Shown one piece after another: positions 1 through 64,000 of a stretch of DNA of 64,000 nucleotides. Source of the DNA: Opitutia bacterium. Its GTDB lineage: Bacteria; Verrucomicrobiota; Verrucomicrobiia; Opitutales; T3Sed10-336. Position 1 is the first letter of the stretch, and each line of letters opens with the position of its first letter. The notes beneath the pieces were generated by a model, which did not search any database, was not told where the DNA came from, and saw only the letters and a list, made by a program, of their open reading frames with translations. The stretch covers positions 89,442-153,441 of the forward strand of contig JBJHCF010000006.1 of assembly GCA_050506795.1 (NCBI GenBank), in the 5' to 3' direction. A program made the position numbers and the translations under genes.

Positions 1-309
1 CTCAGCGCTCTCAATCCCCTCATACGCCAATAGGCTGGTTCTCAGCAGGTGTCCGAAGCTGACGCCTTCCTGTTTCGCAGCCTTTGACAGCTTGTCTCGA
101 AGCTCTGCATCTATGCGAAACGAAATTTGCTTTCGCTCTTCCTTTCCGGCATCGAACTTAGCAAAATCGACTCGTGAAAGCACTTCTCGAATGACATCAC
201 TGGTCGATTTGTAACGACCGCTGGCACGCAATTCCTCAATCCTGGCGAGTGAGGTTGCATCGAGATCGACGGTGAGTGGCGCTTTCTTAGGTTTTCTTGT
301 TTCATTCAT
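1..309 (-). CDS. Tandem ribbon-helix-helix (CopG/MetJ-like) DNA-binding protein, 3' end outside the window
   Basis: Not in the ORF track because it has no stop in the window. Manual translation from ATG at 309: MNETRKPKKAPLTVDLDATSLARIEELRASGRYKSTSDVIREVLSRVDFAKFDAGKEERKQISFRIDAELRDKLSKAAKQEGVSFGHLLRTSLLAY. It has two strand-helix-helix units (LTVDL..STSDVIRE and QISFRID..VSFGHLLR). Confidence 0.75.
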   Translation of the reverse strand, partial: MNETRKPKKAPLTVDLDATSLARIEELRASGRYKSTSDVIREVLSRVDFAKFDAGKEERKQISFRIDAELRDKLSKAAKQEGVSFGHLLRTSLLAYEGIESAE

Positions 310-417
310 GGTTGATGGCAAACAACCAGCACTGTACCGAAGCATCTGCGTGGAATTCAAACGGCAAAATGGTTGGCGCAGGGACCCTGTCGGACCATCA
401 ACACCTGATTCCTGGGC

Positions 418-1800
418 TCACAACATGCCGTCTCCCGCATCCTCCCGCCAGGCGTACCAGTCGCCAATCCCGAGCCGCTCGGCGAAGGCGTCGACCATTT
501 TCCACTCGTCCCCGTCGGGCAGTTCGGAATCGAGTTCCCGCCAGAGGGAATAGAGTTTCCGGCCCTCGTTGAAGGCGGGGAGCTTCGCATAGGTCCCGGC
601 GTTGGCGGTCGCTCCGCCGTAGAGATCGTCGGTGAACAGGGCGTAGGCGGTGTTGAGGGCGTCGTTGTAGCGGAGGATCGCTGCGGGGAAGGTTTCGCGG
701 ACTCGGGGCGACAGGGTGCCGGTCCGGGCCTCGTGGGCAAGCTGGGCGATCCCGCAGAACTGCGCTTGTTTGAGTTCGGGGTGGTTCTCGCGGATCTTGC
801 GCTCGATCCGCATATCGATGGCGCAGTTGTAAAGCAGGCTGGTGATACCGTCGAAAACCTGGGTGAAGAGCTGATTGATCGCGTCGGAATCGAAGCCTTT
901 ACGGCCGAGGGTGGCGAGGGGACTGGCCAGAGTCTCCCGGGCCGCCGTACGCTCGCGGTTCGAGGCCGTGAACCACATGCTCGCTCCACGCTTGCGCGCC
1001 GCGCTTTCCAGGATCACGTGGTAGAGTTCGTGGGCCTGGAGGTGGTGTTTGAGAATTTCGGGGAAATCGCCGCTTCGTAAAATGAGCTGGTGGTGGTCGA
1101 GCCCGTGTTTCCAGGCCATGCGGATCTTGGCGCCGATGTGCTGGGGCAGTTGACCCGGCGTTTCCTTGACCGGGTAGCCCGAGAGCTCCTCGGTCTGTCG
1201 GCGAAGGTCGGTGACGGCGCGGAGCGATTCGTCCTGGCGGTTATTCGCGAGGATGTTCTCGACCTTGATGAAGGTGGAGCGGGCTTCCTGCAGCATGGCG
1301 GCGGCCCGGGCGTCCTCGTGGTCGGATTCGTGGAAGAGGACTTCGAAGGCGGCCTCAGCCCCGGGAAAATCTTGTCGGCGAACGTACACCATGGCCTTGC
1401 CGTAATGGGCGTTGGCGAAACGCGGGTTCGCCTTGAGCGCCAGGGCGAAGTGCCGGAGGGCTTCCTCCTCCCGGTCCTCTTCGAGGTGGGCGGCGGCGAG
1501 GCTGTTGTGGGCGTAAGGATCGTCCGGGGCGATCTCGATGGCGCGTTCGAGCAGCGTGGCGGCCATCTTGGGGTTGTTTTCGAATTTCGAGTAGTGGTTG
1601 GCCAGAATGACGTAACTCCAGTGGTCGTCGGGAGTGACCCGAAGGGGGTGGCGGAATCTGTCTATGGGGCGGTGAATATACGGAGCCCTGAGGAACGGTG
1701 GGTCGTCTGGGCTACCGGGCGGACAGAACGATTTTTCAAGCTGGGGCGGGTTTCTCCGGCGAGTGGGTGATTCATTCCCGGGCTGTGGGGATCTCCACAA
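418..1800 (-). CDS. TPR-repeat protein with an HExxH motif; start uncertain, possibly a truncated gene
   Basis: TPR-like helices (LERAIEIAPDDPYAHNSLAAAH, ALKANPRFANAHYGKAMVY) and AHELYH. The first ~50 codons are Pro/Arg-rich and look non-coding; the first in-frame ATG inside the coding-like part is near 1566. Confidence 0.65.
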   Translation of the reverse strand: MWRSPQPGNESPTRRRNPPQLEKSFCPPGSPDDPPFLRAPYIHRPIDRFRHPLRVTPDDHWSYVILANHYSKFENNPKMAATLLERAIEIAPDDPYAHNSLAAAHLEEDREEEALRHFALALKANPRFANAHYGKAMVYVRRQDFPGAEAAFEVLFHESDHEDARAAAMLQEARSTFIKVENILANNRQDESLRAVTDLRRQTEELSGYPVKETPGQLPQHIGAKIRMAWKHGLDHHQLILRSGDFPEILKHHLQAHELYHVILESAARKRGASMWFTASNRERTAARETLASPLATLGRKGFDSDAINQLFTQVFDGITSLLYNCAIDMRIERKIRENHPELKQAQFCGIAQLAHEARTGTLSPRVRETFPAAILRYNDALNTAYALFTDDLYGGATANAGTYAKLPAFNEGRKLYSLWRELDSELPDGDEWKMVDAFAERLGIGDWYAWREDAGDGML

Positions 1801-2647
1801 TGGCGAGAATGTTTTCTCCGAAGACGAGATCGCCTTCGGGGTAGCGTGTGGAACGGGTATCCGGTGATCTTTCGTCGCGTGGGGGAATGGGGGTTCCGCG
1901 GAGGTCGTTGCCGCCTGGACCCACGGAATAGAGGGTGTAGGTATGACTTGTCCGCTGGTAAGCGAGCGGGCGATGGGTGGCGAACGGATCGACTGTTAGC
2001 CGAGGGAGGTAATTTGGATGAAGGGCTTCGAGGCGGTCGGGATAGGCTCCTGTATCTTCCCTGTGGGCGTGAAGAGCCAAGGCTGTCAGAAGGAGCTCTC
2101 CGGCGGCTTTAGTGGTTATCGCGTAGTCCCAGGCCAGAAATACCGTTTCCCTGAGCGATGCGACCGGCCTCGGGCTTCCCGGCAGGTTCTCCAGGAGCGC
2201 CACGCCATCGACGAAAACCGGTTGATCCACTGCTTGGGTCGCTGCCAGCATGACTTGGTCGGTTCCGGATGCCAGGCGTTGTTTATGCATCCAAAGAGAG
2301 TGCCAGCGGATACGCAGTCGGTCCAAAAAGGCGAACTCAGAGAATTCTTTGCCTGCGATGTCCAGCGCGGTGGGTGTCTCGGCGACATACGTTTTCGCAG
2401 CGTTCCGTCTCCAATACGATTCGTCATCGAGACGGTCTGCCCTTACTTCGAAACGCGTGAGCTGAGCCGTATCCTCAATCGCGTTTGCTGCGTCCAGGTA
2501 GACATCGAACGCGTTGACCTCGGGGACGGGTATGGAGTCAAGCGTGGTAAACTCCGGCATTCTGTTCCCGTCGATCCGCCACCAGATAGCGGCGATAACG
2601 ATAGCCAGGAGCAGAAGGGTGCCGGAAAGGAGGACTTTTCGGAGCAT
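1772..2647 (-). CDS. Hypothetical membrane-anchored protein with a GspG-like C-terminal segment
   Basis: N-terminal hydrophobic helix; the C-terminal YPDRLEALHPNYLPRLTVDPF..YTLYSVGPGG resembles the pseudopilin GspG C-terminal motif common in PVC hypothetical proteins. Confidence 0.6.
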   Translation of the reverse strand: MLRKVLLSGTLLLLAIVIAAIWWRIDGNRMPEFTTLDSIPVPEVNAFDVYLDAANAIEDTAQLTRFEVRADRLDDESYWRRNAAKTYVAETPTALDIAGKEFSEFAFLDRLRIRWHSLWMHKQRLASGTDQVMLAATQAVDQPVFVDGVALLENLPGSPRPVASLRETVFLAWDYAITTKAAGELLLTALALHAHREDTGAYPDRLEALHPNYLPRLTVDPFATHRPLAYQRTSHTYTLYSVGPGGNDLRGTPIPPRDERSPDTRSTRYPEGDLVFGENILAIVEIPTARE

Positions 2648-2759
2648 GGACCGTATCTTCTTTCCGAACCAGCCGGGAGGTCAATCGGCATTCGGGTTAG
2701 AGGGGTCAGTGGCGTTCGCAGGGTCGGTTTCCCGGGGATTCGGCAGCACCCGCCGGGAA

Positions 2760-3311
2760 TCAATAGCCAAATAGCCCCTCTAAGATCAGAAAGGCGATGA
2801 CACCGCCAACTATTGCGATCAGCGAAACCACCTTTCCCAGGGCGGCAAATGATAGGAACTCGCGAATCGGGGAGCAGAAAAAATGGAAAAACAACAGCAA
2901 TGCGGTGCCGACACAGACGATCGCCAGGGCTGAAGCTTGGGTTTCGGTGTATTCATGGAATTCCCGCATCCTCCAGTCCCACCACAGTATTGATCTTTGG
3001 CCGAATGCTTTGACAGCGTAGAGCAGTGGAAAGGCCGGCAAAATGATGCCCAGGAATAGCCGGCTTGGCAGGCCTCCCGAGGCCGGAATGCTGAGGCGGT
3101 CTCCTACCTCGTTGGGATGCCACAAAAGCCAAAGCACCACCCCCGCCGCTATCAGCATCCCGACGAATGCCAGAACAACCAGCAACAATTGCAGAGGAAG
3201 GGGGATAGAACTGGTTGAGGATACTATGATCATGGAGGAGAGGAAAGGCTGACTCTGGAGCACAGGATGGTTTAGGCCGCTGTGATCTTGGTGGGGCGTA
3301 TTGGAAACCAT
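2760..3311 (-). CDS. Hypothetical integral membrane protein (about 4 TM helices); start uncertain
   Basis: Four hydrophobic segments in a 183-aa ORF. Confidence 0.55.
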   Translation of the reverse strand: MVSNTPHQDHSGLNHPVLQSQPFLSSMIIVSSTSSIPLPLQLLLVVLAFVGMLIAAGVVLWLLWHPNEVGDRLSIPASGGLPSRLFLGIILPAFPLLYAVKAFGQRSILWWDWRMREFHEYTETQASALAIVCVGTALLLFFHFFCSPIREFLSFAALGKVVSLIAIVGGVIAFLILEGLFGY

Positions 3312-3920
3312 TCACGCTGCTGAGGCAATGTCCTGGTGTCAGGGTCGGGCCGGGCCGGTTGGACCCGCGAGAGCGGACCCCCGGAGGAAGGATTTTCCAA
3401 GCGCCTGGAATTTTAATCCGCCCCCTTTGGCGGAGAGAATGTCCGCCGGAATCATGACCCCCCGGGCCCGTCTTTGTCCCGGGGTATGCGAGGGGGGTGC
3501 CGGGGAACTGGAGGGAATGGAACGGACCTGTCGTCTCTTGGCCGTCCGGAGCCCTGTCGTCGGCTCTGCGCACCGCTCACTCATGTCACTCGGCGTGAGC
3601 AGGCGGATGATGCGCTGGCCGCAAGGGGGGAGGCCGCTGAGGGGGTTTGGTCGGCCGCCCGGTTGGCACCAGTTCCTCCGGTGTGGGTTATGGGTGGACT
3701 GGAGGGAGGAGGGTCAGGGGGGCGCGCAGCTTCTCGTGTGGACTCCCAGACAGGGCCGCGCAGAGAAGTCAATTTTCACTGTAAAGATAGCGCCCTTCCT
3801 TCTTTTCGTATTTCTTTGGAAGGCTGGTGCCGGAGGGGACGATTCGGAGGGGCGGGTCTCGCGGATGAAGGAACTCCTGTACGGACCGGAAGGGATTTCG
3901 GATGCGCTTGTCCGGGGCGT

Positions 3921-4067
3921 TCATGACAAACTCCAAGGGCGACATCTGGAGGTGTGCGACGATCGACCGCGGTTGTGCTTCTGCAGACGCGCCTTCAGAT
4001 CGGAGGTAAGGCCGATGTAGGTTTGTTCGGGATAAGGTTGGGAACGCAGGAGGTAGACGTAGTGCAT
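3921..4067 (-). pseudogene. Truncated GIY-YIG nuclease (48 aa)
   Basis: MHYVYLLRSQPYPEQTYIGLTSDLKARLQKHNRGRSSHTSRCRPW contains YVY..YIG..RL..HN but stops before the C-terminal helix that carries the catalytic Glu; no convincing continuation in the neighbouring frames I read. Confidence 0.8.
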
Positions 4068-4075
4068 GACGGGGT

Positions 4076-4153
4076 TTCCGCCGTCGCCCTGCGGGCTATG
4101 GCGCGCAGCCTTCGCCGGGACTTCGGCTTGCCAGCCGAAGCCTTGGCGAAGGC
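4076..4153 (-). repeat. Palindromic leader between the tmRNA 3' end and the GIY-YIG gene
   Basis: Minus strand GCCTTCGCCAAGGCTTCGGCTGGCAAGCCGAAGTCCCGGCGAAGGC forms nested inverted repeats (GCCTTCGCC/GGCGAAGGC and CTTCGGCT/AGCCGAAG). Confidence 0.6.
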
Positions 4154-4509
4154 TGGAGGTGGCGGGAGTCGAACCCGCGTCCCCTGAGGCTTCACGTGAG
4201 GCTTCTACATGTTTAGCTTTTCTATATACCTCGCCCCTGGTCCGCGGAAAAGCGCGCAAACCAGAAGGCCAGCCACCGGTGAACGTACGGTCCAGGCGCC
4301 GGAAGCGCCCGCCTGGACTATGCCTGCTGGTCGTCGCCCCGCTCTCTAGCAGGTGTCAAGAGAAGGACGTGGCTGCAGCTTAATTAAGCAGCCATTGGCA
4401 GTTGTTCTTCATTGCCAGTTACTTGGTTGATGGACGTTTTACGAGGCCAACCATCATCCTCGACATGCCACCTCACACTCCAACTCAGGGTCGAATCCAG
4501 AACACCCCC
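4154..4509 (-). ncRNA. ssrA: tmRNA; predicted tag (A)GNEEQLPMAA*
   Basis: 5' GGGGGTGTTCTGGATTCGAC; 3' GCGGGTTCGACTCCCGCCACCTCCA with T-arm and an acceptor stem containing a G.U pair; TAACT-GGC resume context followed by a tag ending GCT GCT TAA; 356 nt; CCA not encoded. smpB is also in the window. Confidence 0.96.
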
Positions 4510-4606
4510 GATGCGTCGGTGTGAGAGGAAATTCCTCTCAAAGAACGGTGAATTGCCGTGCCGTGCGTCGATTCCGGCGACGGACGGGTTTGGCGTTTAC
4601 AGGATG

Positions 4607-4636
4607 ACCATAAACGGAGTCAGGGGGATTTGGCAA
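4607..4636 (-). promoter_or_regulatory. Putative sigma70 promoter of ssrA
   Basis: TTGCCA-N18-TATGGT on the minus strand, about 100 bp upstream of the mature 5' end. Confidence 0.4.
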
Positions 4637-4758
4637 GTGCGGGGAAGAGTTTTGTTGGCGGAAGAAATGAATCTCACGCCCGCTTCGATCAAGACCCGGA
4701 GACCCAAAGATTCAAGAAACGGCCCAGCCACCTCCCGAGCCAAAGCCAGGGCCGTGTG

Positions 4759-4787
4759 AACCACGAAATACACGAAATTCACGAAAT
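4759..4787 (+). repeat. Short tandem repeat (CACGAAAT)x3, 9-bp period
   Basis: aaccacgaaatacacgaaattcacgaaat seen directly. Confidence 0.75.
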
Positions 4788-4857
4788 GGGGGTAAGAATA
4801 TCCGGATCCAAAGCCTCGGAGACCTTTATGAGTTTTTGGAGCTTGTGTCTCCGAAAA

Positions 4858-4921
4858 TGTCCTGCTTGAAGCACGGACCTACGTGGCGGAGCCATAAGAG
4901 TAGCGCCGTGCTTCAGCCGGC
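4858..4921. repeat. Pair of GTAG-type REP-like palindromes
   Basis: tgtcctgcttgaagcacggacctac and gtagcgccgtgcttcagccggc; related copies at 15951-16033 and 63782-63806. Confidence 0.6.
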
Positions 4922-5049
4922 CTGCCTTCTTCGCTCGGTAGTGGGTAATAAGTCCAGTGCCGGGTGACGGTATGAAAAGCCGACTGAGGGGCTTGGGGTC
5001 TTTGCGTGAGCCTGAACCGAACCGCCAACCAATTGGTATCAACTCCAAG

Positions 5050-5664
5050 TTATGGGAAGTGCAGGTCGTGGTGGGTTTGGAGCCAGGTCTCGAGGTTTTC
5101 GATGAGGGGGGCGGCGTGGCGGAGGGGGGCTTCGGGGAGATCGGCCAGGGGGTGGTGGATGAGGGAGTCGGCGGCGGCGCGACGAGACGTGGGGAGCGTG
5201 CGGAACCAGTCTTCCCGTACTGCGAAACCTTCGTCGCGGGCGTAGAGGTACAGGGCTTTGAGGTAGACCACTTCGGGGTGAGGGGTCTTTTCCCAGGCAT
5301 CGAGAGCGTGCCCGAGGGCAATGAAAAGATCGGCGGCGGCATCCGCGTGCAGGGGGTTCTTCATCAATACGGCGGCGAACCGACTCGCGTATTCAAGAGT
5401 TCGGTACGAGCGACCGAGGCCGGGGAAGTGACGGGTGATAAGCCATTCCTTGAGGAACCAGGTACGGCCTTCGTTGCGCGTTTCGATGACGGCTTCCATA
5501 CGATCGAAGAGATCTGGCGGGATCGCCGTTCCCGCTTTGCGACGGCTCTCGCGGCGGAAGACGGTCAGGATGCCGAGTCGTTCGGCGAAGATCCGCAGGC
5601 GCTGCATGGATTCACCCGAGGGTTCCCGGGTAAGAACGAAGGCGTTGGTGGTTTCGAACGGCAC
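5050..5664 (-). CDS. recO: DNA repair protein RecO (divergent)
   Basis: N-terminal AFVLTREPSGES..RLRIFAERLGIL matches the RecO OB-fold start; it lies downstream of phoH-HD-ybeY, a common context. Confidence 0.7.
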   Translation of the reverse strand: MPFETTNAFVLTREPSGESMQRLRIFAERLGILTVFRRESRRKAGTAIPPDLFDRMEAVIETRNEGRTWFLKEWLITRHFPGLGRSYRTLEYASRFAAVLMKNPLHADAAADLFIALGHALDAWEKTPHPEVVYLKALYLYARDEGFAVREDWFRTLPTSRRAAADSLIHHPLADLPEAPLRHAAPLIENLETWLQTHHDLHFP

Positions 5665-5714
5665 GAGGAATTCGCCGGTCCGCGCCGGCGGGCCGACAGT
5701 CTTTGGTAATGCTT

Positions 5715-6431
5715 CTAATGTTTCGTTTCGGGGCTTTCGGCCGGTAATCGTTTCTCAGCGTTTTCGTTGACGCCGGAGACCCGGGTTTGCTCCCGATAAG
5801 GCGGAACCACGGCGCCTCCGGAGATAATGAGCTTCATTCCTTCGCCCACGCTCATTTCCAGTTCGATAACGTCTTCTTTGGGCACCATGAGGAGGAATCC
5901 GCTGGTCGGATTGGGAGTGGTGGGGACGAACACGTTGCAGAGGTCGGCCGAGGTTTTTGCCTGGGTTTCCCCTTTGGCGGTACTGGTGAGGAATCCGATG
6001 GCGTAGGTGCCTTTGCGGGGATATTCCAGCATGACCACTTTTTGGAATACCGCTTTTTCCTGAAGACTGAAAGTCTCCACGATCTGTTTGACCGATCCGT
6101 AGACGGTTTTCACAAACGGGAAGGAGGTGATGACCTTCTCCGAAAGGTTGACGAAGTAGCGGGCGATGAGGTAGCGGGACAGGAATCCGAGAACCGTCAC
6201 CAGGATCATCACTTTGATGGTGGCGGCGATGTTCCACAGGGCGACGAGACCGCGGCGTTGCAGGAGATGTTCGGGGATGTAAAAGAAGAAGTAGTCCCGG
6301 AACTGGCCGCCCACGTTGGAAATAAGGATGTTGAAAACGTACAGGGTGACTGCGATCGGCGTCAGGAGAACAACTCCTGCCAGGAACGCTTTGCGCAGGG
6401 AGATTAATATGGCGGAGGTCCGTTGATTCAT
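5715..6431 (-). CDS. DUF502 family membrane protein
   Basis: FLAGVVLLTPIAVT, VFQKVVMLEYPRKG, VFVPTTPNPTSGFLL; the ATG overlaps the ybeY stop (ATGA). Confidence 0.92.
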   Translation of the reverse strand: MNQRTSAILISLRKAFLAGVVLLTPIAVTLYVFNILISNVGGQFRDYFFFYIPEHLLQRRGLVALWNIAATIKVMILVTVLGFLSRYLIARYFVNLSEKVITSFPFVKTVYGSVKQIVETFSLQEKAVFQKVVMLEYPRKGTYAIGFLTSTAKGETQAKTSADLCNVFVPTTPNPTSGFLLMVPKEDVIELEMSVGEGMKLIISGGAVVPPYREQTRVSGVNENAEKRLPAESPETKH

Positions 6432-6913
6432 TTCGGCTGTTCGACCTGAAAATTCGGAATAAGGTGCGAATTTTCCAGTAAATCCATCGCTTTTTTTTCG
6501 GCCGTCCGCATTTTCCTTTTTTTCACGGGTTCGAGGTCGTCGAAACCGCACAAATGAAGGTAGCCGTGAACAAGATAGAGGGTGAGTTCGCGGGAAAAAT
6601 CGAGGTTGCGCCGGCGGGAGTAGTCGAGGGCGTGTTCGCCCGAGATGCAGATTTCGCCCGCGAAATCCATTTCCGGGCTTCCTTCGAAGGTGATCACGTC
6701 GGTGGGATCGGGATCGTCGAAGAACTCCTGGTGCAGGCGGGCGATTTCGGCGTCGTCCATAAAAACCACCGACAGTTCTCCCGGAGGGCAATTGAAGAGA
6801 AGGCAGTCATCGAGTGCGTGTATAGCGCGACGAATCTCAGCGGGTTTGAGCTGAAGGCTTTTCCAGTTCCTCCGAACCGGTACCTCTCTCGGCATTTTTC
6901 TCGCTGGCTTCAT
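6428..6913 (-). CDS. ybeY: rRNA maturation endoribonuclease YbeY (true start may be 6895)
   Basis: PTDVITF, GEICIS and the HGYLHLCGFDD zinc motif. Confidence 0.93.
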   Translation of the reverse strand: MKPARKMPREVPVRRNWKSLQLKPAEIRRAIHALDDCLLFNCPPGELSVVFMDDAEIARLHQEFFDDPDPTDVITFEGSPEMDFAGEICISGEHALDYSRRRNLDFSRELTLYLVHGYLHLCGFDDLEPVKKRKMRTAEKKAMDLLENSHLIPNFQVEQPK

Positions 6914-9287
6914 CTTGTTCGCCCTCGGGGGGCCTGGCGGTGCGTTTGTCGCCGTCCTTGGCGTCGGAGGGATACTCCACCCGGGAGTGGAGCATGTTCA
7001 GCAGGGTGAAGCAAAAGCTTTTCTTGATACGGGAGATTTCGTCCATGGTAAGCGGACACTCGTCCAGCTGACCATCCTCGATCCGCCCTTGGAAAATTTT
7101 GTCTATCAAGTCTTCGAGGTTCTGTTGATTGACCTTTTTGAGGCTCCGGCTGGCCGCTTCCACCGCGTCGGCGAAGAAAATGACGGCGCTTTCCTTGAAC
7201 TGGGGTTTGGGCCCGTCGTAGCGGTAGGTGGTTTCGCTCACGGTGTCGCCTTCACGGGAATCGGCGTCGGCGAACGGCGGGACCGTATTCTTTTTTTCGA
7301 ACTGTTTTGCCTGGTGGAAGAAGTACTCGATCAGAGTGGTGCCGTGGTGTTGGCGAATGATGTCGATGATGACGCGGGGCAATTTGAAATTGACCGCCAG
7401 GTCGACGCCTTCCTTGACGTGACTCTTGATGATGAGGGCGCTGAAGGATGGGTTGCGCTCGCTGTGCGGGTTGAAGCCGTCGCGCTGGTTTTCTGTGAAA
7501 TATTCGGGTTTCACCAGTTTGCCGATGTCGTGGAACAGGGCGCAAACGCGGCACTTGAGCGGGTTGGCGTCGATTTCACCGGCGGCGTTCTCCGCCAGGT
7601 TGGCCACTACGAGGCTGTGATGATAACTGCCGGGCGCCTCCATTTGCATCCGTTTGAGGAGCGGATGATTGGTGTCGGTGAGTTCCAGCAGCGTAATGTC
7701 GGTAATGCGGCGAAAGAGGGTCTCCAGGATGGGAAGCAAGCCCACGACAATAATGCCGGTGAGGGCGCCGACCGCCAGGCCGGCGGCCATCTGGGTGACA
7801 ATGATGGTGAGTTCGAGCCTCGAGGCCAATCCGAGGAAAAGAGCCGCGGCCGCCACCGTGAGTCCGGTCAGGCAGGCGGCCTTGACCAGCCGTCCGCGAA
7901 AGCGAACCTGGTGGCAGTAATAAATGCCGACCAGCGCGGACAGGAAGGCCACCACGAACATCTCAACCTTGTAGCCGAACATGATGGCGGCGAAGAAACT
8001 GATGATCAGGGCCATGAAAATGGCGGGACGCTGGCCGATCAGCATGGCGACGATCAGGGGCGAGAATGCGGTGGGGGTGAGGTAGGGAATGGCGGCCATC
8101 CAGGTGGTGTGGGCGGCGACGGCGGGAACATTGACCAGTTTTATGACCGACCAGACGAGGCTTAGGTTGATAGTCGCCAACAGTCCGAGGAGCGCGAGCC
8201 GGCTGTTGCTCTTGAGCGTTTCGCGGTCCTCGATGCGGATGTAGACTGCGGCGGACAGAAGAATTCCAACGACCAGCAGGAGGCGATGCAACCTCTGTTC
8301 ATCCAGTTCGAGCGGTTGCTCGCCGTGGGCGGCGAGGGTCTCTCGGTAGGCGAGGTACATTTCGTATTGGTCCTCGGTTACCGTGGTGCCGGGGCGAATG
8401 ATCGTGTCGCCTTCTTCCACGCCGACCATGACGGGCGGGGTTTCACGGGCGACGCGCGCCTTGCGTTCCTCGGTGCGGGTCTCGTCGTACTCGAAGTTCG
8501 GTACCAACCCGTCGCGGATAATCCTGCGCAGGGCCAGAACGACGTTCTGTGGAGCATCGAGCGATTCGATGCGTGATCGCAACTCCAGGCGGGCCTCTTC
8601 TTCGTTGCGAATGCTGCGATCGCTGAGGCGTGTCTCGTCCGGCCCGTAAATCGTGAACAAGGTCAAGCCGTCGGAGGGATCGTCGCTGGGAAAGGATTCC
8701 GGGGAGTAAATCCCATCCCGATGAATCTCCTCCAACATGCGCAGGGCTTCGCGAAAGAGGTTTTGCCTGGTTTCGGGATCGGTGTGCTCGAGCAGCGACA
8801 GGATATCTTCGGTCGTCGGGGTGTGGCGCGACCGTTCGGCATGGGCGTCGACAAATCCCCGAACGGCGGTAATGCGGCCTTCCTCCTCCAGATCGCGGGT
8901 ATTTTCATCCAGCAGATCGATTTCCCGGGCCAGGGCGCCGACCTCGTCGGCGAAAGCCTCAAAATGCCGGGGCTGTATGGAGTAGGCCGGACCGACCAGG
9001 TTGATCCGGCGCTGGCGTTCGCGTTCGGTCAGTAGTTCGCTGCGGTAGTCGAATGGCACTGTCGCGGTGACCCGGATCGGGGAGACCTGGTGGGGAATGA
9101 TCTGGGCGCCGCCGGAATCGAGTCCGATCAGGCTGAGCATACCGATGCCGGCGGCGGTGAGCACGAAAATCGCGCCTGAAATTAGGGGACTGGTTTCCAG
9201 GTAGCGGACAAAACGCGTCTGCTGATCCGTCTTTCGTTTACGGCGGGAAGTCTCGGTGGAACCGGGTTTGGTCGATTTTGTAACCAT
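6837..9287 (-). CDS. 7TM-HD/HDIG phosphohydrolase (YqfF/PgpH-like cyclic dinucleotide phosphodiesterase)
   Basis: N-terminal TM, large extracytoplasmic domain, multi-TM block, then APGSYHHS, FHDIGK, QHHGTT, ADAVEAASR; sits between phoH and ybeY. Confidence 0.92.
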   Translation of the reverse strand: MVTKSTKPGSTETSRRKRKTDQQTRFVRYLETSPLISGAIFVLTAAGIGMLSLIGLDSGGAQIIPHQVSPIRVTATVPFDYRSELLTERERQRRINLVGPAYSIQPRHFEAFADEVGALAREIDLLDENTRDLEEEGRITAVRGFVDAHAERSRHTPTTEDILSLLEHTDPETRQNLFREALRMLEEIHRDGIYSPESFPSDDPSDGLTLFTIYGPDETRLSDRSIRNEEEARLELRSRIESLDAPQNVVLALRRIIRDGLVPNFEYDETRTEERKARVARETPPVMVGVEEGDTIIRPGTTVTEDQYEMYLAYRETLAAHGEQPLELDEQRLHRLLLVVGILLSAAVYIRIEDRETLKSNSRLALLGLLATINLSLVWSVIKLVNVPAVAAHTTWMAAIPYLTPTAFSPLIVAMLIGQRPAIFMALIISFFAAIMFGYKVEMFVVAFLSALVGIYYCHQVRFRGRLVKAACLTGLTVAAAALFLGLASRLELTIIVTQMAAGLAVGALTGIIVVGLLPILETLFRRITDITLLELTDTNHPLLKRMQMEAPGSYHHSLVVANLAENAAGEIDANPLKCRVCALFHDIGKLVKPEYFTENQRDGFNPHSERNPSFSALIIKSHVKEGVDLAVNFKLPRVIIDIIRQHHGTTLIEYFFHQAKQFEKKNTVPPFADADSREGDTVSETTYRYDGPKPQFKESAVIFFADAVEAASRSLKKVNQQNLEDLIDKIFQGRIEDGQLDECPLTMDEISRIKKSFCFTLLNMLHSRVEYPSDAKDGDKRTARPPEGEQDEASEKNAERGTGSEELEKPSAQTR

Positions 9288-9474
9288 GACAGGAGAACCT
9301 GAGCGGCAGGGAGGGCGCCCGACGGTCAGGGAGTGACGTGCTGATGCCCGGCCATTGCCGGGGAAAGCGATTCAAGTTCCGCAAAAACCGGCGGATGCCG
9401 GCGGTTCGTTTCCTCGGGCGGTCTCATGCTTATTGTTGAACGGTACGGCTTTTCCGTGAAATTTCGAGCCCCGA

Positions 9475-10449
9475 TTATTCTTCGGCGCCGGAGGCAGCCT
9501 GACGTTGTTCTTCGTAGGCCTCGATGATGCGAAGGACCAGGGGGTGCCGCACCACGTCGTCGGAGGTGAATTGGAAGAAACGGACTCCTTCGACTTTCCG
9601 GAGGATTTTGGGTGCTTCCACCAGGCCGGACCTCTGACGGCGGGGGAGGTCGATCTGGGTGATGTCCCCGGTAATGACCATCTTGCTGTTGTCGCCCAGG
9701 CGGGTCAGGAACATCAGCATCTGTTCGGGCGTGGTGTTTTGGGCCTCATCGAGGATGATAAAGGCGTCTGAAAGGGTGCGGCCCCGCATATAGGCCAGAG
9801 GCGCGATTTCGATGATACCCTTGTCGATCATGCGGGCGACGTCCTCGCGGGGGATCATGTCGTAAAGCGCGTCGTAGACCGGCCGGAGGTAGGGCAGGAT
9901 CTTTTCGCGCAGGTCCCCGGGAAGGAATCCGAGGGCCTCGCCGGCTTCGACCGCCGGACGGGAAAGGACCAGGCGCTTCACCTCGTTTTTCAGCAACGCG
10001 GAAACCGCCATGGCCATGGCCAGGTAGGTTTTTCCCGTGCCGGCCGGGCCGATCCCGAATACAATTTCCGCGGAGGAGATGTGCCGAAGGTAGCGTTTCT
10101 GTCCCAAAGTCTTGGGCACGACCGTTTTGCGATGGAGATCGACGGTCACCGGATCGCGGATCATCTCCTCGAAGTCCGCGTCCTTGCCGCGGGCGATGTC
10201 CCGCAGCAGGTGCGCGAAGTCGGAGTCCCGGGTTTTGATCCCCTGGCGCCGGCTTTCCTGGAGGAGGTTGAAGAAACGTTCGGTTTTTTCCACGGCGGAG
10301 GGTTCTCCCTCGACCCGCATCCAGCCTTCCCGGGCGACCAGGGAAACGCCGAGGACGTTTTCCGCCAGCCGGAGGTTGTCGTCTTTCCCTCCGTAGAGCT
10401 GGTCCAGGCTGCGGGGGGTGTCGAAATGAAGGGTGCGGGTGGTGGGCAT
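9475..10449 (-). CDS. phoH: PhoH family ATPase
   Basis: GPAGTGKTYLA, RPAVEAGEALGFLPGD, YMRGRTL, DEAQN, GDITQIDLP, DVVRHPLV; start taken at MPTTRTLHF. Confidence 0.96.
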   Translation of the reverse strand: MPTTRTLHFDTPRSLDQLYGGKDDNLRLAENVLGVSLVAREGWMRVEGEPSAVEKTERFFNLLQESRRQGIKTRDSDFAHLLRDIARGKDADFEEMIRDPVTVDLHRKTVVPKTLGQKRYLRHISSAEIVFGIGPAGTGKTYLAMAMAVSALLKNEVKRLVLSRPAVEAGEALGFLPGDLREKILPYLRPVYDALYDMIPREDVARMIDKGIIEIAPLAYMRGRTLSDAFIILDEAQNTTPEQMLMFLTRLGDNSKMVITGDITQIDLPRRQRSGLVEAPKILRKVEGVRFFQFTSDDVVRHPLVLRIIEAYEEQRQAASGAEE

Positions 10450-10468
10450 GGTGTGGACGCGGAACGCC

Positions 10469-10972
10469 TCAGGAATTCTTCCGCGAGGCGTCGGGACAGT
10501 GGGCGCGCAGGCGTCGCCACATGGAATCGAGCGAATCCGGTAAAACGCGTGTCTGGCCGAGCACCGGCATGAAATTGGTGTCGCCGTCCCAGCGCGGCAC
10601 GATGTGTCCGTGCAGGTGGGAGGGAAGACCGGCGCCGGCCGCCCGTCCGATATTAAAGCCGATATTGAACCCATCGGGCTTGATGGCGCGGGTAAGGATG
10701 TCCTGCCCGAGCACCAGGCAGTCCATGAGATCCGCACGCTCGTCCGCCGTCAAATCGGCGAGGTCGGCGACTTCGCGGTAGGGAATAGCCAGGAGATGGC
10801 CCGCGTTATAGGGATAACGGTTGAGCAGAAGATAGCTGTGATTTCCGCGATGAAGCAGGTAGTTTCGCTGATCGTCGTTGGCAGCCGGAATTTCACGGAA
10901 GGGATTCTTTTCCGAACTGAAGGTGGGCGCCTCGACGTACTCCATTCTCCAATATGCGTGCAAACTGTGCAT
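10469..10972 (-). CDS. HIT family hydrolase (Ap4A phosphorylase type)
   Basis: NRYPYNAGHLL, GFNIGFNIGRAAGAG, HLHGHIVPRWDGDTNFMPV. Confidence 0.93.
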   Translation of the reverse strand: MHSLHAYWRMEYVEAPTFSSEKNPFREIPAANDDQRNYLLHRGNHSYLLLNRYPYNAGHLLAIPYREVADLADLTADERADLMDCLVLGQDILTRAIKPDGFNIGFNIGRAAGAGLPSHLHGHIVPRWDGDTNFMPVLGQTRVLPDSLDSMWRRLRAHCPDASRKNS

Positions 10973-11143
10973 TACCGACTTAGGACACTGCCGCGTTTCC
11001 GGGGAAAGTCAAAACTCGCTTTAGGGTCGCCGCGTCCGGTAATTGCTGCTTGTTTTTACGTTTCCTGTCTTGTTTCCTTGCCGGGAACAGGTAGGTTGAG
11101 CCTTTGTCAAAGCCGCCTATCGCATGTTGATCGCTTCCGCAAG

Positions 11144-12274
11144 ATGTCAGTAAAATCGATTTCGCACGAGATTCCCCCTCCACTGTTTTACGCTCTGGTC
11201 CTGAGCGGCGCCATGGCGCTTTTCGTGACCTGGGACCAGGTTCACTGGTGGCAGACCCGCGAGGATTATTCGTTTGGTTTTCTAGTCCCGATGTTCGTGG
11301 CGTATGTGGTGTACGATCGTTGGGAGGCGATTCTTAATCTGGTAAAAGGCCGCGGCAAAAAGGGGGAGGCGGCCCCGGAAGCGTCCTCGATGCAAGCCGA
11401 AGATCGAGCTTCCGTTCCGGCACCTCACCCGGTCCTTGACACCTTGATGACCGCCGGAGCCTACGCGATGCTGATCTTTGGATTGCTGGCGTTTTTTCTG
11501 GGCGCGTTTTACCGCGCCGGCGGGGGAGCTTCGAACCCCAGCTCGCTGCTGATCGCCGTCGGGTTCGGATGCGTCATCCTGCCCATGATCTTTTTGAGCG
11601 TGCCGCGCGGCATCCCGAATCCCGCCGCGGTCGAGGGTCCCGGCTGGCAGCGGCCCATTCTGGCCGACACCCGTTTTGTGGTCGCGGCTCTGTTTCTTTT
11701 TCCGGCGTTTATCTGGGTCATTTCGGCGCCTCTCCTTTCCGTGGTGGAGAACACCATCAGCCTGTTTCTGCTCTCGCTCGTGACCCAGGTCGTGTTTTTT
11801 GTGTTCGATATGGGCGGGTTTCCCCTGGAGCAGCAGGGCAACACCCTGATTCTTCCGACCGGACGAGTGGGGGTGGAGGACGCCTGTTCCGGGATCCGAT
11901 CGTTGACCGCCTGTCTTTTCGCCGGAAGTTTCCTGGCGGCGACTTTTTTGAACAAGATGTGGAAGAAGGTATTGCTGGTGGGACTGGCGATGCTGTTCGC
12001 CTTTTTCACCAACATCCTGCGCAGTCTCTTCCTGACCGGATGGGCTTACGCCAACGGTCCGGAATCGATCGACGGATTTGTTCATGACGCCACCGGCTAT
12101 GCGGTGCTGGGCCTGACCTGTGTCGGTCTGATCGCGCTCCTCCCGGTATTCAACTTCAACCCGGAATGGTTGCGGGGGTACGACGAGGGCAAATTCGACG
12201 ACGAAGAAGACTCCGATTCCGGAGGCGGGAGCGGCGCCGATCGCGATCTGGAGACCAGCGCGTCGGCGCGGTGA
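11144..12274 (+). CDS. Exosortase/archaeosortase family protein
   Basis: Multi-TM protein with the Cys/Arg/His triad in VEDACSGIRSL, NILR and FVHD. Confidence 0.9.
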   Translation: MSVKSISHEIPPPLFYALVLSGAMALFVTWDQVHWWQTREDYSFGFLVPMFVAYVVYDRWEAILNLVKGRGKKGEAAPEASSMQAEDRASVPAPHPVLDTLMTAGAYAMLIFGLLAFFLGAFYRAGGGASNPSSLLIAVGFGCVILPMIFLSVPRGIPNPAAVEGPGWQRPILADTRFVVAALFLFPAFIWVISAPLLSVVENTISLFLLSLVTQVVFFVFDMGGFPLEQQGNTLILPTGRVGVEDACSGIRSLTACLFAGSFLAATFLNKMWKKVLLVGLAMLFAFFTNILRSLFLTGWAYANGPESIDGFVHDATGYAVLGLTCVGLIALLPVFNFNPEWLRGYDEGKFDDEEDSDSGGGSGADRDLETSASAR

Positions 12275-12289
12275 CCGAGTTTTGGGCGC

Positions 12290-12329
12290 AAAAAAACAAT
12301 CCGGCGCTCGATTGATCTCGGCCGGATTG
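12290..12329 (-). terminator. Rho-independent terminator of the small basic protein gene
   Basis: Minus strand CAATCCGGC...GCCGGATTG followed by T7. Confidence 0.75.
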
Positions 12330-12386
12330 AGGGGGGAGGATGGGTTTTGGGGGCCGCGTCCGGGAAAGAACGCGGCCACGGATTTC

Positions 12387-12548
12387 TTATTCGTCGGGTT
12401 TGGTCTTGCGAAGTCCGATAACCCGGTCTCCGGACTTCCACTGGCCGCGTTTGCGGAGCAACTCCACGCGTTCGAAACGCTTGAGTACGTTACGCTTTTT
12501 GGCGGTGGCTCCGGTGGCGACTCCCTTGAAACTGTTGTGCTGTGACAT
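12387..12548 (-). CDS. PVC-superphylum small basic (signature) protein, 53 aa
   Basis: Below the ORF-track size cutoff. Manual translation MSQHNSFKGVATGATAKKRNVLKRFERVELLRKRGQWKSGDRVIGLRKTKPDE shows the MSxHxS..KRNVLKRxER..W...GLxK pattern of the Chlamydiae/Verrucomicrobia/Planctomycetes small basic protein. Confidence 0.9.
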   Translation of the reverse strand: MSQHNSFKGVATGATAKKRNVLKRFERVELLRKRGQWKSGDRVIGLRKTKPDE

Positions 12549-12581
12549 GGCGCTCTGGTCTTGTAAGGTGTGAAAAGGGTC

Positions 12582-12923
12582 TTAACTTGTGATTTCGCGC
12601 GCCCATTGCAAGTATTTTTCCGCGGTCTCGAGCGATTCGACCACAATCCATTCCGGTGTGTCGTAGGGATGGCTTGCCGCGAGCCATGCTGAAAGGGTCT
12701 TCCGGCGAGCGGCGGTGAATTTGAAGAGCAGACGAAATTCCTCCGCCTGCTCGGTCTTTCCCTTCCAGGTGTAAAACGACCGTATCGGCCCTTCCACCTG
12801 GACGCAGGCCGCCAGCTTTTTCGCGACGCTCTCGCTGGCCAGTGTTTCGGCTTGTTCGCGGGTTTCAACCGTGGTGAAACCCAGAAAGAGAGATTTGGTG
12901 GGTGGAGATTCTGGATCGTTCAT
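12582..12923 (-). CDS. cutA: Divalent-cation tolerance protein CutA
   Basis: KKLAACVQVEGPIRSFYTWKG, HPYDTPE, YLQW. Confidence 0.93.
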   Translation of the reverse strand: MNDPESPPTKSLFLGFTTVETREQAETLASESVAKKLAACVQVEGPIRSFYTWKGKTEQAEEFRLLFKFTAARRKTLSAWLAASHPYDTPEWIVVESLETAEKYLQWAREITS

Positions 12924-13058
12924 AATAGTCGGTTCCGGGACCCGCGATGGCGGCCGGGAGGATTCCGGCGCCTGGGCGAGGTTTTGTGGTGAATCCACTT
13001 GACGTAGTTTTTCGCCCGGGTAATTGTCAACGGTTTCAGTCGAAACAAGGAGTCCGTT

Positions 13059-13259
13059 GTGAGAGAAGATTACATAGAGCAAGCTTTGAAGGTCGTGCCG
13101 GATGCGAACATTCTCATCAATGTGGTGTCGCGGCGTGTTAAGCAATTGCGCTACAACGGCCGGCCATTGGTTGAGTCCCTGGAGCGACTGGATCCGGAGG
13201 ACATTGCCCTGCGGGAGTTGATCGAGGGCAAGATCAGTTTCGAACTGGCCGAGGATTAG
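13059..13259 (+). CDS. rpoZ: RNA polymerase omega subunit
   Basis: ILINVVSRRVKQL..IALRELIEGKI; AAGGAG RBS upstream of the GTG start. Confidence 0.88.
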   Translation: MREDYIEQALKVVPDANILINVVSRRVKQLRYNGRPLVESLERLDPEDIALRELIEGKISFELAED

Positions 13260-13323
13260 GCGCGCCGGGCTGCCGGATTCGCCTTCCAGCCGAGTCCTTA
13301 ACGTTATTCCGGCAAAATAATTC

Positions 13324-13797
13324 GTGTGCGCCCAGAAAAAATCTTCGGGACGGTACAAGGAGATCCGCAATTCCAAGGTCTTTCGCGATTATTTCGTGGA
13401 GGACCGTTTGGAGGCGGGAATCGTGCTTACCGGAACGGAATTGAAGTCCATTCGCTCCGGCCGGGCTCAGTTGACCGATGCCTTTGCCAAGGTGGAGAAA
13501 GGCGAGGTGATTCTGCGTAACATGCACATCGACGAGTACTCCTTCGGCAATATTTTCAACCACCCGCCCAAGCGTCCGCGCAAGTTGCTGCTGCATCGCA
13601 AGGAGATCAACAGGCTGGAGATTGAAGTGTCACAGGGAGGCAAGGCGTTGATCCCCGTGCGGCTGTACTTCAAGGAAGGACTGGTGAAACTCGAGCTGGC
13701 GGTTTGTACGGGTAAAAAGCTTTACGACAAACGGGAAACCCTCAAGAAAAAGGCGCAGATGCAAGATATCGAACGTGAGATGCGGCGCCGCAGGTAG
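13324..13797 (+). CDS. smpB: SsrA-binding protein
   Basis: EAGIVLTGTELKSIR, RKLLLHRKEI, GKKLYDKRE. Confidence 0.97.
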   Translation: MCAQKKSSGRYKEIRNSKVFRDYFVEDRLEAGIVLTGTELKSIRSGRAQLTDAFAKVEKGEVILRNMHIDEYSFGNIFNHPPKRPRKLLLHRKEINRLEIEVSQGGKALIPVRLYFKEGLVKLELAVCTGKKLYDKRETLKKKAQMQDIEREMRRRR

Positions 13798-13821
13798 CCT
13801 GGGCGGGGTGATTATTCTACG

Positions 13822-14736
13822 ATGAAACAGTCTCCTACGTTTCGGGTTCGTGTCCCTGCCAGCACCTCCAATTGCGGTCCTGGTTTCGATACTTTGGGAA
13901 TCGCGCTCAGCCTGTACAATCGGGTGTCTGTTGCGGTGCGGGACGATGGACGGGTCGCTTACGCCGGCAAGCGAACGGATTTCCACCAATCGGCTCTGCA
14001 CATGGTTGAATCGGCAGCCGACCACTTTTTCGCGGTGTCCGGAGCGGGGCGTATCGGGTTTGATTTTGATATTACCGGTGACGTGCCCCGCGCCCGGGGT
14101 CTGGGCTCCAGCGTGACTTTGCGCGGCGGTATTCTGGCGGCGATCAATGAAGCCTGCGGAGCCCCGCTGAGCCGAAAGGAACTGGTGGGCCTGGTGACCG
14201 TGCTGGAAGGGCATCCGGACAACGCCGCCGCCGCGCTTTTGGGCGGTTTTTGTGTGGCCCGCACCTGCCCGGATACCGGCCGTTTCCTGGATGCGCTGCG
14301 GTTCGACGTCGGACCGGACCTGGCGTTTGTGGTGGTCTCTCCGGACAACGAAGTGCTGACTTCGACCTCCCGCACCTCCCTGCCGGAAAGCCTGGCCTTT
14401 TTCGATGTTGTAAAAAGCCTGAACAGTCTCGCCTACATCGTGTCGGTTTTCGCGGTGGGCGATTATGAGCGACTGCGGCATGGGGTGACGGATTTCCTGC
14501 ATCAGCCGACGCGCGTTCCCGGGATCGCCGGCGCGGATCAGGCCATCGCGGCCGGCCTTAAGGCCGGGGCCTACAGCGGATGGCTGAGCGGAAGCGGCTC
14601 CAGTGTGCTTTGCGTGGGTGCGGCCAGGGAGGCGAAAGCCGTAGGCGATGCCATGGCTGGCGCTTTTCGGGAACGGGAGATCGATTGCCAGGTCCATTTG
14701 TTGCAGGCCGACAACGTCGGCCTGGCTATGGAGTGA
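13822..14736 (+). CDS. thrB: Homoserine kinase
   Basis: VPASTSNCGPGFDTLG, PRARGLGSS, EGHPDN, LSGSGS. Confidence 0.95.
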   Translation: MKQSPTFRVRVPASTSNCGPGFDTLGIALSLYNRVSVAVRDDGRVAYAGKRTDFHQSALHMVESAADHFFAVSGAGRIGFDFDITGDVPRARGLGSSVTLRGGILAAINEACGAPLSRKELVGLVTVLEGHPDNAAAALLGGFCVARTCPDTGRFLDALRFDVGPDLAFVVVSPDNEVLTSTSRTSLPESLAFFDVVKSLNSLAYIVSVFAVGDYERLRHGVTDFLHQPTRVPGIAGADQAIAAGLKAGAYSGWLSGSGSSVLCVGAAREAKAVGDAMAGAFREREIDCQVHLLQADNVGLAME

Positions 14737-14989
14737 CGACCGAAAGGCAGAAATTCGACCGTTGACCGCAGGCGGGCCAAGCCCAAGTGCAACACGATCA
14801 ATCAGAGGGGTGAATAAATCGTTTATAGGCTATAGTTTAGTTTAAATCAGGCAATTTCGAGCCTGGAGAGAGGATGAGGATGCGGATTCTTTTTACCGGT
14901 GTTTTACCGGATTATTAGTTTTCTTTTAAATCATCGGTTGGTAGAAGATCCGCTCATAACCGTTTCATACAGGAGGATTTGAAGAGGAG

Positions 14990-15424
14990 ATGAACGTGAA
15001 GGAGCTTACACCGGAAACGCGCGAACCAGCGCACGAAAACAACACGCTTGAATACGACTTTCTCAAGCTGAGAAAACACTACCGCCTGACACAGGCCGAT
15101 CTGGCCGAGTTGCTCAAGGTGTCGAAAAACTACATCTGCCAGATTGAAACCGGGCGCAAAATCCCGAGTCAATCGCTGGTGGAACTGGTCCAGCGCATCG
15201 AAAAGGAACTGGCAATCAATCCGCCGGCCCACCGGATCCGGGACGCGGTGGGTGGTTATTCGCTCGAGGACAATCCGGCTTCGGAGTATATGCGAAAAGT
15301 CTGGGCGGCGGCCCGCAACGACCGCTACCTGGAGGGGTATATTCTGACGAAACTGAAGTTGGAGTTTCCCATCGACAAGCCGCCTTTCGCCGCGGAGGAG
15401 AAGGATCAGTTGCCCGGTAACTGA
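14990..15424 (+). CDS. XRE family HTH transcriptional regulator
   Basis: LRKHYRLTQADLAELLKVSKNYICQIETGRKIPS; GAGGAG RBS; AT-rich upstream region. Confidence 0.88.
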   Translation: MNVKELTPETREPAHENNTLEYDFLKLRKHYRLTQADLAELLKVSKNYICQIETGRKIPSQSLVELVQRIEKELAINPPAHRIRDAVGGYSLEDNPASEYMRKVWAAARNDRYLEGYILTKLKLEFPIDKPPFAAEEKDQLPGN

Positions 15425-15438
15425 GGGTTTTCGAACCC

Positions 15439-15897
15439 ATGCTGCACATCATACTGTTTCAGCCCGACATTCCCCAGAACACCGGGAATGTCGGGCGTCT
15501 GTGCGCCGTTACCCGAAGCCGGCTGCATCTGATTCATCCGTTGGGGTTCACCATCACCGACCGACACCTGAAGCGCAGCGGAATGGATTACTGGAAGTCG
15601 CTGGATGTGCATCATCACGAAAGCTGGGAGGCCTTTCTGGCCGATGACGACCGGCCGCGGCGAATCTGGTTGTTCACCACCGCGGCCCGGCAGTCGTTCT
15701 GGGAAGTGGCCTTCGCCGACGGCGACGGTCTCCTTTTCGGCAAGGAAACTGCGGGCTGCCCCCAGTGGTTGCATGACTGGGCGGGAGACGAACGCCGTTT
15801 GACCATCCCGCGCTTCAATCCCGAACTGCGCTCGCTCAACCTAGCCACCAGCGTGGGCATCGCCACTTACGAAGCTCTGCGGCAACTTCGTTCTTAG
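15439..15897 (+). CDS. trmL: tRNA (cytidine/uridine-34 2'-O)-methyltransferase
   Basis: PDIPQNTGNVGR, LKRSGMDYW, LFGKETAG, RSLNLA. Confidence 0.95.
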   Translation: MLHIILFQPDIPQNTGNVGRLCAVTRSRLHLIHPLGFTITDRHLKRSGMDYWKSLDVHHHESWEAFLADDDRPRRIWLFTTAARQSFWEVAFADGDGLLFGKETAGCPQWLHDWAGDERRLTIPRFNPELRSLNLATSVGIATYEALRQLRS

Positions 15898-15950
15898 TTG
15901 TTGGTGGGCGAGCGGCGTGGGGCGTGGGGTAGAGGGGCGTGGGACTTTCT

Positions 15951-16033
15951 GTAGCGCCCTGCTTCAGCGGGCGTTTGTCGGGGTGCGGACGGCGGTTCCC
16001 GTGAAGAAGACTCCGGCTTAAGCACGGAGCTAC
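15951..16033. repeat. Inverted pair of GTAG-type REP-like elements between convergent genes
   Basis: gtagcgccctgcttcagcgggcg ... ccggcttaagcacggagctac. Confidence 0.65.
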
Positions 16034-16081
16034 GGGGGGGCCGGAACTCGTAGCGCCCGGCGGGCGAAACGCCGTGACCAC

Positions 16082-16111
16082 TGAACAACCAACACCGAAC
16101 AACGAACAACC
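16082..16111 (+). repeat. Degenerate heptamer tandem repeat (GAACAAC-like)
   Basis: tgaacaaccaacaccgaacaacgaacaacc; a short complementary tract (gttgttggtgg) lies at ~15897. Confidence 0.55.
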
Positions 16112-16114
16112 GCA

Positions 16115-16993
16115 TCACCGTTCCTCTTTCGGGTCGAAGGCGTCGCGCAGACCATCACCCAGAAAGTTGAGGGAGAACAGGGTCAGCGCGAAGGCCGTGC
16201 CGGGGACCAGGAGCAGCCAGGGAGCGCTTTCCATGGAAGTGGCGCCGTCGTTGATGAGTAAGCCGAGAGAACTCATGGGCGGTTGCACTCCCAGCCCGAG
16301 GAAACTGACGAAGGCTTCCAGCAGCATGACATTGGGAATGGTCAGCGTGGTGTAAACGATGATTGGTCCGGCGGCGTTCGGAAGGACGTGACGGGAGAGA
16401 AGGTTTCGCGGATGCTGCCCCAGCACGCGTGACGCCTCGACAAACGCCCGCTGTTTCAGCGAGAGGACCTGCCCGCGTACGATGCGGGCCATGGTCAGCC
16501 ACTCCACGGCGCCGATGGCGAGAAACAGCAGGACCAGACTGCGTCCGAAAAACACCATCAGCAGGATAACGAACACCGTGAACGGCAACGCGTAGAGAAT
16601 GTCGACGAACCGCATCATTAGCGAATCCGTCTTTCCGCCGATGAAACCGGAAACGGCTCCATAGACCACGCCAATGGTCAGAGAAACCGCGGTGGCCAAC
16701 AGCCCGACCATCAGGGAGATGCGTCCCCCGTGAAACAGTCGGGTGGCCAAATCGCGGCCGCGGTGGTCGGTGCCCAGCCAGTGGGAGGCGTCCGGCGGTG
16801 TCGCCCCCTCGATGATGCGCGGCTGCTCCTGGAAGGAATAGGGAGAGATCCAGGGCCCGATGATACAGAGACAGGAGAAGAGCGTCAGAAAGACCAGACC
16901 GGTTATGGCCGCTCGATTGGCGCGCAGGCGGTCCCATGCCAGGCGCCCGGGGGAGCGGTGAGGCAGGGTGGCGGTTCGTGGCGAAGGGTTCAT
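16115..16993 (-). CDS. oppC: Oligopeptide ABC transporter permease OppC
   Basis: HWLGTDHRGRD, GGRISLMVG, ARIVRGQVLSLK, FLGDGLRDAFDP. Confidence 0.93.
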   Translation of the reverse strand: MNPSPRTATLPHRSPGRLAWDRLRANRAAITGLVFLTLFSCLCIIGPWISPYSFQEQPRIIEGATPPDASHWLGTDHRGRDLATRLFHGGRISLMVGLLATAVSLTIGVVYGAVSGFIGGKTDSLMMRFVDILYALPFTVFVILLMVFFGRSLVLLFLAIGAVEWLTMARIVRGQVLSLKQRAFVEASRVLGQHPRNLLSRHVLPNAAGPIIVYTTLTIPNVMLLEAFVSFLGLGVQPPMSSLGLLINDGATSMESAPWLLLVPGTAFALTLFSLNFLGDGLRDAFDPKEER

Positions 16994-17907
16994 TCGAAGC
17001 GTTGCCGGGGATTTAGCAGCACTTGGCCGACGTCCACCAGGAGGTTGAAAATCAGAATCATCACGGAATAGAGAATGACCACCCCGAGCACCAGGGTGTA
17101 GTCGCGATTGAAGGCGGCGTTGACAAACTCCCGGCCGAGTCCCGGGATATGGAAAACGGTCTCCACCACGAAGGAACCGGTAAGCAGGCCCGCGGCCGCC
17201 GGACCGAGGAAGGCGAGCGCCGGCAGGATGCCGGGGCGGAGGGCGTGTTTGCCCAGCACCAGGTGTTCCGGCAGGCCTTTGGCGCGGGCGGTGCGAATAA
17301 AATCCTGGCGAATGATCTCGCGCAGGCCGCCGCGGGTCAGCCGGGCGATGTAGGCGGCGAAGAATAGGCCGAGGGTTAGGGCCGGCAGCACCCGGTCGCC
17401 CGCGGTGTTCCAGCCGGTGGCGTTGAACCAGCCCAACCAGAGCGAGAACACCAGGATCAGAAGCGGTCCCAGCACGAATGTCGGCAGGCAGATTCCCAGC
17501 ATGGCGCCTCCCATGGGAACGGAGTCGAGCCAGGAATTCGGTCGAATCATGGCGATCAGTCCGACCAGGATGCCAATAACCATGGCGATCAACAGTCCCC
17601 ACAGGCCCAACTCCAGCGACACGGGAAGGTGGTCGCGGATGATTTCGTTCACCGTGCGGGTGGGGTAATGGTAGGAGGGGCCGAGGTCGCCTTTCGTCAG
17701 ATTGCCCAGGTAGCTGAGGTACTGCGCCGGCAGCGGGCGGTCCAGGCCGTAGTGGGCTTCCATGCGCGCCAGGGTGGCGGCGGGGATGTCGACTTCCTGA
17801 CTGAAGGGACCGCCGGGAGCGAGCCGCAGCAGAAAGAAACAGATCGTAATGACGAGAAAAAGGACCGGCAGGGATTCCAGGACCCGGCGTGCGATGTAGG
17901 TGGGCAT
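16990..17907 (-). CDS. oppB: Oligopeptide ABC transporter permease OppB
   Basis: LAPGGPF, GDLGPS, FIRTARAKGL, VETVFHIPGLG, NRDYTLV. Confidence 0.94.
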   Translation of the reverse strand: MPTYIARRVLESLPVLFLVITICFFLLRLAPGGPFSQEVDIPAATLARMEAHYGLDRPLPAQYLSYLGNLTKGDLGPSYHYPTRTVNEIIRDHLPVSLELGLWGLLIAMVIGILVGLIAMIRPNSWLDSVPMGGAMLGICLPTFVLGPLLILVFSLWLGWFNATGWNTAGDRVLPALTLGLFFAAYIARLTRGGLREIIRQDFIRTARAKGLPEHLVLGKHALRPGILPALAFLGPAAAGLLTGSFVVETVFHIPGLGREFVNAAFNRDYTLVLGVVILYSVMILIFNLLVDVGQVLLNPRQRFE

Positions 17908-17914
17908 AAGGAGA

Positions 17915-19579
17915 TCAATCTTCGGAAGAAAGCCGAACGTCCTTGTAGAATCGATACGCGGTGGGCGTGGGCCGCCAGTTTTGCACCGCCGGGTGTTTCA
18001 GGTACATCCGATTGTAGAAGAACAAGGGCAGAACGGGAGCTTCCTTTACCAGCAAAGTCTCCGCGTCGCGGATAAGCTGCCAGCGTGTTTCTTCGTCGGC
18101 GGTGCGTTGAATGTCCTCCAGCAGGGCATCGTATTCCCCGCTGGACCAGCCGGTGCGGTTGTTGCCGCCTCCGGTTACCATGGTGTTAAGGAAATTGAAG
18201 GGGTCGAGGTAGTCGCCGATCCAGCCCGAACGGGCGATGTCGTAGTCGAGCCGGTTCATGCGATCGAGGTAAACCTGCCACTCCGTGTTCTCCAATCCGA
18301 CGTTAATGCCCAATTCACGCCGCCACATCTCTTGCGCGAGTTGGGCGATGGCGCTGTGTTCGTCCGAGGTGTTGTAGAGGATTTGCATTGTCGGAAATCC
18401 CTGGCCGCCGGGAAAGCCGGCTTCCGCCAGCAGTTCGCGGGCGCGCTGAACGTCCCGGCTCACCACCGGCTCCGGTTCGTATCCCGGCACGCCGGGCGGC
18501 ACGAAAGAGTAGGCGGCGTCCCGCGCGCCGGCATAAATGTTATTGACCAGGGTCTCGCGGTCCAGCGCCAGGGAGAGGGCCAGCCTCACCCGCGGGTCGT
18601 CGAACGGCGGCCGGGTGACATTCAGGCGGAAGTAATAGGTGCCGAAATAGTCGCCGGTGGCGAAGAGCTCCGGGCGTTCGTTTTGGTAAAAGGCGATGCG
18701 TTCGGCGGGGACCGGATCGGTGATGTGCAACTGGCCGGCCCGGAAGGCGCGCTCGCCGCTGAGCGGATGCTGCAGCGGATAGAAATGGATCTCATTCAGG
18801 TGCACCCGGTCGGCGTCCCAGTAATCCGGATTGCGGCGGACCTCGATGCGCCGTCCGGTGGCCCAGCGCTGCAGAGTGAAGGGCCCGTTGCCCACAAAAT
18901 TCTCCGGCCGCACCCAGCGGGTGTTGGGTTCGTCCATCAGGCCGTGGGCCAGAATGGTGTCAGGGTGAACCGGATACCAGGTATTGTGAGCCAGCAGGGT
19001 GAGAAAATAGGGCAGGGGATAACGGATACGGATTTCCAGTGTGAGATCGTCCACGGCGCGAACGCCGACCTGGGAGAAGTCGTCGATTTCGCCCTCGTAA
19101 TACTCCCGTGCTCCAACGACGGGGAAGGGCATGTAGTAATAGGGGGCGGCGAGGTTGGGTGAAAGAATACGGCGCAATGAAAAAACGAAGTCGTGTGCGG
19201 TCACCGGATCTCCGTTCGACCAGGCGCCTTCCTCGCGGAGGAAAAAGGTGTAAACCGTGCCGTCGTCGGAAATCTCCCAATCCCGGGCGGCGGCGGGAAT
19301 CGCTTCCAGGGTTTCGGGGTCGACCGCGGTCAGCCCTTCCAGCAAAGCGCCGATCACGTGCGATTCCGGAACGCCGCTTGTGGTGTGCGGATCGAGACTC
19401 TGAACTTCCGCTCCGTTGTTGATGTGGAGAATACCTTCGCGGTTGCCGATTTCCACCGGAGTCTCCGACGGCCCGCAGCCGGCGGCGAACGCCAGGGCCA
19501 GGGGGAGCAGGAGCCGGGCGGCGCGGAGAAACGGGGAGCCCGCAACGGGAGGGTGGAACGAATTGGCGCTTTCGGTCAT
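17915..19579 (-). CDS. oppA: Oligopeptide ABC transporter substrate-binding lipoprotein OppA
   Basis: Lipobox AAGC, SLDPH, WSNGDPVTAHDF, VGNGPF, GWIGDYLDP. No ATPase genes adjacent. Confidence 0.93.
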   Translation of the reverse strand: MTESANSFHPPVAGSPFLRAARLLLPLALAFAAGCGPSETPVEIGNREGILHINNGAEVQSLDPHTTSGVPESHVIGALLEGLTAVDPETLEAIPAAARDWEISDDGTVYTFFLREEGAWSNGDPVTAHDFVFSLRRILSPNLAAPYYYMPFPVVGAREYYEGEIDDFSQVGVRAVDDLTLEIRIRYPLPYFLTLLAHNTWYPVHPDTILAHGLMDEPNTRWVRPENFVGNGPFTLQRWATGRRIEVRRNPDYWDADRVHLNEIHFYPLQHPLSGERAFRAGQLHITDPVPAERIAFYQNERPELFATGDYFGTYYFRLNVTRPPFDDPRVRLALSLALDRETLVNNIYAGARDAAYSFVPPGVPGYEPEPVVSRDVQRARELLAEAGFPGGQGFPTMQILYNTSDEHSAIAQLAQEMWRRELGINVGLENTEWQVYLDRMNRLDYDIARSGWIGDYLDPFNFLNTMVTGGGNNRTGWSSGEYDALLEDIQRTADEETRWQLIRDAETLLVKEAPVLPLFFYNRMYLKHPAVQNWRPTPTAYRFYKDVRLSSED

Positions 19580-19620
19580 GGCGGCATGATGGAAAGAAAG
19601 CCCCGGCGATGGCAAAACCT

Positions 19621-21159
19621 TCAGTAAAAAAGATTGCGATCCAGGTTTCGGTAACCGATGGCCTCCAGCAGGTGCGGCGCCTCGATCCGCTCCGCCCCGG
19701 CGAGGTCGGCAATGGTGCGGGCGACCTTGCGTATCCGGTCGAACGCCCGGGCGGAGAGGGAGAGTTCCTCCATGGCCTGCTGCAACAAATCGCCCTGGGA
19801 ATCGTCCAGGGCGCAGAACTGGCGCAACTCGCTGTGACTCATGCGCGCGTTCGCCGGGGATGCGGCGTCCGGGCGTCTCCGTTTCTGGCGCTCGCGGGCG
19901 GCGGCGATCCGCTCGCGGATGGCGGCCGAGGATTCGCCCGGTTTCTCGTTGCGCAATTCCTCGATGGACAGCGCGGGGGCTTCCACGTGCAGGTCGATCC
20001 GATCCAGCAAGGGGCCGCTGATGCGGGACCGGTAACGTTGGATTTGGGAGGGGCCGCAGCGGCACTCGTGTTTGCGGTCGCCCAGATACCCGCAGGGGCA
20101 AGGGTTCATGGCGGCCACCAGCATAAACTCGCAGGGGAATGCCACTTTGCCCGCGCTGCGCGAAATGGAGACCACGCCTTCCTCCAGCGGCTGGCGCAGG
20201 ACTTCCAGGGCGGAGCGTTTGAATTCGGGCAGTTCGTCGAGGAACAACACGCCCTGGTGCGCCAGGGAAATTTCGCCGGGACCGGGAATCGAACCTCCGC
20301 CCAGGAGGCCGACGTCGCTGATGGTGTGATGCGGGGCCCGGTAGGGCCGTTCCATGGCGCCGAGATCACCGGAAAGAGTGCGTCCGGCCGCCGATTGAAT
20401 CCGGAGAATCTCAAGAAACTCGGCCAGTTCCGGTTCCGGCATGATGGAGGGGATTCGCCGGGCCACCATGGATTTTCCGGAACCGGGAGGGCCGATAAGA
20501 AGCAGATTATGATTTCCGGCGACGGCGACCTCCACCGCGCGGCGAACCGTGTGCTGGCCTTTGATCTCGGAGAAATCGGCCTGGGGTTCGGCGGTAATGT
20601 GCGGCTTTTGAAAAAAGGCGTCGCGGCGCAAAGGGTCGATCGTTTTTTCGCCGGACAAAAAAGCATGAGCCTCTCCCAGGGAGCGGATGGGGATGACCCG
20701 AATGCCGTCCACCAGCGCGGCCTCGCGGGCGGAGAGTTCGGGAAGGAGAACGGCCTGTTTTCCCATATCTTTGGCCAGCAGGGCCATAGCGAGGGCTCCT
20801 TTAACCGGCCTGGTCTCGCCGGAGAGACCCAGTTCTCCGGCGATGAGATGTTGATGCAGGGTTTGGGACTGCATCTGACCGGTCCCCTCCAGGATGCCGA
20901 GGGCGATGGGCAGATCGTAGAAGGGGCCTTCTTTTTTTAGGTCGCCGGGGGCGAGGTTGATGGTGGTGCGCGTGCGGGGCATCTGAAAGCCACTGTTGCT
21001 CAGGGCGGAAAAAACGCGGTCGTCGGATTCCTTCACGGCCGCGTCGGGTAGGCCGACCATAATCAGTTTCGGTTCGCCGGATTCTCCGGTATTCACCTCC
21101 ACCTGCACGGCGACAGCGTCGATACCCCGCAGCGCTGCGGATAGGACGTTGGCGAGCAT
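19621..21159 (-). CDS. comM: YifB/ComM Mg-chelatase-like AAA+ ATPase
   Basis: [59 protein letters not shown]. Confidence 0.95.
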
Positions 21160-21388
21160 GGTTTTATCGAGGAAACGGATTCGGGCGGGGAGGGCAATGT
21201 TTGATTTGGGTTTTATCGAAGCGCGCCGGCGCCGATCGGAATAGGAGGGCTGGAGCGGGGTGGCGGTGGGAAGAACTCCTGGGCGCATGACGATGCGCGG
21301 TTCCCGGATTTTCGAGGTGCACTAATAATTGCGTTTGACACGGGTTATAAAAGTATCAAGAAGCCGGTCTTTTTACTGGAATACGATT

Positions 21389-21796
21389 ATGGCTATCGAA
21401 ATAAGCAAGATTGAGGACCTCAAAAGGCTCCAGGAAACGGAGCGGGTCGCGCGTGAGGAATTGCGGAAAGCGGAGCGGCTTTTGAGTCTCCTGAATGACT
21501 CCGGATACCGGACCGCCAAGGAGCTGGCATCCGATCTGAAGCAGATTGAAGGGCGCGAGGAGGAGTTGAGGGGCCTGTGCAAGCAGTACCTCACGGCGGC
21601 GGGGGCGTTTACCGTATCGTCCGGAGGCGCTACCAGGAAGCGGCTTACCGAAGAGCAGAAACAGGAGGTCGCCGAAATGCTAAAGGACGGAAACACGGCT
21701 CGCGAAGTGGCTGAATTCTACGGCGTTTCCGCCGCTACCGTGAACAAGATCAAGTCCGATTGCGGTTTGACTGCCAAAAAGAAAGCGGCGAAGTAG
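21389..21796 (+). CDS. Coiled-coil plus C-terminal HTH DNA-binding protein (possible nucleoid-associated protein)
   Basis: Helical N-terminal half; RKRLTEEQKQEVAEMLKDGNTAREVAEFYGVSAATVNKIK HTH; basic tail KKKAAK; has its own terminator. Confidence 0.8.
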   Translation: MAIEISKIEDLKRLQETERVAREELRKAERLLSLLNDSGYRTAKELASDLKQIEGREEELRGLCKQYLTAAGAFTVSSGGATRKRLTEEQKQEVAEMLKDGNTAREVAEFYGVSAATVNKIKSDCGLTAKKKAAK

Positions 21797-21815
21797 ATTC
21801 CGCTAAGATTTATAC

Positions 21816-21850
21816 AAAAAAAGGCAGGGGTGTTTATCCCTGCCTTTTTT
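21816..21850 (+). terminator. Rho-independent terminator (symmetrical)
   Basis: aaaaaaaggcagggg-tgttt-atccctgcctttttt. Confidence 0.85.
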
Positions 21851-21978
21851 CGTTTTACGGGTGTTCCGAGCGGCAGGATTTCTGCTACGGAGCAAAAACG
21901 TAACTAATTTGCCTCACTGATGAATCCGTTTTCCGGAAATCGGGTTGCATCATAATATTTTTTAGTGACGATGATGGC

Positions 21979-24120
21979 ATGAAAACTGAGATATCCACTT
22001 TCTGCAAAGAGTTCGGCGACGTTTTATCCCCTTTCCGGCAAATGCTTCAGAATACGGTGGAGGATATTCAGGAGGAGCCCGAAAGTCACGCCTTGCGCCA
22101 CCCTTTGTCCGGACTGTCCGACGTGGCGCACCGACTCCATACCCTGGTGGATAAACTCGAACAGCAGCAGGCGTACGTGATTATTTTCGGCCCATTGAAG
22201 AGCGGGAAATCCACGCTGATGAACGCCATCAGTTCCGCGTACGTCAGTGAGGTGACGTCCCTTCCGGCCTACCCCTGCCTGGTTTACGTCAAACACAGCG
22301 AAGAGAAAAAGTACCAGTATACCAGTTACAACGGGAAAAAAGAGCTGACGGCCGACGGGGCCTACATGCAGCGGGCGATCCGCGACGCCCACCAGACCCT
22401 GGCCGAGAGGATTCGGCAGATGGAGGAAAAGGGCGAGCCGTTCGATCCGGGGATTCACTTTCCGGAAGCGATTCGCCGGGTCGACGTCGAGGTGCCGGCC
22501 AAGAATCTGAAGGATTCGCTGACGGTGCTGGTGGACACGCCCGGCCTGTACAGCAAAATGAAGTTCGGTTACGACCTGATGACCAGGGAGTTTCGAAACA
22601 GCGCCGCGTGTGCGGTCTTTGTGGTCAAGACCGACAATCTGTTCCTTGAGCAGGTTTTCGCTGAGTTCAATGACCTTCTCGATCTGTTCAGCCGGATCTT
22701 TCTGGTGGTCAATATCGACGGCGGCAAACGCGACCTCGGTCCGGACGGCAATTTGCGGCCCAGCCTGGAAAGCGAGAATCCCGATCGCATCATCCGGGCT
22801 TTCGAATCGCTGGCTATGAGCGCTCCCCTGCGTCGCGCGGCCGACGAGGGGCGTTTGCGCATTTACCCGATCGACCTTTTGCGCTCGGCCGCCGCTTCGC
22901 TGCAAAACGGGGAGAATGGCGAGTCCGCGGATGGAAACGACGAGGGTTCCCCGGAGTCGCGGCCCGACGATTCGTTTTCCGAGTTCCTTACCGACCTCAC
23001 CGATTATCTCAACAGCAGCGACTATCTGGTTGAGTTCATGGCCGACAGCTTGCGACAGGGGGCCGGACTGGCGGAGGAAGTGCAGCGCTGCTGCTCGGAG
23101 GAGTCGTTGCGCAGCTTTCAGCAGGAGCGGTCCTGGCTGGAGGACGAGATGCAGCGCGAGCGCGGGCGTTTGGCCGCGGTGGAGAGGCTGGCCAATCTCA
23201 ACTGGGAAAAGGCCTTTGACGACCTGCGCGCCAAGAGCCGCAAAGCCGCCGATGCTTTTTCCGACAAACTGAAAGGCGAATTACGCGGGTCTCTGACTCA
23301 GGAAGTGGTGTCCTGGTTCGATTCCGACGAGAGCCTGCGCGACTTGCAGGAAGGCCGTTTGAATCCCTTGTTGACCGCGAAGGAGAAGGAGATCAAGGCG
23401 CACGCCGTCGATCGGATCCACTCGCTCGCCGGCGACTCCCTGGGAGGCTTGCGCCTGGAACCGGATGACCTGCGGGCGTTGGATCGCCTTGATCTCAAGC
23501 TTGAGCCGATCCTGGAAGCGGCCGGGGAAGAGGTGTTGGCCGCCGGACGCGATCCCGCCTCCTGTGCGGTGCATGTTTCCAGCGAGAAGATTCCGGTTAA
23601 GAAAAGTGTCTGGGACTGGATTCTTTTTCGCGGGCAGTCGGCGGTACGCCGCGGGCTTTTCGGTCCGACGGAGGATCCCGAACGTCCCATTCCGCACGCG
23701 ACCAAGAGAAAGCGTCTGGCCGACCCGGGCAGCGAAGCCTTGCACTCCATCCTGGATACGCACCTGAAAAAACTCTTTCCTGATTTGCCCAGCGAGTATT
23801 GCGATCACCTGTTGAGCGAATTCATCCGGATTTTCTCCGCCGCGGTTCGCCAACGGGTGGAGGCGGTGAAGGAGGAACTGGGAACCAAAATGCCCGACCT
23901 CGAAAATCGTCTCGAGGCCAATAAACGGGTGCGCGCCCGCCTCAAGAGGATCAGCGACCTGGCTTCGCAGGTTCGGACCTCGGTGGTCGACCTCAAGGAC
24001 CGGCACAGCAGCCTGGTGACCGCCGCGGTGGCGGGCGAGGATGATGAGGCGCAACCGGAGGAATCGGGTGCCGGCGAAGACGAAGCAGATGCCGGCGAAG
24101 ATGAAACTGAGCGAAGCTGA
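21979..24120 (+). CDS. Dynamin-like GTPase with a long helical C-terminus
   Basis: G1 GPLKSGKSTLMNAI, G3 LVDTPG, then about 400 aa predicted helical/coiled-coil and an acidic tail. Confidence 0.85.
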   Translation: MKTEISTFCKEFGDVLSPFRQMLQNTVEDIQEEPESHALRHPLSGLSDVAHRLHTLVDKLEQQQAYVIIFGPLKSGKSTLMNAISSAYVSEVTSLPAYPCLVYVKHSEEKKYQYTSYNGKKELTADGAYMQRAIRDAHQTLAERIRQMEEKGEPFDPGIHFPEAIRRVDVEVPAKNLKDSLTVLVDTPGLYSKMKFGYDLMTREFRNSAACAVFVVKTDNLFLEQVFAEFNDLLDLFSRIFLVVNIDGGKRDLGPDGNLRPSLESENPDRIIRAFESLAMSAPLRRAADEGRLRIYPIDLLRSAAASLQNGENGESADGNDEGSPESRPDDSFSEFLTDLTDYLNSSDYLVEFMADSLRQGAGLAEEVQRCCSEESLRSFQQERSWLEDEMQRERGRLAAVERLANLNWEKAFDDLRAKSRKAADAFSDKLKGELRGSLTQEVVSWFDSDESLRDLQEGRLNPLLTAKEKEIKAHAVDRIHSLAGDSLGGLRLEPDDLRALDRLDLKLEPILEAAGEEVLAAGRDPASCAVHVSSEKIPVKKSVWDWILFRGQSAVRRGLFGPTEDPERPIPHATKRKRLADPGSEALHSILDTHLKKLFPDLPSEYCDHLLSEFIRIFSAAVRQRVEAVKEELGTKMPDLENRLEANKRVRARLKRISDLASQVRTSVVDLKDRHSSLVTAAVAGEDDEAQPEESGAGEDEADAGEDETERS

Positions 24121-24176
24121 TTTTAGCTTTGTCACCAAAACTGGTTTGTCACCGTAATATCCTTGTCCAATCCGAA

Positions 24177-25553
24177 ATGCCCATGCAAGATTCCCGCGCC
24201 GTGAAAGACCTGATCGAAGAAACCGCCGGATCCGTTCAGGATCTTTATCGTAAGTCAATTGATCCTCTGGCGAAGAAATTCGCTTTTGAGAAGCGGCCGG
24301 TGGACGGCGAAATTTCCGGGGGGCCGCTGGTCCTGTTCGTGGGGAATCATTCCTCGGGCAAATCGACCTTTATCAACCACCTGCTGGGAGAGGCGGTGCA
24401 ACGTACGGGAATGGCGCCCACGGATGATTGTTTCACTCTTCTTCGGTATGGGAAAAACCGGGAAGAGCGTGACGGGCGGGCGATTGTTTCCAACCCGGAT
24501 CTGCCTTTCAGCGGCGCCGCCCATATCGGGCCGGAGTTTCTTTCGCACTTCAGGATGCGGCTCCTCCCCAACGAGTTTCTGCGTGACATCACCCTGGTTG
24601 ACACTCCGGGCATGATCGACGCCGCCGGTCCCGACACCACGAGGGGGTACAATTTTTCCGCCGGGGTGAGGTGGTTCGCCGAGCGGGCGGATCTCGTTTT
24701 GGTGTTCTTTGATCCTGACCGGCCGGGTACGACAGCCGAGACTATGACCGAGCTGACCCAATCCCTCGGACGCATCGACCACAAGCTCTTGGTGGTGATG
24801 AACAAGATGGATCAGTTTCGCAGTCTGCGCGATTTTGCCCGCTGTTACGGCACTCTGTGCTGGAATTTGGGTAAGGTGATCGCGAAAAAGGATATTCCCC
24901 AGATCTTCACCACCTTTGTGCCGGTGAAAGGCGCGGCGGAATCCGCGCTGTCGCTGACCGATTTCGCCCACGCCAGGGAAGAACTGGTTTACGAAATCAA
25001 GCGCGCTCCGGTGCGCCGGTTGGACAACATCATTACCCAGGCTTCCATTTACGGCCGCCGGTTGAAACTCTACGTGCATATCATTCATGCGACCCGGCAG
25101 AAACTGACCGGTTTTCGCCGCCGGCTCTACGCCTTGCTCGTGGTGATTCTGGCCGCCGGCCTGGGTTCGGGGGCCTACCTGGCGAGTCAGGAGATGTGGC
25201 CCGCGGCGGTCGGGGCGGCGGTCGCGGGATTGGTGCTGGCTGTCGGCGGGTATTTCGGTTTTCGCGAACTGGTTCGCCGCCGGGAGGCCAAACTGCTGGA
25301 CGACCTCGACGGGATTTTCGAACGGGTTTACAAGCGTGATCTGGTGGTGAGTAACCGGGAGGATGATCTCCTGCTTCTCTGGAAAGACGTCAAGGATTCG
25401 ATCGTATGGACGGTTAAGAACCTCGGTCTTTTGTCGCTGCCGCGACTAAAACGTTCCGAACTGAACCGGATTGAAGATACGTTGACCAAACAGCTTCCCG
25501 ATCTCCGCGCCAAGCTGCACCGCAAGCTGGAATCGAAACCCACCGGGTTCTGA
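24177..25553 (+). CDS. EHD/sarcalumenin-like dynamin-superfamily NTPase with a C-terminal TM hairpin
   Basis: GNHSSGKSTFINHLL, APTDDCF, LVDTPGMID, RGYNF..VRWFAERADLVLVFFD, VVMNKMD, ARCYGTLCWNLGKV; two adjacent hydrophobic helices. Confidence 0.85.
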   Translation: MPMQDSRAVKDLIEETAGSVQDLYRKSIDPLAKKFAFEKRPVDGEISGGPLVLFVGNHSSGKSTFINHLLGEAVQRTGMAPTDDCFTLLRYGKNREERDGRAIVSNPDLPFSGAAHIGPEFLSHFRMRLLPNEFLRDITLVDTPGMIDAAGPDTTRGYNFSAGVRWFAERADLVLVFFDPDRPGTTAETMTELTQSLGRIDHKLLVVMNKMDQFRSLRDFARCYGTLCWNLGKVIAKKDIPQIFTTFVPVKGAAESALSLTDFAHAREELVYEIKRAPVRRLDNIITQASIYGRRLKLYVHIIHATRQKLTGFRRRLYALLVVILAAGLGSGAYLASQEMWPAAVGAAVAGLVLAVGGYFGFRELVRRREAKLLDDLDGIFERVYKRDLVVSNREDDLLLLWKDVKDSIVWTVKNLGLLSLPRLKRSELNRIEDTLTKQLPDLRAKLHRKLESKPTGF

Positions 25554-25572
25554 GGGGATAGGGCTTCGCCCT

Positions 25573-25815
25573 GTTCTTGGTGCTCGGTTCCCTCGGTTGG
25601 ACGGAGTGCGGAAGCAACCAGGAACCGAGAACCTAGAGTCCTAAAACCGAAAAAGTTGTTGTAGTTGGGTCAAGTTTTACGATTGCCGAGGGAAAAAGTA
25701 GCTCACGCTTCGACTCGGCTGAGCTCGTCGCAGGCCAGCGTGAATTCGCACGCAAGATGCGTGTACTACTTCGGGTCTGAGGCGTCGCCTCGCTGGAACT
25801 TAGAACCAAGAACGA
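25573..25815. repeat. Degenerate AGAACC(A/G)-type heptamer tracts, direct and inverted, between convergent genes
   Basis: gttcttggtgctcggttc; aaccaggaaccgagaacctag; gaacttagaaccaagaac. Confidence 0.5.
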
Positions 25816-25834
25816 AAGAGGAAGTTCCAGGAAC

Positions 25835-26389
25835 TCACTCTCTCAAACCGTATTCTTCCGGATCAAAACCGCGGGCACGAAGGGCGGCGGCGAGATCATA
25901 GAGGTTCAGTTGGGCGCCGCGCCGAATGTCGTTGGCGGCAAACCACCCCTGTTCCATTTCCAGGGCGAACTGAATCTGGGAACTCTGCGAGGCGATGGTG
26001 GTTTCATCGAACGGGTGCAGGGCGTAGACTTCCCGCAGCACACCCGAGGCGGTGAAGTAACCGATGTCGAGGGGAAGGGGGGTGTTGCGCATGTAGAAAG
26101 CCACCCGGCGGGGAAAGCGATTGACGAAGAGCATTCCGGAATTCGGTTCAAGGGACTCCCGGAACATCAGACCGCGCGATTGCTCCTCCTGGGTGACGGC
26201 CAACTCGACCTGAATCGTGACCCCGTTCAGGGCCAGAGGAAAACGCTGGTCGGGGGAGGCGCTGCCCGGTTCCTCCGGCGCGACGGCACACCCTGCAGCG
26301 AGCAATACCCAAAGGAGCCAAAAGGTACGGGAACAGGTGGGGCGAAACCTTCGTTGATCGGGAAGAGGTTCTGCGGCGACGGGAATCAT
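25835..26389 (-). CDS. DUF192 family protein (probable lipoprotein)
   Basis: LLAAGC lipobox; VELAVT..RGLMFRESL..GMLF..FYMRNTPLPLDI..ALEM. Confidence 0.92.
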   Translation of the reverse strand: MIPVAAEPLPDQRRFRPTCSRTFWLLWVLLAAGCAVAPEEPGSASPDQRFPLALNGVTIQVELAVTQEEQSRGLMFRESLEPNSGMLFVNRFPRRVAFYMRNTPLPLDIGYFTASGVLREVYALHPFDETTIASQSSQIQFALEMEQGWFAANDIRRGAQLNLYDLAAALRARGFDPEEYGLRE

Positions 26390-26419
26390 TGCGACGGCCC
26401 AATTGGTTGGCGGCGACGG

Positions 26420-28267
26420 TTATTCCACCGTGACCGATTTCGCCAGGTTGCGCGGCTTGTCCACATCGCAACCCCGCTGCACCGCGATGTGGTAGCTGAG
26501 GAGTTGCACCGGGATGGTGGCCAGGATCGGCTGAATGGCTTCGTGGGAATCCGGAAGCAGAATAAGGTCGTCGACCAGATTGTCCGGAAAGGGGTCGCTC
26601 TCCGACGCGACGGCGATGACCTTGCCGTTGCGGGCCTTGATCTCCTGAATATTGGCCAGAACCTTCTGGAACGTTTCGGCGTGCGGTGCCAGGAAGAATG
26701 ACGGGCACTGTTCGCTGATCAAGGCGATCGGGCCGTGTTTCATTTCCGCGGCGGGATACCCCTCGGCGTGAATGTAGGAAATCTCCTTAAGTTTCAGTGC
26801 GCCTTCGAGAGCGATGGGAAACATAAACTGCCGGCCGAGGAAGAGCATGTCCTCATAATGGGCGTAGCGTGAAGCGATGTCGCGAATGTGATCGTTTTGC
26901 CGCAGGATGCGATTCACCAGTTCGGGAACGCTCTTGAAGGCCTGTACCAGAGCGGTGCCCTCGGAATAACTCATGTCGCGCAGCCGGCCCAGGTAGAGGG
27001 CCACCATGGCGGCCAGGAGCAACTGCGAGGTGAATGCCTTGGTCGAAGCCACGCCGATCTCCGGCCCCACGTGCTGGTAAATGCCCCCGTCGGCCTCGCG
27101 GGCGATGGTGGAACCGACCACGTTGGTGATGGCCAGGGTGCGAAATCCCTTACGCTGGGCCTCCCGCTGGGCGGCCAGGGTGTCGATGGTTTCCCCGGAT
27201 TGGCTGATGATAAAAACCAGGGTGTTCTTTTCCAGCGGGGCGTTTCGGTAGCGGAACTCGGAGGCGTATTCGACCTCCACCGGAATGCGCGCGTAGCGTT
27301 CGATGAGGTATTCCGCCATCAGGCAGGCGTGCCAGGCGGTGCCGCAGGCGCAGAAGAGGAGCCGGTCCACCTGACGCCATTCCTGCGGGGAGAGGTTGAG
27401 TCCACCGAAATTGGCGCTGCTGCCGTCGTCGGAAAACCGGCCCCGCATGGTGTTCTCCAGAGAAACCGGCTGCTCGAAAATCTCCTTCTCCATGAAGTGG
27501 TTGTAAACCCCCACCTCCGCGTCCTCGATCGACCAGTCGATGGTGGAGATGATGGGGGACACGTCCTCCAGGTTGATGGTGGAAATGGAGAAGTTGCTCC
27601 GGTTGATGGCGACGATTTCGTTGTCTTTAAGGTAGACGACGTTCTGGGTGCGGGAAATGACAGCGGAAACATCGCTTGCCAACAGGTGCTCGCCGTCGCC
27701 GATGCCCACGATCAGGGGCGAGCCGCGGCGCGCGCCGATTAACTGGTCGGGATGCTCGGAGCAAATCACGGCGATCCCAAAGGTGCCTTCGATATGTTTC
27801 AGGGTCTTGCGAACGCTTTCCACAAAACGAATTTCGTGGTCGGAGGTCTCCTTTTCGTAGTGGTAGCTGATGAGGTTGACCAGCACCTCGGAATCGGTCT
27901 CCGAAGAGAAAGTGAAGCCCTGTTCGAGGAGAAAACGTTTAATGCTAAGGTGATTTTCGATTACCCCGTTGTGGACCAGCGAGATTTTGCCGTTGCTGCT
28001 GAGGTGGGGGTGGGCGTTGGCGTCGGTGACCCCTCCGTGAGTAGCCCAGCGGGTGTGGCTGATACCGAGCGTTCCGGACAACGTGTGCTTGGAGGCGGCG
28101 GCCGCCAGGTTGTCCACCCTGCCGATCTTCTTGACGGTCTCGAGGCGGCCCCGGTTTTGCACCGCCAGTCCGGCGGAGTCATAACCGCGATATTCCAGCC
28201 GTTTCAACCCCTCCAGCAGGATGCCGGAAGCCTTCTGCTTGCCGATGTAGCCTACGATTCCGCACAT
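26420..28267 (-). CDS. glmS: Glutamine-fructose-6-phosphate transaminase
   Basis: MCGIVG, LEYRGYDSAG, HTRWATHG, SQSGET, PRNLAKSVTVE. Confidence 0.98.
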   Translation of the reverse strand: MCGIVGYIGKQKASGILLEGLKRLEYRGYDSAGLAVQNRGRLETVKKIGRVDNLAAAASKHTLSGTLGISHTRWATHGGVTDANAHPHLSSNGKISLVHNGVIENHLSIKRFLLEQGFTFSSETDSEVLVNLISYHYEKETSDHEIRFVESVRKTLKHIEGTFGIAVICSEHPDQLIGARRGSPLIVGIGDGEHLLASDVSAVISRTQNVVYLKDNEIVAINRSNFSISTINLEDVSPIISTIDWSIEDAEVGVYNHFMEKEIFEQPVSLENTMRGRFSDDGSSANFGGLNLSPQEWRQVDRLLFCACGTAWHACLMAEYLIERYARIPVEVEYASEFRYRNAPLEKNTLVFIISQSGETIDTLAAQREAQRKGFRTLAITNVVGSTIAREADGGIYQHVGPEIGVASTKAFTSQLLLAAMVALYLGRLRDMSYSEGTALVQAFKSVPELVNRILRQNDHIRDIASRYAHYEDMLFLGRQFMFPIALEGALKLKEISYIHAEGYPAAEMKHGPIALISEQCPSFFLAPHAETFQKVLANIQEIKARNGKVIAVASESDPFPDNLVDDLILLPDSHEAIQPILATIPVQLLSYHIAVQRGCDVDKPRNLAKSVTVE

Positions 28268-28432
28268 AGCACTTGTCCTTGAAAATCATTGCCGGCGGAG
28301 TCCCCGCATGAAGCCGTATGCCTCGCTGCGCGGTTCCCTGCAAGAGGAAGGAACCCCGACCATGCGCCATGAATGGCAGGGAGGAAACGGCAATGCAAGA
28401 CTCTTTCCAGGCGCCGCCGCCAGGGCAACTCC

Positions 28433-28498
28433 ATGGGAAAAAGTGGGAAATAGGCTTGACCTGGTGGGGTAAAGTGGGGAGAAGTGGGGCGTTGTGGG
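28433..28498 (+). promoter_or_regulatory. MraZ-binding repeats and dcw promoter
   Basis: (A/G)TGGG boxes at 28433, 28443, 28464, 28474, 28484 and 28494 (10-bp phasing) flanking a TTGACC -35 at 28456. Confidence 0.88.
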
Positions 28499-28525
28499 AT
28501 AAATGGTCCAAATCCAGGCGCGAAA

Positions 28526-28978
28526 ATGATGAACCCAGCCAAGCCGCTTTATGTCGGGTCGTTCCGGCATAATCTGGACGCCAAGAATCGTCTGACGATT
28601 CCGTCCAAATGGCGCTTCGCGGGTGATGATCAGGACGTTTACCTGGCTCTGCCGCATCCCAGTGGCTACATCGCGGTGCTGCCTCCGGCCGAGATCGAGA
28701 GCCTCCAGCAGAAGGTGATGGAAGTGAAACTCAGCGACCGTGACGGGCAGGACTTCATCAACCGTTTTTTTGCCGAGGCCCATTCCCTGGGTTGCGACAA
28801 GCAGGGAAGGATCGGATTGGCCGAGGGGTTGATCCGTCATGCCGGGATCGAGAAGGAGAGCCTCCTGGTGGGGACTATGACGAAGTTCAACATTTGGAGT
28901 CCCGGCCGTTGGGAAGGCCTGAACGAAAGAACGGGCGGGGATACCTTCGGCGATCTCATGCAAAAAATCGGTATTTAA
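28526..28978 (+). CDS. mraZ: Division/cell-wall cluster transcriptional repressor MraZ
   Basis: LDAKNRLTIPSKWR and DKQGRI repeats; first gene of the dcw cluster. Confidence 0.95.
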   Translation: MMNPAKPLYVGSFRHNLDAKNRLTIPSKWRFAGDDQDVYLALPHPSGYIAVLPPAEIESLQQKVMEVKLSDRDGQDFINRFFAEAHSLGCDKQGRIGLAEGLIRHAGIEKESLLVGTMTKFNIWSPGRWEGLNERTGGDTFGDLMQKIGI

Positions 28979-29045
28979 AGGCCGGCCTGAGGAGATCGGG
29001 GTCCGGCGAAACCAACAGAAAACATCCGAATCCAGATCAAACATT

Positions 29046-29255
29046 ATGAAACTCTCCAACATGCTCTTTTCATCCCAGGTCCTGGGTCGCGGTACGGTCC
29101 GCCATTTCTCGGACGGCGATTTTGCCATCCCGGTCGGCTCCCCCGAAGGAGGTTCCTACATCGAGAGTCTGCGCCTGCGCCGTCCTCCCGCCCGACGGCT
29201 GGTGATGGCACGGAAAACGGCCGGGCGCCCCGGTTTTCGGTCGCTGTTCCGCTGA
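29046..29255 (+). CDS. Putative small protein between mraZ and rsmH (69 aa)
   Basis: ATG-initiated ORF after an A-rich leader, occupying much of the 437-bp gap; no recognisable motif. Confidence 0.4.
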   Translation: MKLSNMLFSSQVLGRGTVRHFSDGDFAIPVGSPEGGSYIESLRLRRPPARRLVMARKTAGRPGFRSLFR

Positions 29256-29415
29256 CTCCGGGAGCGGAGCGAATACCGGCCGGTATCAATCTGGGCATGG
29301 AAAGGACGGTAATATGGCTGTCATGGCAAATCTCTTGGCTAGACGCGGTGTCGATCGCTTTTTCCCCACGGTTTCCTGGCTCGTCGCCCATGCGACCCAT
29401 TGGGGGGATCGCGTC

Positions 29416-30351
29416 ATGAACCACGAGCCGGTTCTTTTGGCGGAAACGATCCACCTGCTTGGGCCGCGAGACGGAGGGCGTTACCTGGACGCGACTTTCG
29501 GCGGCGGGGGCCACGCCCGCGCCCTGCTGGAAGCGGCCGACACCAGCGTTCACGCCATCGACCGCGATCCGGAGGCGGAGCGCCGGGCCGAAGGGTTGCG
29601 GGAAAGTTACGGCGAACGGTTCGCCTTTTACCGGGGCAACTTCGATGCGCTCGACGAGGTTTTGCCTCCGGGACATTATGACGGAATCCTTTTCGACCTT
29701 GGGGTCTCGTCCTATCAACTCGATGATTTCGGCCGGGGATTCTCCTTCCGGCAGGATGGTCCGCTCGATATGCGCATGGATCCAGACCAGGAGTGGACCG
29801 CGGCCGACTGGGTCCGCGAAGCGACCCGCGAGCAGTTGGTGGAGGCGGTGCGGGACTTCGGCGAGGAGCGCGAGTGGCGTCGAGTGGTGGAGGCCATAAT
29901 CCGGACCCGCGAAGTCCGTGACCTGGCGACCACCGAAGACCTGGTGCGGGTGGTGGAGTCGGCGAAAACCCGGCCCCCGCGCAAACGCCCTCCCTCCCTG
30001 CATCCGGCGACCTTGACCTTCCAGGGAATCCGGATCGCGGTGAATGATGAACTGGGCGCTATCGCCAGGGCATTGCCGGCCGCGTTCGACCGGCTTTCGC
30101 CGGGCGGGGTGATGGCGGTGATCAGCTTCCATTCGCTCGAAGACCGGTTGGTCAAACGGTTTTTCCGCCGCATGTGCGGCCGACCCGAACACGCCGCCGA
30201 TTCGCTGCCGCAGCAAATGCGCACCTGTTCCGCCGAACCGCTGAATCGCCGTCCCCTGGTTCCGTCCGACCGCGAGATTCAACGCAATCCCCGCAGCCGC
30301 TCCTCCAAGCTGCGGGCGATCAGAAAATTGACTGAAGATGAAAAGTTTTAA
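29416..30351 (+). CDS. rsmH: 16S rRNA m4C1402 methyltransferase
   Basis: HEPVLL, DATFGGGGHA, DLGVSSYQLD, GPLDMRM, ISFHSLEDR, NPRSRSSKLR. Confidence 0.97.
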   Translation: MNHEPVLLAETIHLLGPRDGGRYLDATFGGGGHARALLEAADTSVHAIDRDPEAERRAEGLRESYGERFAFYRGNFDALDEVLPPGHYDGILFDLGVSSYQLDDFGRGFSFRQDGPLDMRMDPDQEWTAADWVREATREQLVEAVRDFGEEREWRRVVEAIIRTREVRDLATTEDLVRVVESAKTRPPRKRPPSLHPATLTFQGIRIAVNDELGAIARALPAAFDRLSPGGVMAVISFHSLEDRLVKRFFRRMCGRPEHAADSLPQQMRTCSAEPLNRRPLVPSDREIQRNPRSRSSKLRAIRKLTEDEKF

Positions 30352-30730
30352 GACCGAATACGCCAGCCGAATAGTCTGCCTGACGTTTGCCCTGATTTTC
30401 CTGGCCGGCGCCACCGGCCTGGCCACCGTATGGATGCGGCAGAGTATCGGCGCCGCCGCTGCCGAGACCCGATCCATGGAGATTCGCCTCAACGAAGTCG
30501 ATCGCGCCCTGTCGCGAATCAATTCGGAAATCGCGGTCAGCCTGAATCCGGGATTTCTCCAGAGTCAGATCGAACGGTTCAACCTGGACCTGCGCCGTCC
30601 CGACGACGAGCAGATCGTGCGGTTGGACGCGCCGCGTTTGCCGGATCGGGACTACGCGGCCGGAGATGGGTCGAATTCCTCCTCCGATCGTATGGCTTTC
30701 CGCCGTGAAGGTTTAATCACCAACCGATGA
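30338..30730 (+). CDS. ftsL: FtsL-like cell division protein
   Basis: Single TM followed by a coiled coil, located between rsmH and ftsI. Confidence 0.7.
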   Translation: MKSFKTEYASRIVCLTFALIFLAGATGLATVWMRQSIGAAAAETRSMEIRLNEVDRALSRINSEIAVSLNPGFLQSQIERFNLDLRRPDDEQIVRLDAPRLPDRDYAAGDGSNSSSDRMAFRREGLITNR

Positions 30731-32511
30731 CGCCGGCACACGTATCATCTTTTCGACTGGGTCTGGTCGGATTCGTCGTTGCCACCTGCTTCTGCGGCAT
30801 CGGCTTCCGCCTCTATCACCTTCAGGTGGTCGAGTCCGACTCGCTGGCCGCCTTCGCCGACGGGCACCGTAAGCAGGTTATCGTGCAAAAGGCGCGCCGC
30901 GGCACCATCACGGACCGCCGGGGCAATCTCCTGGCGGCTGACCGGACGTTCATCGAACTGGGCGTGGATCCCCAGGTGGTGCGGGAGGAGGATCGCGACC
31001 GCTGGCCCGAACTGGCGCGTATTATCGATATGCCCCTGAATCAGTTGGAGCGTCTCATGACCACCCGGGTTAGCGCCGGGAATTCCGGGTACGCGGAAGA
31101 CGTGCGTTTGGTGCGTTGGAGGAAGTTACAGGACGGTCTGGATGAATCCACTTATGAGAAAATCCTGGAGCTCGGCATTCGCGGAGTTTACGGCAACCGG
31201 CATTACCGGAGGGTTTACCCGGGACGGGAACTCGCCGCGCACGTGGTCGGTTTCTCCAATCGGGAGGGCCGGGGGATTATCGGGGTGGAACACGCGATGG
31301 ATTTCTACCTGCGCGGGACTGACGGCTGGCTGGAGTCCGAGCGGGACGGCCGCCGGCGCGAATTGATGCAGTTTCGCAGCCGCGAGGTTCCGGCCACCAA
31401 CGGTTTGAACATCGAGTTGACCCTCGATAACGTGGTGCAGTTCATCGTGGAGCGTGAATTGCGACGGATCGCGGAAACCTTCGACCCCAAAGGCGCCGTC
31501 ATCATCGTGAGCGAACCCGATACCGGGAATATTCTCGGGTTGGGCAGCTATCCTTCCTTCGATCTCAACCACTACAATCTCGTGGATATCGCCCATCACC
31601 GCAACCTGGCGGTGACCGATGTCCTGGAGCCCGGATCGACCTTCAAGATCGTCCCGGTTGCCGCCGCCCTTGAGGAGGGTCTGGTGACTCCGCATCGGAT
31701 TTTCGATTGCGGGGTTTCCGTGGTGGAATACCGGGGCCGGCGTCTGAGCCTGCCGCGGGACCACCGTGACTTCGGCGAACTTTCGGTGGCGGATATCGTG
31801 CGGGTATCCAGCAATCGCGGCGTCGCTTATATGGGAATGATGCTCGGGGAACAGCGGCTGCACGCCTATTCCGCGGCCTTTGGCTTTGGCCAAAGGACCG
31901 GGTTCCCCCTGGCGGGAGAGGTGCGGGGCACGCTGCATCCGGTGCGCAATTGGGATGGATTGACCATTACCCGGCTCCCGATGGGGCACGCTCTGAACGC
32001 GACTCCCTTGCAGATTCACTACGCCACGGCCACCCTGGCCAACGGCGGCGTCCTGATGGAACCGCGGGTGGTCCGGCGGGCGGTGAACGAGAGGGGAGAG
32101 ACCGTGTTCTCCCTTGATCCGGCGGCTCGTCAGCGGGCGGTTTCGATGGAAACGGCATCGCTGTTGTCCGAATTGCTGGTGGCGGCGGCCGCACCCGGAG
32201 GGACCGCGCCGGAGGCTCGGATTCCAGGATATGAAGTGGCCGGGAAGACCGGGACCACGCAGAAAATCATCGATGGACGGTATTCGCGCCAACACCACGT
32301 GGCGTCGTTTTCCGGCTATTTTCCAGCCTCCAATCCCCGCGTGGTCATCACGGTGATCGTCGACGAGCCGAATTCCGCGGGCCCGTCCTACGGCGGGTTG
32401 GTGGCGGCGCCCAGTTTCCGGCGGGTTGGGGTCGAGTTGATCCCCTATCTCGGCATTGAGGCGGTCCGGCCGGATGCGGTTCTGGCTCAGCGGGAAGGAG
32501 GATTTCGATGA
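30727..32511 (+). CDS. ftsI: Class B penicillin-binding protein (FtsI)
   Basis: RRGTITDRRG; STFK (SxxK), SSN (SxN) and KTGT are all intact. Confidence 0.95.
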   Translation: MTPAHVSSFRLGLVGFVVATCFCGIGFRLYHLQVVESDSLAAFADGHRKQVIVQKARRGTITDRRGNLLAADRTFIELGVDPQVVREEDRDRWPELARIIDMPLNQLERLMTTRVSAGNSGYAEDVRLVRWRKLQDGLDESTYEKILELGIRGVYGNRHYRRVYPGRELAAHVVGFSNREGRGIIGVEHAMDFYLRGTDGWLESERDGRRRELMQFRSREVPATNGLNIELTLDNVVQFIVERELRRIAETFDPKGAVIIVSEPDTGNILGLGSYPSFDLNHYNLVDIAHHRNLAVTDVLEPGSTFKIVPVAAALEEGLVTPHRIFDCGVSVVEYRGRRLSLPRDHRDFGELSVADIVRVSSNRGVAYMGMMLGEQRLHAYSAAFGFGQRTGFPLAGEVRGTLHPVRNWDGLTITRLPMGHALNATPLQIHYATATLANGGVLMEPRVVRRAVNERGETVFSLDPAARQRAVSMETASLLSELLVAAAAPGGTAPEARIPGYEVAGKTGTTQKIIDGRYSRQHHVASFSGYFPASNPRVVITVIVDEPNSAGPSYGGLVAAPSFRRVGVELIPYLGIEAVRPDAVLAQREGGFR

Positions 32512-34079
32512 TCAGTTATGTGCCTGTCGTCCGGCGCCGATCTGAGCGTCGTAATTCCGGTGTCCGGCGTGGACAAAACAATGAAGCTCGGAGACATTCC
32601 TTCATGGAGAAACCTCTAAAAACGATCCTGACCGGTTTGGATGTGACCAGCGCGAGCGGGCGACTGGATCGGTCGATCGATTTCCTCGCCACCGACAGCC
32701 GGCGGGCGGGGCCGGGGTGTCTCTTCTTCGCTTTGCCCGGGAAGAAGACCGACGGCAGCTTTTTCATCGAGGAAGCGATCGATCGCGGTGCGGCCGCGGT
32801 GGTGACCGAGCAGCCCCGGCGTCCGCATTCCGGAGTCGCCTTTATCCAGGTGCCGGATGCGCGTGTGGCCATGGCGCAGGTGGCGCGCAGGTTTTTCAAG
32901 TTTCCGGACGAATCCCTCGCCCTGTGCGGCATCCTCGGCGCACGGGGCAAGTCGACCGCGGCCCACCTGCTCAAACATCTGCTGGACGCCGCCGGGGGGA
33001 GGACCGGACTCACCGGCAGTATCGCCTATGACCTGGGATCCCGCACGGTGCCCTCTTTTCTGACCACCCCCGACGCGGTGGAACTGTCCGGCCTCCTGGG
33101 ACAGATGCGCGATGCCGGGGTGCGCGAGGCGGTGATCGAAATAAACGGCATGGGGCTGCGCCAGAAGAGCGTTTTCGGCCTGCGCTGGAAGGCGGGCGTT
33201 TTTCTTAACGGTGCCATGGGCAGGGCATCGGAAGAAGTTCCCACCGAGACCGATTTCAAACTCGCGCGCGAGCTTTTCCAGGGATCTCTCGGAGGCCCGC
33301 CGGAGATTGCGGTCATCTGCTCGGATGATCCCCTGGGCCGGGAATTGATCGCCTCCAATCCGGCGTCGGTCCGTCTGGTGACCTTTGGTTCGACCGAGGG
33401 TGCGGATATTCGGGCGGTTCGGATCGTGCCCGGTCCGGATTCGAGCCGTATCACGCTCGCCTGGCCGGAGGGCGAAACGGAGATTCTACTGCCGCTGACC
33501 GGCGCGACCAACGCCGCCAACTTCCTCGGCGCCGCCGCGGCGGCCTACGCGTTGGGTCGGGATCCCGCCACATTCGCGCACGCCCTGGCCCGGTTCTCCG
33601 GGGTGCCCGGACGAATGGAGCGAGTCGATAACGGGCAGGACTTTCGGGTTTTTGTGGACCACGGACACACCGCCAACCGTTTGCGCGCCACCCTGGCGGC
33701 GCTGCGGGAGGTCACCCAGGGCCGGATCCTGGTGGTTTTTGGTTGCGGGGGGAATCGCGACCGCGCCGTCCGGGCCGAGTTGGTCGAGCGGATCCAGCAA
33801 CAGGCCGATTTTTTCTGGGCCACCGCCGACAATACCCGGGGCGAAAGCCTGGAGCAGATCTTCTCCGATATGAAACCAGGGGTGATCGATCCCGCTCGGA
33901 TCTCGTTTGTCTCCGAGCGCCGGGAGGCAATCCGTCAGGCTTTCGAGGAGGCCGAAGAAGGTGATGCCGTACTGCTTGCCGGCAAGGGAAACGAGTCTTT
34001 CCTTGAGATGGGCGACACTTTGTTGCCCTTTGACGATCGAATGGTGGCGAGGGAACTTCTGTCCCTGCCCAGAACATGA
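32508..34079 (+). CDS. murE: MurE-like Mur ligase with several signature motifs substituted
   Basis: Three-domain MurE layout (DSR..LFFAL, TTP, PGRME, VFGCGGNRD, AGKG) in the murE position, but GILGARGKST, EINGMGLRQKS, LNGAMGRASEE, VDHGHTA and DNTR replace the canonical motifs. Confidence 0.85.
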   Translation: MISYVPVVRRRSERRNSGVRRGQNNEARRHSFMEKPLKTILTGLDVTSASGRLDRSIDFLATDSRRAGPGCLFFALPGKKTDGSFFIEEAIDRGAAAVVTEQPRRPHSGVAFIQVPDARVAMAQVARRFFKFPDESLALCGILGARGKSTAAHLLKHLLDAAGGRTGLTGSIAYDLGSRTVPSFLTTPDAVELSGLLGQMRDAGVREAVIEINGMGLRQKSVFGLRWKAGVFLNGAMGRASEEVPTETDFKLARELFQGSLGGPPEIAVICSDDPLGRELIASNPASVRLVTFGSTEGADIRAVRIVPGPDSSRITLAWPEGETEILLPLTGATNAANFLGAAAAAYALGRDPATFAHALARFSGVPGRMERVDNGQDFRVFVDHGHTANRLRATLAALREVTQGRILVVFGCGGNRDRAVRAELVERIQQQADFFWATADNTRGESLEQIFSDMKPGVIDPARISFVSERREAIRQAFEEAEEGDAVLLAGKGNESFLEMGDTLLPFDDRMVARELLSLPRT

Positions 34080-34122
34080 ACTTTGCGTACATTATTCAAA
34101 CCCGAAGGGAAATAAAAACCTG

Positions 34123-35595
34123 ATGCCCGAATTCAACGCAGCACAATTGGCCGAGTGGTCCGGGGGAACCTGGACCCGCGAGCCGCAGGGACCAATCACC
34201 GGGTTTTCCCACGATTCCAGACGGATAAAGACCGGCGAGATGTTCGTGGCGCTGGCCACATCCTCCCGGGACGGGCATGAATACCTGGAGGACGCCCGCG
34301 AGCATGGCGGGTCCGCCGCCCTGGTCACCCGCGCGGTGCCGGGGTCGCCCCTTCCGCAGTTGGTGGTGGACGATGTGCTGTCCGCGCTGCACCGGATGGC
34401 GACCGGAAATCGCGACCGATTTCGGGGACCGGTGATCGGTGTGACCGGAAGCTGCGGCAAAACCTCCGCCAAAGATCTCTTGGCCGAATTGCTGGCCTTT
34501 ATGGGGCCGGTTCTCCGTACTTCGGGAAATTTCAACAACCACATCGGTGTTCCGCTGACCCTGCTGCAACTGGATCCCGCTTACCATCGCGCCGCGGTGG
34601 TGGAAGCCGGAATCAATGCTCCGGGGGAAATGCGCGTTCTGGCAGGGTTGATTCGCCCGACGCACGGAATGGTCACCAACGTGGCGCCCACTCATCTGGA
34701 AGGATTGAATAACCTCGCCGCGGTGGCCGAGGAGAAGAGTCTGCTTCTGCACGCGGTTCCGCCGGAAGGGGTGGTCGCTTTTCCGGCTACCTGTCTGGCG
34801 TTTCCGGGTTTCTGGCGTTTGCGTTGCCGGTCGCTGGTGACCGAGGACGAATCCGCGACCCCGCCCGCCGCGCAGAGGTTTCTGAGTGGGCTGATGCCCG
34901 AATTTTCCTCCGAGCTGTTGGTGTCGCCGCGCAATCGCGCAACCTTTTTCCGCGAAGGGGAAGGGCGCGCCGCCCATCTCCGGGTGCGTTTTCCTCGCGA
35001 GGGGCGCCTCGTTTCCTTCGAGGCGGGCACCCTGAGTCCGGGAATGGCGGCCAACGCCGTCCTGGCCATGATGCTGGCGCGTGTGCTGGGAGCGGATGAC
35101 CGGGCGCTGGCGATCGGGCTTTCCTGTTGGCAGCCTGACGCCTTGCGCGGCCGGGCCTTTCGGACGGAATCCGGCTTTTATTATCTCGACTGCTATAATT
35201 CCAGTCCCATGGCCCTGGTCGACGCCCTGGAGGCGTTCAACCGTGCCGCGCCCAAGGGAATGGCGCGACTCTACATCCTTGGTTCCATGGCCGAGCTGGG
35301 ACGTTACGCCAACGTCTTTCACCAGGAGACCATGCGATTTCTCAAATTGGAGGAGAACGACTTTGCCTTGCTGATCGGCGATCACGCCGCCGCCATGGGC
35401 GAGGGTCTCGCCCTGGCGGGCAACGATTCCTCGCGGTGGAGCGTGGAGGATTCCTGGGAAAACGTTCGCACGCGTTATGCCACATTTCGCGGAGCGGTGT
35501 TTGTCAAGGGCAGTCGCCGGTATCGTCTGGAACGTCTCTTGGAGGAAACTCCGGCTGCGCCGGGACACTGCTCCGGAAAGGAAGTGGCATGCTGA
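34123..35595 (+). CDS. murF: UDP-MurNAc-peptide:D-Ala-D-Ala ligase MurF
   Basis: GVTGSCGKT, NFNNHIGVPLTL, GEM, HLEG, DCYNSSP, LGSMAELG, VKGSR. Confidence 0.94.
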   Translation: MPEFNAAQLAEWSGGTWTREPQGPITGFSHDSRRIKTGEMFVALATSSRDGHEYLEDAREHGGSAALVTRAVPGSPLPQLVVDDVLSALHRMATGNRDRFRGPVIGVTGSCGKTSAKDLLAELLAFMGPVLRTSGNFNNHIGVPLTLLQLDPAYHRAAVVEAGINAPGEMRVLAGLIRPTHGMVTNVAPTHLEGLNNLAAVAEEKSLLLHAVPPEGVVAFPATCLAFPGFWRLRCRSLVTEDESATPPAAQRFLSGLMPEFSSELLVSPRNRATFFREGEGRAAHLRVRFPREGRLVSFEAGTLSPGMAANAVLAMMLARVLGADDRALAIGLSCWQPDALRGRAFRTESGFYYLDCYNSSPMALVDALEAFNRAAPKGMARLYILGSMAELGRYANVFHQETMRFLKLEENDFALLIGDHAAAMGEGLALAGNDSSRWSVEDSWENVRTRYATFRGAVFVKGSRRYRLERLLEETPAAPGHCSGKEVAC

Positions 35596-36689
35596 GCTAC
35601 CTGGCCGAGTTGGAGGAACTTTTCGGTCCCTTCCGGCTTTTCCGTTACATCACCTTTCGTGGATTGCTCGCGGCCGGGACGGCTCTTTTTATCGGCTTCG
35701 TCATGGGCCCGTGGCTCATCGCTCGCCTGAAAGCCCTCAGTTTCGAGCAGAGTTTGCGCACCCGGGAAGAGGTCGGGGACCTGGCCGGACTGCACTCGAC
35801 GAAAAAGGACACTCCCACCATGGGCGGGCTCCTGATTCTGGCCTCGGTGACGGTCAGCACGCTTCTCTGGGCGAGGCCCAATATCTGGGTGCTGGTGGCT
35901 CTCTTTGTGTTTCTGGGACTGGGGCTTCTCGGGTTCGCCGACGATTACCTCAAGGTGTCGCGGCGCAACAGCAAAGGGGTTTCGGGGAAACGAAAAATTC
36001 TTTGGCAAAGCGCGGTGGCGGTTATCGCGCTGAGCGCCTTATTGCTGCATCCGGAGAGCGCGGAGAAAGTGCGCGAATTGTGGGTCCCGTTTGTCAAAGA
36101 CGCCGTCATGACGGCGTCGCCGCTCTGGTTTCTTTTTCCGTTCTTTTTCCTTGTGATCATCGGCTCCAGCAACGCCATCAACCTGACCGACGGAATCGAC
36201 GGCCTGGCCATCGGTTGCACCATTATCGTGGGACTGGTTTACGCCGTCATGGCCTACGCCGCCGGGAACATTATTATTTCCGAGTACCTTTTCATCAGCT
36301 ACGTGCCCGGAACCGGGGAGTTGAGCATTGTATGCGGCGCCCTGGTGGGCGCGGGACTGGCCTTTTTGTGGTACAATTCGCATCCGGCCGAGGTTTTCAT
36401 GGGCGACACCGGATCACTGGCGCTGGGGGGAATCGTTGGGGCCGTGGCCTTTATGGTGCACCAGCCGCTTACGCTGGTGATTGTGGGCGGAATTTTCGTG
36501 ATGGAGGCGGTCTCCGTCATCCTGCAGGTGGTATCGTTCAAGAGCCGCGGAAAGCGGATCTTTCGTATGGCCCCGATTCACCACCACTTCGAGCTTAAAG
36601 GGTGGTTTGAAACCAAGGTGGTCGTGCGTTTCTGGATACTTTCGCTGGTCTTTGCGATCATCGGTCTGGGAACGCTTCGTTTGCGATGA
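35589..36689 (+). CDS. mraY: Phospho-MurNAc-peptide translocase
   Basis: KKDTPTMGG, DDY, NLTDGIDGLA, FMGDTGSLALGG, MAPIHHHFE. Confidence 0.97.
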   Translation: MLSYLAELEELFGPFRLFRYITFRGLLAAGTALFIGFVMGPWLIARLKALSFEQSLRTREEVGDLAGLHSTKKDTPTMGGLLILASVTVSTLLWARPNIWVLVALFVFLGLGLLGFADDYLKVSRRNSKGVSGKRKILWQSAVAVIALSALLLHPESAEKVRELWVPFVKDAVMTASPLWFLFPFFFLVIIGSSNAINLTDGIDGLAIGCTIIVGLVYAVMAYAAGNIIISEYLFISYVPGTGELSIVCGALVGAGLAFLWYNSHPAEVFMGDTGSLALGGIVGAVAFMVHQPLTLVIVGGIFVMEAVSVILQVVSFKSRGKRIFRMAPIHHHFELKGWFETKVVVRFWILSLVFAIIGLGTLRLR

Positions 36690-36690
36690 G

Positions 36691-36951
36691 ATGACTATCA
36701 ACGAATTTCAGAACCAGAAAAAGTCCGGCCGCGGAACGCCCGGTTTTGCGGTGGTTTTTGTTTGCGCTGTGATCACTCCATTCCGAAAATGGCAAAATTA
36801 CTCGCGCGGCCGGAGATTGGCCGCATCGGGTTTCGAGGACGCTTCCGGAGGGCGGACCATGCCGACCGGTTGCAGGACAGAAGTAAAACACGGACTTTTA
36901 AAGGAGAATTCACAGTGCAGACAGTTATGGGGAGGTATAGGAATCTTATGA
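36691..36951 (+). pseudogene. Possible eroded murD remnant or small hypothetical ORF (86 aa)
   Basis: Starts 1 nt after the mraY stop and overlaps the next ATG. MTINEFQNQKK resembles a MurD N-terminus and TPGFA..NYSRGRR weakly resembles the MurD C-terminal SP.FASF..Y..RG motif. Confidence 0.3.
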
Positions 36952-38060
36952 AAACGCCAAAAGTGTTCGCGGCCGTTTTAGCCGTTCACCTGCTGGCCTT
37001 TTCGCTATTGTTCGTCCAGCAGGGATGTCAAACCGTGTCGCCGGAAGAGCGAATGGACCGGACGCGTCCACCCGCGCCCTCTGAGCGGCAGTTGGAACGG
37101 GCGGATTATCAGCCCCGCCCGGCGTCGGAAACGACGGCCGGTGAGCCGGCGCAGCCCCGCTGGTCCGCACCGGTGCGTCCGGGAGCGACCGGGTTGGGGG
37201 ATCTGGAGCCGCTGGAAACAGCGCGGGTCGAGGAGGAAGCAGACGTTTTGGCTCCGGTTACCGACTGGCAAGACCCCGAACCGTTCGAAGAGATGGATTG
37301 GGGTTTTGGCACGGATGATACCCGCACTTACACGGTGCGGAGCGGCGACAACCTCTGGAATATCTCGCGTCGCGAGGGGGTGGCCATGGATGATCTCTTG
37401 GCCGCGAACAATCTGACCCGTGAATCGATCATCCGTCCCGGACAGCAATTGAGCATACCTGCCGGAAGCGGCGGTGTCGTTCGGCCCCGGGAAGAGGTCA
37501 CTCCTCCGCCAGCGCGGCCGGTTGAAATCCCCGAAGGTGCGGGAACCTATACCGTGCAGCGCGGCGACTCGCTGTCCGTGATCGCTCAGCGGTACAACAC
37601 CACGGTCCGGGACCTGATGGCGGTCAACAACTTGACCAGCGACACCATCCGCATCGGCCAGGAACTCATTCTGCCCGACGCGTCGGCCGAGCCTTCGACA
37701 CCTGCCACCCCCGCATCCCGGCCCGAGCCCGATGCCGGGAATGGGGTTCGGCACACCGTGGTGAGCGGGGAGACCCCGGGAAGCATCGCCAATCGGTACG
37801 GGATTTCGACCAACGAACTCATGAGCGCCAACAACATCAGCGATCCGCGGCGTATGCGGGTGGGTCAGGTGCTGGTGATTCCCGGCGTTGAGGAGGAATC
37901 CGACGAACCGGCGGCGCAGCCGGATGCTCCGGCGCAACCGTCCCAGACCGCGCTGCCGGTCGTTCCGGTGCAGCCGGATGATATGATTTTTATCGAGGAC
38001 GAGGATGATGACGACGAGGATGATATCCCCTTCGTGCCCATCATTCCGGATGACGAATGA
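36948..38060 (+). CDS. Exported protein with three LysM domains and an acidic tail
   Basis: Hydrophobic leader ending QQGC; YTVRSGDNLWNI, YTVQRGDSLSVIA, HTVVSGETPGSIA; tail EDEDDDDEDD. Confidence 0.93.
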   Translation: MKTPKVFAAVLAVHLLAFSLLFVQQGCQTVSPEERMDRTRPPAPSERQLERADYQPRPASETTAGEPAQPRWSAPVRPGATGLGDLEPLETARVEEEADVLAPVTDWQDPEPFEEMDWGFGTDDTRTYTVRSGDNLWNISRREGVAMDDLLAANNLTRESIIRPGQQLSIPAGSGGVVRPREEVTPPPARPVEIPEGAGTYTVQRGDSLSVIAQRYNTTVRDLMAVNNLTSDTIRIGQELILPDASAEPSTPATPASRPEPDAGNGVRHTVVSGETPGSIANRYGISTNELMSANNISDPRRMRVGQVLVIPGVEEESDEPAAQPDAPAQPSQTALPVVPVQPDDMIFIEDEDDDDEDDIPFVPIIPDDE

Positions 38061-38082
38061 CCGTCTGTTTCGATTGACTTGA

Positions 38083-39243
38083 ATGGCGACCCGCTCAGCA
38101 GAACGACTTTCGCTTGCCGGAATATTTCAACCGGGGGTGATTATCCTGGTGTGCGTGGTCAGCCTGACGGTCTTTGGCATCAGCGTGTTGTTCAGTGCCA
38201 GCGCCCACTCGGGCGCGGATCCTTATTTCTTTATCCGCCGTCAGTTTATGTGGCTGGCGGTGGCGGTGGCGACGGGAGTTTTTGTGTCCCTGCTGGACCT
38301 GGAGGCCTTGCGGCGGTTCTCCTGGCCAGTGTTGTTGGTCTCGGTGGCCGGCCTGGTGCTGGTGTTGATCCCGGGAATCGGGGTTGAGGTCAACGGCGCC
38401 CGGCGCTGGATCGATCTCGGGTTCATGCGTTTGCAGGTTTCCGAGTTCGCCAAGCTGGGGCTGGTTTTCTGTTTGGCTTGTTACCTCGGGGCGAACCACC
38501 GCGTTATTCCGACCTTCTGGCACGGGTTTGTTTTGCCCTGTCTGCTCATTGGTTTGTTCGCCGGGCTGATTTTCCTCGAGCCGGATTATGGAACCGCGGC
38601 CCTTTGCGGGGCGGTGGGTTTCACCCTTCTGTTTCTGGCCGGGGTACGCCTGATTTTCCTGGTTCCGGCCTGTACCGCGGCTTTGGCGGCCTTCGCTTTC
38701 GCGGTGTTCACCAATCCGTTGCGTCGGGGGCGGATCATGTCCTTCATGGATATCGAAGGCAACCGCGGTGAAGGCGCCTACCAGTTGTGGCAGGCCATCC
38801 TGGCGTTTGGCGCCGGCGGTGTCGAAGGAGTGGGGCTGGGGAATGGTCGCCAACAGATGGCTTTTCTTCCGGAAGCCCATACCGACTTTATTTTCGCCGT
38901 GATCGGCGAGGAACTGGGTTTTCTCTTTACCACCGGAGTGCTCCTGCTCTTTCTGATCCTTTTCATCGCCGGAATCCTGCATTTGAAACGGGCGCCCAAT
39001 ATGTACCAGTACCTGCTGGTTGCGGGAGGGCTGTTGCTGCTCAGCACCCAGGCGCTGATCAACATGGGGGTGGTGACCGGCTGTTTGCCCACCAAGGGGT
39101 TGTCCCTGCCATTCATCAGTTACGGCGGTTCCAACCTGGTGGCCATGTTTATCATTGTCGGCATCCTGGTGAATACGTCTTTGACCTGGTCCCGCTCGCC
39201 GATTTGCGACAAACGGCGTAAACTCAAGGAGATTGCCCGGTGA
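38083..39243 (+). CDS. ftsW: SEDS peptidoglycan polymerase FtsW
   Basis: NGARRWI, QVSEFAK, EPDYG, LPEAHTDFIF, PTKGLSLPFISYGGS. Confidence 0.96.
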   Translation: MATRSAERLSLAGIFQPGVIILVCVVSLTVFGISVLFSASAHSGADPYFFIRRQFMWLAVAVATGVFVSLLDLEALRRFSWPVLLVSVAGLVLVLIPGIGVEVNGARRWIDLGFMRLQVSEFAKLGLVFCLACYLGANHRVIPTFWHGFVLPCLLIGLFAGLIFLEPDYGTAALCGAVGFTLLFLAGVRLIFLVPACTAALAAFAFAVFTNPLRRGRIMSFMDIEGNRGEGAYQLWQAILAFGAGGVEGVGLGNGRQQMAFLPEAHTDFIFAVIGEELGFLFTTGVLLLFLILFIAGILHLKRAPNMYQYLLVAGGLLLLSTQALINMGVVTGCLPTKGLSLPFISYGGSNLVAMFIIVGILVNTSLTWSRSPICDKRRKLKEIAR

Positions 39244-40391
39244 TGAAGATCCTGATTTCCTGCGGAGGAACGGGTGGTCATCTGGCGCCCGGAATTGCCC
39301 TGGCTGAAGGTCTGGTCTCGCGCGGGCACGCTTGCCGGCTATTGATCAGCGAGAAAAAGGTGGACCGGCGTCTGGTCAGCAAATACCCGGCGCTCGATTT
39401 CATCCCGGTGGCGGGGGCGCCGTTTTCGCTGCATCCGGTCCGGTTCTTCCAATTCCTGGTGAATCAGGCGCGCGGGCTGCTGCAGTCAGTGCGCCTGGTG
39501 CGGACGTTCGGTCCCGACCTGATCATCGGATTCGGGGGGTTCAGCACCCTGGGTATCGCGCTGGCGGGGTTTTTCCTGCGGGTTCCTCTGGTCCTGCACG
39601 AGGCCAACCGGGTGCCCGGACGAGCCACCCGGTTTTTGCGCCCACTGGCTTCGCGGGTGTACCTGCCTCCCGGTGTGAGGCTGAGCAATGTGAGCCCGGA
39701 GACCATCCGCCATTACGGCTGCCCGGTGCGCCGGGAGATCCATCGTTGCCCGGTGAAATCGAGCCGCAAAACCCTGGGAATCGATCCGCACGGCAAGGTC
39801 CTGGCGGTCCTGGGGGGAAGTCAGGGGGCCTCCGTTCTCAATGCCTGGGTGCGCGAGCATTTCCAGGCCCTGGCGAATGAGGGCATTCATGTTTATTGCG
39901 TGACCGGTATGGACAAGGGAGACTCCGGATCGGTGCGCCTTTGGTCGAAAGACGGGCACCCGATAAAAGCCCATTTTGTGCCGTTTACCGACCGAATGCC
40001 CGAATTGCTCTCAGCGGCCGACCTGGTGGTCAGCCGGGCCGGGGCCGGGACCATTAACGAACTTATTCGCTGCCGGGCGCCGTCCATTCTGATTCCCTAT
40101 CCCTACGCGGCGGATAACCACCAGTGGGCCAACGCGGTTTTTGTGGAGCGCCAGGGTGGCGGAATCGTCGTCGGTCAGGATTATATCCACACCCTGCACG
40201 GGGAGGTGGTGGACACCATTTTCAACGACTGGTTGCTGAAAACCTTCCAGACCAACCTGGAACGGATGGATCGCCGGGATTGCCTGAACGCCATTATCAA
40301 GGATCTCGAAGGTCTGGTGGAGGCGGCGGGAAAAAACGGCCGTGATGCTCGCATGACTCCCTCGTTGCGCAACCATTTCAGCCAGGCATGA
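39240..40391 (+). CDS. murG: Lipid I N-acetylglucosamine transferase
   Basis: GGTGGHLAPG, HEAN, GGSQGA, SRAGAGT, DNHQWANA. Confidence 0.96.
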   Translation: MMKILISCGGTGGHLAPGIALAEGLVSRGHACRLLISEKKVDRRLVSKYPALDFIPVAGAPFSLHPVRFFQFLVNQARGLLQSVRLVRTFGPDLIIGFGGFSTLGIALAGFFLRVPLVLHEANRVPGRATRFLRPLASRVYLPPGVRLSNVSPETIRHYGCPVRREIHRCPVKSSRKTLGIDPHGKVLAVLGGSQGASVLNAWVREHFQALANEGIHVYCVTGMDKGDSGSVRLWSKDGHPIKAHFVPFTDRMPELLSAADLVVSRAGAGTINELIRCRAPSILIPYPYAADNHQWANAVFVERQGGGIVVGQDYIHTLHGEVVDTIFNDWLLKTFQTNLERMDRRDCLNAIIKDLEGLVEAAGKNGRDARMTPSLRNHFSQA

Positions 40392-41356
40392 ACGCCCTTT
40401 CGTCCATTAAGCAGCCCGCCGAAATTTCTTCGGATTTCGTTTCCGCGGTCGAAGCGTCGCTCAGTTCCGAATCCAGGTTTTCCCACCATGAGCCCCTGGC
40501 CGACAAAACCACACTGAGGGTGGGCGGTGAGGCTCTATATTACGCGGAACCGGCATCGATCGAGGATCTTAGTGCGATTCTGCGGTGCGCGGTCCGGTGC
40601 GGAATTCCGGTGCTTTTGCTGGGTCGAGGGTCGAACGTGGTGGTGCCCGATGACGGAGTGGACGCCTTGGTCTTGCGGTTGCAGCACCCTTGCTGGCGTC
40701 AAATCAGTGTTGCTCAGGACGGTCGCGTGCGGGTGGGCGCTGGGGTGCGTTTGCGCCAGCTCTGCGGCGAAGCGTGTCGACAGGGCATGGCGGGTCTGGA
40801 GTTTCTGGAAGGTATCCCGGGCACCGTGGGCGGTGCACTGCGGATGAACGCCGGTGCCATGGGCGGCTGGATTTTTGATCTGGTGGAGGAGGTGCGCATG
40901 ATGACCTGGGACGGTAACGAGCGGACCTTTCGGCGGGAGGAGATGCATTACGGTTACCGCAATTGCCGGGAACTCGCGCGAGCGATCGCCTTGGAAGCGG
41001 TCCTGGCGGCGCCCGGCCGTGAACAGGTGGAGGACATTAAACGCCGGCTCAAGGAATACCAGGTTCGGCGGGACCAATCACAGCCCAAGGAATCCAGCGC
41101 CGGCTGTATGTTCAAGAACCCGGAGGGAGATCATGCGGGCCGGTTGATAGACGAATTGGGTCTGAAGGGCGCCCGGGTGGGGGATGCCGAGGTCTCGGGG
41201 GTGCACGCCAATTTTATCATCAATCGCGGCCGGGCGACCGCCGGGGACGTGATCGGACTTGTCCGTCATATACGTCGGGAGGTGCGTCGACAAAAGGACC
41301 TGGACCTGGAGCCTGAAGCCTTGCTTTTTGGCAAGGATTGGAGGGAGGTCCTGTGA
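40388..41356 (+). CDS. murB: UDP-N-acetylenolpyruvoylglucosamine reductase (stand-alone)
   Basis: TTLRVGG, LGRGSN, GIPGTVGGALRMNAGA, SAGCMFKNP, HANFIIN; the ATG overlaps the murG stop. Confidence 0.96.
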   Translation: MNALSSIKQPAEISSDFVSAVEASLSSESRFSHHEPLADKTTLRVGGEALYYAEPASIEDLSAILRCAVRCGIPVLLLGRGSNVVVPDDGVDALVLRLQHPCWRQISVAQDGRVRVGAGVRLRQLCGEACRQGMAGLEFLEGIPGTVGGALRMNAGAMGGWIFDLVEEVRMMTWDGNERTFRREEMHYGYRNCRELARAIALEAVLAAPGREQVEDIKRRLKEYQVRRDQSQPKESSAGCMFKNPEGDHAGRLIDELGLKGARVGDAEVSGVHANFIINRGRATAGDVIGLVRHIRREVRRQKDLDLEPEALLFGKDWREVL

Positions 41357-42288
41357 GTGCGCCGGTGGTAGCCGTCTTTGCGGGCGGGATTTCCCGTGAG
41401 CGCGAGGTTTCCCTGCGATCGGCCGAGGCGGTGCGGGTCGCCCTGGAACAACAGTTTCCGGTGGAGGTGTTTGTGATTGATTCCCCGGAAGTTCCGGCGG
41501 GTGTGCAGGCGGATTCCCACGTGGTGTTTTCCACCCTGCACGGCGTTTTCGGGGAGGATGGAGGCATGCAGTCGTTGCTCGACGCGCTCGGGATCGAGTA
41601 TGCCGGCAGTGATACCGCCGCCAGCCGTTTGTGCATGGATAAGAGCGCAAGCAAGAGCACGGTTTCCTCCGGCGGAGTCCCGGTGCCCCGTGGATTGGTG
41701 TTTCCAGGCGGCGGGCCGCCGTCCGCGAGTGAGATTCTGGGCGAACTCGGGCCTCGGGTGGTGCTCAAACCGAACGGAGAAGGCAGCAGTATCGGATTGC
41801 GTTTCGCCGAAGGTGAAGGTGAGTTGGGCGACGCGCTGCGGGACCTCGGTGCCGGTGACTGGTTGGTCGAGGAGCGCATCGTCGGACGCGAGCTCACCGT
41901 CGGCGTGCTGGACGGACGGGCGATGGGCGTGGTCGAGATCATACCGGCATCGGGCCGATACGATTACGAAAGCAAATACACCAAAGGCCTGACCCGCTAT
42001 CAGGCGCCGGCCGGCCTTCCCGACGAAACGTCGCTGGAAATTCGCCGGGCGGCGGAAACCGCGTTCGCCCGCTGCGGATGCCGTGATTTCGCGCGGGTGG
42101 ATTTTATCCTGGAGGACAACGGACAGGCTCGGTTTTTGGAGGTTAACACGTTGCCCGGTCTGACCGGCACCAGTTTGCTTCCGATGAGCGCGGCTTGTGA
42201 GGGTTTCGACTTTAATGCTTTGGCGCGGCGGCTTGTTTTGCCCGCCTTGCATCGATTTAATTCAGTGAACGATAAGGTGAAGTCGTGA
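41353..42288 (+). CDS. ddl: D-alanine--D-alanine ligase
   Basis: GGISREREVSL, LHGVFGEDG, KPNGEGSSIG, YDYESKY, RVDF, LEVNTLPG. Confidence 0.96.
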   Translation: MSAPVVAVFAGGISREREVSLRSAEAVRVALEQQFPVEVFVIDSPEVPAGVQADSHVVFSTLHGVFGEDGGMQSLLDALGIEYAGSDTAASRLCMDKSASKSTVSSGGVPVPRGLVFPGGGPPSASEILGELGPRVVLKPNGEGSSIGLRFAEGEGELGDALRDLGAGDWLVEERIVGRELTVGVLDGRAMGVVEIIPASGRYDYESKYTKGLTRYQAPAGLPDETSLEIRRAAETAFARCGCRDFARVDFILEDNGQARFLEVNTLPGLTGTSLLPMSAACEGFDFNALARRLVLPALHRFNSVNDKVKS

Positions 42289-43172
42289 GGGGAAAGAAAG
42301 CCAAAAAGAAATCCGTGGGCAGTTGGCGGAGCATCCGGCAATCGGCCCGGGAAGTTAAAATTTCGAGTTTCGCCCGCCAGCGTTACCAGAAGATCGTGCT
42401 TCGTACCGTGGGAGCAGGTCTGTTGTTGATTGTCCTTGGCGTGGCTTGCTGGGGAGCCTTCCGTGTGGTGCAGGAGGGTTCCCGCAAAATCACCTCCCTG
42501 ATTCCCTCATCGCCGGTCGGGGATATCGATTTTTCCACCGATGGGGTGGTCTCCGATGCCTGGGTGCTCGAACGGATCGATTTGCCCGAGGATATTCCCC
42601 TGATGGAAATCGATATTCACGAAGTGAAAAACGACCTGGAGCGCCATCCCCAGATACGGCGTGCCGTCGTGGCTCGACGGCTGCCGGACCGTCTCAGCAT
42701 TCGCATTGAGGAACGCATGCCGATGCTGCGTATGGCGGCGCGGGATTCGGCCGGAAGGCGGGTCAATCTTCTGGTCGCGGAAGACGGAGTCGTGTATCAG
42801 GGAGTTGGGTACAATCGGGCGTTGCTCAATTCATTGCCCTATGTCGCCGGAGTCCGTCTCCAGCGCGAGGGGGGCGGCTTCCGTCCCCTGGAAGGGATGG
42901 AGCCCGTGGCGGAGTTGCTCAATATGGCGCGGAATGAGGTTCCGGAGATCTACGCCGCCTGGCGGGTGGTGGACTGTTCCGACCTGCCGCTCATCCGGGT
43001 GACGACCGAGGAGATTTCCGAAATCGTTTTCCGCAACAGCGAATTCCCCGAGCAATTGGCTCAGCTGCACCAGCTGCTGCTGCATCAGCGCCGTAATATG
43101 GGAGGCATGCCCTACGAACGAGTGGACCTCTCCCTGGGGGGCGGGGTCGATGTGCCGGTGAGCCTGTACTGA
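42285..43172 (+). CDS. ftsQ: Cell division protein FtsQ
   Basis: Basic cytoplasmic N-terminus, TM helix, POTRA-like IRRAVVARRLPDRLSIRIEERMP; lies between ddl and ftsA. Confidence 0.88.
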   Translation: MRGKKAKKKSVGSWRSIRQSAREVKISSFARQRYQKIVLRTVGAGLLLIVLGVACWGAFRVVQEGSRKITSLIPSSPVGDIDFSTDGVVSDAWVLERIDLPEDIPLMEIDIHEVKNDLERHPQIRRAVVARRLPDRLSIRIEERMPMLRMAARDSAGRRVNLLVAEDGVVYQGVGYNRALLNSLPYVAGVRLQREGGGFRPLEGMEPVAELLNMARNEVPEIYAAWRVVDCSDLPLIRVTTEEISEIVFRNSEFPEQLAQLHQLLLHQRRNMGGMPYERVDLSLGGGVDVPVSLY

Positions 43173-43201
43173 GGGGGAAACCCGTCCCGAGTATGGCCGT
43201 C

Positions 43202-44419
43202 ATGAGCAAAAGCAAGATCATTGCCGGAATCGAAATCGGCACCGCCAAGATCGCCGTCCTGGTGGGCGAGGTCCATAACGGCAACAGTCTCAATATTATC
43301 GGATTCGGTGAATCGAGCTCGCGCGGCGTGATGAAGGGGGTGGTGTTCGACTTCAAGCAGGCCGGCGAAGCGACCCACGCCGCCATCCATGCGGCGGAGA
43401 AACAGGCCGGGGCCCACATCGAGGGGGTTTACCTGGCGCAAACCGGGGCTCACATCGACGGCTTTTACAACGAAGCCGCGGTTTCCGTGAGCTCCGCCTC
43501 CAATCTGGTCGCGGCCGAAGATATTCGGCGGGTGTGCGAAAGCGCCAAGGCCAAGGCCCTCCCGGACGACCGCACGGTGATTCATCACATTCGCCGGCCC
43601 TTCCGGATCGATGGGCGCATGGTGCCGGACCCGGAGTATCTTGAAGGCTCCAAGTTGGAAGTGGGGTACTGGATTGTGCACGGAAGCGTGAAGGAGGTCG
43701 GCGACGCCATTCGGATCGTGAATGGATTCTCCCTTCACGTGGACGATATCATCCTTTCAAGCCTGGCTTCCGGGGTGATGGTGGCCAGCGACGACGAGAT
43801 GCGCAACGGCGTGTTGGTGGTTGATATCGGGTGCGGCGCAACGGATTTTGTGTTTTACCGCGACGGATACGTGGTCAAGACCGGCACGCTGCCCGTGGGA
43901 GGGGATCACGTTACCAACGACCTGGGACTGGGTCTGCGGGTGACCCGGCGTCAGGCGGAAACGATCAAAGTCAATGCCGGCAAAGCGGTGCTGGACCCGG
44001 CGGACCGGGGAAAGAAGATCTGGTTGAACGGAGACCTTTCCATCGGCGACCGTCAGGTTCCCCGCGAAGCGATCAACAAGATCGCCCATGCCCGGGTGGA
44101 GGAGCTCTTTGAACTGGTCAAAAAAAAGCTGGGAGAATCATTCACCTCACGCAACGCGGCGGCCGGGGTGATTCTGACCGGGGGCGGAGCCCGTTTGAAT
44201 GGGATGGCGCAGGTCGCCGAGGAGGTGTTTGGCGTCACCGCGCGGGTGGGAGAGAATCCGCCCTGGGTGACGCGGCAACTGCGCGGAATCGAGTACAGCA
44301 CCGTCCTGGGACTTTTAAACTACGGCTTGAAGAACGAGGGTGACCGCGATGCCGGCGCCTTGCGGGCCAAACCGGGAGGCCTGCTGCGCCGTATGACCAG
44401 GATTTTCGATCGAACGTGA
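43202..44419 (+). CDS. ftsA: Cell division protein FtsA
   Basis: IAGIEIGTAKI, VVDIGCGATD, PVGGDHVTNDL, ILTGGGA, and an amphipathic C-terminus. Confidence 0.96.
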   Translation: MSKSKIIAGIEIGTAKIAVLVGEVHNGNSLNIIGFGESSSRGVMKGVVFDFKQAGEATHAAIHAAEKQAGAHIEGVYLAQTGAHIDGFYNEAAVSVSSASNLVAAEDIRRVCESAKAKALPDDRTVIHHIRRPFRIDGRMVPDPEYLEGSKLEVGYWIVHGSVKEVGDAIRIVNGFSLHVDDIILSSLASGVMVASDDEMRNGVLVVDIGCGATDFVFYRDGYVVKTGTLPVGGDHVTNDLGLGLRVTRRQAETIKVNAGKAVLDPADRGKKIWLNGDLSIGDRQVPREAINKIAHARVEELFELVKKKLGESFTSRNAAAGVILTGGGARLNGMAQVAEEVFGVTARVGENPPWVTRQLRGIEYSTVLGLLNYGLKNEGDRDAGALRAKPGGLLRRMTRIFDRT

Positions 44420-45654
44420 TGGAATCCTCTGAAAACCAACCGGACGACCAGGCGACGGTCGAACTCGACGACAACCCTCCCGTGAGACCTCCGCGGCCGA
44501 CCATCCGCCTTGTCGGGGTGGGCGGGGCCGGCGCCAACGCGGTGTCGCGTCTGCGGGATGAGGTCTCCACCGACATCGAGTGCAGCGCCATCAACTGCGA
44601 CGCCCAGGCGTTGTCGCGTTGTCCGCTGGAGCAAAAGCTTTTGATTGGAGAGCAGGTGGTCCGCGGACTCGGCGCCGGCGGCGACCCCGAGGTCGGGCAG
44701 CGCGTGGCGGAGGCCTCGATGTCCGACTTGGCCAAGTGGGTGACAGGCGCGGATGTGGTTGTCTTGGTGGCCGGCCTCGGCGGCGGCACGGGAGGCCCGG
44801 TGGCCAGTGCGACGGCCAAAGCGGCGACGGAGGCGGGGGCTTTGACGCTGGCTTTTCCCGTGCTCCCTTTTTCCTTCGAAGGCGTTCGGCGGAGAAAACA
44901 GGCGGATACTGCGCTGGCCGCGCTGCGGCAGCACTGCGATGCCGCCATTCCATTGCCAAACGACCTCCTCCTGCAACAGATGGGTGACGAAACCCCGGCC
45001 GCGGAGGTGCTCCGCCGCTCAGACGAATGGGTCGGTCTGGCGATTCAATCGCTGCGGGACGTGTTGTGTTCTCCGGGTGATATAAATCTCGATCTCGGTA
45101 ACCTGCGCCGCGTTTTCCGTCATCGCGGCGGCAAGACGCTGTTCGGTTTCGGTCGCGGCAACGGCGAGCGCGCTGCCGACAGCGCGTTCAGCGACTTCCT
45201 GCTTTGCCCGTTGCTGCATTCTCCGGAGTTCGCCAGCCGGGCGGAAAACCTGCTCATCAATGTCTCGGCGGGTCCCGATTTCGCCATGAGCGCGTTTCAT
45301 GACCTGGTGAAGCGGGTTACAGAACGCTTCGGTCGCGACGGCCACATCGCCATGGGACTGGCGATCGAAGAGCGACTCCAGGGAGAAGTGGAGATATTTG
45401 TGCTGGGAACCACCGACATTGGCCGTCCCGGCGCGGCCGCCCGCCGTCCCGCCGCCAAATCCGAACCGGCGCCCGTCCAAACCAAGCCATCCAAATCCTT
45501 GACCCCGGCTCCGGCCAAACCCAACCAGGAAGAATTCGGCTTCGACACCCAGGATCGCCGCGGCTTCTTCAACCGCTCCGAAACCAACCGCTTCGAAGGC
45601 GAAGACCTCGACATCCCCACCTACCTCCGCCGCGGCATCAAGATCTCGCTCTGA
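44416..45654 (+). CDS. ftsZ: Cell division protein FtsZ (divergent T7 loop)
   Basis: VGVGGAGANAV, GLGAGGDPEVG, GLGGGTGG, PFSFEG, C-terminal DLDIPTYLRR; T7 loop reads GDINLDLGN. Confidence 0.95.
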   Translation: MMESSENQPDDQATVELDDNPPVRPPRPTIRLVGVGGAGANAVSRLRDEVSTDIECSAINCDAQALSRCPLEQKLLIGEQVVRGLGAGGDPEVGQRVAEASMSDLAKWVTGADVVVLVAGLGGGTGGPVASATAKAATEAGALTLAFPVLPFSFEGVRRRKQADTALAALRQHCDAAIPLPNDLLLQQMGDETPAAEVLRRSDEWVGLAIQSLRDVLCSPGDINLDLGNLRRVFRHRGGKTLFGFGRGNGERAADSAFSDFLLCPLLHSPEFASRAENLLINVSAGPDFAMSAFHDLVKRVTERFGRDGHIAMGLAIEERLQGEVEIFVLGTTDIGRPGAAARRPAAKSEPAPVQTKPSKSLTPAPAKPNQEEFGFDTQDRRGFFNRSETNRFEGEDLDIPTYLRRGIKISL

Positions 45655-45776
45655 ATTTGCGATACTGCCGTCGATTCCGCGATACTGGAATGTGGAGACA
45701 CTTGGTGACTGAAATCGCAGCTGAGTGTGAAAGTTCCGGTCAGTTCTAATGCAGTCAGCTGAGTGGTGGTATAGAA

Positions 45777-46238
45777 ATGAAAAATGGCTCTGTCGAAAAT
45801 CGTAAAATGAAGAGAATTCTACGGTTGATCTTGTTATGCCTCTTATTTGCGTTTTTGTGGAATATTTCCGCCAGCCTTTACCTCCTTCGTGATGCTAGGA
45901 TGAATACGGCTGTGATTCTTCGCCTTCCCGAAGGGGAGCATCAATTCCGCTTTAGTATTCCTCCCGGAGGGTATTTCGCAGCGCTTGTATATCGTACTGA
46001 TTCTGGGGGGTTCGGGCGAATGTTTTCTTCAGAGATTGAGACTGCGGGTATTGACGTCGTTGTTTCCGTGTTTGATCCGGATACTGGAGAGGTCATGATT
46101 CAAGAAAACATTGAAAGCTTGCCACATTTGCACTTTTCCAGGCGAATGGCATATCGTGAACATGAAATGTCCGTTTTTGTTAAACTACCTGATTCACAAT
46201 TAGATTACGTTTATTTGAGGCTGTCTCCTGGGATTTGA
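45777..46238 (+). CDS. Low-GC hypothetical protein with an N-terminal TM anchor (paralog 1)
   Basis: Basic-hydrophobic N-terminus; shares motifs with the next ORF; visibly more AT-rich than the flanks. Confidence 0.7.
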   Translation: MKNGSVENRKMKRILRLILLCLLFAFLWNISASLYLLRDARMNTAVILRLPEGEHQFRFSIPPGGYFAALVYRTDSGGFGRMFSSEIETAGIDVVVSVFDPDTGEVMIQENIESLPHLHFSRRMAYREHEMSVFVKLPDSQLDYVYLRLSPGI

Positions 46239-46317
46239 TCGGGTCTGTTTTTGGCTGTTTTAGGGCTTTTCCGACAATAAAGGCTGTCGATTCTGTAGCA
46301 GAAAACGCAAGTTGTAA

Positions 46318-46746
46318 ATGAAGATAAAAAAGAATAGAAGACGTGGTGTGTTTTTCTTGATACTGGCCTTTTTGATCGGGACATTTGGTTGGTTCTATTG
46401 GCAACATAGGCTGGACAGAAATCGTACAACGATGTCGTTTCAGCTTAACGAAGGAGAGCATCAACTATATTTTTCACTTCCAAGGGGAAGCTATATTGCG
46501 GAATTTTCGAATAATCGAAATCTTGAGAGAACCAAGGGGCCTAACATTAAAGTCTCCGGTCTGAATGCAACGTTCTCAATACGAAACACCTACACCGAAG
46601 AATTTGTAATCGAAAATGTTGCGGATCACTCCGTAATTTTTCCAATTTCAAGGTCCGGGCGATACCGATACCATCGGTTTGACATTGACCTCAGTTTTCC
46701 TGATAGCGAACGCGAATATGTCTATCTGAATTTAAGAATGTTGTGA
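46318..46746 (+). CDS. Low-GC hypothetical protein with an N-terminal TM anchor (paralog 2)
   Basis: LNEGEHQLYFSLPRGSY and EYVYLNL parallel LPEGEHQFRFSIPPGGY and DYVYLRL in the previous ORF. Confidence 0.7.
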   Translation: MKIKKNRRRGVFFLILAFLIGTFGWFYWQHRLDRNRTTMSFQLNEGEHQLYFSLPRGSYIAEFSNNRNLERTKGPNIKVSGLNATFSIRNTYTEEFVIENVADHSVIFPISRSGRYRYHRFDIDLSFPDSEREYVYLNLRML

Positions 46747-46779
46747 GAATTGGGGCGACCAAAAGACGTCACGTCTTGA

Positions 46780-48381
46780 GGGGCTGTTGCCCAAATCGCA
46801 CATTTACCACAACCAAAGATTGAATACACTGCCCATTTTCCTATGCTTTGAAACATATGATGGGCGAACACCAAGAGCAAAAGGATCTGTTCAGCTATTA
46901 TGTCGATTTGGATGCGCGGGTCCGGAGAAACAATCCTCTGAGGAGCATTAAGGAAAGCATAAATTTCGACTGGGTGCGGGGCGAGGTCTCGAAGTTCTAC
47001 GGGTACAACGGCAATGTCTCGGTCGATCCGGTAATTATCGTAAAACTGCTTTTCCTGCTCTTCTATGACAATATTTCGAGTGAACGCGAATTAATGCGGA
47101 TTGTACCCGAGCGCCTCGATTATCTTTGGTTTCTCGGGCTGGGGATCGATGACGAAATCCCCGACCATAGCGTTCTATCGAAGGCTCGCAGGCGATGGGG
47201 AGGGGACGTTTTCGAGAAACTTTTCGTAAGCACGGTTCGGCAATGCGTGGAGGCGGGTTTGGTAGATGGGGATAAGATTCACGTCGATGGGAGTCTGGTT
47301 GATGCTGATGCTTCCAAAGATTCTGTGGTACGCGGACCGGAAGAGCTGATGGACAGGCTCCGGGAAGCCTACGGAGCCCAGGAGAGAAAGCTTGAGGGCA
47401 GCGCTGGTGATCCGAACTATAAATCGAAGAATCGGCGCCTGATGAGTACGACCGATCCTGATGCCCCCTGTGTACGGCATGGGAAAAAGGGAGGCACCGG
47501 TGACTCGAAGCCGCGCTACAAAAACCACCGGGCTGTGGATGACAAATGCGGAGTGATCACAGCAGTGGAGACGACAGCGGGAGATGTGGAGGAAAACAGT
47601 CGAAGCGAATCCCTGATCGAGCAGCATCGGCAAACGACAGGCAAGACTGTTAAGACACTCGTGGGAGATCGACAATACGGGACAGTTGAGAATTACAGGC
47701 GATTGCAGAAGCTTGGGATTTGCACGCATATGGGGCCGACTCAAAGCAGTCGCAACTCCCGATACGAAAGCATCTTCCCTACTGACAAGTTTACTTACGA
47801 CCCCGACAACGATTGTTATATTTGCCCGGCAGGAAAGCACTTGCGTTCCCGTGGCTTGCATGAGCGCCGACAGTACACGATCTATAAAGCAAAGAAGTCC
47901 GATTGTGCCGGTTGTCCTCTTCGGGCTCAATGCACCCGCTCAAAGAGCGGCCGTACGATCAACCGCTATGTCGATCAGGAACTGATTGATCTGGGAAGAA
48001 AACAAGCGGCAAGCAGGGCCGGACGCCTGGACCGTCGACGAAGGAGGTACCTGGGTGAAGGAAGCTTTGCCGATGCCACGCGACATCACTTCAAACGAGC
48101 ACGTTGGCGACGACTCAAGCGCCATCGGATTCAAGACCTGCTGATTGCATCGATCCAGAATATGAAGATTCTTGTCAGAAGTCGCAGCAATGGCCCGATT
48201 GCTGCCGAGGGACGGATTTTCCTCGAATCTTTGCCTGTAAAAGGGGTCTTGTTGCAACGCCAGACATACTATCCGCTAAATATTCCTGGAGGAACTAATC
48301 GCGCTGATTATTCGCAACCTGGAATCCAGAAGGATTTCCCCTTGCCTCATCGTCATTCCAGACCGTTTCGGCAACAGCCCC
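46780..48381 (+). mobile_element. Complete IS1182-family insertion sequence (1602 bp)
   Basis: Terminal inverted repeats GGGGCTGTTGCC(C/G)AAA and a 4-bp flanking direct repeat TTGA at 46776-46779 and 48382-48385. Confidence 0.92.
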
Positions 48382-48392
48382 TTGACCTTTGA
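46857..48392 (+). CDS. IS1182-family DDE transposase
   Basis: SVDPVIIVKLLFL..SERELM..WFLG..IPDHS, HVDGSLVDADAS, STTDPDA, YICPAGK, CAGCPLRAQC, EGSFAD; the stop codon lies outside the right IR. Confidence 0.93.
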   Translation: MMGEHQEQKDLFSYYVDLDARVRRNNPLRSIKESINFDWVRGEVSKFYGYNGNVSVDPVIIVKLLFLLFYDNISSERELMRIVPERLDYLWFLGLGIDDEIPDHSVLSKARRRWGGDVFEKLFVSTVRQCVEAGLVDGDKIHVDGSLVDADASKDSVVRGPEELMDRLREAYGAQERKLEGSAGDPNYKSKNRRLMSTTDPDAPCVRHGKKGGTGDSKPRYKNHRAVDDKCGVITAVETTAGDVEENSRSESLIEQHRQTTGKTVKTLVGDRQYGTVENYRRLQKLGICTHMGPTQSSRNSRYESIFPTDKFTYDPDNDCYICPAGKHLRSRGLHERRQYTIYKAKKSDCAGCPLRAQCTRSKSGRTINRYVDQELIDLGRKQAASRAGRLDRRRRRYLGEGSFADATRHHFKRARWRRLKRHRIQDLLIASIQNMKILVRSRSNGPIAAEGRIFLESLPVKGVLLQRQTYYPLNIPGGTNRADYSQPGIQKDFPLPHRHSRPFRQQPLDL

Positions 48393-48439
48393 CAAAAAAC
48401 CTGAGGATGGCTGAATCCAAACCTTTTTTGTCAAGAGTC
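48384..48439. repeat. 56-bp inverted repeat (hairpin or miniature IS-end remnant) at the IS target site
   Basis: GACCTTTGACAAAAAA ... TTTTTTGTCAAGAGTC, 14/16 complementary. Confidence 0.7.
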
Positions 48440-48506
48440 GAAACCTGACGTCTTTCCATTCCCCCCCGATCTTGACTTCAAGCGCCCCCGTTCGGAGGAT
48501 GGTGCG

Positions 48507-49076
48507 ATGAATACACCTCTTGTTATGACCCTTATCGGCGAGGATAAGCCGGGGCTGGTCGATTCGATTTCGGAAGTGGTCGTCAGGCACGGAGGAAACT
48601 GGCTGGAAAGCCGTATGGCGCATTTGGGTGGCCATTTCGCGGGCATCGTCCGGCTGGACGTGCCTGAGGAGAACCGTGAGGCTTTGCTGCGCGCCGTGGA
48701 GGGGCTGGCGGATCTCGGCTTGACGGTGACCGCGCGCTCCGATCAGGGAGGCAAGGCGGAGGTTCCCATTCGTCCGGCCACCATGGAGGTGGTGGGGCTG
48801 GATCGTCCGGGCATCGTGCGCCACCTGTCGCACGCCCTGGCCGTGCAGGGGGTCAATGTCGAGGAGTTGACCACCGAGTGCTACAGCGCGCCCATGAGCG
48901 GAGAATTGCTTTTTCGAGCCCGCGCCCTGTTGCGTATCCCCGAATCGGTTCAGTTGCGGGAACTGCGGGCCGAACTGGAAAACCTCGCCCACGAGTTGAT
49001 GGTCGACCTGTCGTTGGAGGAACCGGCGGGTCAGGCCGATTCCGGAACCGCGGCTAGCGGTACAGGGCAGGGGTAA
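48507..49076 (+). CDS. GcvR-like double ACT-domain protein
   Basis: IGEDKPGLV..GGNWLESRMAHLGGHFAG and VGLDRPGIV..VNVEEL..MSGELLF. Confidence 0.88.
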   Translation: MNTPLVMTLIGEDKPGLVDSISEVVVRHGGNWLESRMAHLGGHFAGIVRLDVPEENREALLRAVEGLADLGLTVTARSDQGGKAEVPIRPATMEVVGLDRPGIVRHLSHALAVQGVNVEELTTECYSAPMSGELLFRARALLRIPESVQLRELRAELENLAHELMVDLSLEEPAGQADSGTAASGTGQG

Positions 49077-49545
49077 GCATCCATTTGACCACCCAGCGGG
49101 AAAAGGCGCCGAGGGAAGGGTCGATCCGGATTTGATGCTCCAGGCAGATGAGGGATGCTTTTTTGACCTCGAACGCCCCCGCTTCGCTGTCGCCGCAAAT
49201 CAACAGGGATGCCAATTGGCCCAGGTGCGGTTCGTGACCGACCAGCAGGTGATCCTCGGCGCCTTCCTGTACGAATTTGGCGGCGCGGTCCGGGGTGTCG
49301 TACGGGGTAATCCCGGACATTTTTCGGCAATGGTGTTCCCCGGGAAGGTTTTCCGCCAGAATCTCCGCGCTCTGACGAGCTCGCAGCAGACTGCTGTGAT
49401 AAAAGGTCACGGGGAGTTTCCGGTGGTGCCGGGTCAGGTGTTTTGCCAGCAAGCGGATGGTCTCCTCGCCTTCCGGACTGAGTGGCCGTTCCTTGTCGCT
49501 GGGCCCGGTCAGGGCGTCGGCGTGTCTGAGAAGAAAGAGTTTCAC
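49054..49545 (-). CDS. sixA: Phosphohistidine phosphatase SixA
   Basis: LFLLRHA, RPLSPEG, SSLLRARQSA, LVGHEP; the GTG start overlaps the upstream stop. Confidence 0.9.
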   Translation of the reverse strand: MKLFLLRHADALTGPSDKERPLSPEGEETIRLLAKHLTRHHRKLPVTFYHSSLLRARQSAEILAENLPGEHHCRKMSGITPYDTPDRAAKFVQEGAEDHLLVGHEPHLGQLASLLICGDSEAGAFEVKKASLICLEHQIRIDPSLGAFSRWVVKWMLTPALYR

Positions 49546-50378
49546 GTGGCGACCGATTCCGGGATCGGGATGGAGTAGCGCTTCCGTCCCTCGAAGTAGT
49601 GCAATTCGGCGAAGCCTTTTTCCGCCAGCAGGGGCAGCACCTCGGTGAACTTCTGCCCGACGGATTCCGGGCGGTGGGCATCGGATCCGATGGTCAATCG
49701 CACGCCGGCTTCGGCCGCCCAATCCAGGATGAGCGGATCCGGATGCACCTGGTAAACGCCTTTGGTCAGGCCGCTGGTGTTGACCTCCAGGCAGATGTCC
49801 CGATCGGCCACCGTTTGGAGGAACTCGCGTATGACCGGTTCGTGTTCCGCGGGTTCGAAGTGTTGCACCGTGCCGTAAATGCGAATCACGTCCGGATGGG
49901 CCAGGCTGTCGTAGCGGCCCGAGCGGGCGCCTTCCGCCAGGTGGCGAAAATACGTGTCGATGACTTCCCGGTCTTCGAGAACGCCGTTCTCCTGCAACCA
50001 CTGCCGATAGAGGGGCAAGGGATGGTGCAGCGAGCCAAGGATGAAGTCGAACGGGTGGCCGTTCAGGATTTCGTCCATCCGCTGCATCATCTCCCGGTCG
50101 GGAGCGATTTCCGCTTCGATGCCGGTCAGGACCCGCACTCCGAGTTCGTCACCCAGCCCGGCGGCCTCGGACACCATTTCCAGGTAACGGGGGAGATCGT
50201 TTTCGGCCATCCGTATGCCGGAACCTCCGAGGCGATCGTCGTCGAGGGGCACATGGCAGGTGAAGGTGATCAGGCTGATGCCGTTGTCGGCTGCGTTCCG
50301 CACGTACTCGGCGGGCTCGCCCACGGCGTGTCCGCACAGGGGAGTGTGCATGTGGCAATCGATCATTTTAATGGTCAT
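49542..50378 (-). CDS. PHP-family histidinol-phosphatase (HisJ/HisK type)
   Basis: DCHMHTPLCGHA, GIEAE, GSLHH, LAHPD, EVNTSG, GSDAH. Confidence 0.88.
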   Translation of the reverse strand: MTIKMIDCHMHTPLCGHAVGEPAEYVRNAADNGISLITFTCHVPLDDDRLGGSGIRMAENDLPRYLEMVSEAAGLGDELGVRVLTGIEAEIAPDREMMQRMDEILNGHPFDFILGSLHHPLPLYRQWLQENGVLEDREVIDTYFRHLAEGARSGRYDSLAHPDVIRIYGTVQHFEPAEHEPVIREFLQTVADRDICLEVNTSGLTKGVYQVHPDPLILDWAAEAGVRLTIGSDAHRPESVGQKFTEVLPLLAEKGFAELHYFEGRKRYSIPIPESVAT

Positions 50379-50496
50379 GAAAAAGGTCTCCAACTTATTC
50401 CGGTACGCGCTCAGATGGAATCCAGATAAGCATGTTTTGGCGGAATATCCAAACCGGGAAAAACAGACGGTGTGCGGTTCGCCGGAGGCGGGCGGT

Positions 50497-51132
50497 TCAG
50501 GGCGCCAGGCGCTCTCGAACCCAGGCCGCCTCGCGCCGGGTGTAGCGCAGCCGGTCGTGCAGGCGGCTGGGACGCCCCTGCCAGAACTCGATGGTCGCGG
50601 GGGTCAGCCGGTAGCCTCCCCAGAAATCGGGCAAAGGAACTTCCCCGCCGGCGAAGCGTTCTTCGATGGCCCGCAATCGTTGTTCCAATACCGCACGGCT
50701 CGCAATTGACGTGCTTTGTTCGGAAACCCAGGCCCCCAACCGGCTGCCCAGGGGACGGCTCTGGAAATAGGCCTCGCTTTCCCTGCGGCTGAGCTTCTCC
50801 ACCGTTCCCTCGACCCGAACCTGCCGCTCCAGTTCTTTCCAGAAAAAGACCAGGGCCGCCCGCGGGTTTTCGTCGAGTTCGCGCCCCTTGCGGCTCCCGT
50901 AATTGGTAAAGAAGGTGAAACCGTCGGGGGAATAGTCCTTGAGTAACACAATGCGGGCTGATGGAGCCCCCTCCCGGCCGGCGGTGGCCAGGGTCATGGC
51001 GTTGGGTTCGGAGATTCCGGCCTCCAGGACGTCCTGAAACCAGCGGTCGAACTGGCGGATCGGATCGGTGGCGGCGGTTTCCTCGGTCAGGCCGGCCCGG
51101 CGGTATTCCTGTCGTAAATCAGCAGTGGACAT
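50497..51132 (-). CDS. pdxH: Pyridoxamine 5'-phosphate oxidase
   Basis: [49 protein letters not shown]. Confidence 0.97.
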
Positions 51133-51159
51133 TCTATTTCAGATAGAGCGAAAAGCGGG

Positions 51160-51231
51160 TGCACCCATCGGGAGTCGAACCCAAATCTTCAACTCCGGAG
51201 GCCGATGTTCTTTCCATTGAACTATGGGTGC
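51160..51231 (-). tRNA. tRNA-Arg (CCG), CCA not encoded
   Basis: GCACCCA-TAGTTCAATGGAAAGAAC-ATCGGC-CTCCGGA-GTTGA-AGAT-TTGGGTTCGACTCCCGA-TGGGTGC-A folds into a cloverleaf with anticodon CCG. Confidence 0.94.
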
Positions 51232-51273
51232 CCAAAGGGAGAAAATGAACCATTAACCCCCGGATCCGCAACT

Positions 51274-51771
51274 TCAATCGCAGATCGCGGCCACCCGCCG
51301 CTCCAAGTCCCGCAGATTGTTGCGGATCGGCATCTTCGAATCGAGCACGTGAACGCGCAGGACGTTCCGGTCCAGGCGCACCGAAGCGGTGCCCGGGAGC
51401 AGGCTGACGATCCAGGCCAGAAGGATCGCCTGCCGCGCACTGCCCTGAAGCCGGTGAGTCACAATTTCGGGGTGCAGGGGCATGGCGGGATGAAAAGCGC
51501 GTTGGGCCACGTCGATTCCGCCCTGCACGGAACGCAGAAGGAAAAAGGGGATGAACCCAATCAGGCCCAGGGGTCGCCAGGCCCCCGTCCCGGGCGGTAG
51601 AAGTTTCAAACTCACCGCCAGGGCGATTCCAAGGCAAACGACCGCGACCCAGGGGTCTTCCAGACGTCCCTCCGCCAGAACCCACCACAAAACGGCGAAG
51701 CCGGCAGCCCTGACCGCAATGGACAGTGCGGTGGTGCCGAGACGTTTCGCGTTTTCTCCGGATTTGTTCAT
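51274..51771 (-). CDS. mrpE: Na+/H+ antiporter subunit E
   Basis: LWWVL.., GGIDVAQRAFHP, SLLPGT, LRVHVLD. Confidence 0.88.
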   Translation of the reverse strand: MNKSGENAKRLGTTALSIAVRAAGFAVLWWVLAEGRLEDPWVAVVCLGIALAVSLKLLPPGTGAWRPLGLIGFIPFFLLRSVQGGIDVAQRAFHPAMPLHPEIVTHRLQGSARQAILLAWIVSLLPGTASVRLDRNVLRVHVLDSKMPIRNNLRDLERRVAAICD

Positions 51772-51785
51772 GGCTGTGGATTGGG

Positions 51786-53510
51786 CTAAACGGTGAGAAG
51801 TATCAGAGCCAGCACAACTAAAATAAACCCGGTTCCCACCACGCGCCAGCGGCCAAGCCGGGTTTCGGTTCGGTCGACCAGGGCGCGGGCTTCCTCCAGG
51901 GCCAGCACGCGATCGGAGAGGGCGACCAGATCGATTGCGCCGCGCGTTGGGTGGGGCAGGCCGGTGCGCTGCACGGTGTCGAGGGCGTTTTGCCACAGTC
52001 GTTCGATCGGAACAATCAGGTCGCCGGGAGGGACGGCCGGCCACCGTTTCTCTCCCAGGCGCCACCGCCTGCCGGCCGCCAGCAACCCGGCCGCCAGCAA
52101 CAGCGGAAGGAGGGATTCCAGCAGGAATCCCGCGGACAGGCCCGGAGGGTCCATGTGGGGACCGTAGTATCCATTGGCCCAGTACGGGAGGATCAGCATT
52201 GCCCCGAGCAGCGCGACCCAGGGAATCGCCAGACCGGCGCCGCTCCCGTGAGAGGTGTCGGGTTTCGATTTCCAGCATAACCAGAGGAAGCGTCCGAGCA
52301 GCAACGAGGTCATCAGCGCCGATACCGGCAAGAGCCAGGGCAATGCGGCGGCGGTCCAACCCGCCGTGTCCCCGGCGGCCCCCTTCAAGGCGTATTTGGC
52401 CAGGGCTCCGCCGGTGAAGGGCGCTCCCGCGATGGCGGCGGCGGCCAGGGCGAGGCCGGCCATGACCGGGACTCGTTGGCGGCGGGTGGCGACCACCACT
52501 CCGGTGCCGAGGAAGAGCGTCCCTTTGGCCAGACCGTGATGCAGGGCGAACAGTGCGAGCCCGGCTGACAGGGTTTCGCGCTCCCAGCCGGTGGCCAACC
52601 CGAGACCGAAAAGCGAGGTTATCAATCCCATCTGACTGATGCTGGAGTAGGCCAGAGTGGTTTTGGGATCGGTTTGGCAGAATCCAACAACCGCCGCTCC
52701 CAGCGCCGCCACCAGCCCCAGCGCCGTCAGCGCCTCCGACCACCCCGGAAGGGGCACCGAACCGGCGGGGGAGAAGTGGATCCAGCCCAACATCCCGGCC
52801 TTGATCATGATCCCGCTCAGCACGGCGCTGGCCGGCGTGGGCGCCACCGGGTGGGCCAGCGGCAGCCAGAAGTACAAGGGTATCGCCCCGGCTTTGACCC
52901 CGAAACCGATCAGCGCAAGGAGGAAGATAAACGAACCGTTCCCGGCGGAAGCCACCGCCGGCCCCAGATCCTCAAGACGCAAACTGTTCGCCGCTTGCAC
53001 GGCTTCGTAGAGCGCGAAGATGAGGAACAACTCTCCCATGATCGCCATGACCAGATAAATCTTCCCCGCCCGGCGGGCCGCTTCACTGCCGCTTTGGATG
53101 ACCAGCGGGTAGGCGGCGAAGGTCATGATGACAAAAAAAGTGTAGAAGGTGGCCGCATCCTCCGCCGCGATCAGGCCGAAGGTGCCGGTCATGGAGAGCA
53201 GGAAAAAGAACTGGAATCGCGTCGGATGCCGGTCGCCGCTCAGGTAGGCTCCGGAAAACGCTCCCGCCGCGCCCCAAAGCAGCGCCGCCAGCAAAAGGAG
53301 CATGGCCCGCGCCGAATCCAGTCCGAAGTCCGCGCCCAGCAGCAGCCAGGCCTGGTGACTTTGTCCATGGGGCAGGAGGCCCGCGGCCGCCAGGAGTGCC
53401 GGCAGAGCGGCTGCGGAAAGGAGCGCTCCCCGGCCGAAAGGCGAGCGGGATGTCGTCCACACGAAGGGGGAAAGGAGTAAGGGAGCGAATATGACGAGTA
53501 TCCAGATCAT
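51786..53510 (-). CDS. Mrp/complex-I antiporter-like subunit (MrpA/D type), third copy
   Basis: GFGVKAG..WLPLAHPVAPTPASAVLSG..KAG, LAYSSISQMG, HHGLAKGTLF. Confidence 0.88.
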   Translation of the reverse strand: MIWILVIFAPLLLSPFVWTTSRSPFGRGALLSAAALPALLAAAGLLPHGQSHQAWLLLGADFGLDSARAMLLLLAALLWGAAGAFSGAYLSGDRHPTRFQFFFLLSMTGTFGLIAAEDAATFYTFFVIMTFAAYPLVIQSGSEAARRAGKIYLVMAIMGELFLIFALYEAVQAANSLRLEDLGPAVASAGNGSFIFLLALIGFGVKAGAIPLYFWLPLAHPVAPTPASAVLSGIMIKAGMLGWIHFSPAGSVPLPGWSEALTALGLVAALGAAVVGFCQTDPKTTLAYSSISQMGLITSLFGLGLATGWERETLSAGLALFALHHGLAKGTLFLGTGVVVATRRQRVPVMAGLALAAAAIAGAPFTGGALAKYALKGAAGDTAGWTAAALPWLLPVSALMTSLLLGRFLWLCWKSKPDTSHGSGAGLAIPWVALLGAMLILPYWANGYYGPHMDPPGLSAGFLLESLLPLLLAAGLLAAGRRWRLGEKRWPAVPPGDLIVPIERLWQNALDTVQRTGLPHPTRGAIDLVALSDRVLALEEARALVDRTETRLGRWRVVGTGFILVVLALILLTV

Positions 53511-55006
53511 TGATGCGAGTACCAGGCTTCGGCGATTTGTCGCGCCATCTCCAGCGGGCTCCACTCGGTGGCCGCCAGGACTCCGGTGCCGATCGAGAGG
53601 ACGGCCGTGGTCACGGTCGGCAGGAGCAGGATCCAGGGCGTTTCCAGGCGGCGAGCCGCCCGTTTGGTCTCCCACTCGCCATCCGGTTCGCGGAACCAGG
53701 CCGCGTAAACGATGGGAAGAAAATAGGCCGCGTTCAGGGCGCTGCTGGCCAGCAACACCGGCACCACCCAGGTGTGGCCCGCCTCCAGGGCGCCGATGCC
53801 GAGATACCATTTGCTGACGAAACCGGCCAGCGGCGGCAGGCCGATCATCCCCATGGCCGCCAGGGTGAACGAGGCCATGGTCAGGGGCATGCGCCGTCCG
53901 ACGCCGTTGAGCTCGCTGACCTTGTGGATCCCGAGGGTTTCCGCCAGGTTGCCGGCGCAGAAAAACAGGGTGATCTTCATCAGTCCCTGGTGCACCAGAT
54001 GCACGAGGGCTCCGGTGGTGACGCCGATTCCGACCACGGCGGCGCCGAGGGTGATGTAGGACAGCTGGCTGACCGTCGAGTAGGCGAGACGTTTTTTCAG
54101 GTCGTCCTGACTCAGCGCGCGCATCGAACCGTAGAGGATGGTAAACGCCGCCAGCGCCGCCAGCGGGGTCAGAACTCCGAGCGAGACGGCCAAACCGATG
54201 CCGTAGATATCGTAAACCAGCCGTACGATGCCGAAGGCGCCCGCCTTGACCACCGCTACGGCATGGAGGAGCGCGCTGACCGGTGCCGGGGCCACCATGG
54301 CGACCGGGAGCCAGCCGTGAAGGGGAACAATCGCGGCTTTGACGCCGAGTCCGATGAGGAGGACCCAGAACAGGATGCGGAGTTGACCGTGATCGGCGGC
54401 CGCCACCGCCGACAGCGATTCGGGGTCCCCGAATTCCACCGAGCCCGCCAGCACGAAGAGCCAAACCACTCCCACGAACAGCACCGTGCCGCCGCCGATG
54501 GTGTACCAGAGGTAGGTGCGGCCGGCGCGCAGGGCGGCTTCCGTTCCCCGGTGCACCACCAGCGGGTAGGTGGCCAGGGTCAGGAACTCGTAGAAAATGA
54601 AAAAGGTCACCACGTTGCCCGCCAGGGCGATGCCGGTGCTGGCGGTGACGCAGATACTGAAAAACCCGAAAAAGCGCCGCCGGTAGGGAGATCCTTCCAG
54701 GTAGCCAATGGCGTAGAGGGTGGTCACGACCCAGAGCACGGCCGAAAGGGTGGCGAAGAGCAGGGAAAGGAGGTCGATGCGCAGCAGGAACTCCAGGTCG
54801 ACGCCGATTTCGTAGCGGAATTCGTAGGTTTCCCCCCGCTCGATGCCGAAATAAACCGCAAAAACCAGAAACACCTTGAGCAGGGCTCCTGAGAGGTTGA
54901 GCGCGGTGCGGGTGCGGACCTGGTTTTCGTTGAGAAAGAATATCAGAATGCCGGGCACCAGCGAAGTCGCGACGATGATCAGCGGAATCCAGGAATTGAA
55001 GCTCAT
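53507..55006 (-). CDS. mrpD: Na+/H+ antiporter subunit D family, second copy
   Basis: FYEFLT, KAAIVPLHGWLP..APAPVSALLHAVAVVKAG, LAYSTVSQ, HQGLMKITLF. Confidence 0.9.
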   Translation of the reverse strand: MSFNSWIPLIIVATSLVPGILIFFLNENQVRTRTALNLSGALLKVFLVFAVYFGIERGETYEFRYEIGVDLEFLLRIDLLSLLFATLSAVLWVVTTLYAIGYLEGSPYRRRFFGFFSICVTASTGIALAGNVVTFFIFYEFLTLATYPLVVHRGTEAALRAGRTYLWYTIGGGTVLFVGVVWLFVLAGSVEFGDPESLSAVAAADHGQLRILFWVLLIGLGVKAAIVPLHGWLPVAMVAPAPVSALLHAVAVVKAGAFGIVRLVYDIYGIGLAVSLGVLTPLAALAAFTILYGSMRALSQDDLKKRLAYSTVSQLSYITLGAAVVGIGVTTGALVHLVHQGLMKITLFFCAGNLAETLGIHKVSELNGVGRRMPLTMASFTLAAMGMIGLPPLAGFVSKWYLGIGALEAGHTWVVPVLLASSALNAAYFLPIVYAAWFREPDGEWETKRAARRLETPWILLLPTVTTAVLSIGTGVLAATEWSPLEMARQIAEAWYSHQ

Positions 55007-56520
55007 AATCCGCCTCCTTCCGCCGGTTCAACCGGTTCTTCGAAGGGGGCATCCACGTCGAGCAGGAAGAGCACCTCTTCCGCCCGGAAACCGATCAGGA
55101 TGGATCCGATGCCGAGCAGCAGCGCCGTGACTTCCATCAGACGGGGGACCGGACGGAGTTTTATTGATTCTTTGGCCGGCGCGAAGGCTTGTCTCAGAAT
55201 CATGAATACGTAACCCGCGGTCAGGAAGCTGCCCATAACCACCACCGGAGCCCACCACCACTGCCCGCTGGAAAAGGCGGCCTTGAGCAACATCCACTTG
55301 GCGACGAACCCCCCGCTGGGCGGCAGCCCGATCAGGCTGACACCGGCCAGGGCCAGGGCGAAAGTGGTCATGGGGAGTCGCGCCACCAGGTCCACCATGG
55401 AGTCCTTCTCATCGTTCCCCACCGCCACCACATACACGCCGACCGCGAGGAACATGGCCGCTTTGGCGAAACCGTGAGCCAGTGCCTGGTAGATGCCACC
55501 GGTCCAGGCATGCGCCAGCCAGGGGGCTTGTCCACCGTCGTAGGCGACCGTGATGAGCGGGAACAGGAGAAACATGAATCCGATCTGGCCCACGGTGGAG
55601 TGGGCGATGACCAATTTGAGACGCTTTTGCCGCAGGGCCTGGTAGGAGCCCCAGATTACCGCCATGGCTCCCAGGGCGCCCAGGGCCTGTCCGGCGGCGT
55701 AGGTGAGCGAGGCGTCGAATACGTCCACCCAGAGCCGGAGGATGAGGTAGAACGTGGCTTTTACCACCAGGGCCGAGAGAATGGCGCTGACCGGGGCCTG
55801 GGCGCTGGAATGAGCGCCCGGCAGCCAGAAATGCAAGGGAAACAGCGCGGTTTTCACCATCAACCCGGCCAGCATCAATCCCAGCGCCACCCGGGTTGTC
55901 GGGCCTCCGTCCAGGGCCTCGGCCACCAGACGAATATCGAGCACGCCGGTTTCCCCGTAAATCAGAGCCACTCCCATCAGGTAGGCCATGGAGCCGACAA
56001 TGGCCGCCAGCAGGTAACGGAGGCCGGCGATCAGGGCGGGAGGTTTTCCGGAAAGAATCGCCAGCGCCACGGCGGCGAGGCCGGCGACCTCGATCACCAC
56101 GTAAAGGTTGAAAAGGTCGGCGGAAAGGAAGATCCCGTTCATTCCCCCCCAAAGGAAAAGCCAGAGGGGCCAGAACAGACCGTTTCCGGGACTCTGTTCC
56201 GACGGTTGCGCGTAAAAGGCGCTGGCGTACAGCCCGATCAGCAAGCCGATAATCGCCACCATGAGCACAAAAACCGCTGAAAGCCCGTCGAGATAAAGTC
56301 CGATACCCAGCGGGGCCTCCCATCCGCCCAACGCGTGGCGCTGGCTGCCTTGAGTCGCGACTCCCCAGGCGGCAAGACACGCCGTGCTGAGAGTCAGGGC
56401 GGAGGCGACCATGCCCCAAACATGACGATGACGAACCGGCGTACAAAAAACGAGCAATGCTCCAAGGATCGGGATCGCGATCAGGGCCGGCAGCAGTTTA
56501 TCGGCAATCTCGGGGTTCAT
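55003..56520 (-). CDS. mrpD: Na+/H+ antiporter subunit D
   Basis: GGWEAPLGI, DLFNLYVVIE, KTALFPLHFWLP, HGFAKAAMF, GLPPSGGFVAKW. Confidence 0.9.
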   Translation of the reverse strand: MNPEIADKLLPALIAIPILGALLVFCTPVRHRHVWGMVASALTLSTACLAAWGVATQGSQRHALGGWEAPLGIGLYLDGLSAVFVLMVAIIGLLIGLYASAFYAQPSEQSPGNGLFWPLWLFLWGGMNGIFLSADLFNLYVVIEVAGLAAVALAILSGKPPALIAGLRYLLAAIVGSMAYLMGVALIYGETGVLDIRLVAEALDGGPTTRVALGLMLAGLMVKTALFPLHFWLPGAHSSAQAPVSAILSALVVKATFYLILRLWVDVFDASLTYAAGQALGALGAMAVIWGSYQALRQKRLKLVIAHSTVGQIGFMFLLFPLITVAYDGGQAPWLAHAWTGGIYQALAHGFAKAAMFLAVGVYVVAVGNDEKDSMVDLVARLPMTTFALALAGVSLIGLPPSGGFVAKWMLLKAAFSSGQWWWAPVVVMGSFLTAGYVFMILRQAFAPAKESIKLRPVPRLMEVTALLLGIGSILIGFRAEEVLFLLDVDAPFEEPVEPAEGGGL

Positions 56521-56822
56521 GACTCGATGTCGAAGGTCGACTTTCCGGTTTCCCGCTGAATACGGCGGGCCAGAGCCAGGGCGAAGGAGGCCGCGCTAAC
56601 CGCTACCACGATGCCGGTGATCACCATGGCGTGCGGGACCGGGTCGGCAAAGGTTTCCGCGTCGCGCTTGGCGACGCTGACCAGCAGAAGAAACACCGAG
56701 GCTCCGAGGATTTTGGTGGCAATGATTTTTTTGAAGAAATGGCGACAGAGAAACACGCCTCCCAGTGCCATACAGAAGAGCAGACCCGCGGTGAAAAGGT
56801 AGATCTGATAGGACTCCATCAT
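56517..56822 (-). CDS. mrpC: Na+/H+ antiporter subunit C
   Basis: ADPVPHAMVITGIVVAVS; three TM helices. Confidence 0.9.
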   Translation of the reverse strand: MMESYQIYLFTAGLLFCMALGGVFLCRHFFKKIIATKILGASVFLLLVSVAKRDAETFADPVPHAMVITGIVVAVSAASFALALARRIQRETGKSTFDIES

Positions 56823-57775
56823 GATTCGACCTCCCGGTCGGCGTCGGTGAGATAGATAAAAAAGGCCGCCAGGGTAAAACCGATCGAAACCGCGGCCGTC
56901 GCTTCGATCAACAGGATCAGCGACCCGGCGTGAGACGGTGGGTAGGCGAGGAAGGCGTTGCCGCCCAGCCAGGTGAGGAGGCCGAAAACCAGGAACACAC
57001 TGAACCCGAGCAATAGACCGGTTTTCCAGGCGTACTCCGGCAGGCGCGCCGGGATTGACACCCCGGCGAGCTTCAGGAAGATCCCGGCGGCGCCCAGGAG
57101 CACCCCTGCCTGGAAGGCGCCTCCGGGAGCGAATTTCCCCAGCCACAAGAGGTAACCGCCGGCCAGGATCATCAGAGGAATCAGCAGGTGTAAAAGGCGA
57201 TCGATAACCGCGTCGGTCCGGCGTCCGGACTCCGCCGCGAAACCGATGCGTCCTCCGGCGCAAAAAATGCCGAACATGGCCAACAACAGGACGCCGACTT
57301 CGAGCCAGGTGTCGTAACCGCGGTAATTCAGCAGAACCGCCGTGACCGGATGCTCCACCCCTGAGGCTTCCAGCGCTTCCGCGGCTTCCGCCGTCAGGCC
57401 CCCTTTGTCCGGGAGGTTTATCAGCGCGGCGCCAACCGCGATGGCGAGCAGGGTGGAGGTGATGACAATTCCGGTGCGGACGAGGATATCGGGATTCTCG
57501 CCGGACGAACGGGTGTCTTCGCTTTTTCCCGGTCCACGGGTAAACACCCGCAGCGAGTCGATCAACAGGACCCCGAGCAGTCCCGTTCCGATGGCGGCTT
57601 CGGCCAGGGCGACATCCGGCGCGGCTAGACGGGTCCAGGCCAGGGCCATGCTCAGACCGAAGGCGATGAAGAGAATGGCCGAGGCGTATAATTGCTCGGA
57701 ACGGAGCGATCGCCAGGCGAGAACCAAAATCAGGCCGGCGAGCAGGCCGTCGAACCCTAACTCAAGCGCGCTCAT
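56819..57775 (-). CDS. mrpB: DUF4040-MnhB fusion (Na+/H+ antiporter subunit B)
   Basis: APDVALAEAAIG, VTAVLLNYRGYDTWLE, PGGAFQAG. Confidence 0.9.
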   Translation of the reverse strand: MSALELGFDGLLAGLILVLAWRSLRSEQLYASAILFIAFGLSMALAWTRLAAPDVALAEAAIGTGLLGVLLIDSLRVFTRGPGKSEDTRSSGENPDILVRTGIVITSTLLAIAVGAALINLPDKGGLTAEAAEALEASGVEHPVTAVLLNYRGYDTWLEVGVLLLAMFGIFCAGGRIGFAAESGRRTDAVIDRLLHLLIPLMILAGGYLLWLGKFAPGGAFQAGVLLGAAGIFLKLAGVSIPARLPEYAWKTGLLLGFSVFLVFGLLTWLGGNAFLAYPPSHAGSLILLIEATAAVSIGFTLAAFFIYLTDADREVES

Positions 57776-58085
57776 CGTCCTCCTCCTTTTCTTCGGTTTG
57801 GTTGGCGGATTGACGGAGGGTGTAGCGGCCGATGGCGTAACAGGCATTGGTGCCGGCCAGCAGCGCGAGCAGCCAGATCAGGATCAACTTTAGCGCGATC
57901 GCCGGGGACGGAGCCTGCAGCAGAAGGCCCAGCGTGAAAAACCCCAGACCCAGATTGTCGGCCTTGGTCAGGGCATGCAGGCGGCAGAAGGTGTCGGGAA
58001 ACCGGAGAATCCCCACCGTTCCCGCCAGAAAAAATACCGCACCGACCAGGCAGAGAAGTACGGTGGCCAGGTCGGCCAGGCTCAT
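57762..58085 (-). CDS. mrpG: Na+/H+ antiporter subunit G
   Basis: GILRFPDTFCRLHALTKADNLG. Confidence 0.92.
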   Translation of the reverse strand: MSLADLATVLLCLVGAVFFLAGTVGILRFPDTFCRLHALTKADNLGLGFFTLGLLLQAPSPAIALKLILIWLLALLAGTNACYAIGRYTLRQSANQTEEKEEDDERA

Positions 58086-58363
58086 TCAGTTCGGCTCCTT
58101 TCTTCGCCGGGGGCGGGACCCGCCGTGCGGACGAAGCAAATCACGATCAACACCGCCAGCAGGGCGAAAACCAGGGCGACGTCACGCAACTCCGGGGCTC
58201 CTATGGCTTCTGCCAGCAAGAGCAGGATGGCCACGCCGGTGCTGCCGAAAAGCTGGCCGGTCATCAGGCGATCCTCCGGTCGCGGCCCCCGAATGATCCG
58301 TGTCATGGCGGCCATCAGATTGAGAAGCAGGAACAAAGCGAGTATGAAATAGAAGGCGGTCAT
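58082..58363 (-). CDS. mrpF: Na+/H+ antiporter subunit F
   Basis: RIIRGPRPEDR..DVALVFALL. Confidence 0.9.
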   Translation of the reverse strand: MTAFYFILALFLLLNLMAAMTRIIRGPRPEDRLMTGQLFGSTGVAILLLLAEAIGAPELRDVALVFALLAVLIVICFVRTAGPAPGEERSRTE

Positions 58364-58518
58364 GGATCCGATTATTCCGGTGCTTTTCCGGCGGCGTTGA
58401 TTTTCCCGAAATTTGCGGCTCGCGTGCAAGGATATCCGGGTGATGCCGGAGGTCTAAAATAACATCGCCACCACCGTGCCGGACTACACGTCGATGAATT
58501 CGATGGTCCATTAGCAGG

Positions 58519-58727
58519 AATGGCATTCGGTTAGGGCGGTGGATCGAAGGAGCTTAGCTTAATCCCATCGGCCGTTCCCCTGGAGGGCCATGCTCCCGCA
58601 TGGCCGCCGGCTTGGGAGCGCGGGCATCCTGTCCGCACCGGCTGCGCGGGAGCGCCGCCATCCAGGAAGGAGAGGAGCGATTTCGATTCGGCTTCTCAAA
58701 CGATGAACCTGCCTAACCAGTGCCATT
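58519..58727. mobile_element. MITE-like element with an internal REP-like pair
   Basis: Imperfect terminal inverted repeats AATGGCATTCGGTTAGG / CCTAACCAGTGCCATT; internal ctggagggccatgctcccgcatggccg...gggagcgccgccatccagga; a homologous partial copy lies at 63387-63577. Confidence 0.6.
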
Positions 58728-58756
58728 TGGAATAGCAGCCTAAGTCCGACAGGCTG

Positions 58757-59356
58757 CTAGTACCAGAAATTGACGCCGAGCTCGAAGACGCTGACGTTGG
58801 CCGAGCGTATGCGGACATCCCCCGATTCGGCGGCGTCGAGCCATTGGTGACGGTAACCGCCGCGCAGCGAAACCCACTCCGCCAGGGCGCCTTCCATGCC
58901 GATGAAGGCCTGCCAGATGGTCGTCTGGTCCGTTCCCCCCGAACCGTCTCGGGGGTCGATGTCGACGAAGCCGAAGCCACCGCCGGCACCGCCGTACACC
59001 CAGATCAAATCAACCACCTCCGCGGCGACCAGGTAATTGGCCATCAGCGGAATCACCTCGAAATCGGCGCGGGCGCCCGGGCGGGTGCTCTTGAGGAAGT
59101 AGTAGCCCGTTTCGAGGCTCGGGCCGTGGCGCAATGTCGGGGCCAGCCCGGGCGAAAATCGGTAGCCGACCTCCAGGGCGCCCCCATAACCGTCATCCCA
59201 ATCGCTGCTGGTCAAGTACAGCGCCGAAGCACCGAGATAAAAGCCCTCAAGATCATAACTGCGGTGAACGCGATCGAATAAAGGGGATTCGGCGCGCAGG
59301 GTGGATAGCGTGGCCAGCAGCGTCGCTGTCCCGAGAAGTGCGGCCAAAAGTTTCAT
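58757..59356 (-). CDS. Outer-membrane beta-barrel protein (8-stranded OmpA/OmpW-like)
   Basis: Signal peptide, alternating beta strands (FYLGASA, VIPLMANY, YGGAGGG, LRGGYR) and C-terminal LGVNFWY. Confidence 0.85.
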   Translation of the reverse strand: MKLLAALLGTATLLATLSTLRAESPLFDRVHRSYDLEGFYLGASALYLTSSDWDDGYGGALEVGYRFSPGLAPTLRHGPSLETGYYFLKSTRPGARADFEVIPLMANYLVAAEVVDLIWVYGGAGGGFGFVDIDPRDGSGGTDQTTIWQAFIGMEGALAEWVSLRGGYRHQWLDAAESGDVRIRSANVSVFELGVNFWY

Positions 59357-59472
59357 GATAAAACGAGAGAACGGTGGTTTTGCCGGGCTGGCAATGAAAA
59401 AGCGGTCTGCCGATGCAGCGGGCGCCCGGAAAAAGATTGTTTAGTCCGCGGGTGGACGATACTTCCTTGGTG

Positions 59473-60402
59473 ATGGATTTGGGAGCGGCGAAAAAAAGGG
59501 ACGAAGCGTTGCTGCGACGGGCTATGAGCCTTTCCCTCGGCGTTGGCCTATTCCTTTTCCTGGTGAAGTTCGGCGCTTTTTGGATCACGGGCTCGGCCGC
59601 CATTTTCGCCGATGCCGCCGAATCGGCCATCCACATTGTGGCGGTGAGTTTTGCCTACTTCAGTTTGCGGCTGTCCCAGAAACCCGCCGACGAGGGACAC
59701 CCGTACGGGCACGCCAAAGTGAGCTTTTTTTCCGCCGGCTTTGAGGGGGCCATGATTGTTCTCGCCGCGTTGTTCATCATCTACGACGCCATCAACAAAT
59801 GGATCACGGGCCTGCACCTGGAAAACCTCGGGGTCGGGGTGCTGTTGATCGCGGGGTCGGTGATCGTCAATATCGCCCTTGGCTTGTACCTGGTTTGGAC
59901 CGGCAAACAGAAACATTCCCTGATCCTGGAAGCGAACGGCAAACACATCCTCACCGACGCCTGGACCAGTATCGGGGTCCTCGTGGGATTGGGCCTGACC
60001 CTGTTAACCGGCTGGCTGCCCTGGGATCCCATCTTCGCCATCGTGGTCGCCTTGAACATCCTTTACACCGGCTTCGGGTTGATCCGGAAAAGCGTGGGAG
60101 GGTTGATGGACGTGGCCGAGCCGGAAGTGCATCGTCAACTGGAGCATTTGTTGGACCGGGAAACTTCCGGTCTCGGCATCGACTACCACCAATTGCGCCA
60201 TCGCAACATGGGGGACGGTCACTGGGTCGACCTGCACCTGCTTTTCGACGACGAAACCTCGATTCGCGACGCCCACGCCAAAGCCACCTCGATCGAGAAT
60301 TTGATCAAGGAAACTTTGAAACCCAAGGCCATCGTCACCACCCACCTGGAACCGAAAAAGGATCACTTCCGCATTCATGGCGAACCGGGAAGCCGGCGGT
60401 AA
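59473..60402 (+). CDS. Cation diffusion facilitator (FieF/CDF) transporter
   Basis: SAAIFADAAES, KPADEGHPYGHAK, HILTDAWTS, TTHLEP. Confidence 0.93.
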   Translation: MDLGAAKKRDEALLRRAMSLSLGVGLFLFLVKFGAFWITGSAAIFADAAESAIHIVAVSFAYFSLRLSQKPADEGHPYGHAKVSFFSAGFEGAMIVLAALFIIYDAINKWITGLHLENLGVGVLLIAGSVIVNIALGLYLVWTGKQKHSLILEANGKHILTDAWTSIGVLVGLGLTLLTGWLPWDPIFAIVVALNILYTGFGLIRKSVGGLMDVAEPEVHRQLEHLLDRETSGLGIDYHQLRHRNMGDGHWVDLHLLFDDETSIRDAHAKATSIENLIKETLKPKAIVTTHLEPKKDHFRIHGEPGSRR

Positions 60403-60493
60403 GACCCTGCGCCTCGATCGGACCTCAGCGAACCCCGAGGCCCGATTTCGATTTTCAATCGCCTGATTTTTTTGGTTAAGGTTTTCCCCGACC

Positions 60494-63364
60494 ATGCCGG
60501 ATTCTTCGATGCACACTCCCGAGCGCGTTTTCCAAATCGATGCCTCCCGTCGTTCACCGGACCCCCGTTCCGCCGCGCAATGGCTGGGAAGCGCGACTTC
60601 GCCCGCGGGTGAAACCCTGGGCGCCAACGACCGGTTTTTCACCCGCGATGGGAAGCCCTGGCTTCCGTTGATGGGAGAAATCCATTACACGCGCGTGGGC
60701 CCCGGTCTCTGGGAGGACGCCTTGCTGAAGATGAAAGCGTGCGGCATTGAAATCGTGGCCAGTTACGTCATCTGGATTCATCACGAGGAAGAGGATGGAC
60801 GTATCCACTGGACCGGTTGTTACGATCTGCGACGCTTTGTCGAATTGTGCGCCCAACACGGGCTTCGATTCTGGGCGCGCATCGGCCCCTGGGCGCACGC
60901 GGAGGTGCGCAACGGCGGATTGCCGGACTGGCTCTTCGCCAAGGGGCGCGTGCGGAGCATGGACCCGGGCTTCCTGAGCGAAGTCGAGCGCTTGTATGGT
61001 GAAATTGGTGGGCAACTGCGCGGCCTGCTGCACAAGGATGGCGGGCCGGTGATCGGGGTGCAGTTGGAGAACGAGCTTTTCTTCGGCGACCGGGAAGCGG
61101 TTGATTACATGCGCGAACTCAAACGTCTGGCGTTGGAGGCCGGATTGGACGTTCCCTTCTACAGCGCCACCGCCTGGCATGGTTTTCACGATGACGTGGC
61201 CGATCTCATGCCCGTGATGGCCGCCTACCCGGACGCGCCCTGGGATGCCTCATTGGAGCGCGTCTACCAAAACTCCTTCGTGTTCTCCCACGACCTGGAG
61301 GATCCTTCGGTCGGCGCCGACCTCGTCCCAGCCGGAAGCAGCGAGACGGTTCCAAGAGCCCGCATCAAGCGTTTCCCATTTGCCTCCGCCGAGTTGGGAG
61401 GGGGCATGCAGGTCACCTGGCACCGGCGGGTGGCGGTGAGCGCGCGCGACTTGATCACGCCGGCCATCGCCTGCCTGGGTTCCGGAGCCAACCTGCTCGG
61501 ATACTACATGTTTCACGGCGGACTGAATCCGCACAGTCGATACGCGCCCTTGCAGGAATCCCGGGACACCTTTTATCCCAATGACCTGCCCCTCATGGAT
61601 TACGATTTCCAGGCTCCGATTGCGGCGGATGGAACGCTGCGCGAGAGCGCCTCGCGGTTCCGGCTGTTGCACGGATTTTTGAGTGATTTCGGGGAGACGC
61701 TGGCGCCGATGACGACGTATTTTCCCGAAATGCTGCCGGCGGGACCCGATGACCGCGACACCCTGCGTTGGGTGGTCCGGACCGATGGTAAAAGCGGGTT
61801 TCTTTTCCTGATCAATTATCAACGTTACCTGAACCTGGGGGAGAAGTCCGGCCTTCGCTTTCGGGTGGCGTTGTCTGAGGGCGTTGCCGCCTTTCCGGAT
61901 ACGCCCGTCGATTTACCGGACGGCGCGACCGTGATCTGGCCGTTTAACCTGAACCTGGAAGGCGCACGGCTTCGTTATGCGACCGTGCAACCCTTTGGGC
62001 GGTTGCGGGTCGCTGATGAGGAGGTGTTCCTGTTCGCGGCGACCGACGGAGTGCGCGCCGAGCTGGTTTTCGACCGTCCTACGGTTCGGAGCTTTGAGGC
62101 CGACGGGGCCGGGGCGGACCGTGACGAGGAAACACTGCGGTGGATTGTCGAATCGCCCGATTGGTCGGCGCGGATTACGCTGGAAACCGCATCGGGAATG
62201 CGGATACGAATAGTGGTCCTGAGTGAAACCGATGCACGGCTTTGCTGGCGGGTTTCTCATGACCGCGAGCGCTTGTTGGTGCAGTCGCCCGCCACGGTCC
62301 TGCCGGCCGAAGGCGGGTTCACTGTGGAAAGCATCGGTGAGCATTCGACGCGACTGACGATTTTTCCCCCGCGACAACTGCAAGCACGCGGGGCGCGGCT
62401 TGAAGCGGATAATGCGGACAGACGATACACCCTGTCCTGGCCGAAGCGCGAGGCGACTGTTTCGGCGACGGAGATTCCTTCCGGCGGAGAGGAGGAAGCG
62501 GCGTTGCAACAGGTCTTGCCACAACCGCTGAAAGGCCTGAAGGCCGTCCAGCCGCCCGCGGGACCGCCGGGAGAGCCGGGGCACCTGATCGCACGACTGC
62601 GGACCGTTGGGGCAACGGACCGAAACGCCGCCCGTTTTGTTTTCATCTCCGAGGATTCAGTCGACCTGTGGGTCAACGGGCGGTTCGCCGGACGAGGCGG
62701 GCACCCGGAACGCTTGACCGCGTTTTCCATTGGTCACTTGTTGCAGGGCGATGATAATGTCATCGACGTTCGGATACGGAGAAACCGAGGGTCGGCCGGG
62801 ATTTTGGCCGGGGTCCTTTCGATTGGCGAATCCGAACAAGCGCCTCGGGTGGAGGCATTGGAATGGTCGGCTGGGACGGACAAGGCGGCTGACGGGCACT
62901 CTGTGTCCCAGGAGCCGATCGGTCCGGTCACGGAATTTCCGGGATTGAGCGATGAAATCGGATGGCGTGACCGCCTTGAGCAGCCGGGGCCGCTTTACGG
63001 TCCGGTGTTGGAACCGGTCCCGGGAGCGCGGGCCTGGTGCCTGCACGGTCTGGCGGATACGTTGGAGGGAGTGGTCGATTGGATTCTCTCGATTCGCTAC
63101 TCCGGCGATACCGCCGCGCTTTACGCGGACCGGCATTTGGTGGCCGACGATTTTCAACGCGGCGCCCCAATGCGCGTTTCCCTGGTGCGGAATCACCTCA
63201 TCGGCTTCGAGGGCGAGGTGATCCTTCAAATCAAACCCCTCCGCGAACATCACCGCCTGTTTATGGAAAACGAAGCCCTCCGCCGTGCCGCCCAATCGGC
63301 AAACCTCGACTCAGTTGAATTGATCCCCGTCTACCGCGAAGAAATCTCCGTGCAAGACCGGTAA
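60494..63364 (+). CDS. Glycoside hydrolase family 35 (beta-galactosidase-like), no signal peptide
   Basis: GEIHYTR, YVIWIHHEE, RIGPWAHAE..GGLPDW, QLENE (acid/base), AELGGG (nucleophile), YYMFHGG, YDFQAP. Confidence 0.92.
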   Translation: MPDSSMHTPERVFQIDASRRSPDPRSAAQWLGSATSPAGETLGANDRFFTRDGKPWLPLMGEIHYTRVGPGLWEDALLKMKACGIEIVASYVIWIHHEEEDGRIHWTGCYDLRRFVELCAQHGLRFWARIGPWAHAEVRNGGLPDWLFAKGRVRSMDPGFLSEVERLYGEIGGQLRGLLHKDGGPVIGVQLENELFFGDREAVDYMRELKRLALEAGLDVPFYSATAWHGFHDDVADLMPVMAAYPDAPWDASLERVYQNSFVFSHDLEDPSVGADLVPAGSSETVPRARIKRFPFASAELGGGMQVTWHRRVAVSARDLITPAIACLGSGANLLGYYMFHGGLNPHSRYAPLQESRDTFYPNDLPLMDYDFQAPIAADGTLRESASRFRLLHGFLSDFGETLAPMTTYFPEMLPAGPDDRDTLRWVVRTDGKSGFLFLINYQRYLNLGEKSGLRFRVALSEGVAAFPDTPVDLPDGATVIWPFNLNLEGARLRYATVQPFGRLRVADEEVFLFAATDGVRAELVFDRPTVRSFEADGAGADRDEETLRWIVESPDWSARITLETASGMRIRIVVLSETDARLCWRVSHDRERLLVQSPATVLPAEGGFTVESIGEHSTRLTIFPPRQLQARGARLEADNADRRYTLSWPKREATVSATEIPSGGEEEAALQQVLPQPLKGLKAVQPPAGPPGEPGHLIARLRTVGATDRNAARFVFISEDSVDLWVNGRFAGRGGHPERLTAFSIGHLLQGDDNVIDVRIRRNRGSAGILAGVLSIGESEQAPRVEALEWSAGTDKAADGHSVSQEPIGPVTEFPGLSDEIGWRDRLEQPGPLYGPVLEPVPGARAWCLHGLADTLEGVVDWILSIRYSGDTAALYADRHLVADDFQRGAPMRVSLVRNHLIGFEGEVILQIKPLREHHRLFMENEALRRAAQSANLDSVELIPVYREEISVQDR

Positions 63365-63386
63365 TCCGTTCGTCCTCCTATTCTCT

Positions 63387-63577
63387 CTGGAGGGCTATGC
63401 TCCCGCATGGCCGGGGTCGTCCCGGACAGAAGTGGTGACCCGTTCCCTTCGCAAAGGCTGCCACCGGGGGCACACCTCACGGCGGCGGCACGGGAGCGCC
63501 GCCCTCCAGGAAGCCGAAGCGTGATCTTGATCTCGATTCGGATTCTCAGACAATCAACAGCTTAACTGAGTGCCATT
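63387..63577. repeat. Second, partial copy of the 58519-58727 element
   Basis: ctggagggctatgctcccgcatggccg...gggagcgccgccctccaggaag...tcgattcggattctca...taactgagtgccatt. Confidence 0.7.
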
Positions 63578-63655
63578 CGTTTTAAAGCATTGCTGAACGG
63601 TGAAGGTTCTCACACGGAGCCACGCCCTCGACGATCTCAGGCCGGAGAGAGCGAT

Positions 63656-64000
63656 TACGGTAGTAAGGGGTCAGGCTTACGCGTTTAAGTTTAATCCGTT
63701 CTGGATTGCCGGTTTAGCTGTCGTCGATCTGGCTCTTCGCCCAGGGTCCGATGTGGGCGGCATCTACGATGGAGGTGAAAATGTCGGGCTGAAGCACCGA
63801 CCTACATTTATTCTATCGAACTGACTTCGACGCTTCTGTCAGGCGCGCAGCTCGACTTGTGATGGAAAGTTGGGGCAGATACGGTAGTAAGGGGTCAGGC
63901 TTACGCGTTTAAGTTTAATCCGTTCTGGATTGCCGGTTTAGCTGTCGTCGATCTGGCTCTTCGCCCAGGGTCCGATGTGGGCGGCATCTACGATGGAGGT
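63656..64000 (+). repeat. Direct repeat with 224-bp period, running off the window
   Basis: 63656-63776 is identical to 63880-64000 (121 bp, cut by the window end). The unit contains AAGGGGTCAGGCT and a REP-like tgtcgggctgaagcaccgacctaca at 63782-63806. Confidence 0.9.

What the first reader, a model, noticed from the sequence alone, without database searches (positions are those of the whole stretch)
28526..45654. Rewired dcw cluster: murC and murD absent and MurE altered, but MurB/MurF/Ddl/MraY/MurG/FtsW/FtsI intact - candidate non-canonical peptidoglycan stem
Seen: the order is mraZ-rsmH-ftsL-ftsI-murE*-murF-mraY-[258-bp gap]-LysM-ftsW-murG-murB-ddl-ftsQ-ftsA-ftsZ. murG and murB overlap by ATGA, leaving no room for murC, and the gap after mraY is too short for murD. 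Established: murD normally follows mraY and murC follows murG (a MurB/MurC fusion is known in some Verrucomicrobia); MurC, MurD and MurE add L-Ala, D-Glu and the diamino acid in sequence; several Puniceicoccales were described as lacking detectable DAP or muramic acid. Inference: exactly the three consecutive ligase steps are affected while upstream (glmS, murB) and downstream steps keep their catalytic motifs, which looks coordinated rather than like random decay. Possible explanations are a shortened stem (MurNAc-X-D-Ala-D-Ala, or D-Ala-D-Ala attached directly), scavenging of tripeptide through an Mpl-type ligase, or simple relocation of the genes. Only this window is visible.
Basis: partly seen in the sequence, partly recalled or inferred. 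Interest (0 to 1): 0.88.

Follow-up and report, generated by a model that had tools for sequence, protein, structure and literature searches.

The report
Wall peptide built without MurC, MurD
This bacterium and several related lineages have lost the two enzymes that start the peptide of the cell wall. They seem instead to build that peptide separately and attach it with a recycling enzyme, a route that is unproven but can be tested in a cultured strain with the same gene order.

Summary
Observation confirmed. murC and murD are missing from the cluster and from the 97.8%-complete genome, and the cluster's MurE has lost catalytic residues (12 of 24 motif sites kept). Six relatives show the same order, so it is not an assembly error. 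The loss recurs in three Opitutales families.

A shortened stem is not supported. The genome keeps an Mpl-type ligase, MurA, DapF, MurJ and a second MurE (MurE2) with intact catalytic and DAP sites but a rebuilt uridine-binding domain (108 of 108 members). MurE2 and canonical MurD never co-occur among 351 genomes.

Best reading (about 50%): the stem is made as a free peptide. MurE2 adds DAP to L-Ala-D-Glu and Mpl attaches the tripeptide to UDP-MurNAc. Candidate dipeptide makers acylate glutamate: an ATE-fold tRNA transferase in one family, DgcN/DgcA in this one. Neither is universal. Salvage is the main rival.

Cultured Verruconatronum alginivorum has the same gene order and expresses a second MurE in near-mineral medium. 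No biochemistry was done. The scan noted murC/murD loss with Mpl kept on other DNA; MurE2 and these partners were not in the notes returned.

The parts
26420..28267 (-). glmS, divergent from the cluster
   Evidence: ORF and translation; named from the sequence, not scanned
28526..28978 (+). mraZ
   Evidence: TIGR00242 78 bits, below cut-off 98
29419..30351 (+). rsmH (start inferred from where the HMM match begins)
   Evidence: TIGR00006 295 bits
30338..30730 (+). ftsL-like small membrane protein
   Evidence: position; conserved in relatives; no NCBIfam hit
30727..32511 (+). ftsI, class B PBP
32508..34079 (+). murE*: orthologue of the Opitutales dcw MurE, probably catalytically dead (likely start 32604). 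UDP-domain DSR kept; P-loop Asn, SSH, Arg193, DH, carbamylated Lys and the DNPR Pro lost
34123..35595 (+). murF
   Evidence: TIGR01143 275 bits, cut-off 289
35589..36689 (+). mraY
   Evidence: TIGR00445 378 bits
36690..36947 (.). 258-bp gap where canonical relatives carry murD
36948..38060 (+). LysM lipoprotein; follows murD in canonical relatives
38083..39243 (+). ftsW
   Evidence: TIGR02614 335 bits, cut-off 338
39240..40391 (+). murG
   Evidence: TIGR01133 227 bits, cut-off 250
40388..41356 (+). murB: the remaining half of the ancestral murC-murB fusion; overlaps murG by ATGA
   Evidence: NF010480 301 bits
41338..42288 (+). ddl
   Evidence: NF002378 275 bits
42285..43172 (+). ftsQ-like
   Evidence: position and conservation; no NCBIfam hit at 1e-10
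43193..44419 (+). ftsA
   Evidence: TIGR01174 303 bits
44416..45654 (+). ftsZ
   Evidence: TIGR00065 243 bits, cut-off 295

Best explanation
Peptide-first stem synthesis. MurA and MurB make UDP-MurNAc (genes shown). L-Ala-D-Glu arises as a free dipeptide (inferred). In this family the candidates are DgcN, which is named as a D-Glu N-acyltransferase and has a P-loop domain, and DgcA, an Ala-Glu epimerase relative. In family f14 the candidate is an ATE-fold aminoacyl-tRNA transferase. MurE2 (G000:C19:35851-37323, minus strand) adds meso-DAP to the free dipeptide (inferred from a kept catalytic core and a rebuilt UDP pocket). Mpl (G000:C11, about 36728-38160) joins the tripeptide to UDP-MurNAc, its known reaction. 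MurF, MraY, MurG, MurJ and FtsW/FtsI finish an ordinary pentapeptide wall. MurC, MurD and the dcw MurE became redundant: the first two were deleted, and MurE* persists as a dead remnant, perhaps a scaffold. Shown: gene content, motifs, co-distribution. Inferred: every substrate.
For: (1) MurE2 keeps 23-24 of 24 catalytic/DAP sites in all 108 aligned members. It has DSR in 0 of 108 (62 of 77 canonical) and Glu for the near-invariant Gly43 in 108 of 108 (Gly in 76 of 77), plus an inserted E-Y/F-L-x-Y-N-x-W hairpin in domain 1. Domain 1 is the uridine site (PMC3829189, passages). (2) Among 351 order genomes, MurE2 is in G000, f1 4/6 and f14 21/28, and none of these has a canonical-score MurD. 20 of those 21 f14 genomes lack MurC; 26 of 26 f14 genomes searched keep Mpl. 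(3) Mpl shows no rewired-specific substitution in 29 rewired versus 14 canonical copies. P. arcticus Mpl takes tripeptide at 260/min against 1.4 for Ala-D-Glu and 0.7 for Ala (PMC3060825), which would explain the gain of a free-peptide DAP ligase. (4) The ATE-like gene is in 22 of 28 f14 genomes: all 21 with MurE2 plus G261, none of the 5 canonical. It is often beside murE2, and it is also in 4 murC/murD-less f22 genomes. Its model matches ATE1 best (Z 17.6, rmsd 4.6, 248 aligned), then MprF and FemX. (5) DgcA is in 9 of 9 rewired f1 genomes searched and 0 of 2 canonical. (6) V. alginivorum, in pure culture on mineral medium with 20 mg/L yeast extract, has the same dcw order and no annotated MurD. 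Its proteome shows a second MurE, a stand-alone 488-aa 'MurC', DgcN, DgcA, MurF, MurJ and DapF (PMC13274419 Table S3).
Against: No enzyme was assayed. G000 has no ATE-like gene. DgcN is named as an acetyltransferase of D-Glu catabolism (NF041892; PMC12363236 passages) and also occurs in families that keep MurD (f17 4/8, f31 3/3), so its fit in f1 may be one inherited gain. Nine f22 genomes lost murC/murD without MurE2. Seven of them keep an intact, DSR-bearing MurE; three (G244, G280, G286) show neither ATE-like nor DgcN, and G155 and G354 have a degenerate MurE with no MurE2 found. Out-of-sample G544 (ATE-like positive) lacks MurC but also MurE, and keeps a MurD over cut-off with three catalytic changes. 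G175 has MurE2 and a murC-murB, on a contig that looks foreign. G000 has a recycling set (OppA/B, AmpG-like, Amidase_2, MpaA-like). I saw only table rows for V. alginivorum, no sequences, and nobody has shown that it makes peptidoglycan; it is described as cocci with a loose wall that lyse quickly.
Confidence: 0.5

Rival explanations
1. Mpl attaches a dipeptide first. L-Ala-D-Glu (de novo or salvaged) is ligated to UDP-MurNAc by Mpl. MurE2 then works as a normal MurE on UDP-MurNAc-dipeptide with an altered nucleotide pocket.
For: This is the simplest route for 7 f22 genomes that have Mpl, an intact DSR-bearing MurE and no MurE2. Mpl accepts Ala-D-Glu slowly. MurE2 keeps the MurE fold (Z 45.5, rmsd 2.0 to 2xja).
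Against: It does not explain why a working dcw MurE decayed after an outside MurE with a rebuilt domain 1 was gained in two families. The dipeptide rate is about 190-fold lower than tripeptide in the one Mpl table I read, and no adaptive Mpl change was found.
Confidence: 0.2
2. Salvage only. The cells import stem peptides of other bacteria through Opp or AmpG. MurE2 re-caps trimmed Ala-D-Glu with DAP so Mpl can use Lys-type debris too. In pure culture the cells have little or no wall.
For: OppA/B in the window, AmpG-like MFS (89 bits, cut-off 350), Amidase_2 protein and MpaA-like M14 protein. Fidelibacter IA91 is a precedent and turns coccoid without muropeptides (PMC11652737). V. alginivorum lyses quickly and has a loose wall.
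Against: V. alginivorum grows vigorously with no stated peptidoglycan source and expresses the late wall enzymes, Alr and DapF, whereas IA91 requires muropeptides. Its table lists no AmpG. Salvage does not explain the 22-of-22 co-occurrence of a tRNA-transferase-fold gene with the second MurE in f14. No LdcA hit.
Confidence: 0.17
3. Non-orthologous stepwise route: Mpl acts as MurC, and MurE* (or an unseen enzyme) acts as MurD.
For: Four peptide ligases remain for four steps. Overexpressed E. coli mpl complements a murC(ts) mutant (stated in PMC3060825).
Against: MurE* loses catalytic residues differently in each genome (10-20 of 24 sites; carbamylated Lys in 1 of 9), which looks like decay rather than a new specificity. 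It looks split over two frames in G003. Mpl is unchanged.
Confidence: 0.07
4. Shortened stem: MurNAc-X-D-Ala-D-Ala or D-Ala-D-Ala attached directly.
For: murC and murD are absent and MurE* is dead. G155 and G544 show no intact MurE.
Against: In this genome MurE2 keeps DNPR, Arg390 and Glu469 for DAP and Ser185/Arg193; DapF, MurF and Mpl are conventional.
Confidence: 0.06

Closest known systems
Mpl-dependent peptidoglycan recycling (E. coli, Psychrobacter arcticus; TIGR01081; PMC3060825)
   Same: Mpl-type ligase with the (S/T)AFFDKRSK signature that joins a ready-made peptide to UDP-MurNAc; MurF downstream.
   Different: There Mpl supplements MurC/D/E. Here it is the only ligase left that can load UDP-MurNAc, so it would be essential and needs a net peptide source.
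Canonical MurE (EC 6.3.2.13; PDB 1e8c, 2xja, 4c12)
   Same: MurE2 has the fold (Z 43-45) and all ATP, Mg, carbamyl-Lys and DAP residues.
   Different: Domain-1 DSR and GxxxDG are replaced by a family-specific motif and hairpin; PF01225 is missing in the top 117 hits; the gene lies outside dcw; it forms a separate clade.
Fidelibacter multiformis IA91 muropeptide auxotrophy (PMC11652737)
   Same: A wall made without the normal de novo route, using recycling chemistry.
   Different: IA91 needs exogenous muropeptides and cannot make MurNAc, D-Ala, D-Glu or DAP. This lineage keeps MurA, MurB, Alr, Ddl and DapF, and a strain with the same dcw order grows without added muropeptides.
ATE1/Bpt, MprF and Fem aminoacyl-tRNA transferases
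   Same: Fold of the partner gene in f14 and f22. ATE1/Bpt acylate the amine of N-terminal Asp/Glu (recalled; JGI names agree).
   Different: Known Fem enzymes add cross-bridge residues to finished precursors (recalled). Making the first stem bond with tRNA is only my inference, and G000 lacks this gene.
DgcN/DgcA D-glutamate catabolism (NF041892, NF042940) and YcjG epimerase
   Same: G000 has the dgcN-dgcA pair over cut-off; DgcA is 48% identical to E. coli YcjG.
   Different: Described as catabolic. An anabolic role in stem synthesis is a hypothesis from co-distribution within one family.
Xanthomonas MurD2/MurL route (recalled)
   Same: An alternative way to place D-Glu without MurI.
   Different: It needs a MurD-type ligase, which is absent here; no MurL match in 5 genomes (control silent).

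Membership tests
Canonical MurC-D-E-F pathway | MurC present | tested here: not met
   only Mpl matches
Canonical MurC-D-E-F pathway | MurD present | tested here: not met
Canonical MurC-D-E-F pathway | MurA, MurB, MurF, Ddl, MraY, MurG, MurJ present | tested here: met
MurE (window copy MurE*) | Catalytic set (TGTNGKT, E-x-SSH, R, DH-x-D, carbamyl-Lys, R, DNPR) | tested here: not met
   12 of 24 sites kept
MurE (MurE2) | Catalytic set and DAP pocket | tested here: met
   23-24 of 24 in all 108 aligned; TIGR01085 430 bits over cut-off 257
MurE (MurE2) | Domain-1 motifs of the uridine site (DSR, GxxxDG; PF01225) | tested here: not met
   DSR 0/108, Gly43 0/108; no PF01225. The contact role of the single residues is recalled; domain 1 as the uridine site is
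MurE (MurE2) | [quoted passage not shown] | not testable with these tools
   needs an assay
Mpl | TIGR01081 score and (S/T)AFFDKRSK signature | tested here: met
   378 bits, just under cut-off 389, against 220 for murC; the G000 copy reads SAFFDKRGK, most relatives SAFFDKRSK
Mpl | Ligates tripeptide to UDP-MurNAc | not testable with these tools
   needs an assay
Muropeptide auxotroph (IA91 type) | Loss of de novo MurNAc, D-Ala and DAP synthesis | tested here: not met
   MurA, MurB, Alr, Ddl, DapF present
Muropeptide auxotroph (IA91 type) | Growth needs exogenous muropeptides | tested here: inconclusive
   G000 has no growth data here; V. alginivorum, same gene order, grows without them, but its wall was not analysed
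ATE/Bpt aminoacyl-tRNA transferases (partner in f14 and f22) | ATE_C domain and ATE1-like fold | tested here: met
   PF04377 29 bits over cut-off 25 for the G250 copy, below cut-off or absent for two others; Atlas 0.96; Z 17.6 to ATE1
ATE/Bpt aminoacyl-tRNA transferases (partner in f14 and f22) | Donor aa-tRNA and acceptor identity | not testable with these tools
   needs an assay
DgcN/DgcA | Equivalog scores and adjacent genes | tested here: met
   524 over 480 and 451 over 400 bits; adjacent on C78
MurD2/MurL route | MurL present | tested here: inconclusive
   0 of 5 genomes, no control genome rang

The most novel reading that the evidence does not exclude
Free-living Opitutales have repeatedly replaced MurC and MurD, and often MurE, with a de novo route that assembles the stem off the nucleotide. 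A tRNA-dependent or DgcN-type transferase forms the Ala-Glu bond, a UDP-independent MurE adds DAP, and the recycling enzyme Mpl becomes the essential loading step. This would be a second way to start the bacterial stem peptide.
Probability: 0.4. Interest if true: 0.93.

Novelty: new variant of a known kind. Interest (0 to 1): 0.8.

Why it matters
MurC and MurD are treated as universal, essential enzymes of walled bacteria. Here they were deleted cleanly and more than once in free-living Opitutales: 10 of 12 genomes of this family have neither match, as do 20 of 21 MurE2-bearing genomes of a second family and 9 of 45 of a third. If the peptide-first route is real, it adds a new start to stem-peptide synthesis, a MurE that needs no UDP-MurNAc, and possibly a tRNA-dependent first peptide bond. 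It also bears on the old puzzle of weak peptidoglycan signals in verrucomicrobial subdivision 4 (PMC5303756). It can be tested now: V. alginivorum has the same gene order, and a MurE2 is recorded under the name Oceanipulchritudo coccoides (P0058).

Tried and rejected
Assembly collapse: rejected by the identical order in relatives. I did not map reads.

Relocation of murC/murD: rejected.

MurE* as a new MurD: rejected, the losses are not conserved. Mpl turned into MurC: no shared substitutions (the tree there was the quick one).

D-Glu source: no MurI in 5 of 5 genomes, including canonical G008. No MurL in 5 of 5, control silent. Class IV aminotransferases are present, but none of the 4 non-IlvE copies scanned reaches a D-amino-acid transaminase cut-off. 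The source stays open, also for canonical Opitutales.

ATP-grasp_4 ligase as dipeptide maker: one hit over cut-off in G000, none shared with G141 or G024. A GARS-like ATP-grasp gene beside alr and the ATE-like gene in G250 has only PurD (25%) as a match in G000.

DgcN/DgcA as universal partner: rejected, weak hits in 2 of 26-28 f14 genomes. ATE-like as universal partner: rejected, absent from f1 and from 5 of 9 rewired f22 genomes. No homology between ATE-like and DgcN. No long fusion of ATE-like found (weak evidence).

The MurE2 neighbourhood is not conserved within f1. The Mpl-MurE2 complex job returned no answer, no evidence either way.

The primary DgcN paper (Yu 2023) was not held; its chemistry is taken from the NCBIfam name, passages of PMC12363236 and recall.

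Full report
1. Observation. The gene order, the 258-bp gap after mraY and the ATGA overlap of murG and murB are as described. MurB matches only residues 504-802 of the MurC-MurB fusion of canonical relative G008, so the MurC half was deleted. In the whole genome (G000, 97.8% complete) PF08245 finds five domains: MurE*, MurF, a second MurE on C19, an Mpl on C11 (TIGR01081 378 bits, cut-off 389; murC model 220) and FolC. No MurC or MurD is found by HMM, by tblastn with G008 proteins or by phmmer with E. coli proteins. MurA, Alr, DapF and MurJ are present.

2. It is a lineage trait. In family f1 (12 genomes, 67-98% complete) murD passes cut-off in 1 of 12 (G008), and a MurC-MurB frame occurs in 2 of 12 (G005, G008, genus g4). 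G005's contigs break at the murD position. Six relatives with a complete cluster (G002, G003, G004, G006, G007, G009) have the window's order; G010 and G011 are cut by contig ends. Among 351 order genomes at least 90% complete, murD at E<=1e-45 is in 289, but only in f1 1/6, f14 7/28 and f22 35/45. In f14, five genomes are canonical. G237 and G297 score near 1e-54 and were not examined. G024 keeps a murD relic that has lost catalytic motifs and lacks murC-murB in the cluster. In f22, 9 of 45 have the murC/murD-less order, one of them a single-contig genome. Rewired f1 and f14 Mpl copies do not group together (quick tree), and each family keeps canonical members, so several independent losses are likely; I did not test this on a species tree. 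Family names are inferences: f14 probably Oceanipulchritudinaceae (named MurE2 hits), f1 probably Verruconatronaceae (gene content), f22 probably Opitutaceae (untested).

3. The two MurEs. MurE* nests with Opitutales dcw MurEs, while MurE2 forms a separate clade (FastTree support 99 each; 57 rows, with 22 of 77 canonical and 13 of 108 MurE2 sampled). On 24 conserved catalytic and substrate sites, canonical MurEs keep a median of 24 (n=77), MurE2 23-24 (n=108), and MurE* 10-20 (n=9; window copy 12), with different replacements in each genome. MurE* therefore looks like a pseudoenzyme. MurE2 differs in domain 1, the uridine site (PMC3829189, passages read): DSR in 0 of 108 against 62 of 77, Gly43 to Glu in 108 of 108 against Gly in 76 of 77, and a five-residue insert that AlphaFold models as a hairpin (pLDDT 95). 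I had no coordinates, so occlusion of the pocket is inferred. MurE2 at E<=1e-95 is in 27 of 351 genomes: G000, f1 4/6, f14 21/28 and one borderline dcw MurE (G047). None has a canonical-score MurD except G047. Of the 21 f14 genomes, 20 lack MurC; G175's murC-murB lies on a contig whose dcw genes are 31-43% identical to the window's against 39-52% for G165, probably foreign.

4. Mpl is the constant. It is in 11 of 12 f1 genomes, in 26 of 26 f14 genomes searched, and I located it directly in 7 of the 9 rewired f22 genomes. It shows no rewired-specific substitution in 29 versus 14 copies. P. arcticus Mpl ligates tripeptide at 260 per min, Ala-D-Glu at 1.4 and Ala at 0.7 (PMC3060825, passages and tables read). 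An unchanged Mpl thus needs a ready tripeptide, which a UDP-independent MurE2 would supply.

5. Candidate dipeptide makers. A 245-aa gene convergent with murE2 in 10 of the 16 f14 loci fetched has ATE_C features, and a model of its f22 homologue matches ATE1 best, then MprF and FemX. It occurs in 26 of 351 genomes: 22 of f14 (all 21 with MurE2 plus G261, where a fifth ligase is cut by the contig end beside it; none of the 5 canonical) and 4 of f22, all lacking murC and murD. In f22 it sits after alr and an ATP-grasp gene (G250) or beside an AmiA-like amidase (G298, G306). G000 and f1 lack it. They carry dgcN-dgcA instead: DgcA in 9 of 9 rewired f1 genomes searched and 0 of 2 canonical (44 hand-picked genomes). 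DgcN is in 20 of 351, including MurD-positive families f17 and f31. Both candidates belong to families that acylate the amine of glutamate (ATE recalled; DgcN from its NCBIfam name and PMC12363236 passages).

Against this: G244, G280, G286 and G155 have neither candidate; G354 has a distant dgc pair; G155 and G354 have degenerate MurE and no MurE2. The out-of-sample test was half met. Of 336 phylum genomes the ATE-like gene rang in 11, one outside the order (G544). G544 lacks MurC and MurE, and keeps Mpl, MurF and a MurD over cut-off with Glu, Asn and Lys catalytic positions changed.

6. A cultured test case. For V. alginivorum AB-alg1 (PMC13274419) I read passages of the main text, and term searches plus part 33 of 59 of supplementary file 2. 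Genes pgaptmp_003430-3444 have the window's order. 'muram' occurs 8 times, none a MurD. A second MurE (502 aa), a stand-alone 488-aa 'MurC' (the length of G000's Mpl frame), DgcN, DgcA, MurB, MurF, Ddl, MurG, MurJ, Alr and DapF were detected in the proteome. The dcw MurE was not, but neither were FtsI, MraY or FtsW, so that absence is weak. The medium is mineral with 20 mg/L yeast extract and alginate. I did not see the sequences, and the main text does not mention peptidoglycan; cells are cocci with a loose wall that lyse in stationary phase.

7. Mechanism and odds. Peptide-first route 0.5; Mpl loads the dipeptide and MurE2 acts as an ordinary MurE 0.2 (likely in f22); salvage only 0.17; stepwise replacement 0.07; shortened stem 0.06. 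G000 has salvage parts: OppA/B in the window, a weak AmpG-like transporter, an Amidase_2 protein and an MpaA-like protein. Gene content and motifs are shown; all substrates are inferred.

8. Novelty. Paper searches listed nothing that, by title or abstract start, describes murC/murD loss in Opitutales, MurE2 or a tRNA-dependent start of the stem. Subscription papers are not covered. Rast 2017 (PMC5303756, passages; its Table S5 not read) reports nearly all wall genes in three Opitutales genomes. The closest cultured precedent is the auxotroph IA91 (PMC11652737, passages). Earlier scan notes report murC/murD loss with Mpl on other DNA, including another verrucomicrobial order, and a tRNA-dependent transferase in a CPR cluster; I did not check them. 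I class this as a new variant of Mpl-based stem loading, which would be categorically new if the de novo route is shown. Interest 0.8.

Noticed in passing
window 16155-19576 (-): oppA-oppB-(oppC) oligopeptide ABC genes 9 kb upstream of the dcw cluster; OppA is the best match to E. coli MppA (E 4e-81). The third ORF had no NCBIfam hit.
   Followed up: partly
G000, G006, G007, G009, G008: No glutamate racemase (PF01177) even in G008, which keeps MurD; the D-Glu source of these Opitutales is unexplained.
   Followed up: partly
L133:9784-11175 and 12630-15511 (G024): Degenerate murD kept in place while the whole murC-murB fusion is gone from the cluster; where murB went was not checked.
   Followed up: partly
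L251:8479-11769 (G250): Apparent operon of a GARS-like ATP-grasp protein, alanine racemase and the ATE-like transferase; the ATP-grasp protein is another candidate peptide ligase.
   Followed up: partly
L284 (G155), L288 (G354), L312 (G544): Genomes with Mpl and MurF but no intact MurE found; how DAP is added there is open.
   Followed up: partly
L291:3039-8860 (G354): Extra MurF-like ligase without domain 1, next to an NRPS-like adenylation gene and GNAT genes; probably secondary metabolism.
   Followed up: no
G007:C58:9159-10442, G009:C6:9134-10420: MurA of these two is divergent (about 341 bits against 524-557 in most relatives), suggesting replacement by transfer.
   Followed up: no
L019:3840-5278 (G003): MurE* appears split over two frames: further decay or an assembly error.
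   Followed up: no
L297 (G107): murC and murB are separate ORFs and no ddl lies between murB and ftsQ.
   Followed up: no
window 21979-25553 (+): Two adjacent ORFs with P-loop GTPase motifs (dynamin-like by eye, not scanned).
   Followed up: no
window 46848-48392 (+): Transposase-like ORF (IS1182-like by eye, not scanned) just downstream of ftsZ.
   Followed up: no
PMC13274419 Table S3: Term searches showed no protein annotated as a class A PBP in V. alginivorum, although two LpoB activators are listed.
   Followed up: no

Follow-up and report, generated by a model that had tools for sequence, protein, structure and literature searches.

The ligases MurC, MurD and MurE are regarded as the fixed route to the stem peptide of peptidoglycan, and in MurE the residues SSH...R contact the D-Glu acceptor. 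The peptide ligase Mpl is normally a recycling enzyme. In Verrucomicrobium spinosum murC, murD and murE are all essential (PMC12283558); uridine is bound by Domain 1 (PMC3829189), and in MurD mutation of the carbamoyl-lysine greatly lowers activity (PMC4816537). Mpl, with the signature (S/T)AFFDKRSK, accepts the tripeptide and, weakly, L-Ala-D-Glu and L-Ala, and on overexpression complements a murC(ts) strain of E. coli (PMC3060825).

The window, by which we mean the whole 64,000-nucleotide stretch of DNA that was analysed, comes from a genome of the Opitutales that is 97.8% complete and in which a genome-wide search found neither murC nor murD. It carries a dcw cluster whose murE, here called murE1*, has a degenerate catalytic site, and a second gene, murE2, lies on a separate contig of the same genome (G000):

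30727..32511, + strand: ftsI, whose stop overlaps the murE1* start
32508..34079, + strand: murE1*, full-length dcw murE, degenerate at the catalytic site, likely a pseudoenzyme
34123..35595, + strand: murF, resembling in its motifs the murF of relatives with the ordinary pathway
35589..36689, + strand: mraY
36690..36947, no strand: 258-base gap, the site of murD in relatives; one Logan contig spans it
36948..38060, + strand: LysM-repeat protein of the Opitutales dcw cluster
38083..39243, + strand: ftsW (profile match)
39240..40391, + strand: murG (profile match)
40388..41356, + strand: stand-alone murB, overlapping the murG stop; relatives have a murC-murB fusion, of which the murC half is gone here
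41338..42288, + strand: ddl (profile match)
Contig C11, 36724-38160, outside the window: mpl
Contig C19, about 35848-37360, - strand: murE2

The genome retains murA, murB, murF, mraY, murG, ddl and mpl, and motif patterns also picked out DapF-, DapB- and MurJ-like motifs. Its five Mur-ligase middle domains belong to MurE1*, MurF, FolC, Mpl and MurE2. The original prediction had tied the loss of acceptor motifs in MurE to a missing murD, a link that is supported; murC is missing as well, genome-wide. Both genes have been cleanly excised from unbroken clusters in seven genomes of the window's family, of which another member, G008, retains them, and murE1* is present in every cluster read.

As had been claimed, murE1* is an uninterrupted open frame encoding 523 residues, flanked by ftsI and murF. 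Its product scores 336 bits against TIGR01085 (cut-off 257) and nests among the dcw MurE proteins of Opitutales in the tree; the AlphaFold model (pLDDT 90.1) has the three-domain MurE fold and aligns with solved MurE chains at TM 0.85-0.91 among the top-ranked structural matches. An unconserved N-terminal extension of about 30 residues has counterparts in most relatives, and Met33 (32604) is an alternative start. Logan contigs from a run that is a possible source of the window DNA (a separate assembly, probably of the same sample) match the window murE with zero differences and run across both the mraY-lysM and the murG-murB junction; together with the same pattern in relatives, this rules out an assembly error.

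The following features, all on the + strand and, apart from the first, placed by alignment, define the state of the protein:

32691..32756: N-terminal UDP-binding motifs TDSRR ... ALPGKKTDG, intact
32928..32957: P-loop GILGARGKST, Gly-Lys retained
33138..33170: EINGMGLRQKS, Glu211 retained, SSH and Arg gone
33207..33236: NGAMGRASEE, the lost DHLDYH Mg2+ loop, a low-confidence segment of the model
33252..33278: DFKLARELF, the carbamoyl-lysine motif
33264..33266: Ala253, in the carbamoyl-lysine column
33654..33674: VDHGHTA (canonical VDYAHTP)
33768..33770: Val421, in the lysine column of RDxxKR
33828..33839: DNTR (DNPR with Asp, Asn and Arg retained)
33978..33995: AGKGNE (canonical AGKGHE)

All seven motif changes first noticed in this gene are real and lie where they were placed in the alignment, but a second lysine loss, Lys421Val in RDxxKR, had been overlooked; and the change of DNPR to DNTR, though present, is the weakest of those listed because Asp, Asn and Arg are kept. 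An active-looking sole MurE, in genome G027, carries DNSR. Over 102 positions defined as near-invariant (conserved in at least 25 of 26 dcw MurE proteins of Opitutales genomes without MurE2), MurE1* is changed at 0/11 in the N-terminal, 17/43 in the middle and 10/48 in the C-terminal domain. The changes are not scattered drift. The ATP site retains the P-loop Gly-Lys with Lys148, Glu211, Arg369 and Asp384, and at the meso-DAP site Arg422 and the Glu of GKGNE are kept, with DNTR in place of DNPR. Both elements of the second Mg2+ site, the carbamoylated lysine and DHLD(Y/F)H, are gone, the latter from a stretch where the model falls below pLDDT 50 (model residues 205-213), and NGM...S stands in place of the D-Glu contacts SSH...R.

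The count covers 26 degenerate copies, and the only residues lost in both degenerate clades are Lys253 and Lys421. The carbamoyl-lysine column holds Lys in 26/26 intact copies, 1/26 degenerate copies and 41/41 MurE2 proteins; for the RDxxKR column the counts are 26/26, 0/26 and 41/41. A normal MurE with the same substitutions was sought as a counter-example, and no genome with an ordinary murC and murD and a single MurE displayed such losses, the carbamoyl-lysine being present in 26/26. All 26 degenerate copies retain Lys148, Glu211, Arg369, Asp384, Arg422 and Lys493. The copies in G003 and G007 keep the carbamoyl-lysine and have lost DHLDYH, that of G003 being left out of the counts as it is split by an assembly gap. 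In 13 computable pairs of degenerate copies dN/dS is 0.06-0.27, below or about equal to that of MurF in 12 of them; the three pairs that include the window genome give 0.19-0.27 at dS 1.4-1.8, near saturation. Neutral decay is ruled out by these values, which bear out the suggestion that selection has acted. Of the two options originally offered, pseudoenzyme or re-specified ligase, it is the first that gains support, the catalytic residues having gone while purifying selection still maintains the frame and the fold, and on this comparison of sequences MurE1* is likely to be an inactive, structurally retained pseudoenzyme.

MurE2 presents the opposite distribution of changes. In all 41 aligned proteins the catalytic, D-Glu and DAP residues are intact (E, SSH, R, DH, carbamoyl-lysine, RDxxKR, D-N-x-R and GKGHE), and the UDP-binding domain has been rebuilt around an E-Y/F-L-x-Y-N-x-W loop, of the type E(Y/F)LxY(N/G)xW. 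This acidic-aromatic loop occurs in 39/41 MurE2 proteins, and a stricter pattern for it in 0/73 other MurE proteins. The N-terminal UDP motifs (DSR, G..xDG) are missing, with 7/11 N-domain invariants lost; precomputed domain matches of the MurE2 proteins checked lack PF01225, and the model has a beta-hairpin in the rebuilt domain. The motifs replaced in MurE2 are those that MurE1* keeps as TDSRR ... ALPGKKTDG. Annotation pipelines label the two proteins alike as ordinary ligases. In the tree MurE2 forms one clade of its own (SH-aLRT 97), which rules out its being a duplicate of MurE1. Across the window genome's family neither murE2 nor mpl showed a conserved neighbour, and a scan of metagenomes gave three loci only. 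Because the residues for D-Glu, Mg2+, ATP and DAP are retained while the UDP motifs have given way to the acidic-aromatic loop, MurE2 may act on a UDP-free acceptor, most likely L-Ala-D-Glu, a proposal whose chances, judged from sequence, we put at about even.

The N-domain profile of MurE2 matches 22/301 Opitutales genomes, every one of them in family f1 or f14, and in both families independently the carriers of MurE2 have lost murC, lost or crippled murD, and lost the same two MurE1 lysines. In f14, 22/29 genomes have two MurE proteins and 21 of these 22 have no MurC match beyond Mpl; the remaining one, G195, has a single match, on a foreign-looking second cluster, and MurC is present in 7/7 single-MurE genomes. 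A single clade of all carriers is rejected (AU p 3e-111), so that at least two events are required; the carriers of the window's family as one clade give AU p 0.22. The association amounts to two or three events, not 31 genomes. Genome G004 (88% complete) runs counter to the pattern: it has neither murC nor murD and its MurE1 is degenerate, yet MurE2 gave no match there. An order-wide MurC search at E 1e-60 left 70 non-matches, not all of them losses because this threshold misses divergent MurC near it (for example in G015, and in family f3).

Taken together, it seems fairly probable that MurE1* is an inactive structural part, that MurE2 adds meso-DAP, and that Mpl replaces MurC and MurD. MurE1*, folded and probably nucleotide-binding, would belong to the wall machinery without ligase activity; MurE2 would add meso-DAP to a UDP-free acceptor, most likely L-Ala-D-Glu; and Mpl, recognised by SAFFDKRGK, FGHHPTA and EPRSNT, would join the peptide to UDP-MurNAc, giving UDP-MurNAc-tripeptide for MurF. 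That MurE1* is kept for contacts inside a Mur/MurG assembly is a plausible but tentative suggestion, on which a predicted MurE1*-MurF complex, scoring 0.00, says nothing for or against. It counts against this route that searches of the window genome found no source of L-Ala-D-Glu, no MurI or other glutamate racemase and no PgeF, and among its ATP-grasp homologues no convincing dipeptide ligase. Racemase-family matches occur in 8/29 f14 genomes, one of them strong, and the distribution of an Ala-Glu epimerase homologue does not follow that of MurE2 (2/29, weak). Motif patterns for AmpD, AmpG, NagZ, AnmK, MurQ, LdcA, Dat and MurL gave zero matches, a test too crude to show absence since it missed genes expected to be present.

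The strongest alternative is that MurE2 is an ordinary MurE working on a UDP-linked acceptor. In five proteobacterial genomes (G043, G315, G343, G350 and G328) the dcw murE has been deleted and MurE2 is the only MurE, beside murC, murD and mpl, and there the simplest reading is indeed an ordinary UDP-linked enzyme; these genomes show that MurE2 does not depend on MurE1* and that the loss of a dcw murE can be tolerated. In a Magnetococcales genome, too, MurE2 occurs together with murC and murD, and its 3.5-kb contig showed no PgeF-like gene. The weak activity of Mpl on L-Ala-D-Glu and L-Ala and its complementation of murC(ts) also suit this alternative, as does a genus, g22, which has no MurE2 and retains MurD, and where MurC matches are 0/3 and only Mpl is left. 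An ordinary role would, however, leave unexplained the twofold gain of MurE2 with loss of murC and murD, the replacement of the UDP motifs by a conserved loop, and the extra PgeF-like amidase gene that always adjoins murE2 in those five genomes, and we regard it as rather unlikely. It is tempting, if more speculative than the route favoured above, to suppose that two Opitutales lineages assemble the stem off the nucleotide: MurE2 would act on free L-Ala-D-Glu (or D-Glu) and Mpl load the tripeptide, with MurC and MurD gone and the old MurE (and, in one genus, MurD as well) a nucleotide-binding pseudoenzyme holding the Mur assembly together, the ligase being fed in some proteobacteria by the PgeF-like amidase and in f14 perhaps by an alanyl transferase that depends on tRNA.

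The pseudoenzyme assignment has to be weighed against the idea that murE1* is slowly decaying and serves mainly as a translated spacer coupling ftsI to murF. In favour of this, murE1* begins before ftsI ends, degenerate pairs of the window's family have dN values 0.83-1.3 times those of MurF against 0.39-0.62 times in intact pairs, the copies in G004, G007 and G010 are far more eroded, and the five proteobacterial genomes have dispensed with the gene outright. Against this stand the low dN/dS, the 34 positions invariant over all 26 degenerate copies, ATP residues included, and the persistence of murE1* in an operon from which murC and murD were cleanly deleted; mere spacing is improbable.

In a further variant of the off-nucleotide route, MurE2 would use free D-Glu to make gamma-D-Glu-meso-DAP, L-Ala would be added by a tRNA-dependent transferase, and Mpl would complete the precursor. 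An ATE/Bpt-like aminoacyl-tRNA transferase gene, of a family that presumably acylates N-terminal Glu or Asp (in agreement with the source labels of the matches), is present in 18 f14 MurE2 carriers, adjoining murE2 in 13 (genome-wide searches covered all but 4 of the carriers), and in 0/7 MurC-bearing f14 genomes; the match counts as one event because the f14 carriers are one clade. The gene is absent from the window genome and from G006, G007 and G009, a weak match in G007 being antisense to an ATP synthase gene, and this variant appears quite improbable. Least likely of all is the other option first raised, a MurE1* re-specified for another acceptor, such as that of the MurD step: its ATP residues, UDP domain, Arg422, D-N-x-R and C-terminal Glu are retained and the f14 changes are partly uniform (P-loop GKTV in 18/18), but the EVSS-region replacements differ in each genome of the window's family (EING, EIDW, EMDT, EIDA, EIDT), the carbamoyl-lysine has been replaced by many different residues, and the second Mg2+ site, needed for any acceptor, is gone, leaving a low-confidence loop in the model.

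Free-living bacteria without MurC and MurD, in which MurE is inactivated and the downstream steps are kept, need another route or a scavenged peptide, and the state of MurE1* likely marks such an alternative. The finding bears on the old question of the cell walls of Opitutae (PMC5303756), and two lineages whose MurE1 has persisted despite losing the same pair of lysines offer a natural test of a non-catalytic Mur scaffold role. A literature search covering few subscription papers and no supplements found nothing on a route in Opitutales without murC and murD, on a bacterial MurE pseudoenzyme or on a MurE2 subfamily.

Compared with canonical MurE, MurE1* shares the ftsI-murF position, the three-domain fold, the P-loop lysine, Glu211, the UDP-domain motifs, Arg422 and D-N-x-R, and differs in lacking SSH, the Arg of QxR, DHLDYH and the carbamoyl-lysine; MurE2 retains these four and differs in its rebuilt N-terminal domain and its place outside the cluster. 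A MurE fold in a role other than peptidoglycan ligation is known from angiosperm MurE/PAP11 of the plastid-encoded RNA polymerase (8R6S, 8W9Z, 8XZV; PMC9434261), and PAP11 chains are among the structural matches of MurE1*. PAP11, however, belongs to a plant organelle, has RNA polymerase as its partner and in most copies keeps DNPR, whereas MurE1* is bacterial and the wall genes downstream of it look intact. The MurD2/MurL pathway of Xanthomonas resembles the proposed route as an alternative early stem-peptide route through a Mur ligase of changed specificity, but there MurC, a MurD-type ligase and MurE all remain and only glutamate racemase is bypassed (PMC8788868); the window genome has no MurC or MurD-type gene, MurL having been sought there with one motif only. 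Non-catalytic contacts of MurE with MurF, MurG, MurC and MurD have a precedent in the MurE-MurF chimera and Mur/MurG assemblies (8F5D; PMC10214165), although both halves of the chimera are active and the available part of that report describes no inactive scaffold copy. Closest to the proposed chemistry is salvage by Mpl, in which a preformed peptide is likewise joined to UDP-MurNAc and MurC-E are bypassed, and whose SAFFDKR motif is present here; salvage is known only beside MurC-E, whereas with MurC and MurD absent Mpl would here be the only route.

A full-length MurE homologue (hereafter MurE1) is encoded within the dcw cluster of the window, whose features are listed here.

21979–25553: two dynamin-family GTPase genes (PF00350), in tandem
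26420–28267, opposite strand to the dcw cluster: glmS, close upstream of it
32508–34079, forward strand: murE1, in the order rsmH, ftsL-like, ftsI, murE, murF, mraY, lysM, ftsW, murG, murB, ddl, ftsQ, ftsA, ftsZ
44416–45654: ftsZ, product with GGGTGGP, scoring 242.9 against TIGR00065, below the cut-off of 295.2
45777–46746: two small unannotated membrane-anchored ORFs, between the dcw cluster and the transposase
46848–48392: transposase of the IS1182 family, on the downstream side of the dcw cluster

Among the ORFs scanned in the window no mraZ was seen before rsmH, and FtsZ departs from its usual signature, GGGTG(T/S)G. The sequence was matched base for base in another assembly of what is probably the source run. 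The motif changes from which the original prediction read MurE1 as a pseudoenzyme or a re-specified ligase, linked to the absence of murD, were all present on alignment. The reference was 26 dcw MurE proteins from Opitutales genomes lacking a second MurE, with 102 near-invariant positions; MurE1 differs at 27 of these: 0/11 in the N-terminal domain, 17/43 in the middle domain and 10/48 in the C-terminal domain. An AlphaFold model (34-row alignment, mean pLDDT 90.1) keeps the MurE fold, with low confidence in the loop replacing DHLDYH and in model residues 465–473.

The two clades of degenerate MurE1 share the loss of just two near-invariant positions: the carbamoyl-Lys, retained in 1/8 and 0/18 copies, and the Lys of RDxxKR, retained in none of the 26. 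Every copy retains the same 34 positions, including the P-loop Lys, Glu211, Arg369 and Asp384. These counts omit genome G003, whose murE is split by an assembly gap; there the carbamoyl-Lys is present, and DHLDYH and DNPR are gone. The original prediction took a dN/dS near 1 as the sign of decay. By the Nei-Gojobori method (17 pairs, one with saturated murE dS) the values were far from this, at 0.19, 0.21 and 0.27 for the window genome, G000, against G002, G006 and G009 (dS 1.4–1.8, near saturation), and 0.09–0.10 in four closer pairs from the Opitutales family f14 (dS 0.6–0.8); intact MurE pairs gave 0.04, 0.14 and 0.19. Scaled to MurF, degenerate copies in f1, the family of G000, evolve faster than intact ones, so that constraint is weakened without having disappeared.

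With catalytic residues lost and the protein retained under constraint, the pseudoenzyme half of that reading is supported; the re-specified ligase is not, since the replacements are scattered, which argues against a new specificity. The need for a carbamoyl-Lys reportedly extends to MurE, to go by the title of a cited study alone. To judge from MurD (PMC4816537), MurE1 should be unable to carry out the acyl-phosphate step, having neither this residue nor the Mg2+ loop. murE1 is present in every dcw cluster read, though the operon has shed two other genes cleanly, which points to a role at the level of the protein. Because Bordetella MurE is reported to contact MurF, MurG, MurC and MurD (PMC10214165), that of a scaffold would be the likeliest candidate.

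The two missing genes are murC and murD, neither of which was found in a genome-wide search of G000 (4.94 Mb, 97.8% complete), where the Mur-ligase middle domains number five: MurE1, murF, folC, mpl and a second MurE, MurE2. Most relatives carry murD in the mraY-lysM interval and have a murC-murB fusion, which is also described in PMC5303756; in the window that interval is 258 bases and murB begins at the murG stop. murA is present, MurF has the motifs of relatives with the ordinary pathway, and purifying selection acts on murF, mraY, ftsW, murG and ddl. Lipid II is therefore probably still produced, and we infer that the UDP-MurNAc-tripeptide comes from elsewhere than the murC/murD route.

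MurE2, on contig C19 and 34% identical to MurE1, is its mirror image. All 41 MurE2 rows keep the catalytic Glu, SSH, Arg, DH, carbamoyl-Lys, RDxxKR, D-N-x-R and GKGHE, and 7 of the 11 N-domain invariants are lost. In 39 of the 41 the lost motifs give way to a (D/N/E)E(Y/F)LxY(N/G)xW-type loop, a stricter form of the pattern occurring in 0/73 other MurE rows. The MurE2 model (pLDDT 94.9) has a short beta-hairpin at the loop site; the uridine site of S. aureus MurE is placed in domain 1 (PMC3829189). In a tree of 74 of the 114 aligned rows (the remainder dropped to thin the set) MurE2 forms a single clade (SH-aLRT 97) separate from Opitutales MurE1 (100), and was therefore acquired by transfer, not by duplication. 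The subfamily is rare: of 1.84 billion cluster representatives, 21 matched at E up to 1e-10, and these include some ordinary MurE.

A MurE2 N-domain profile matched 22 of 301 Opitutales genomes (G000, 5/8 other f1 genomes and 16/24 f14 genomes) and none outside f1 and f14; full-length searches found MurE2 in 9/12 f1 genomes. Both murC and murD are excised from unbroken clusters in G000, G002, G003, G004, G006, G007 and G009; in G008 the two genes remain, and G005 retains murC, a contig break falling at murD's place. Two MurE proteins occur in 22 of 29 f14 genomes and a single one in the other seven, all of which have MurC. Of the former, 21 show only Mpl in the MurC search; the other, G195, has a MurC match in a second dcw cluster resembling that of another order, on a contig (C5) that is likely foreign to the genome bin. 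On this fragment (L200) murC-murB and ftsZ are unlike Opitutales copies. The f14 murB is kept in 26/29 genomes, often relocated; in many MurE2 carriers (L203–L217) it lies outside the dcw cluster, amid genes for nucleotide-sugar- and sulfate-activation-like enzymes. MurD matches at E 1e-40 were found in 262/301 genomes but in only 2/22 carriers, both degenerate. In 18 f14 carrier clusters murD is absent from 10 and motif-altered in 8, and all seven full-length altered copies lack the carbamoyl-Lys. Such genes in the f14 genus g19, where ELGP-type motifs replace EVSS and no carbamoyl-Lys remains, are:

L068:8916–10151 (genome G024): altered murD
L130:9586–10818: altered murD
L162–L166: altered murD

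Their dN/dS is 0.05–0.17 (purifying selection), and the g19 MurD is likely a second Mur pseudoenzyme. When all carriers plus G004 were constrained to one clade in a five-gene tree of 31 genomes, the constraint was rejected (AU p 3e-111), implying at least two independent events. Exceptions to the pattern of MurE2 with murC-murD loss are G004 and genus g22. In the one-contig genome G027, murC is missing and the dcw cluster (L232) carries no ddl, but murD is retained and MurE has DNSR; MurC matched 0/3 genomes of its genus, MurE2 was also absent, and the MurC step may be taken over by Mpl in these bacteria.

We consider a rerouted stem-peptide pathway likely, with MurE1 as its visible scar. Mpl strongly prefers the DAP tripeptide, turning it over at 260 per minute, compared with 1.4 per minute on L-Ala-D-Glu and 0.7 on L-Ala (PMC3060825). 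MurE2 would act on free L-Ala-D-Glu and so hand Mpl its best substrate; this acceptor, which we judge evenly balanced for and against, would account for the rebuilt UDP site. That MurE2 is instead an ordinary UDP-linked MurE fits five of the 61 genomes around proteobacterial G043, in which it is the sole MurE, the dcw cluster runs ftsI-murF (its murE deleted), and murC, murD and mpl are present; yet each of the five has a gene for a PgeF/YfiH-like amidase directly after murE2.

L297:9737–12051: murE2, then PgeF-like gene
L294, L295, L296, L255: the same pair

In G043 this is a second copy alongside the ordinary one, and the four full-length copies aligned keep the catalytic Cys and His, with the specificity Gln replaced by Pro. 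As to the free dipeptide proposed for MurE2, scavenging is a possible source in G000. In f14 an ATE/Bpt-like aminoacyl-tRNA transferase tracks MurE2 (18 carriers, 0/7 MurC-bearing genomes), but these carriers form a single clade, and G000 lacks the gene.

L184:8134–8862: ATE/Bpt-like transferase gene, a type often convergent with murE2 in f14
L230:1432–2301: the same

Glutamate racemase was not found in G000 or in most f14 genomes, including MurD-bearing ones. G000 has a gene pair for a DUF1611-type protein and an Ala-Glu epimerase homologue (L095, C78:3947–5937), which we take to be dgcN-dgcA; such a pair does not track MurE2 in f14.

Among known systems, MurE1 is a MurE orthologue that does not pass as a catalytic member of the family, likely comparable, in a broad sense only, to plant PAP11, which keeps the MurE fold without ligation (PMC9434261). 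Searches of an open-access library turned up no description of the rerouted route, and that it is categorically new seems to us slightly less probable than the contrary. It differs from the MurD2/MurL pathway as described in PMC8788868, and resembles Mpl salvage, here made primary.
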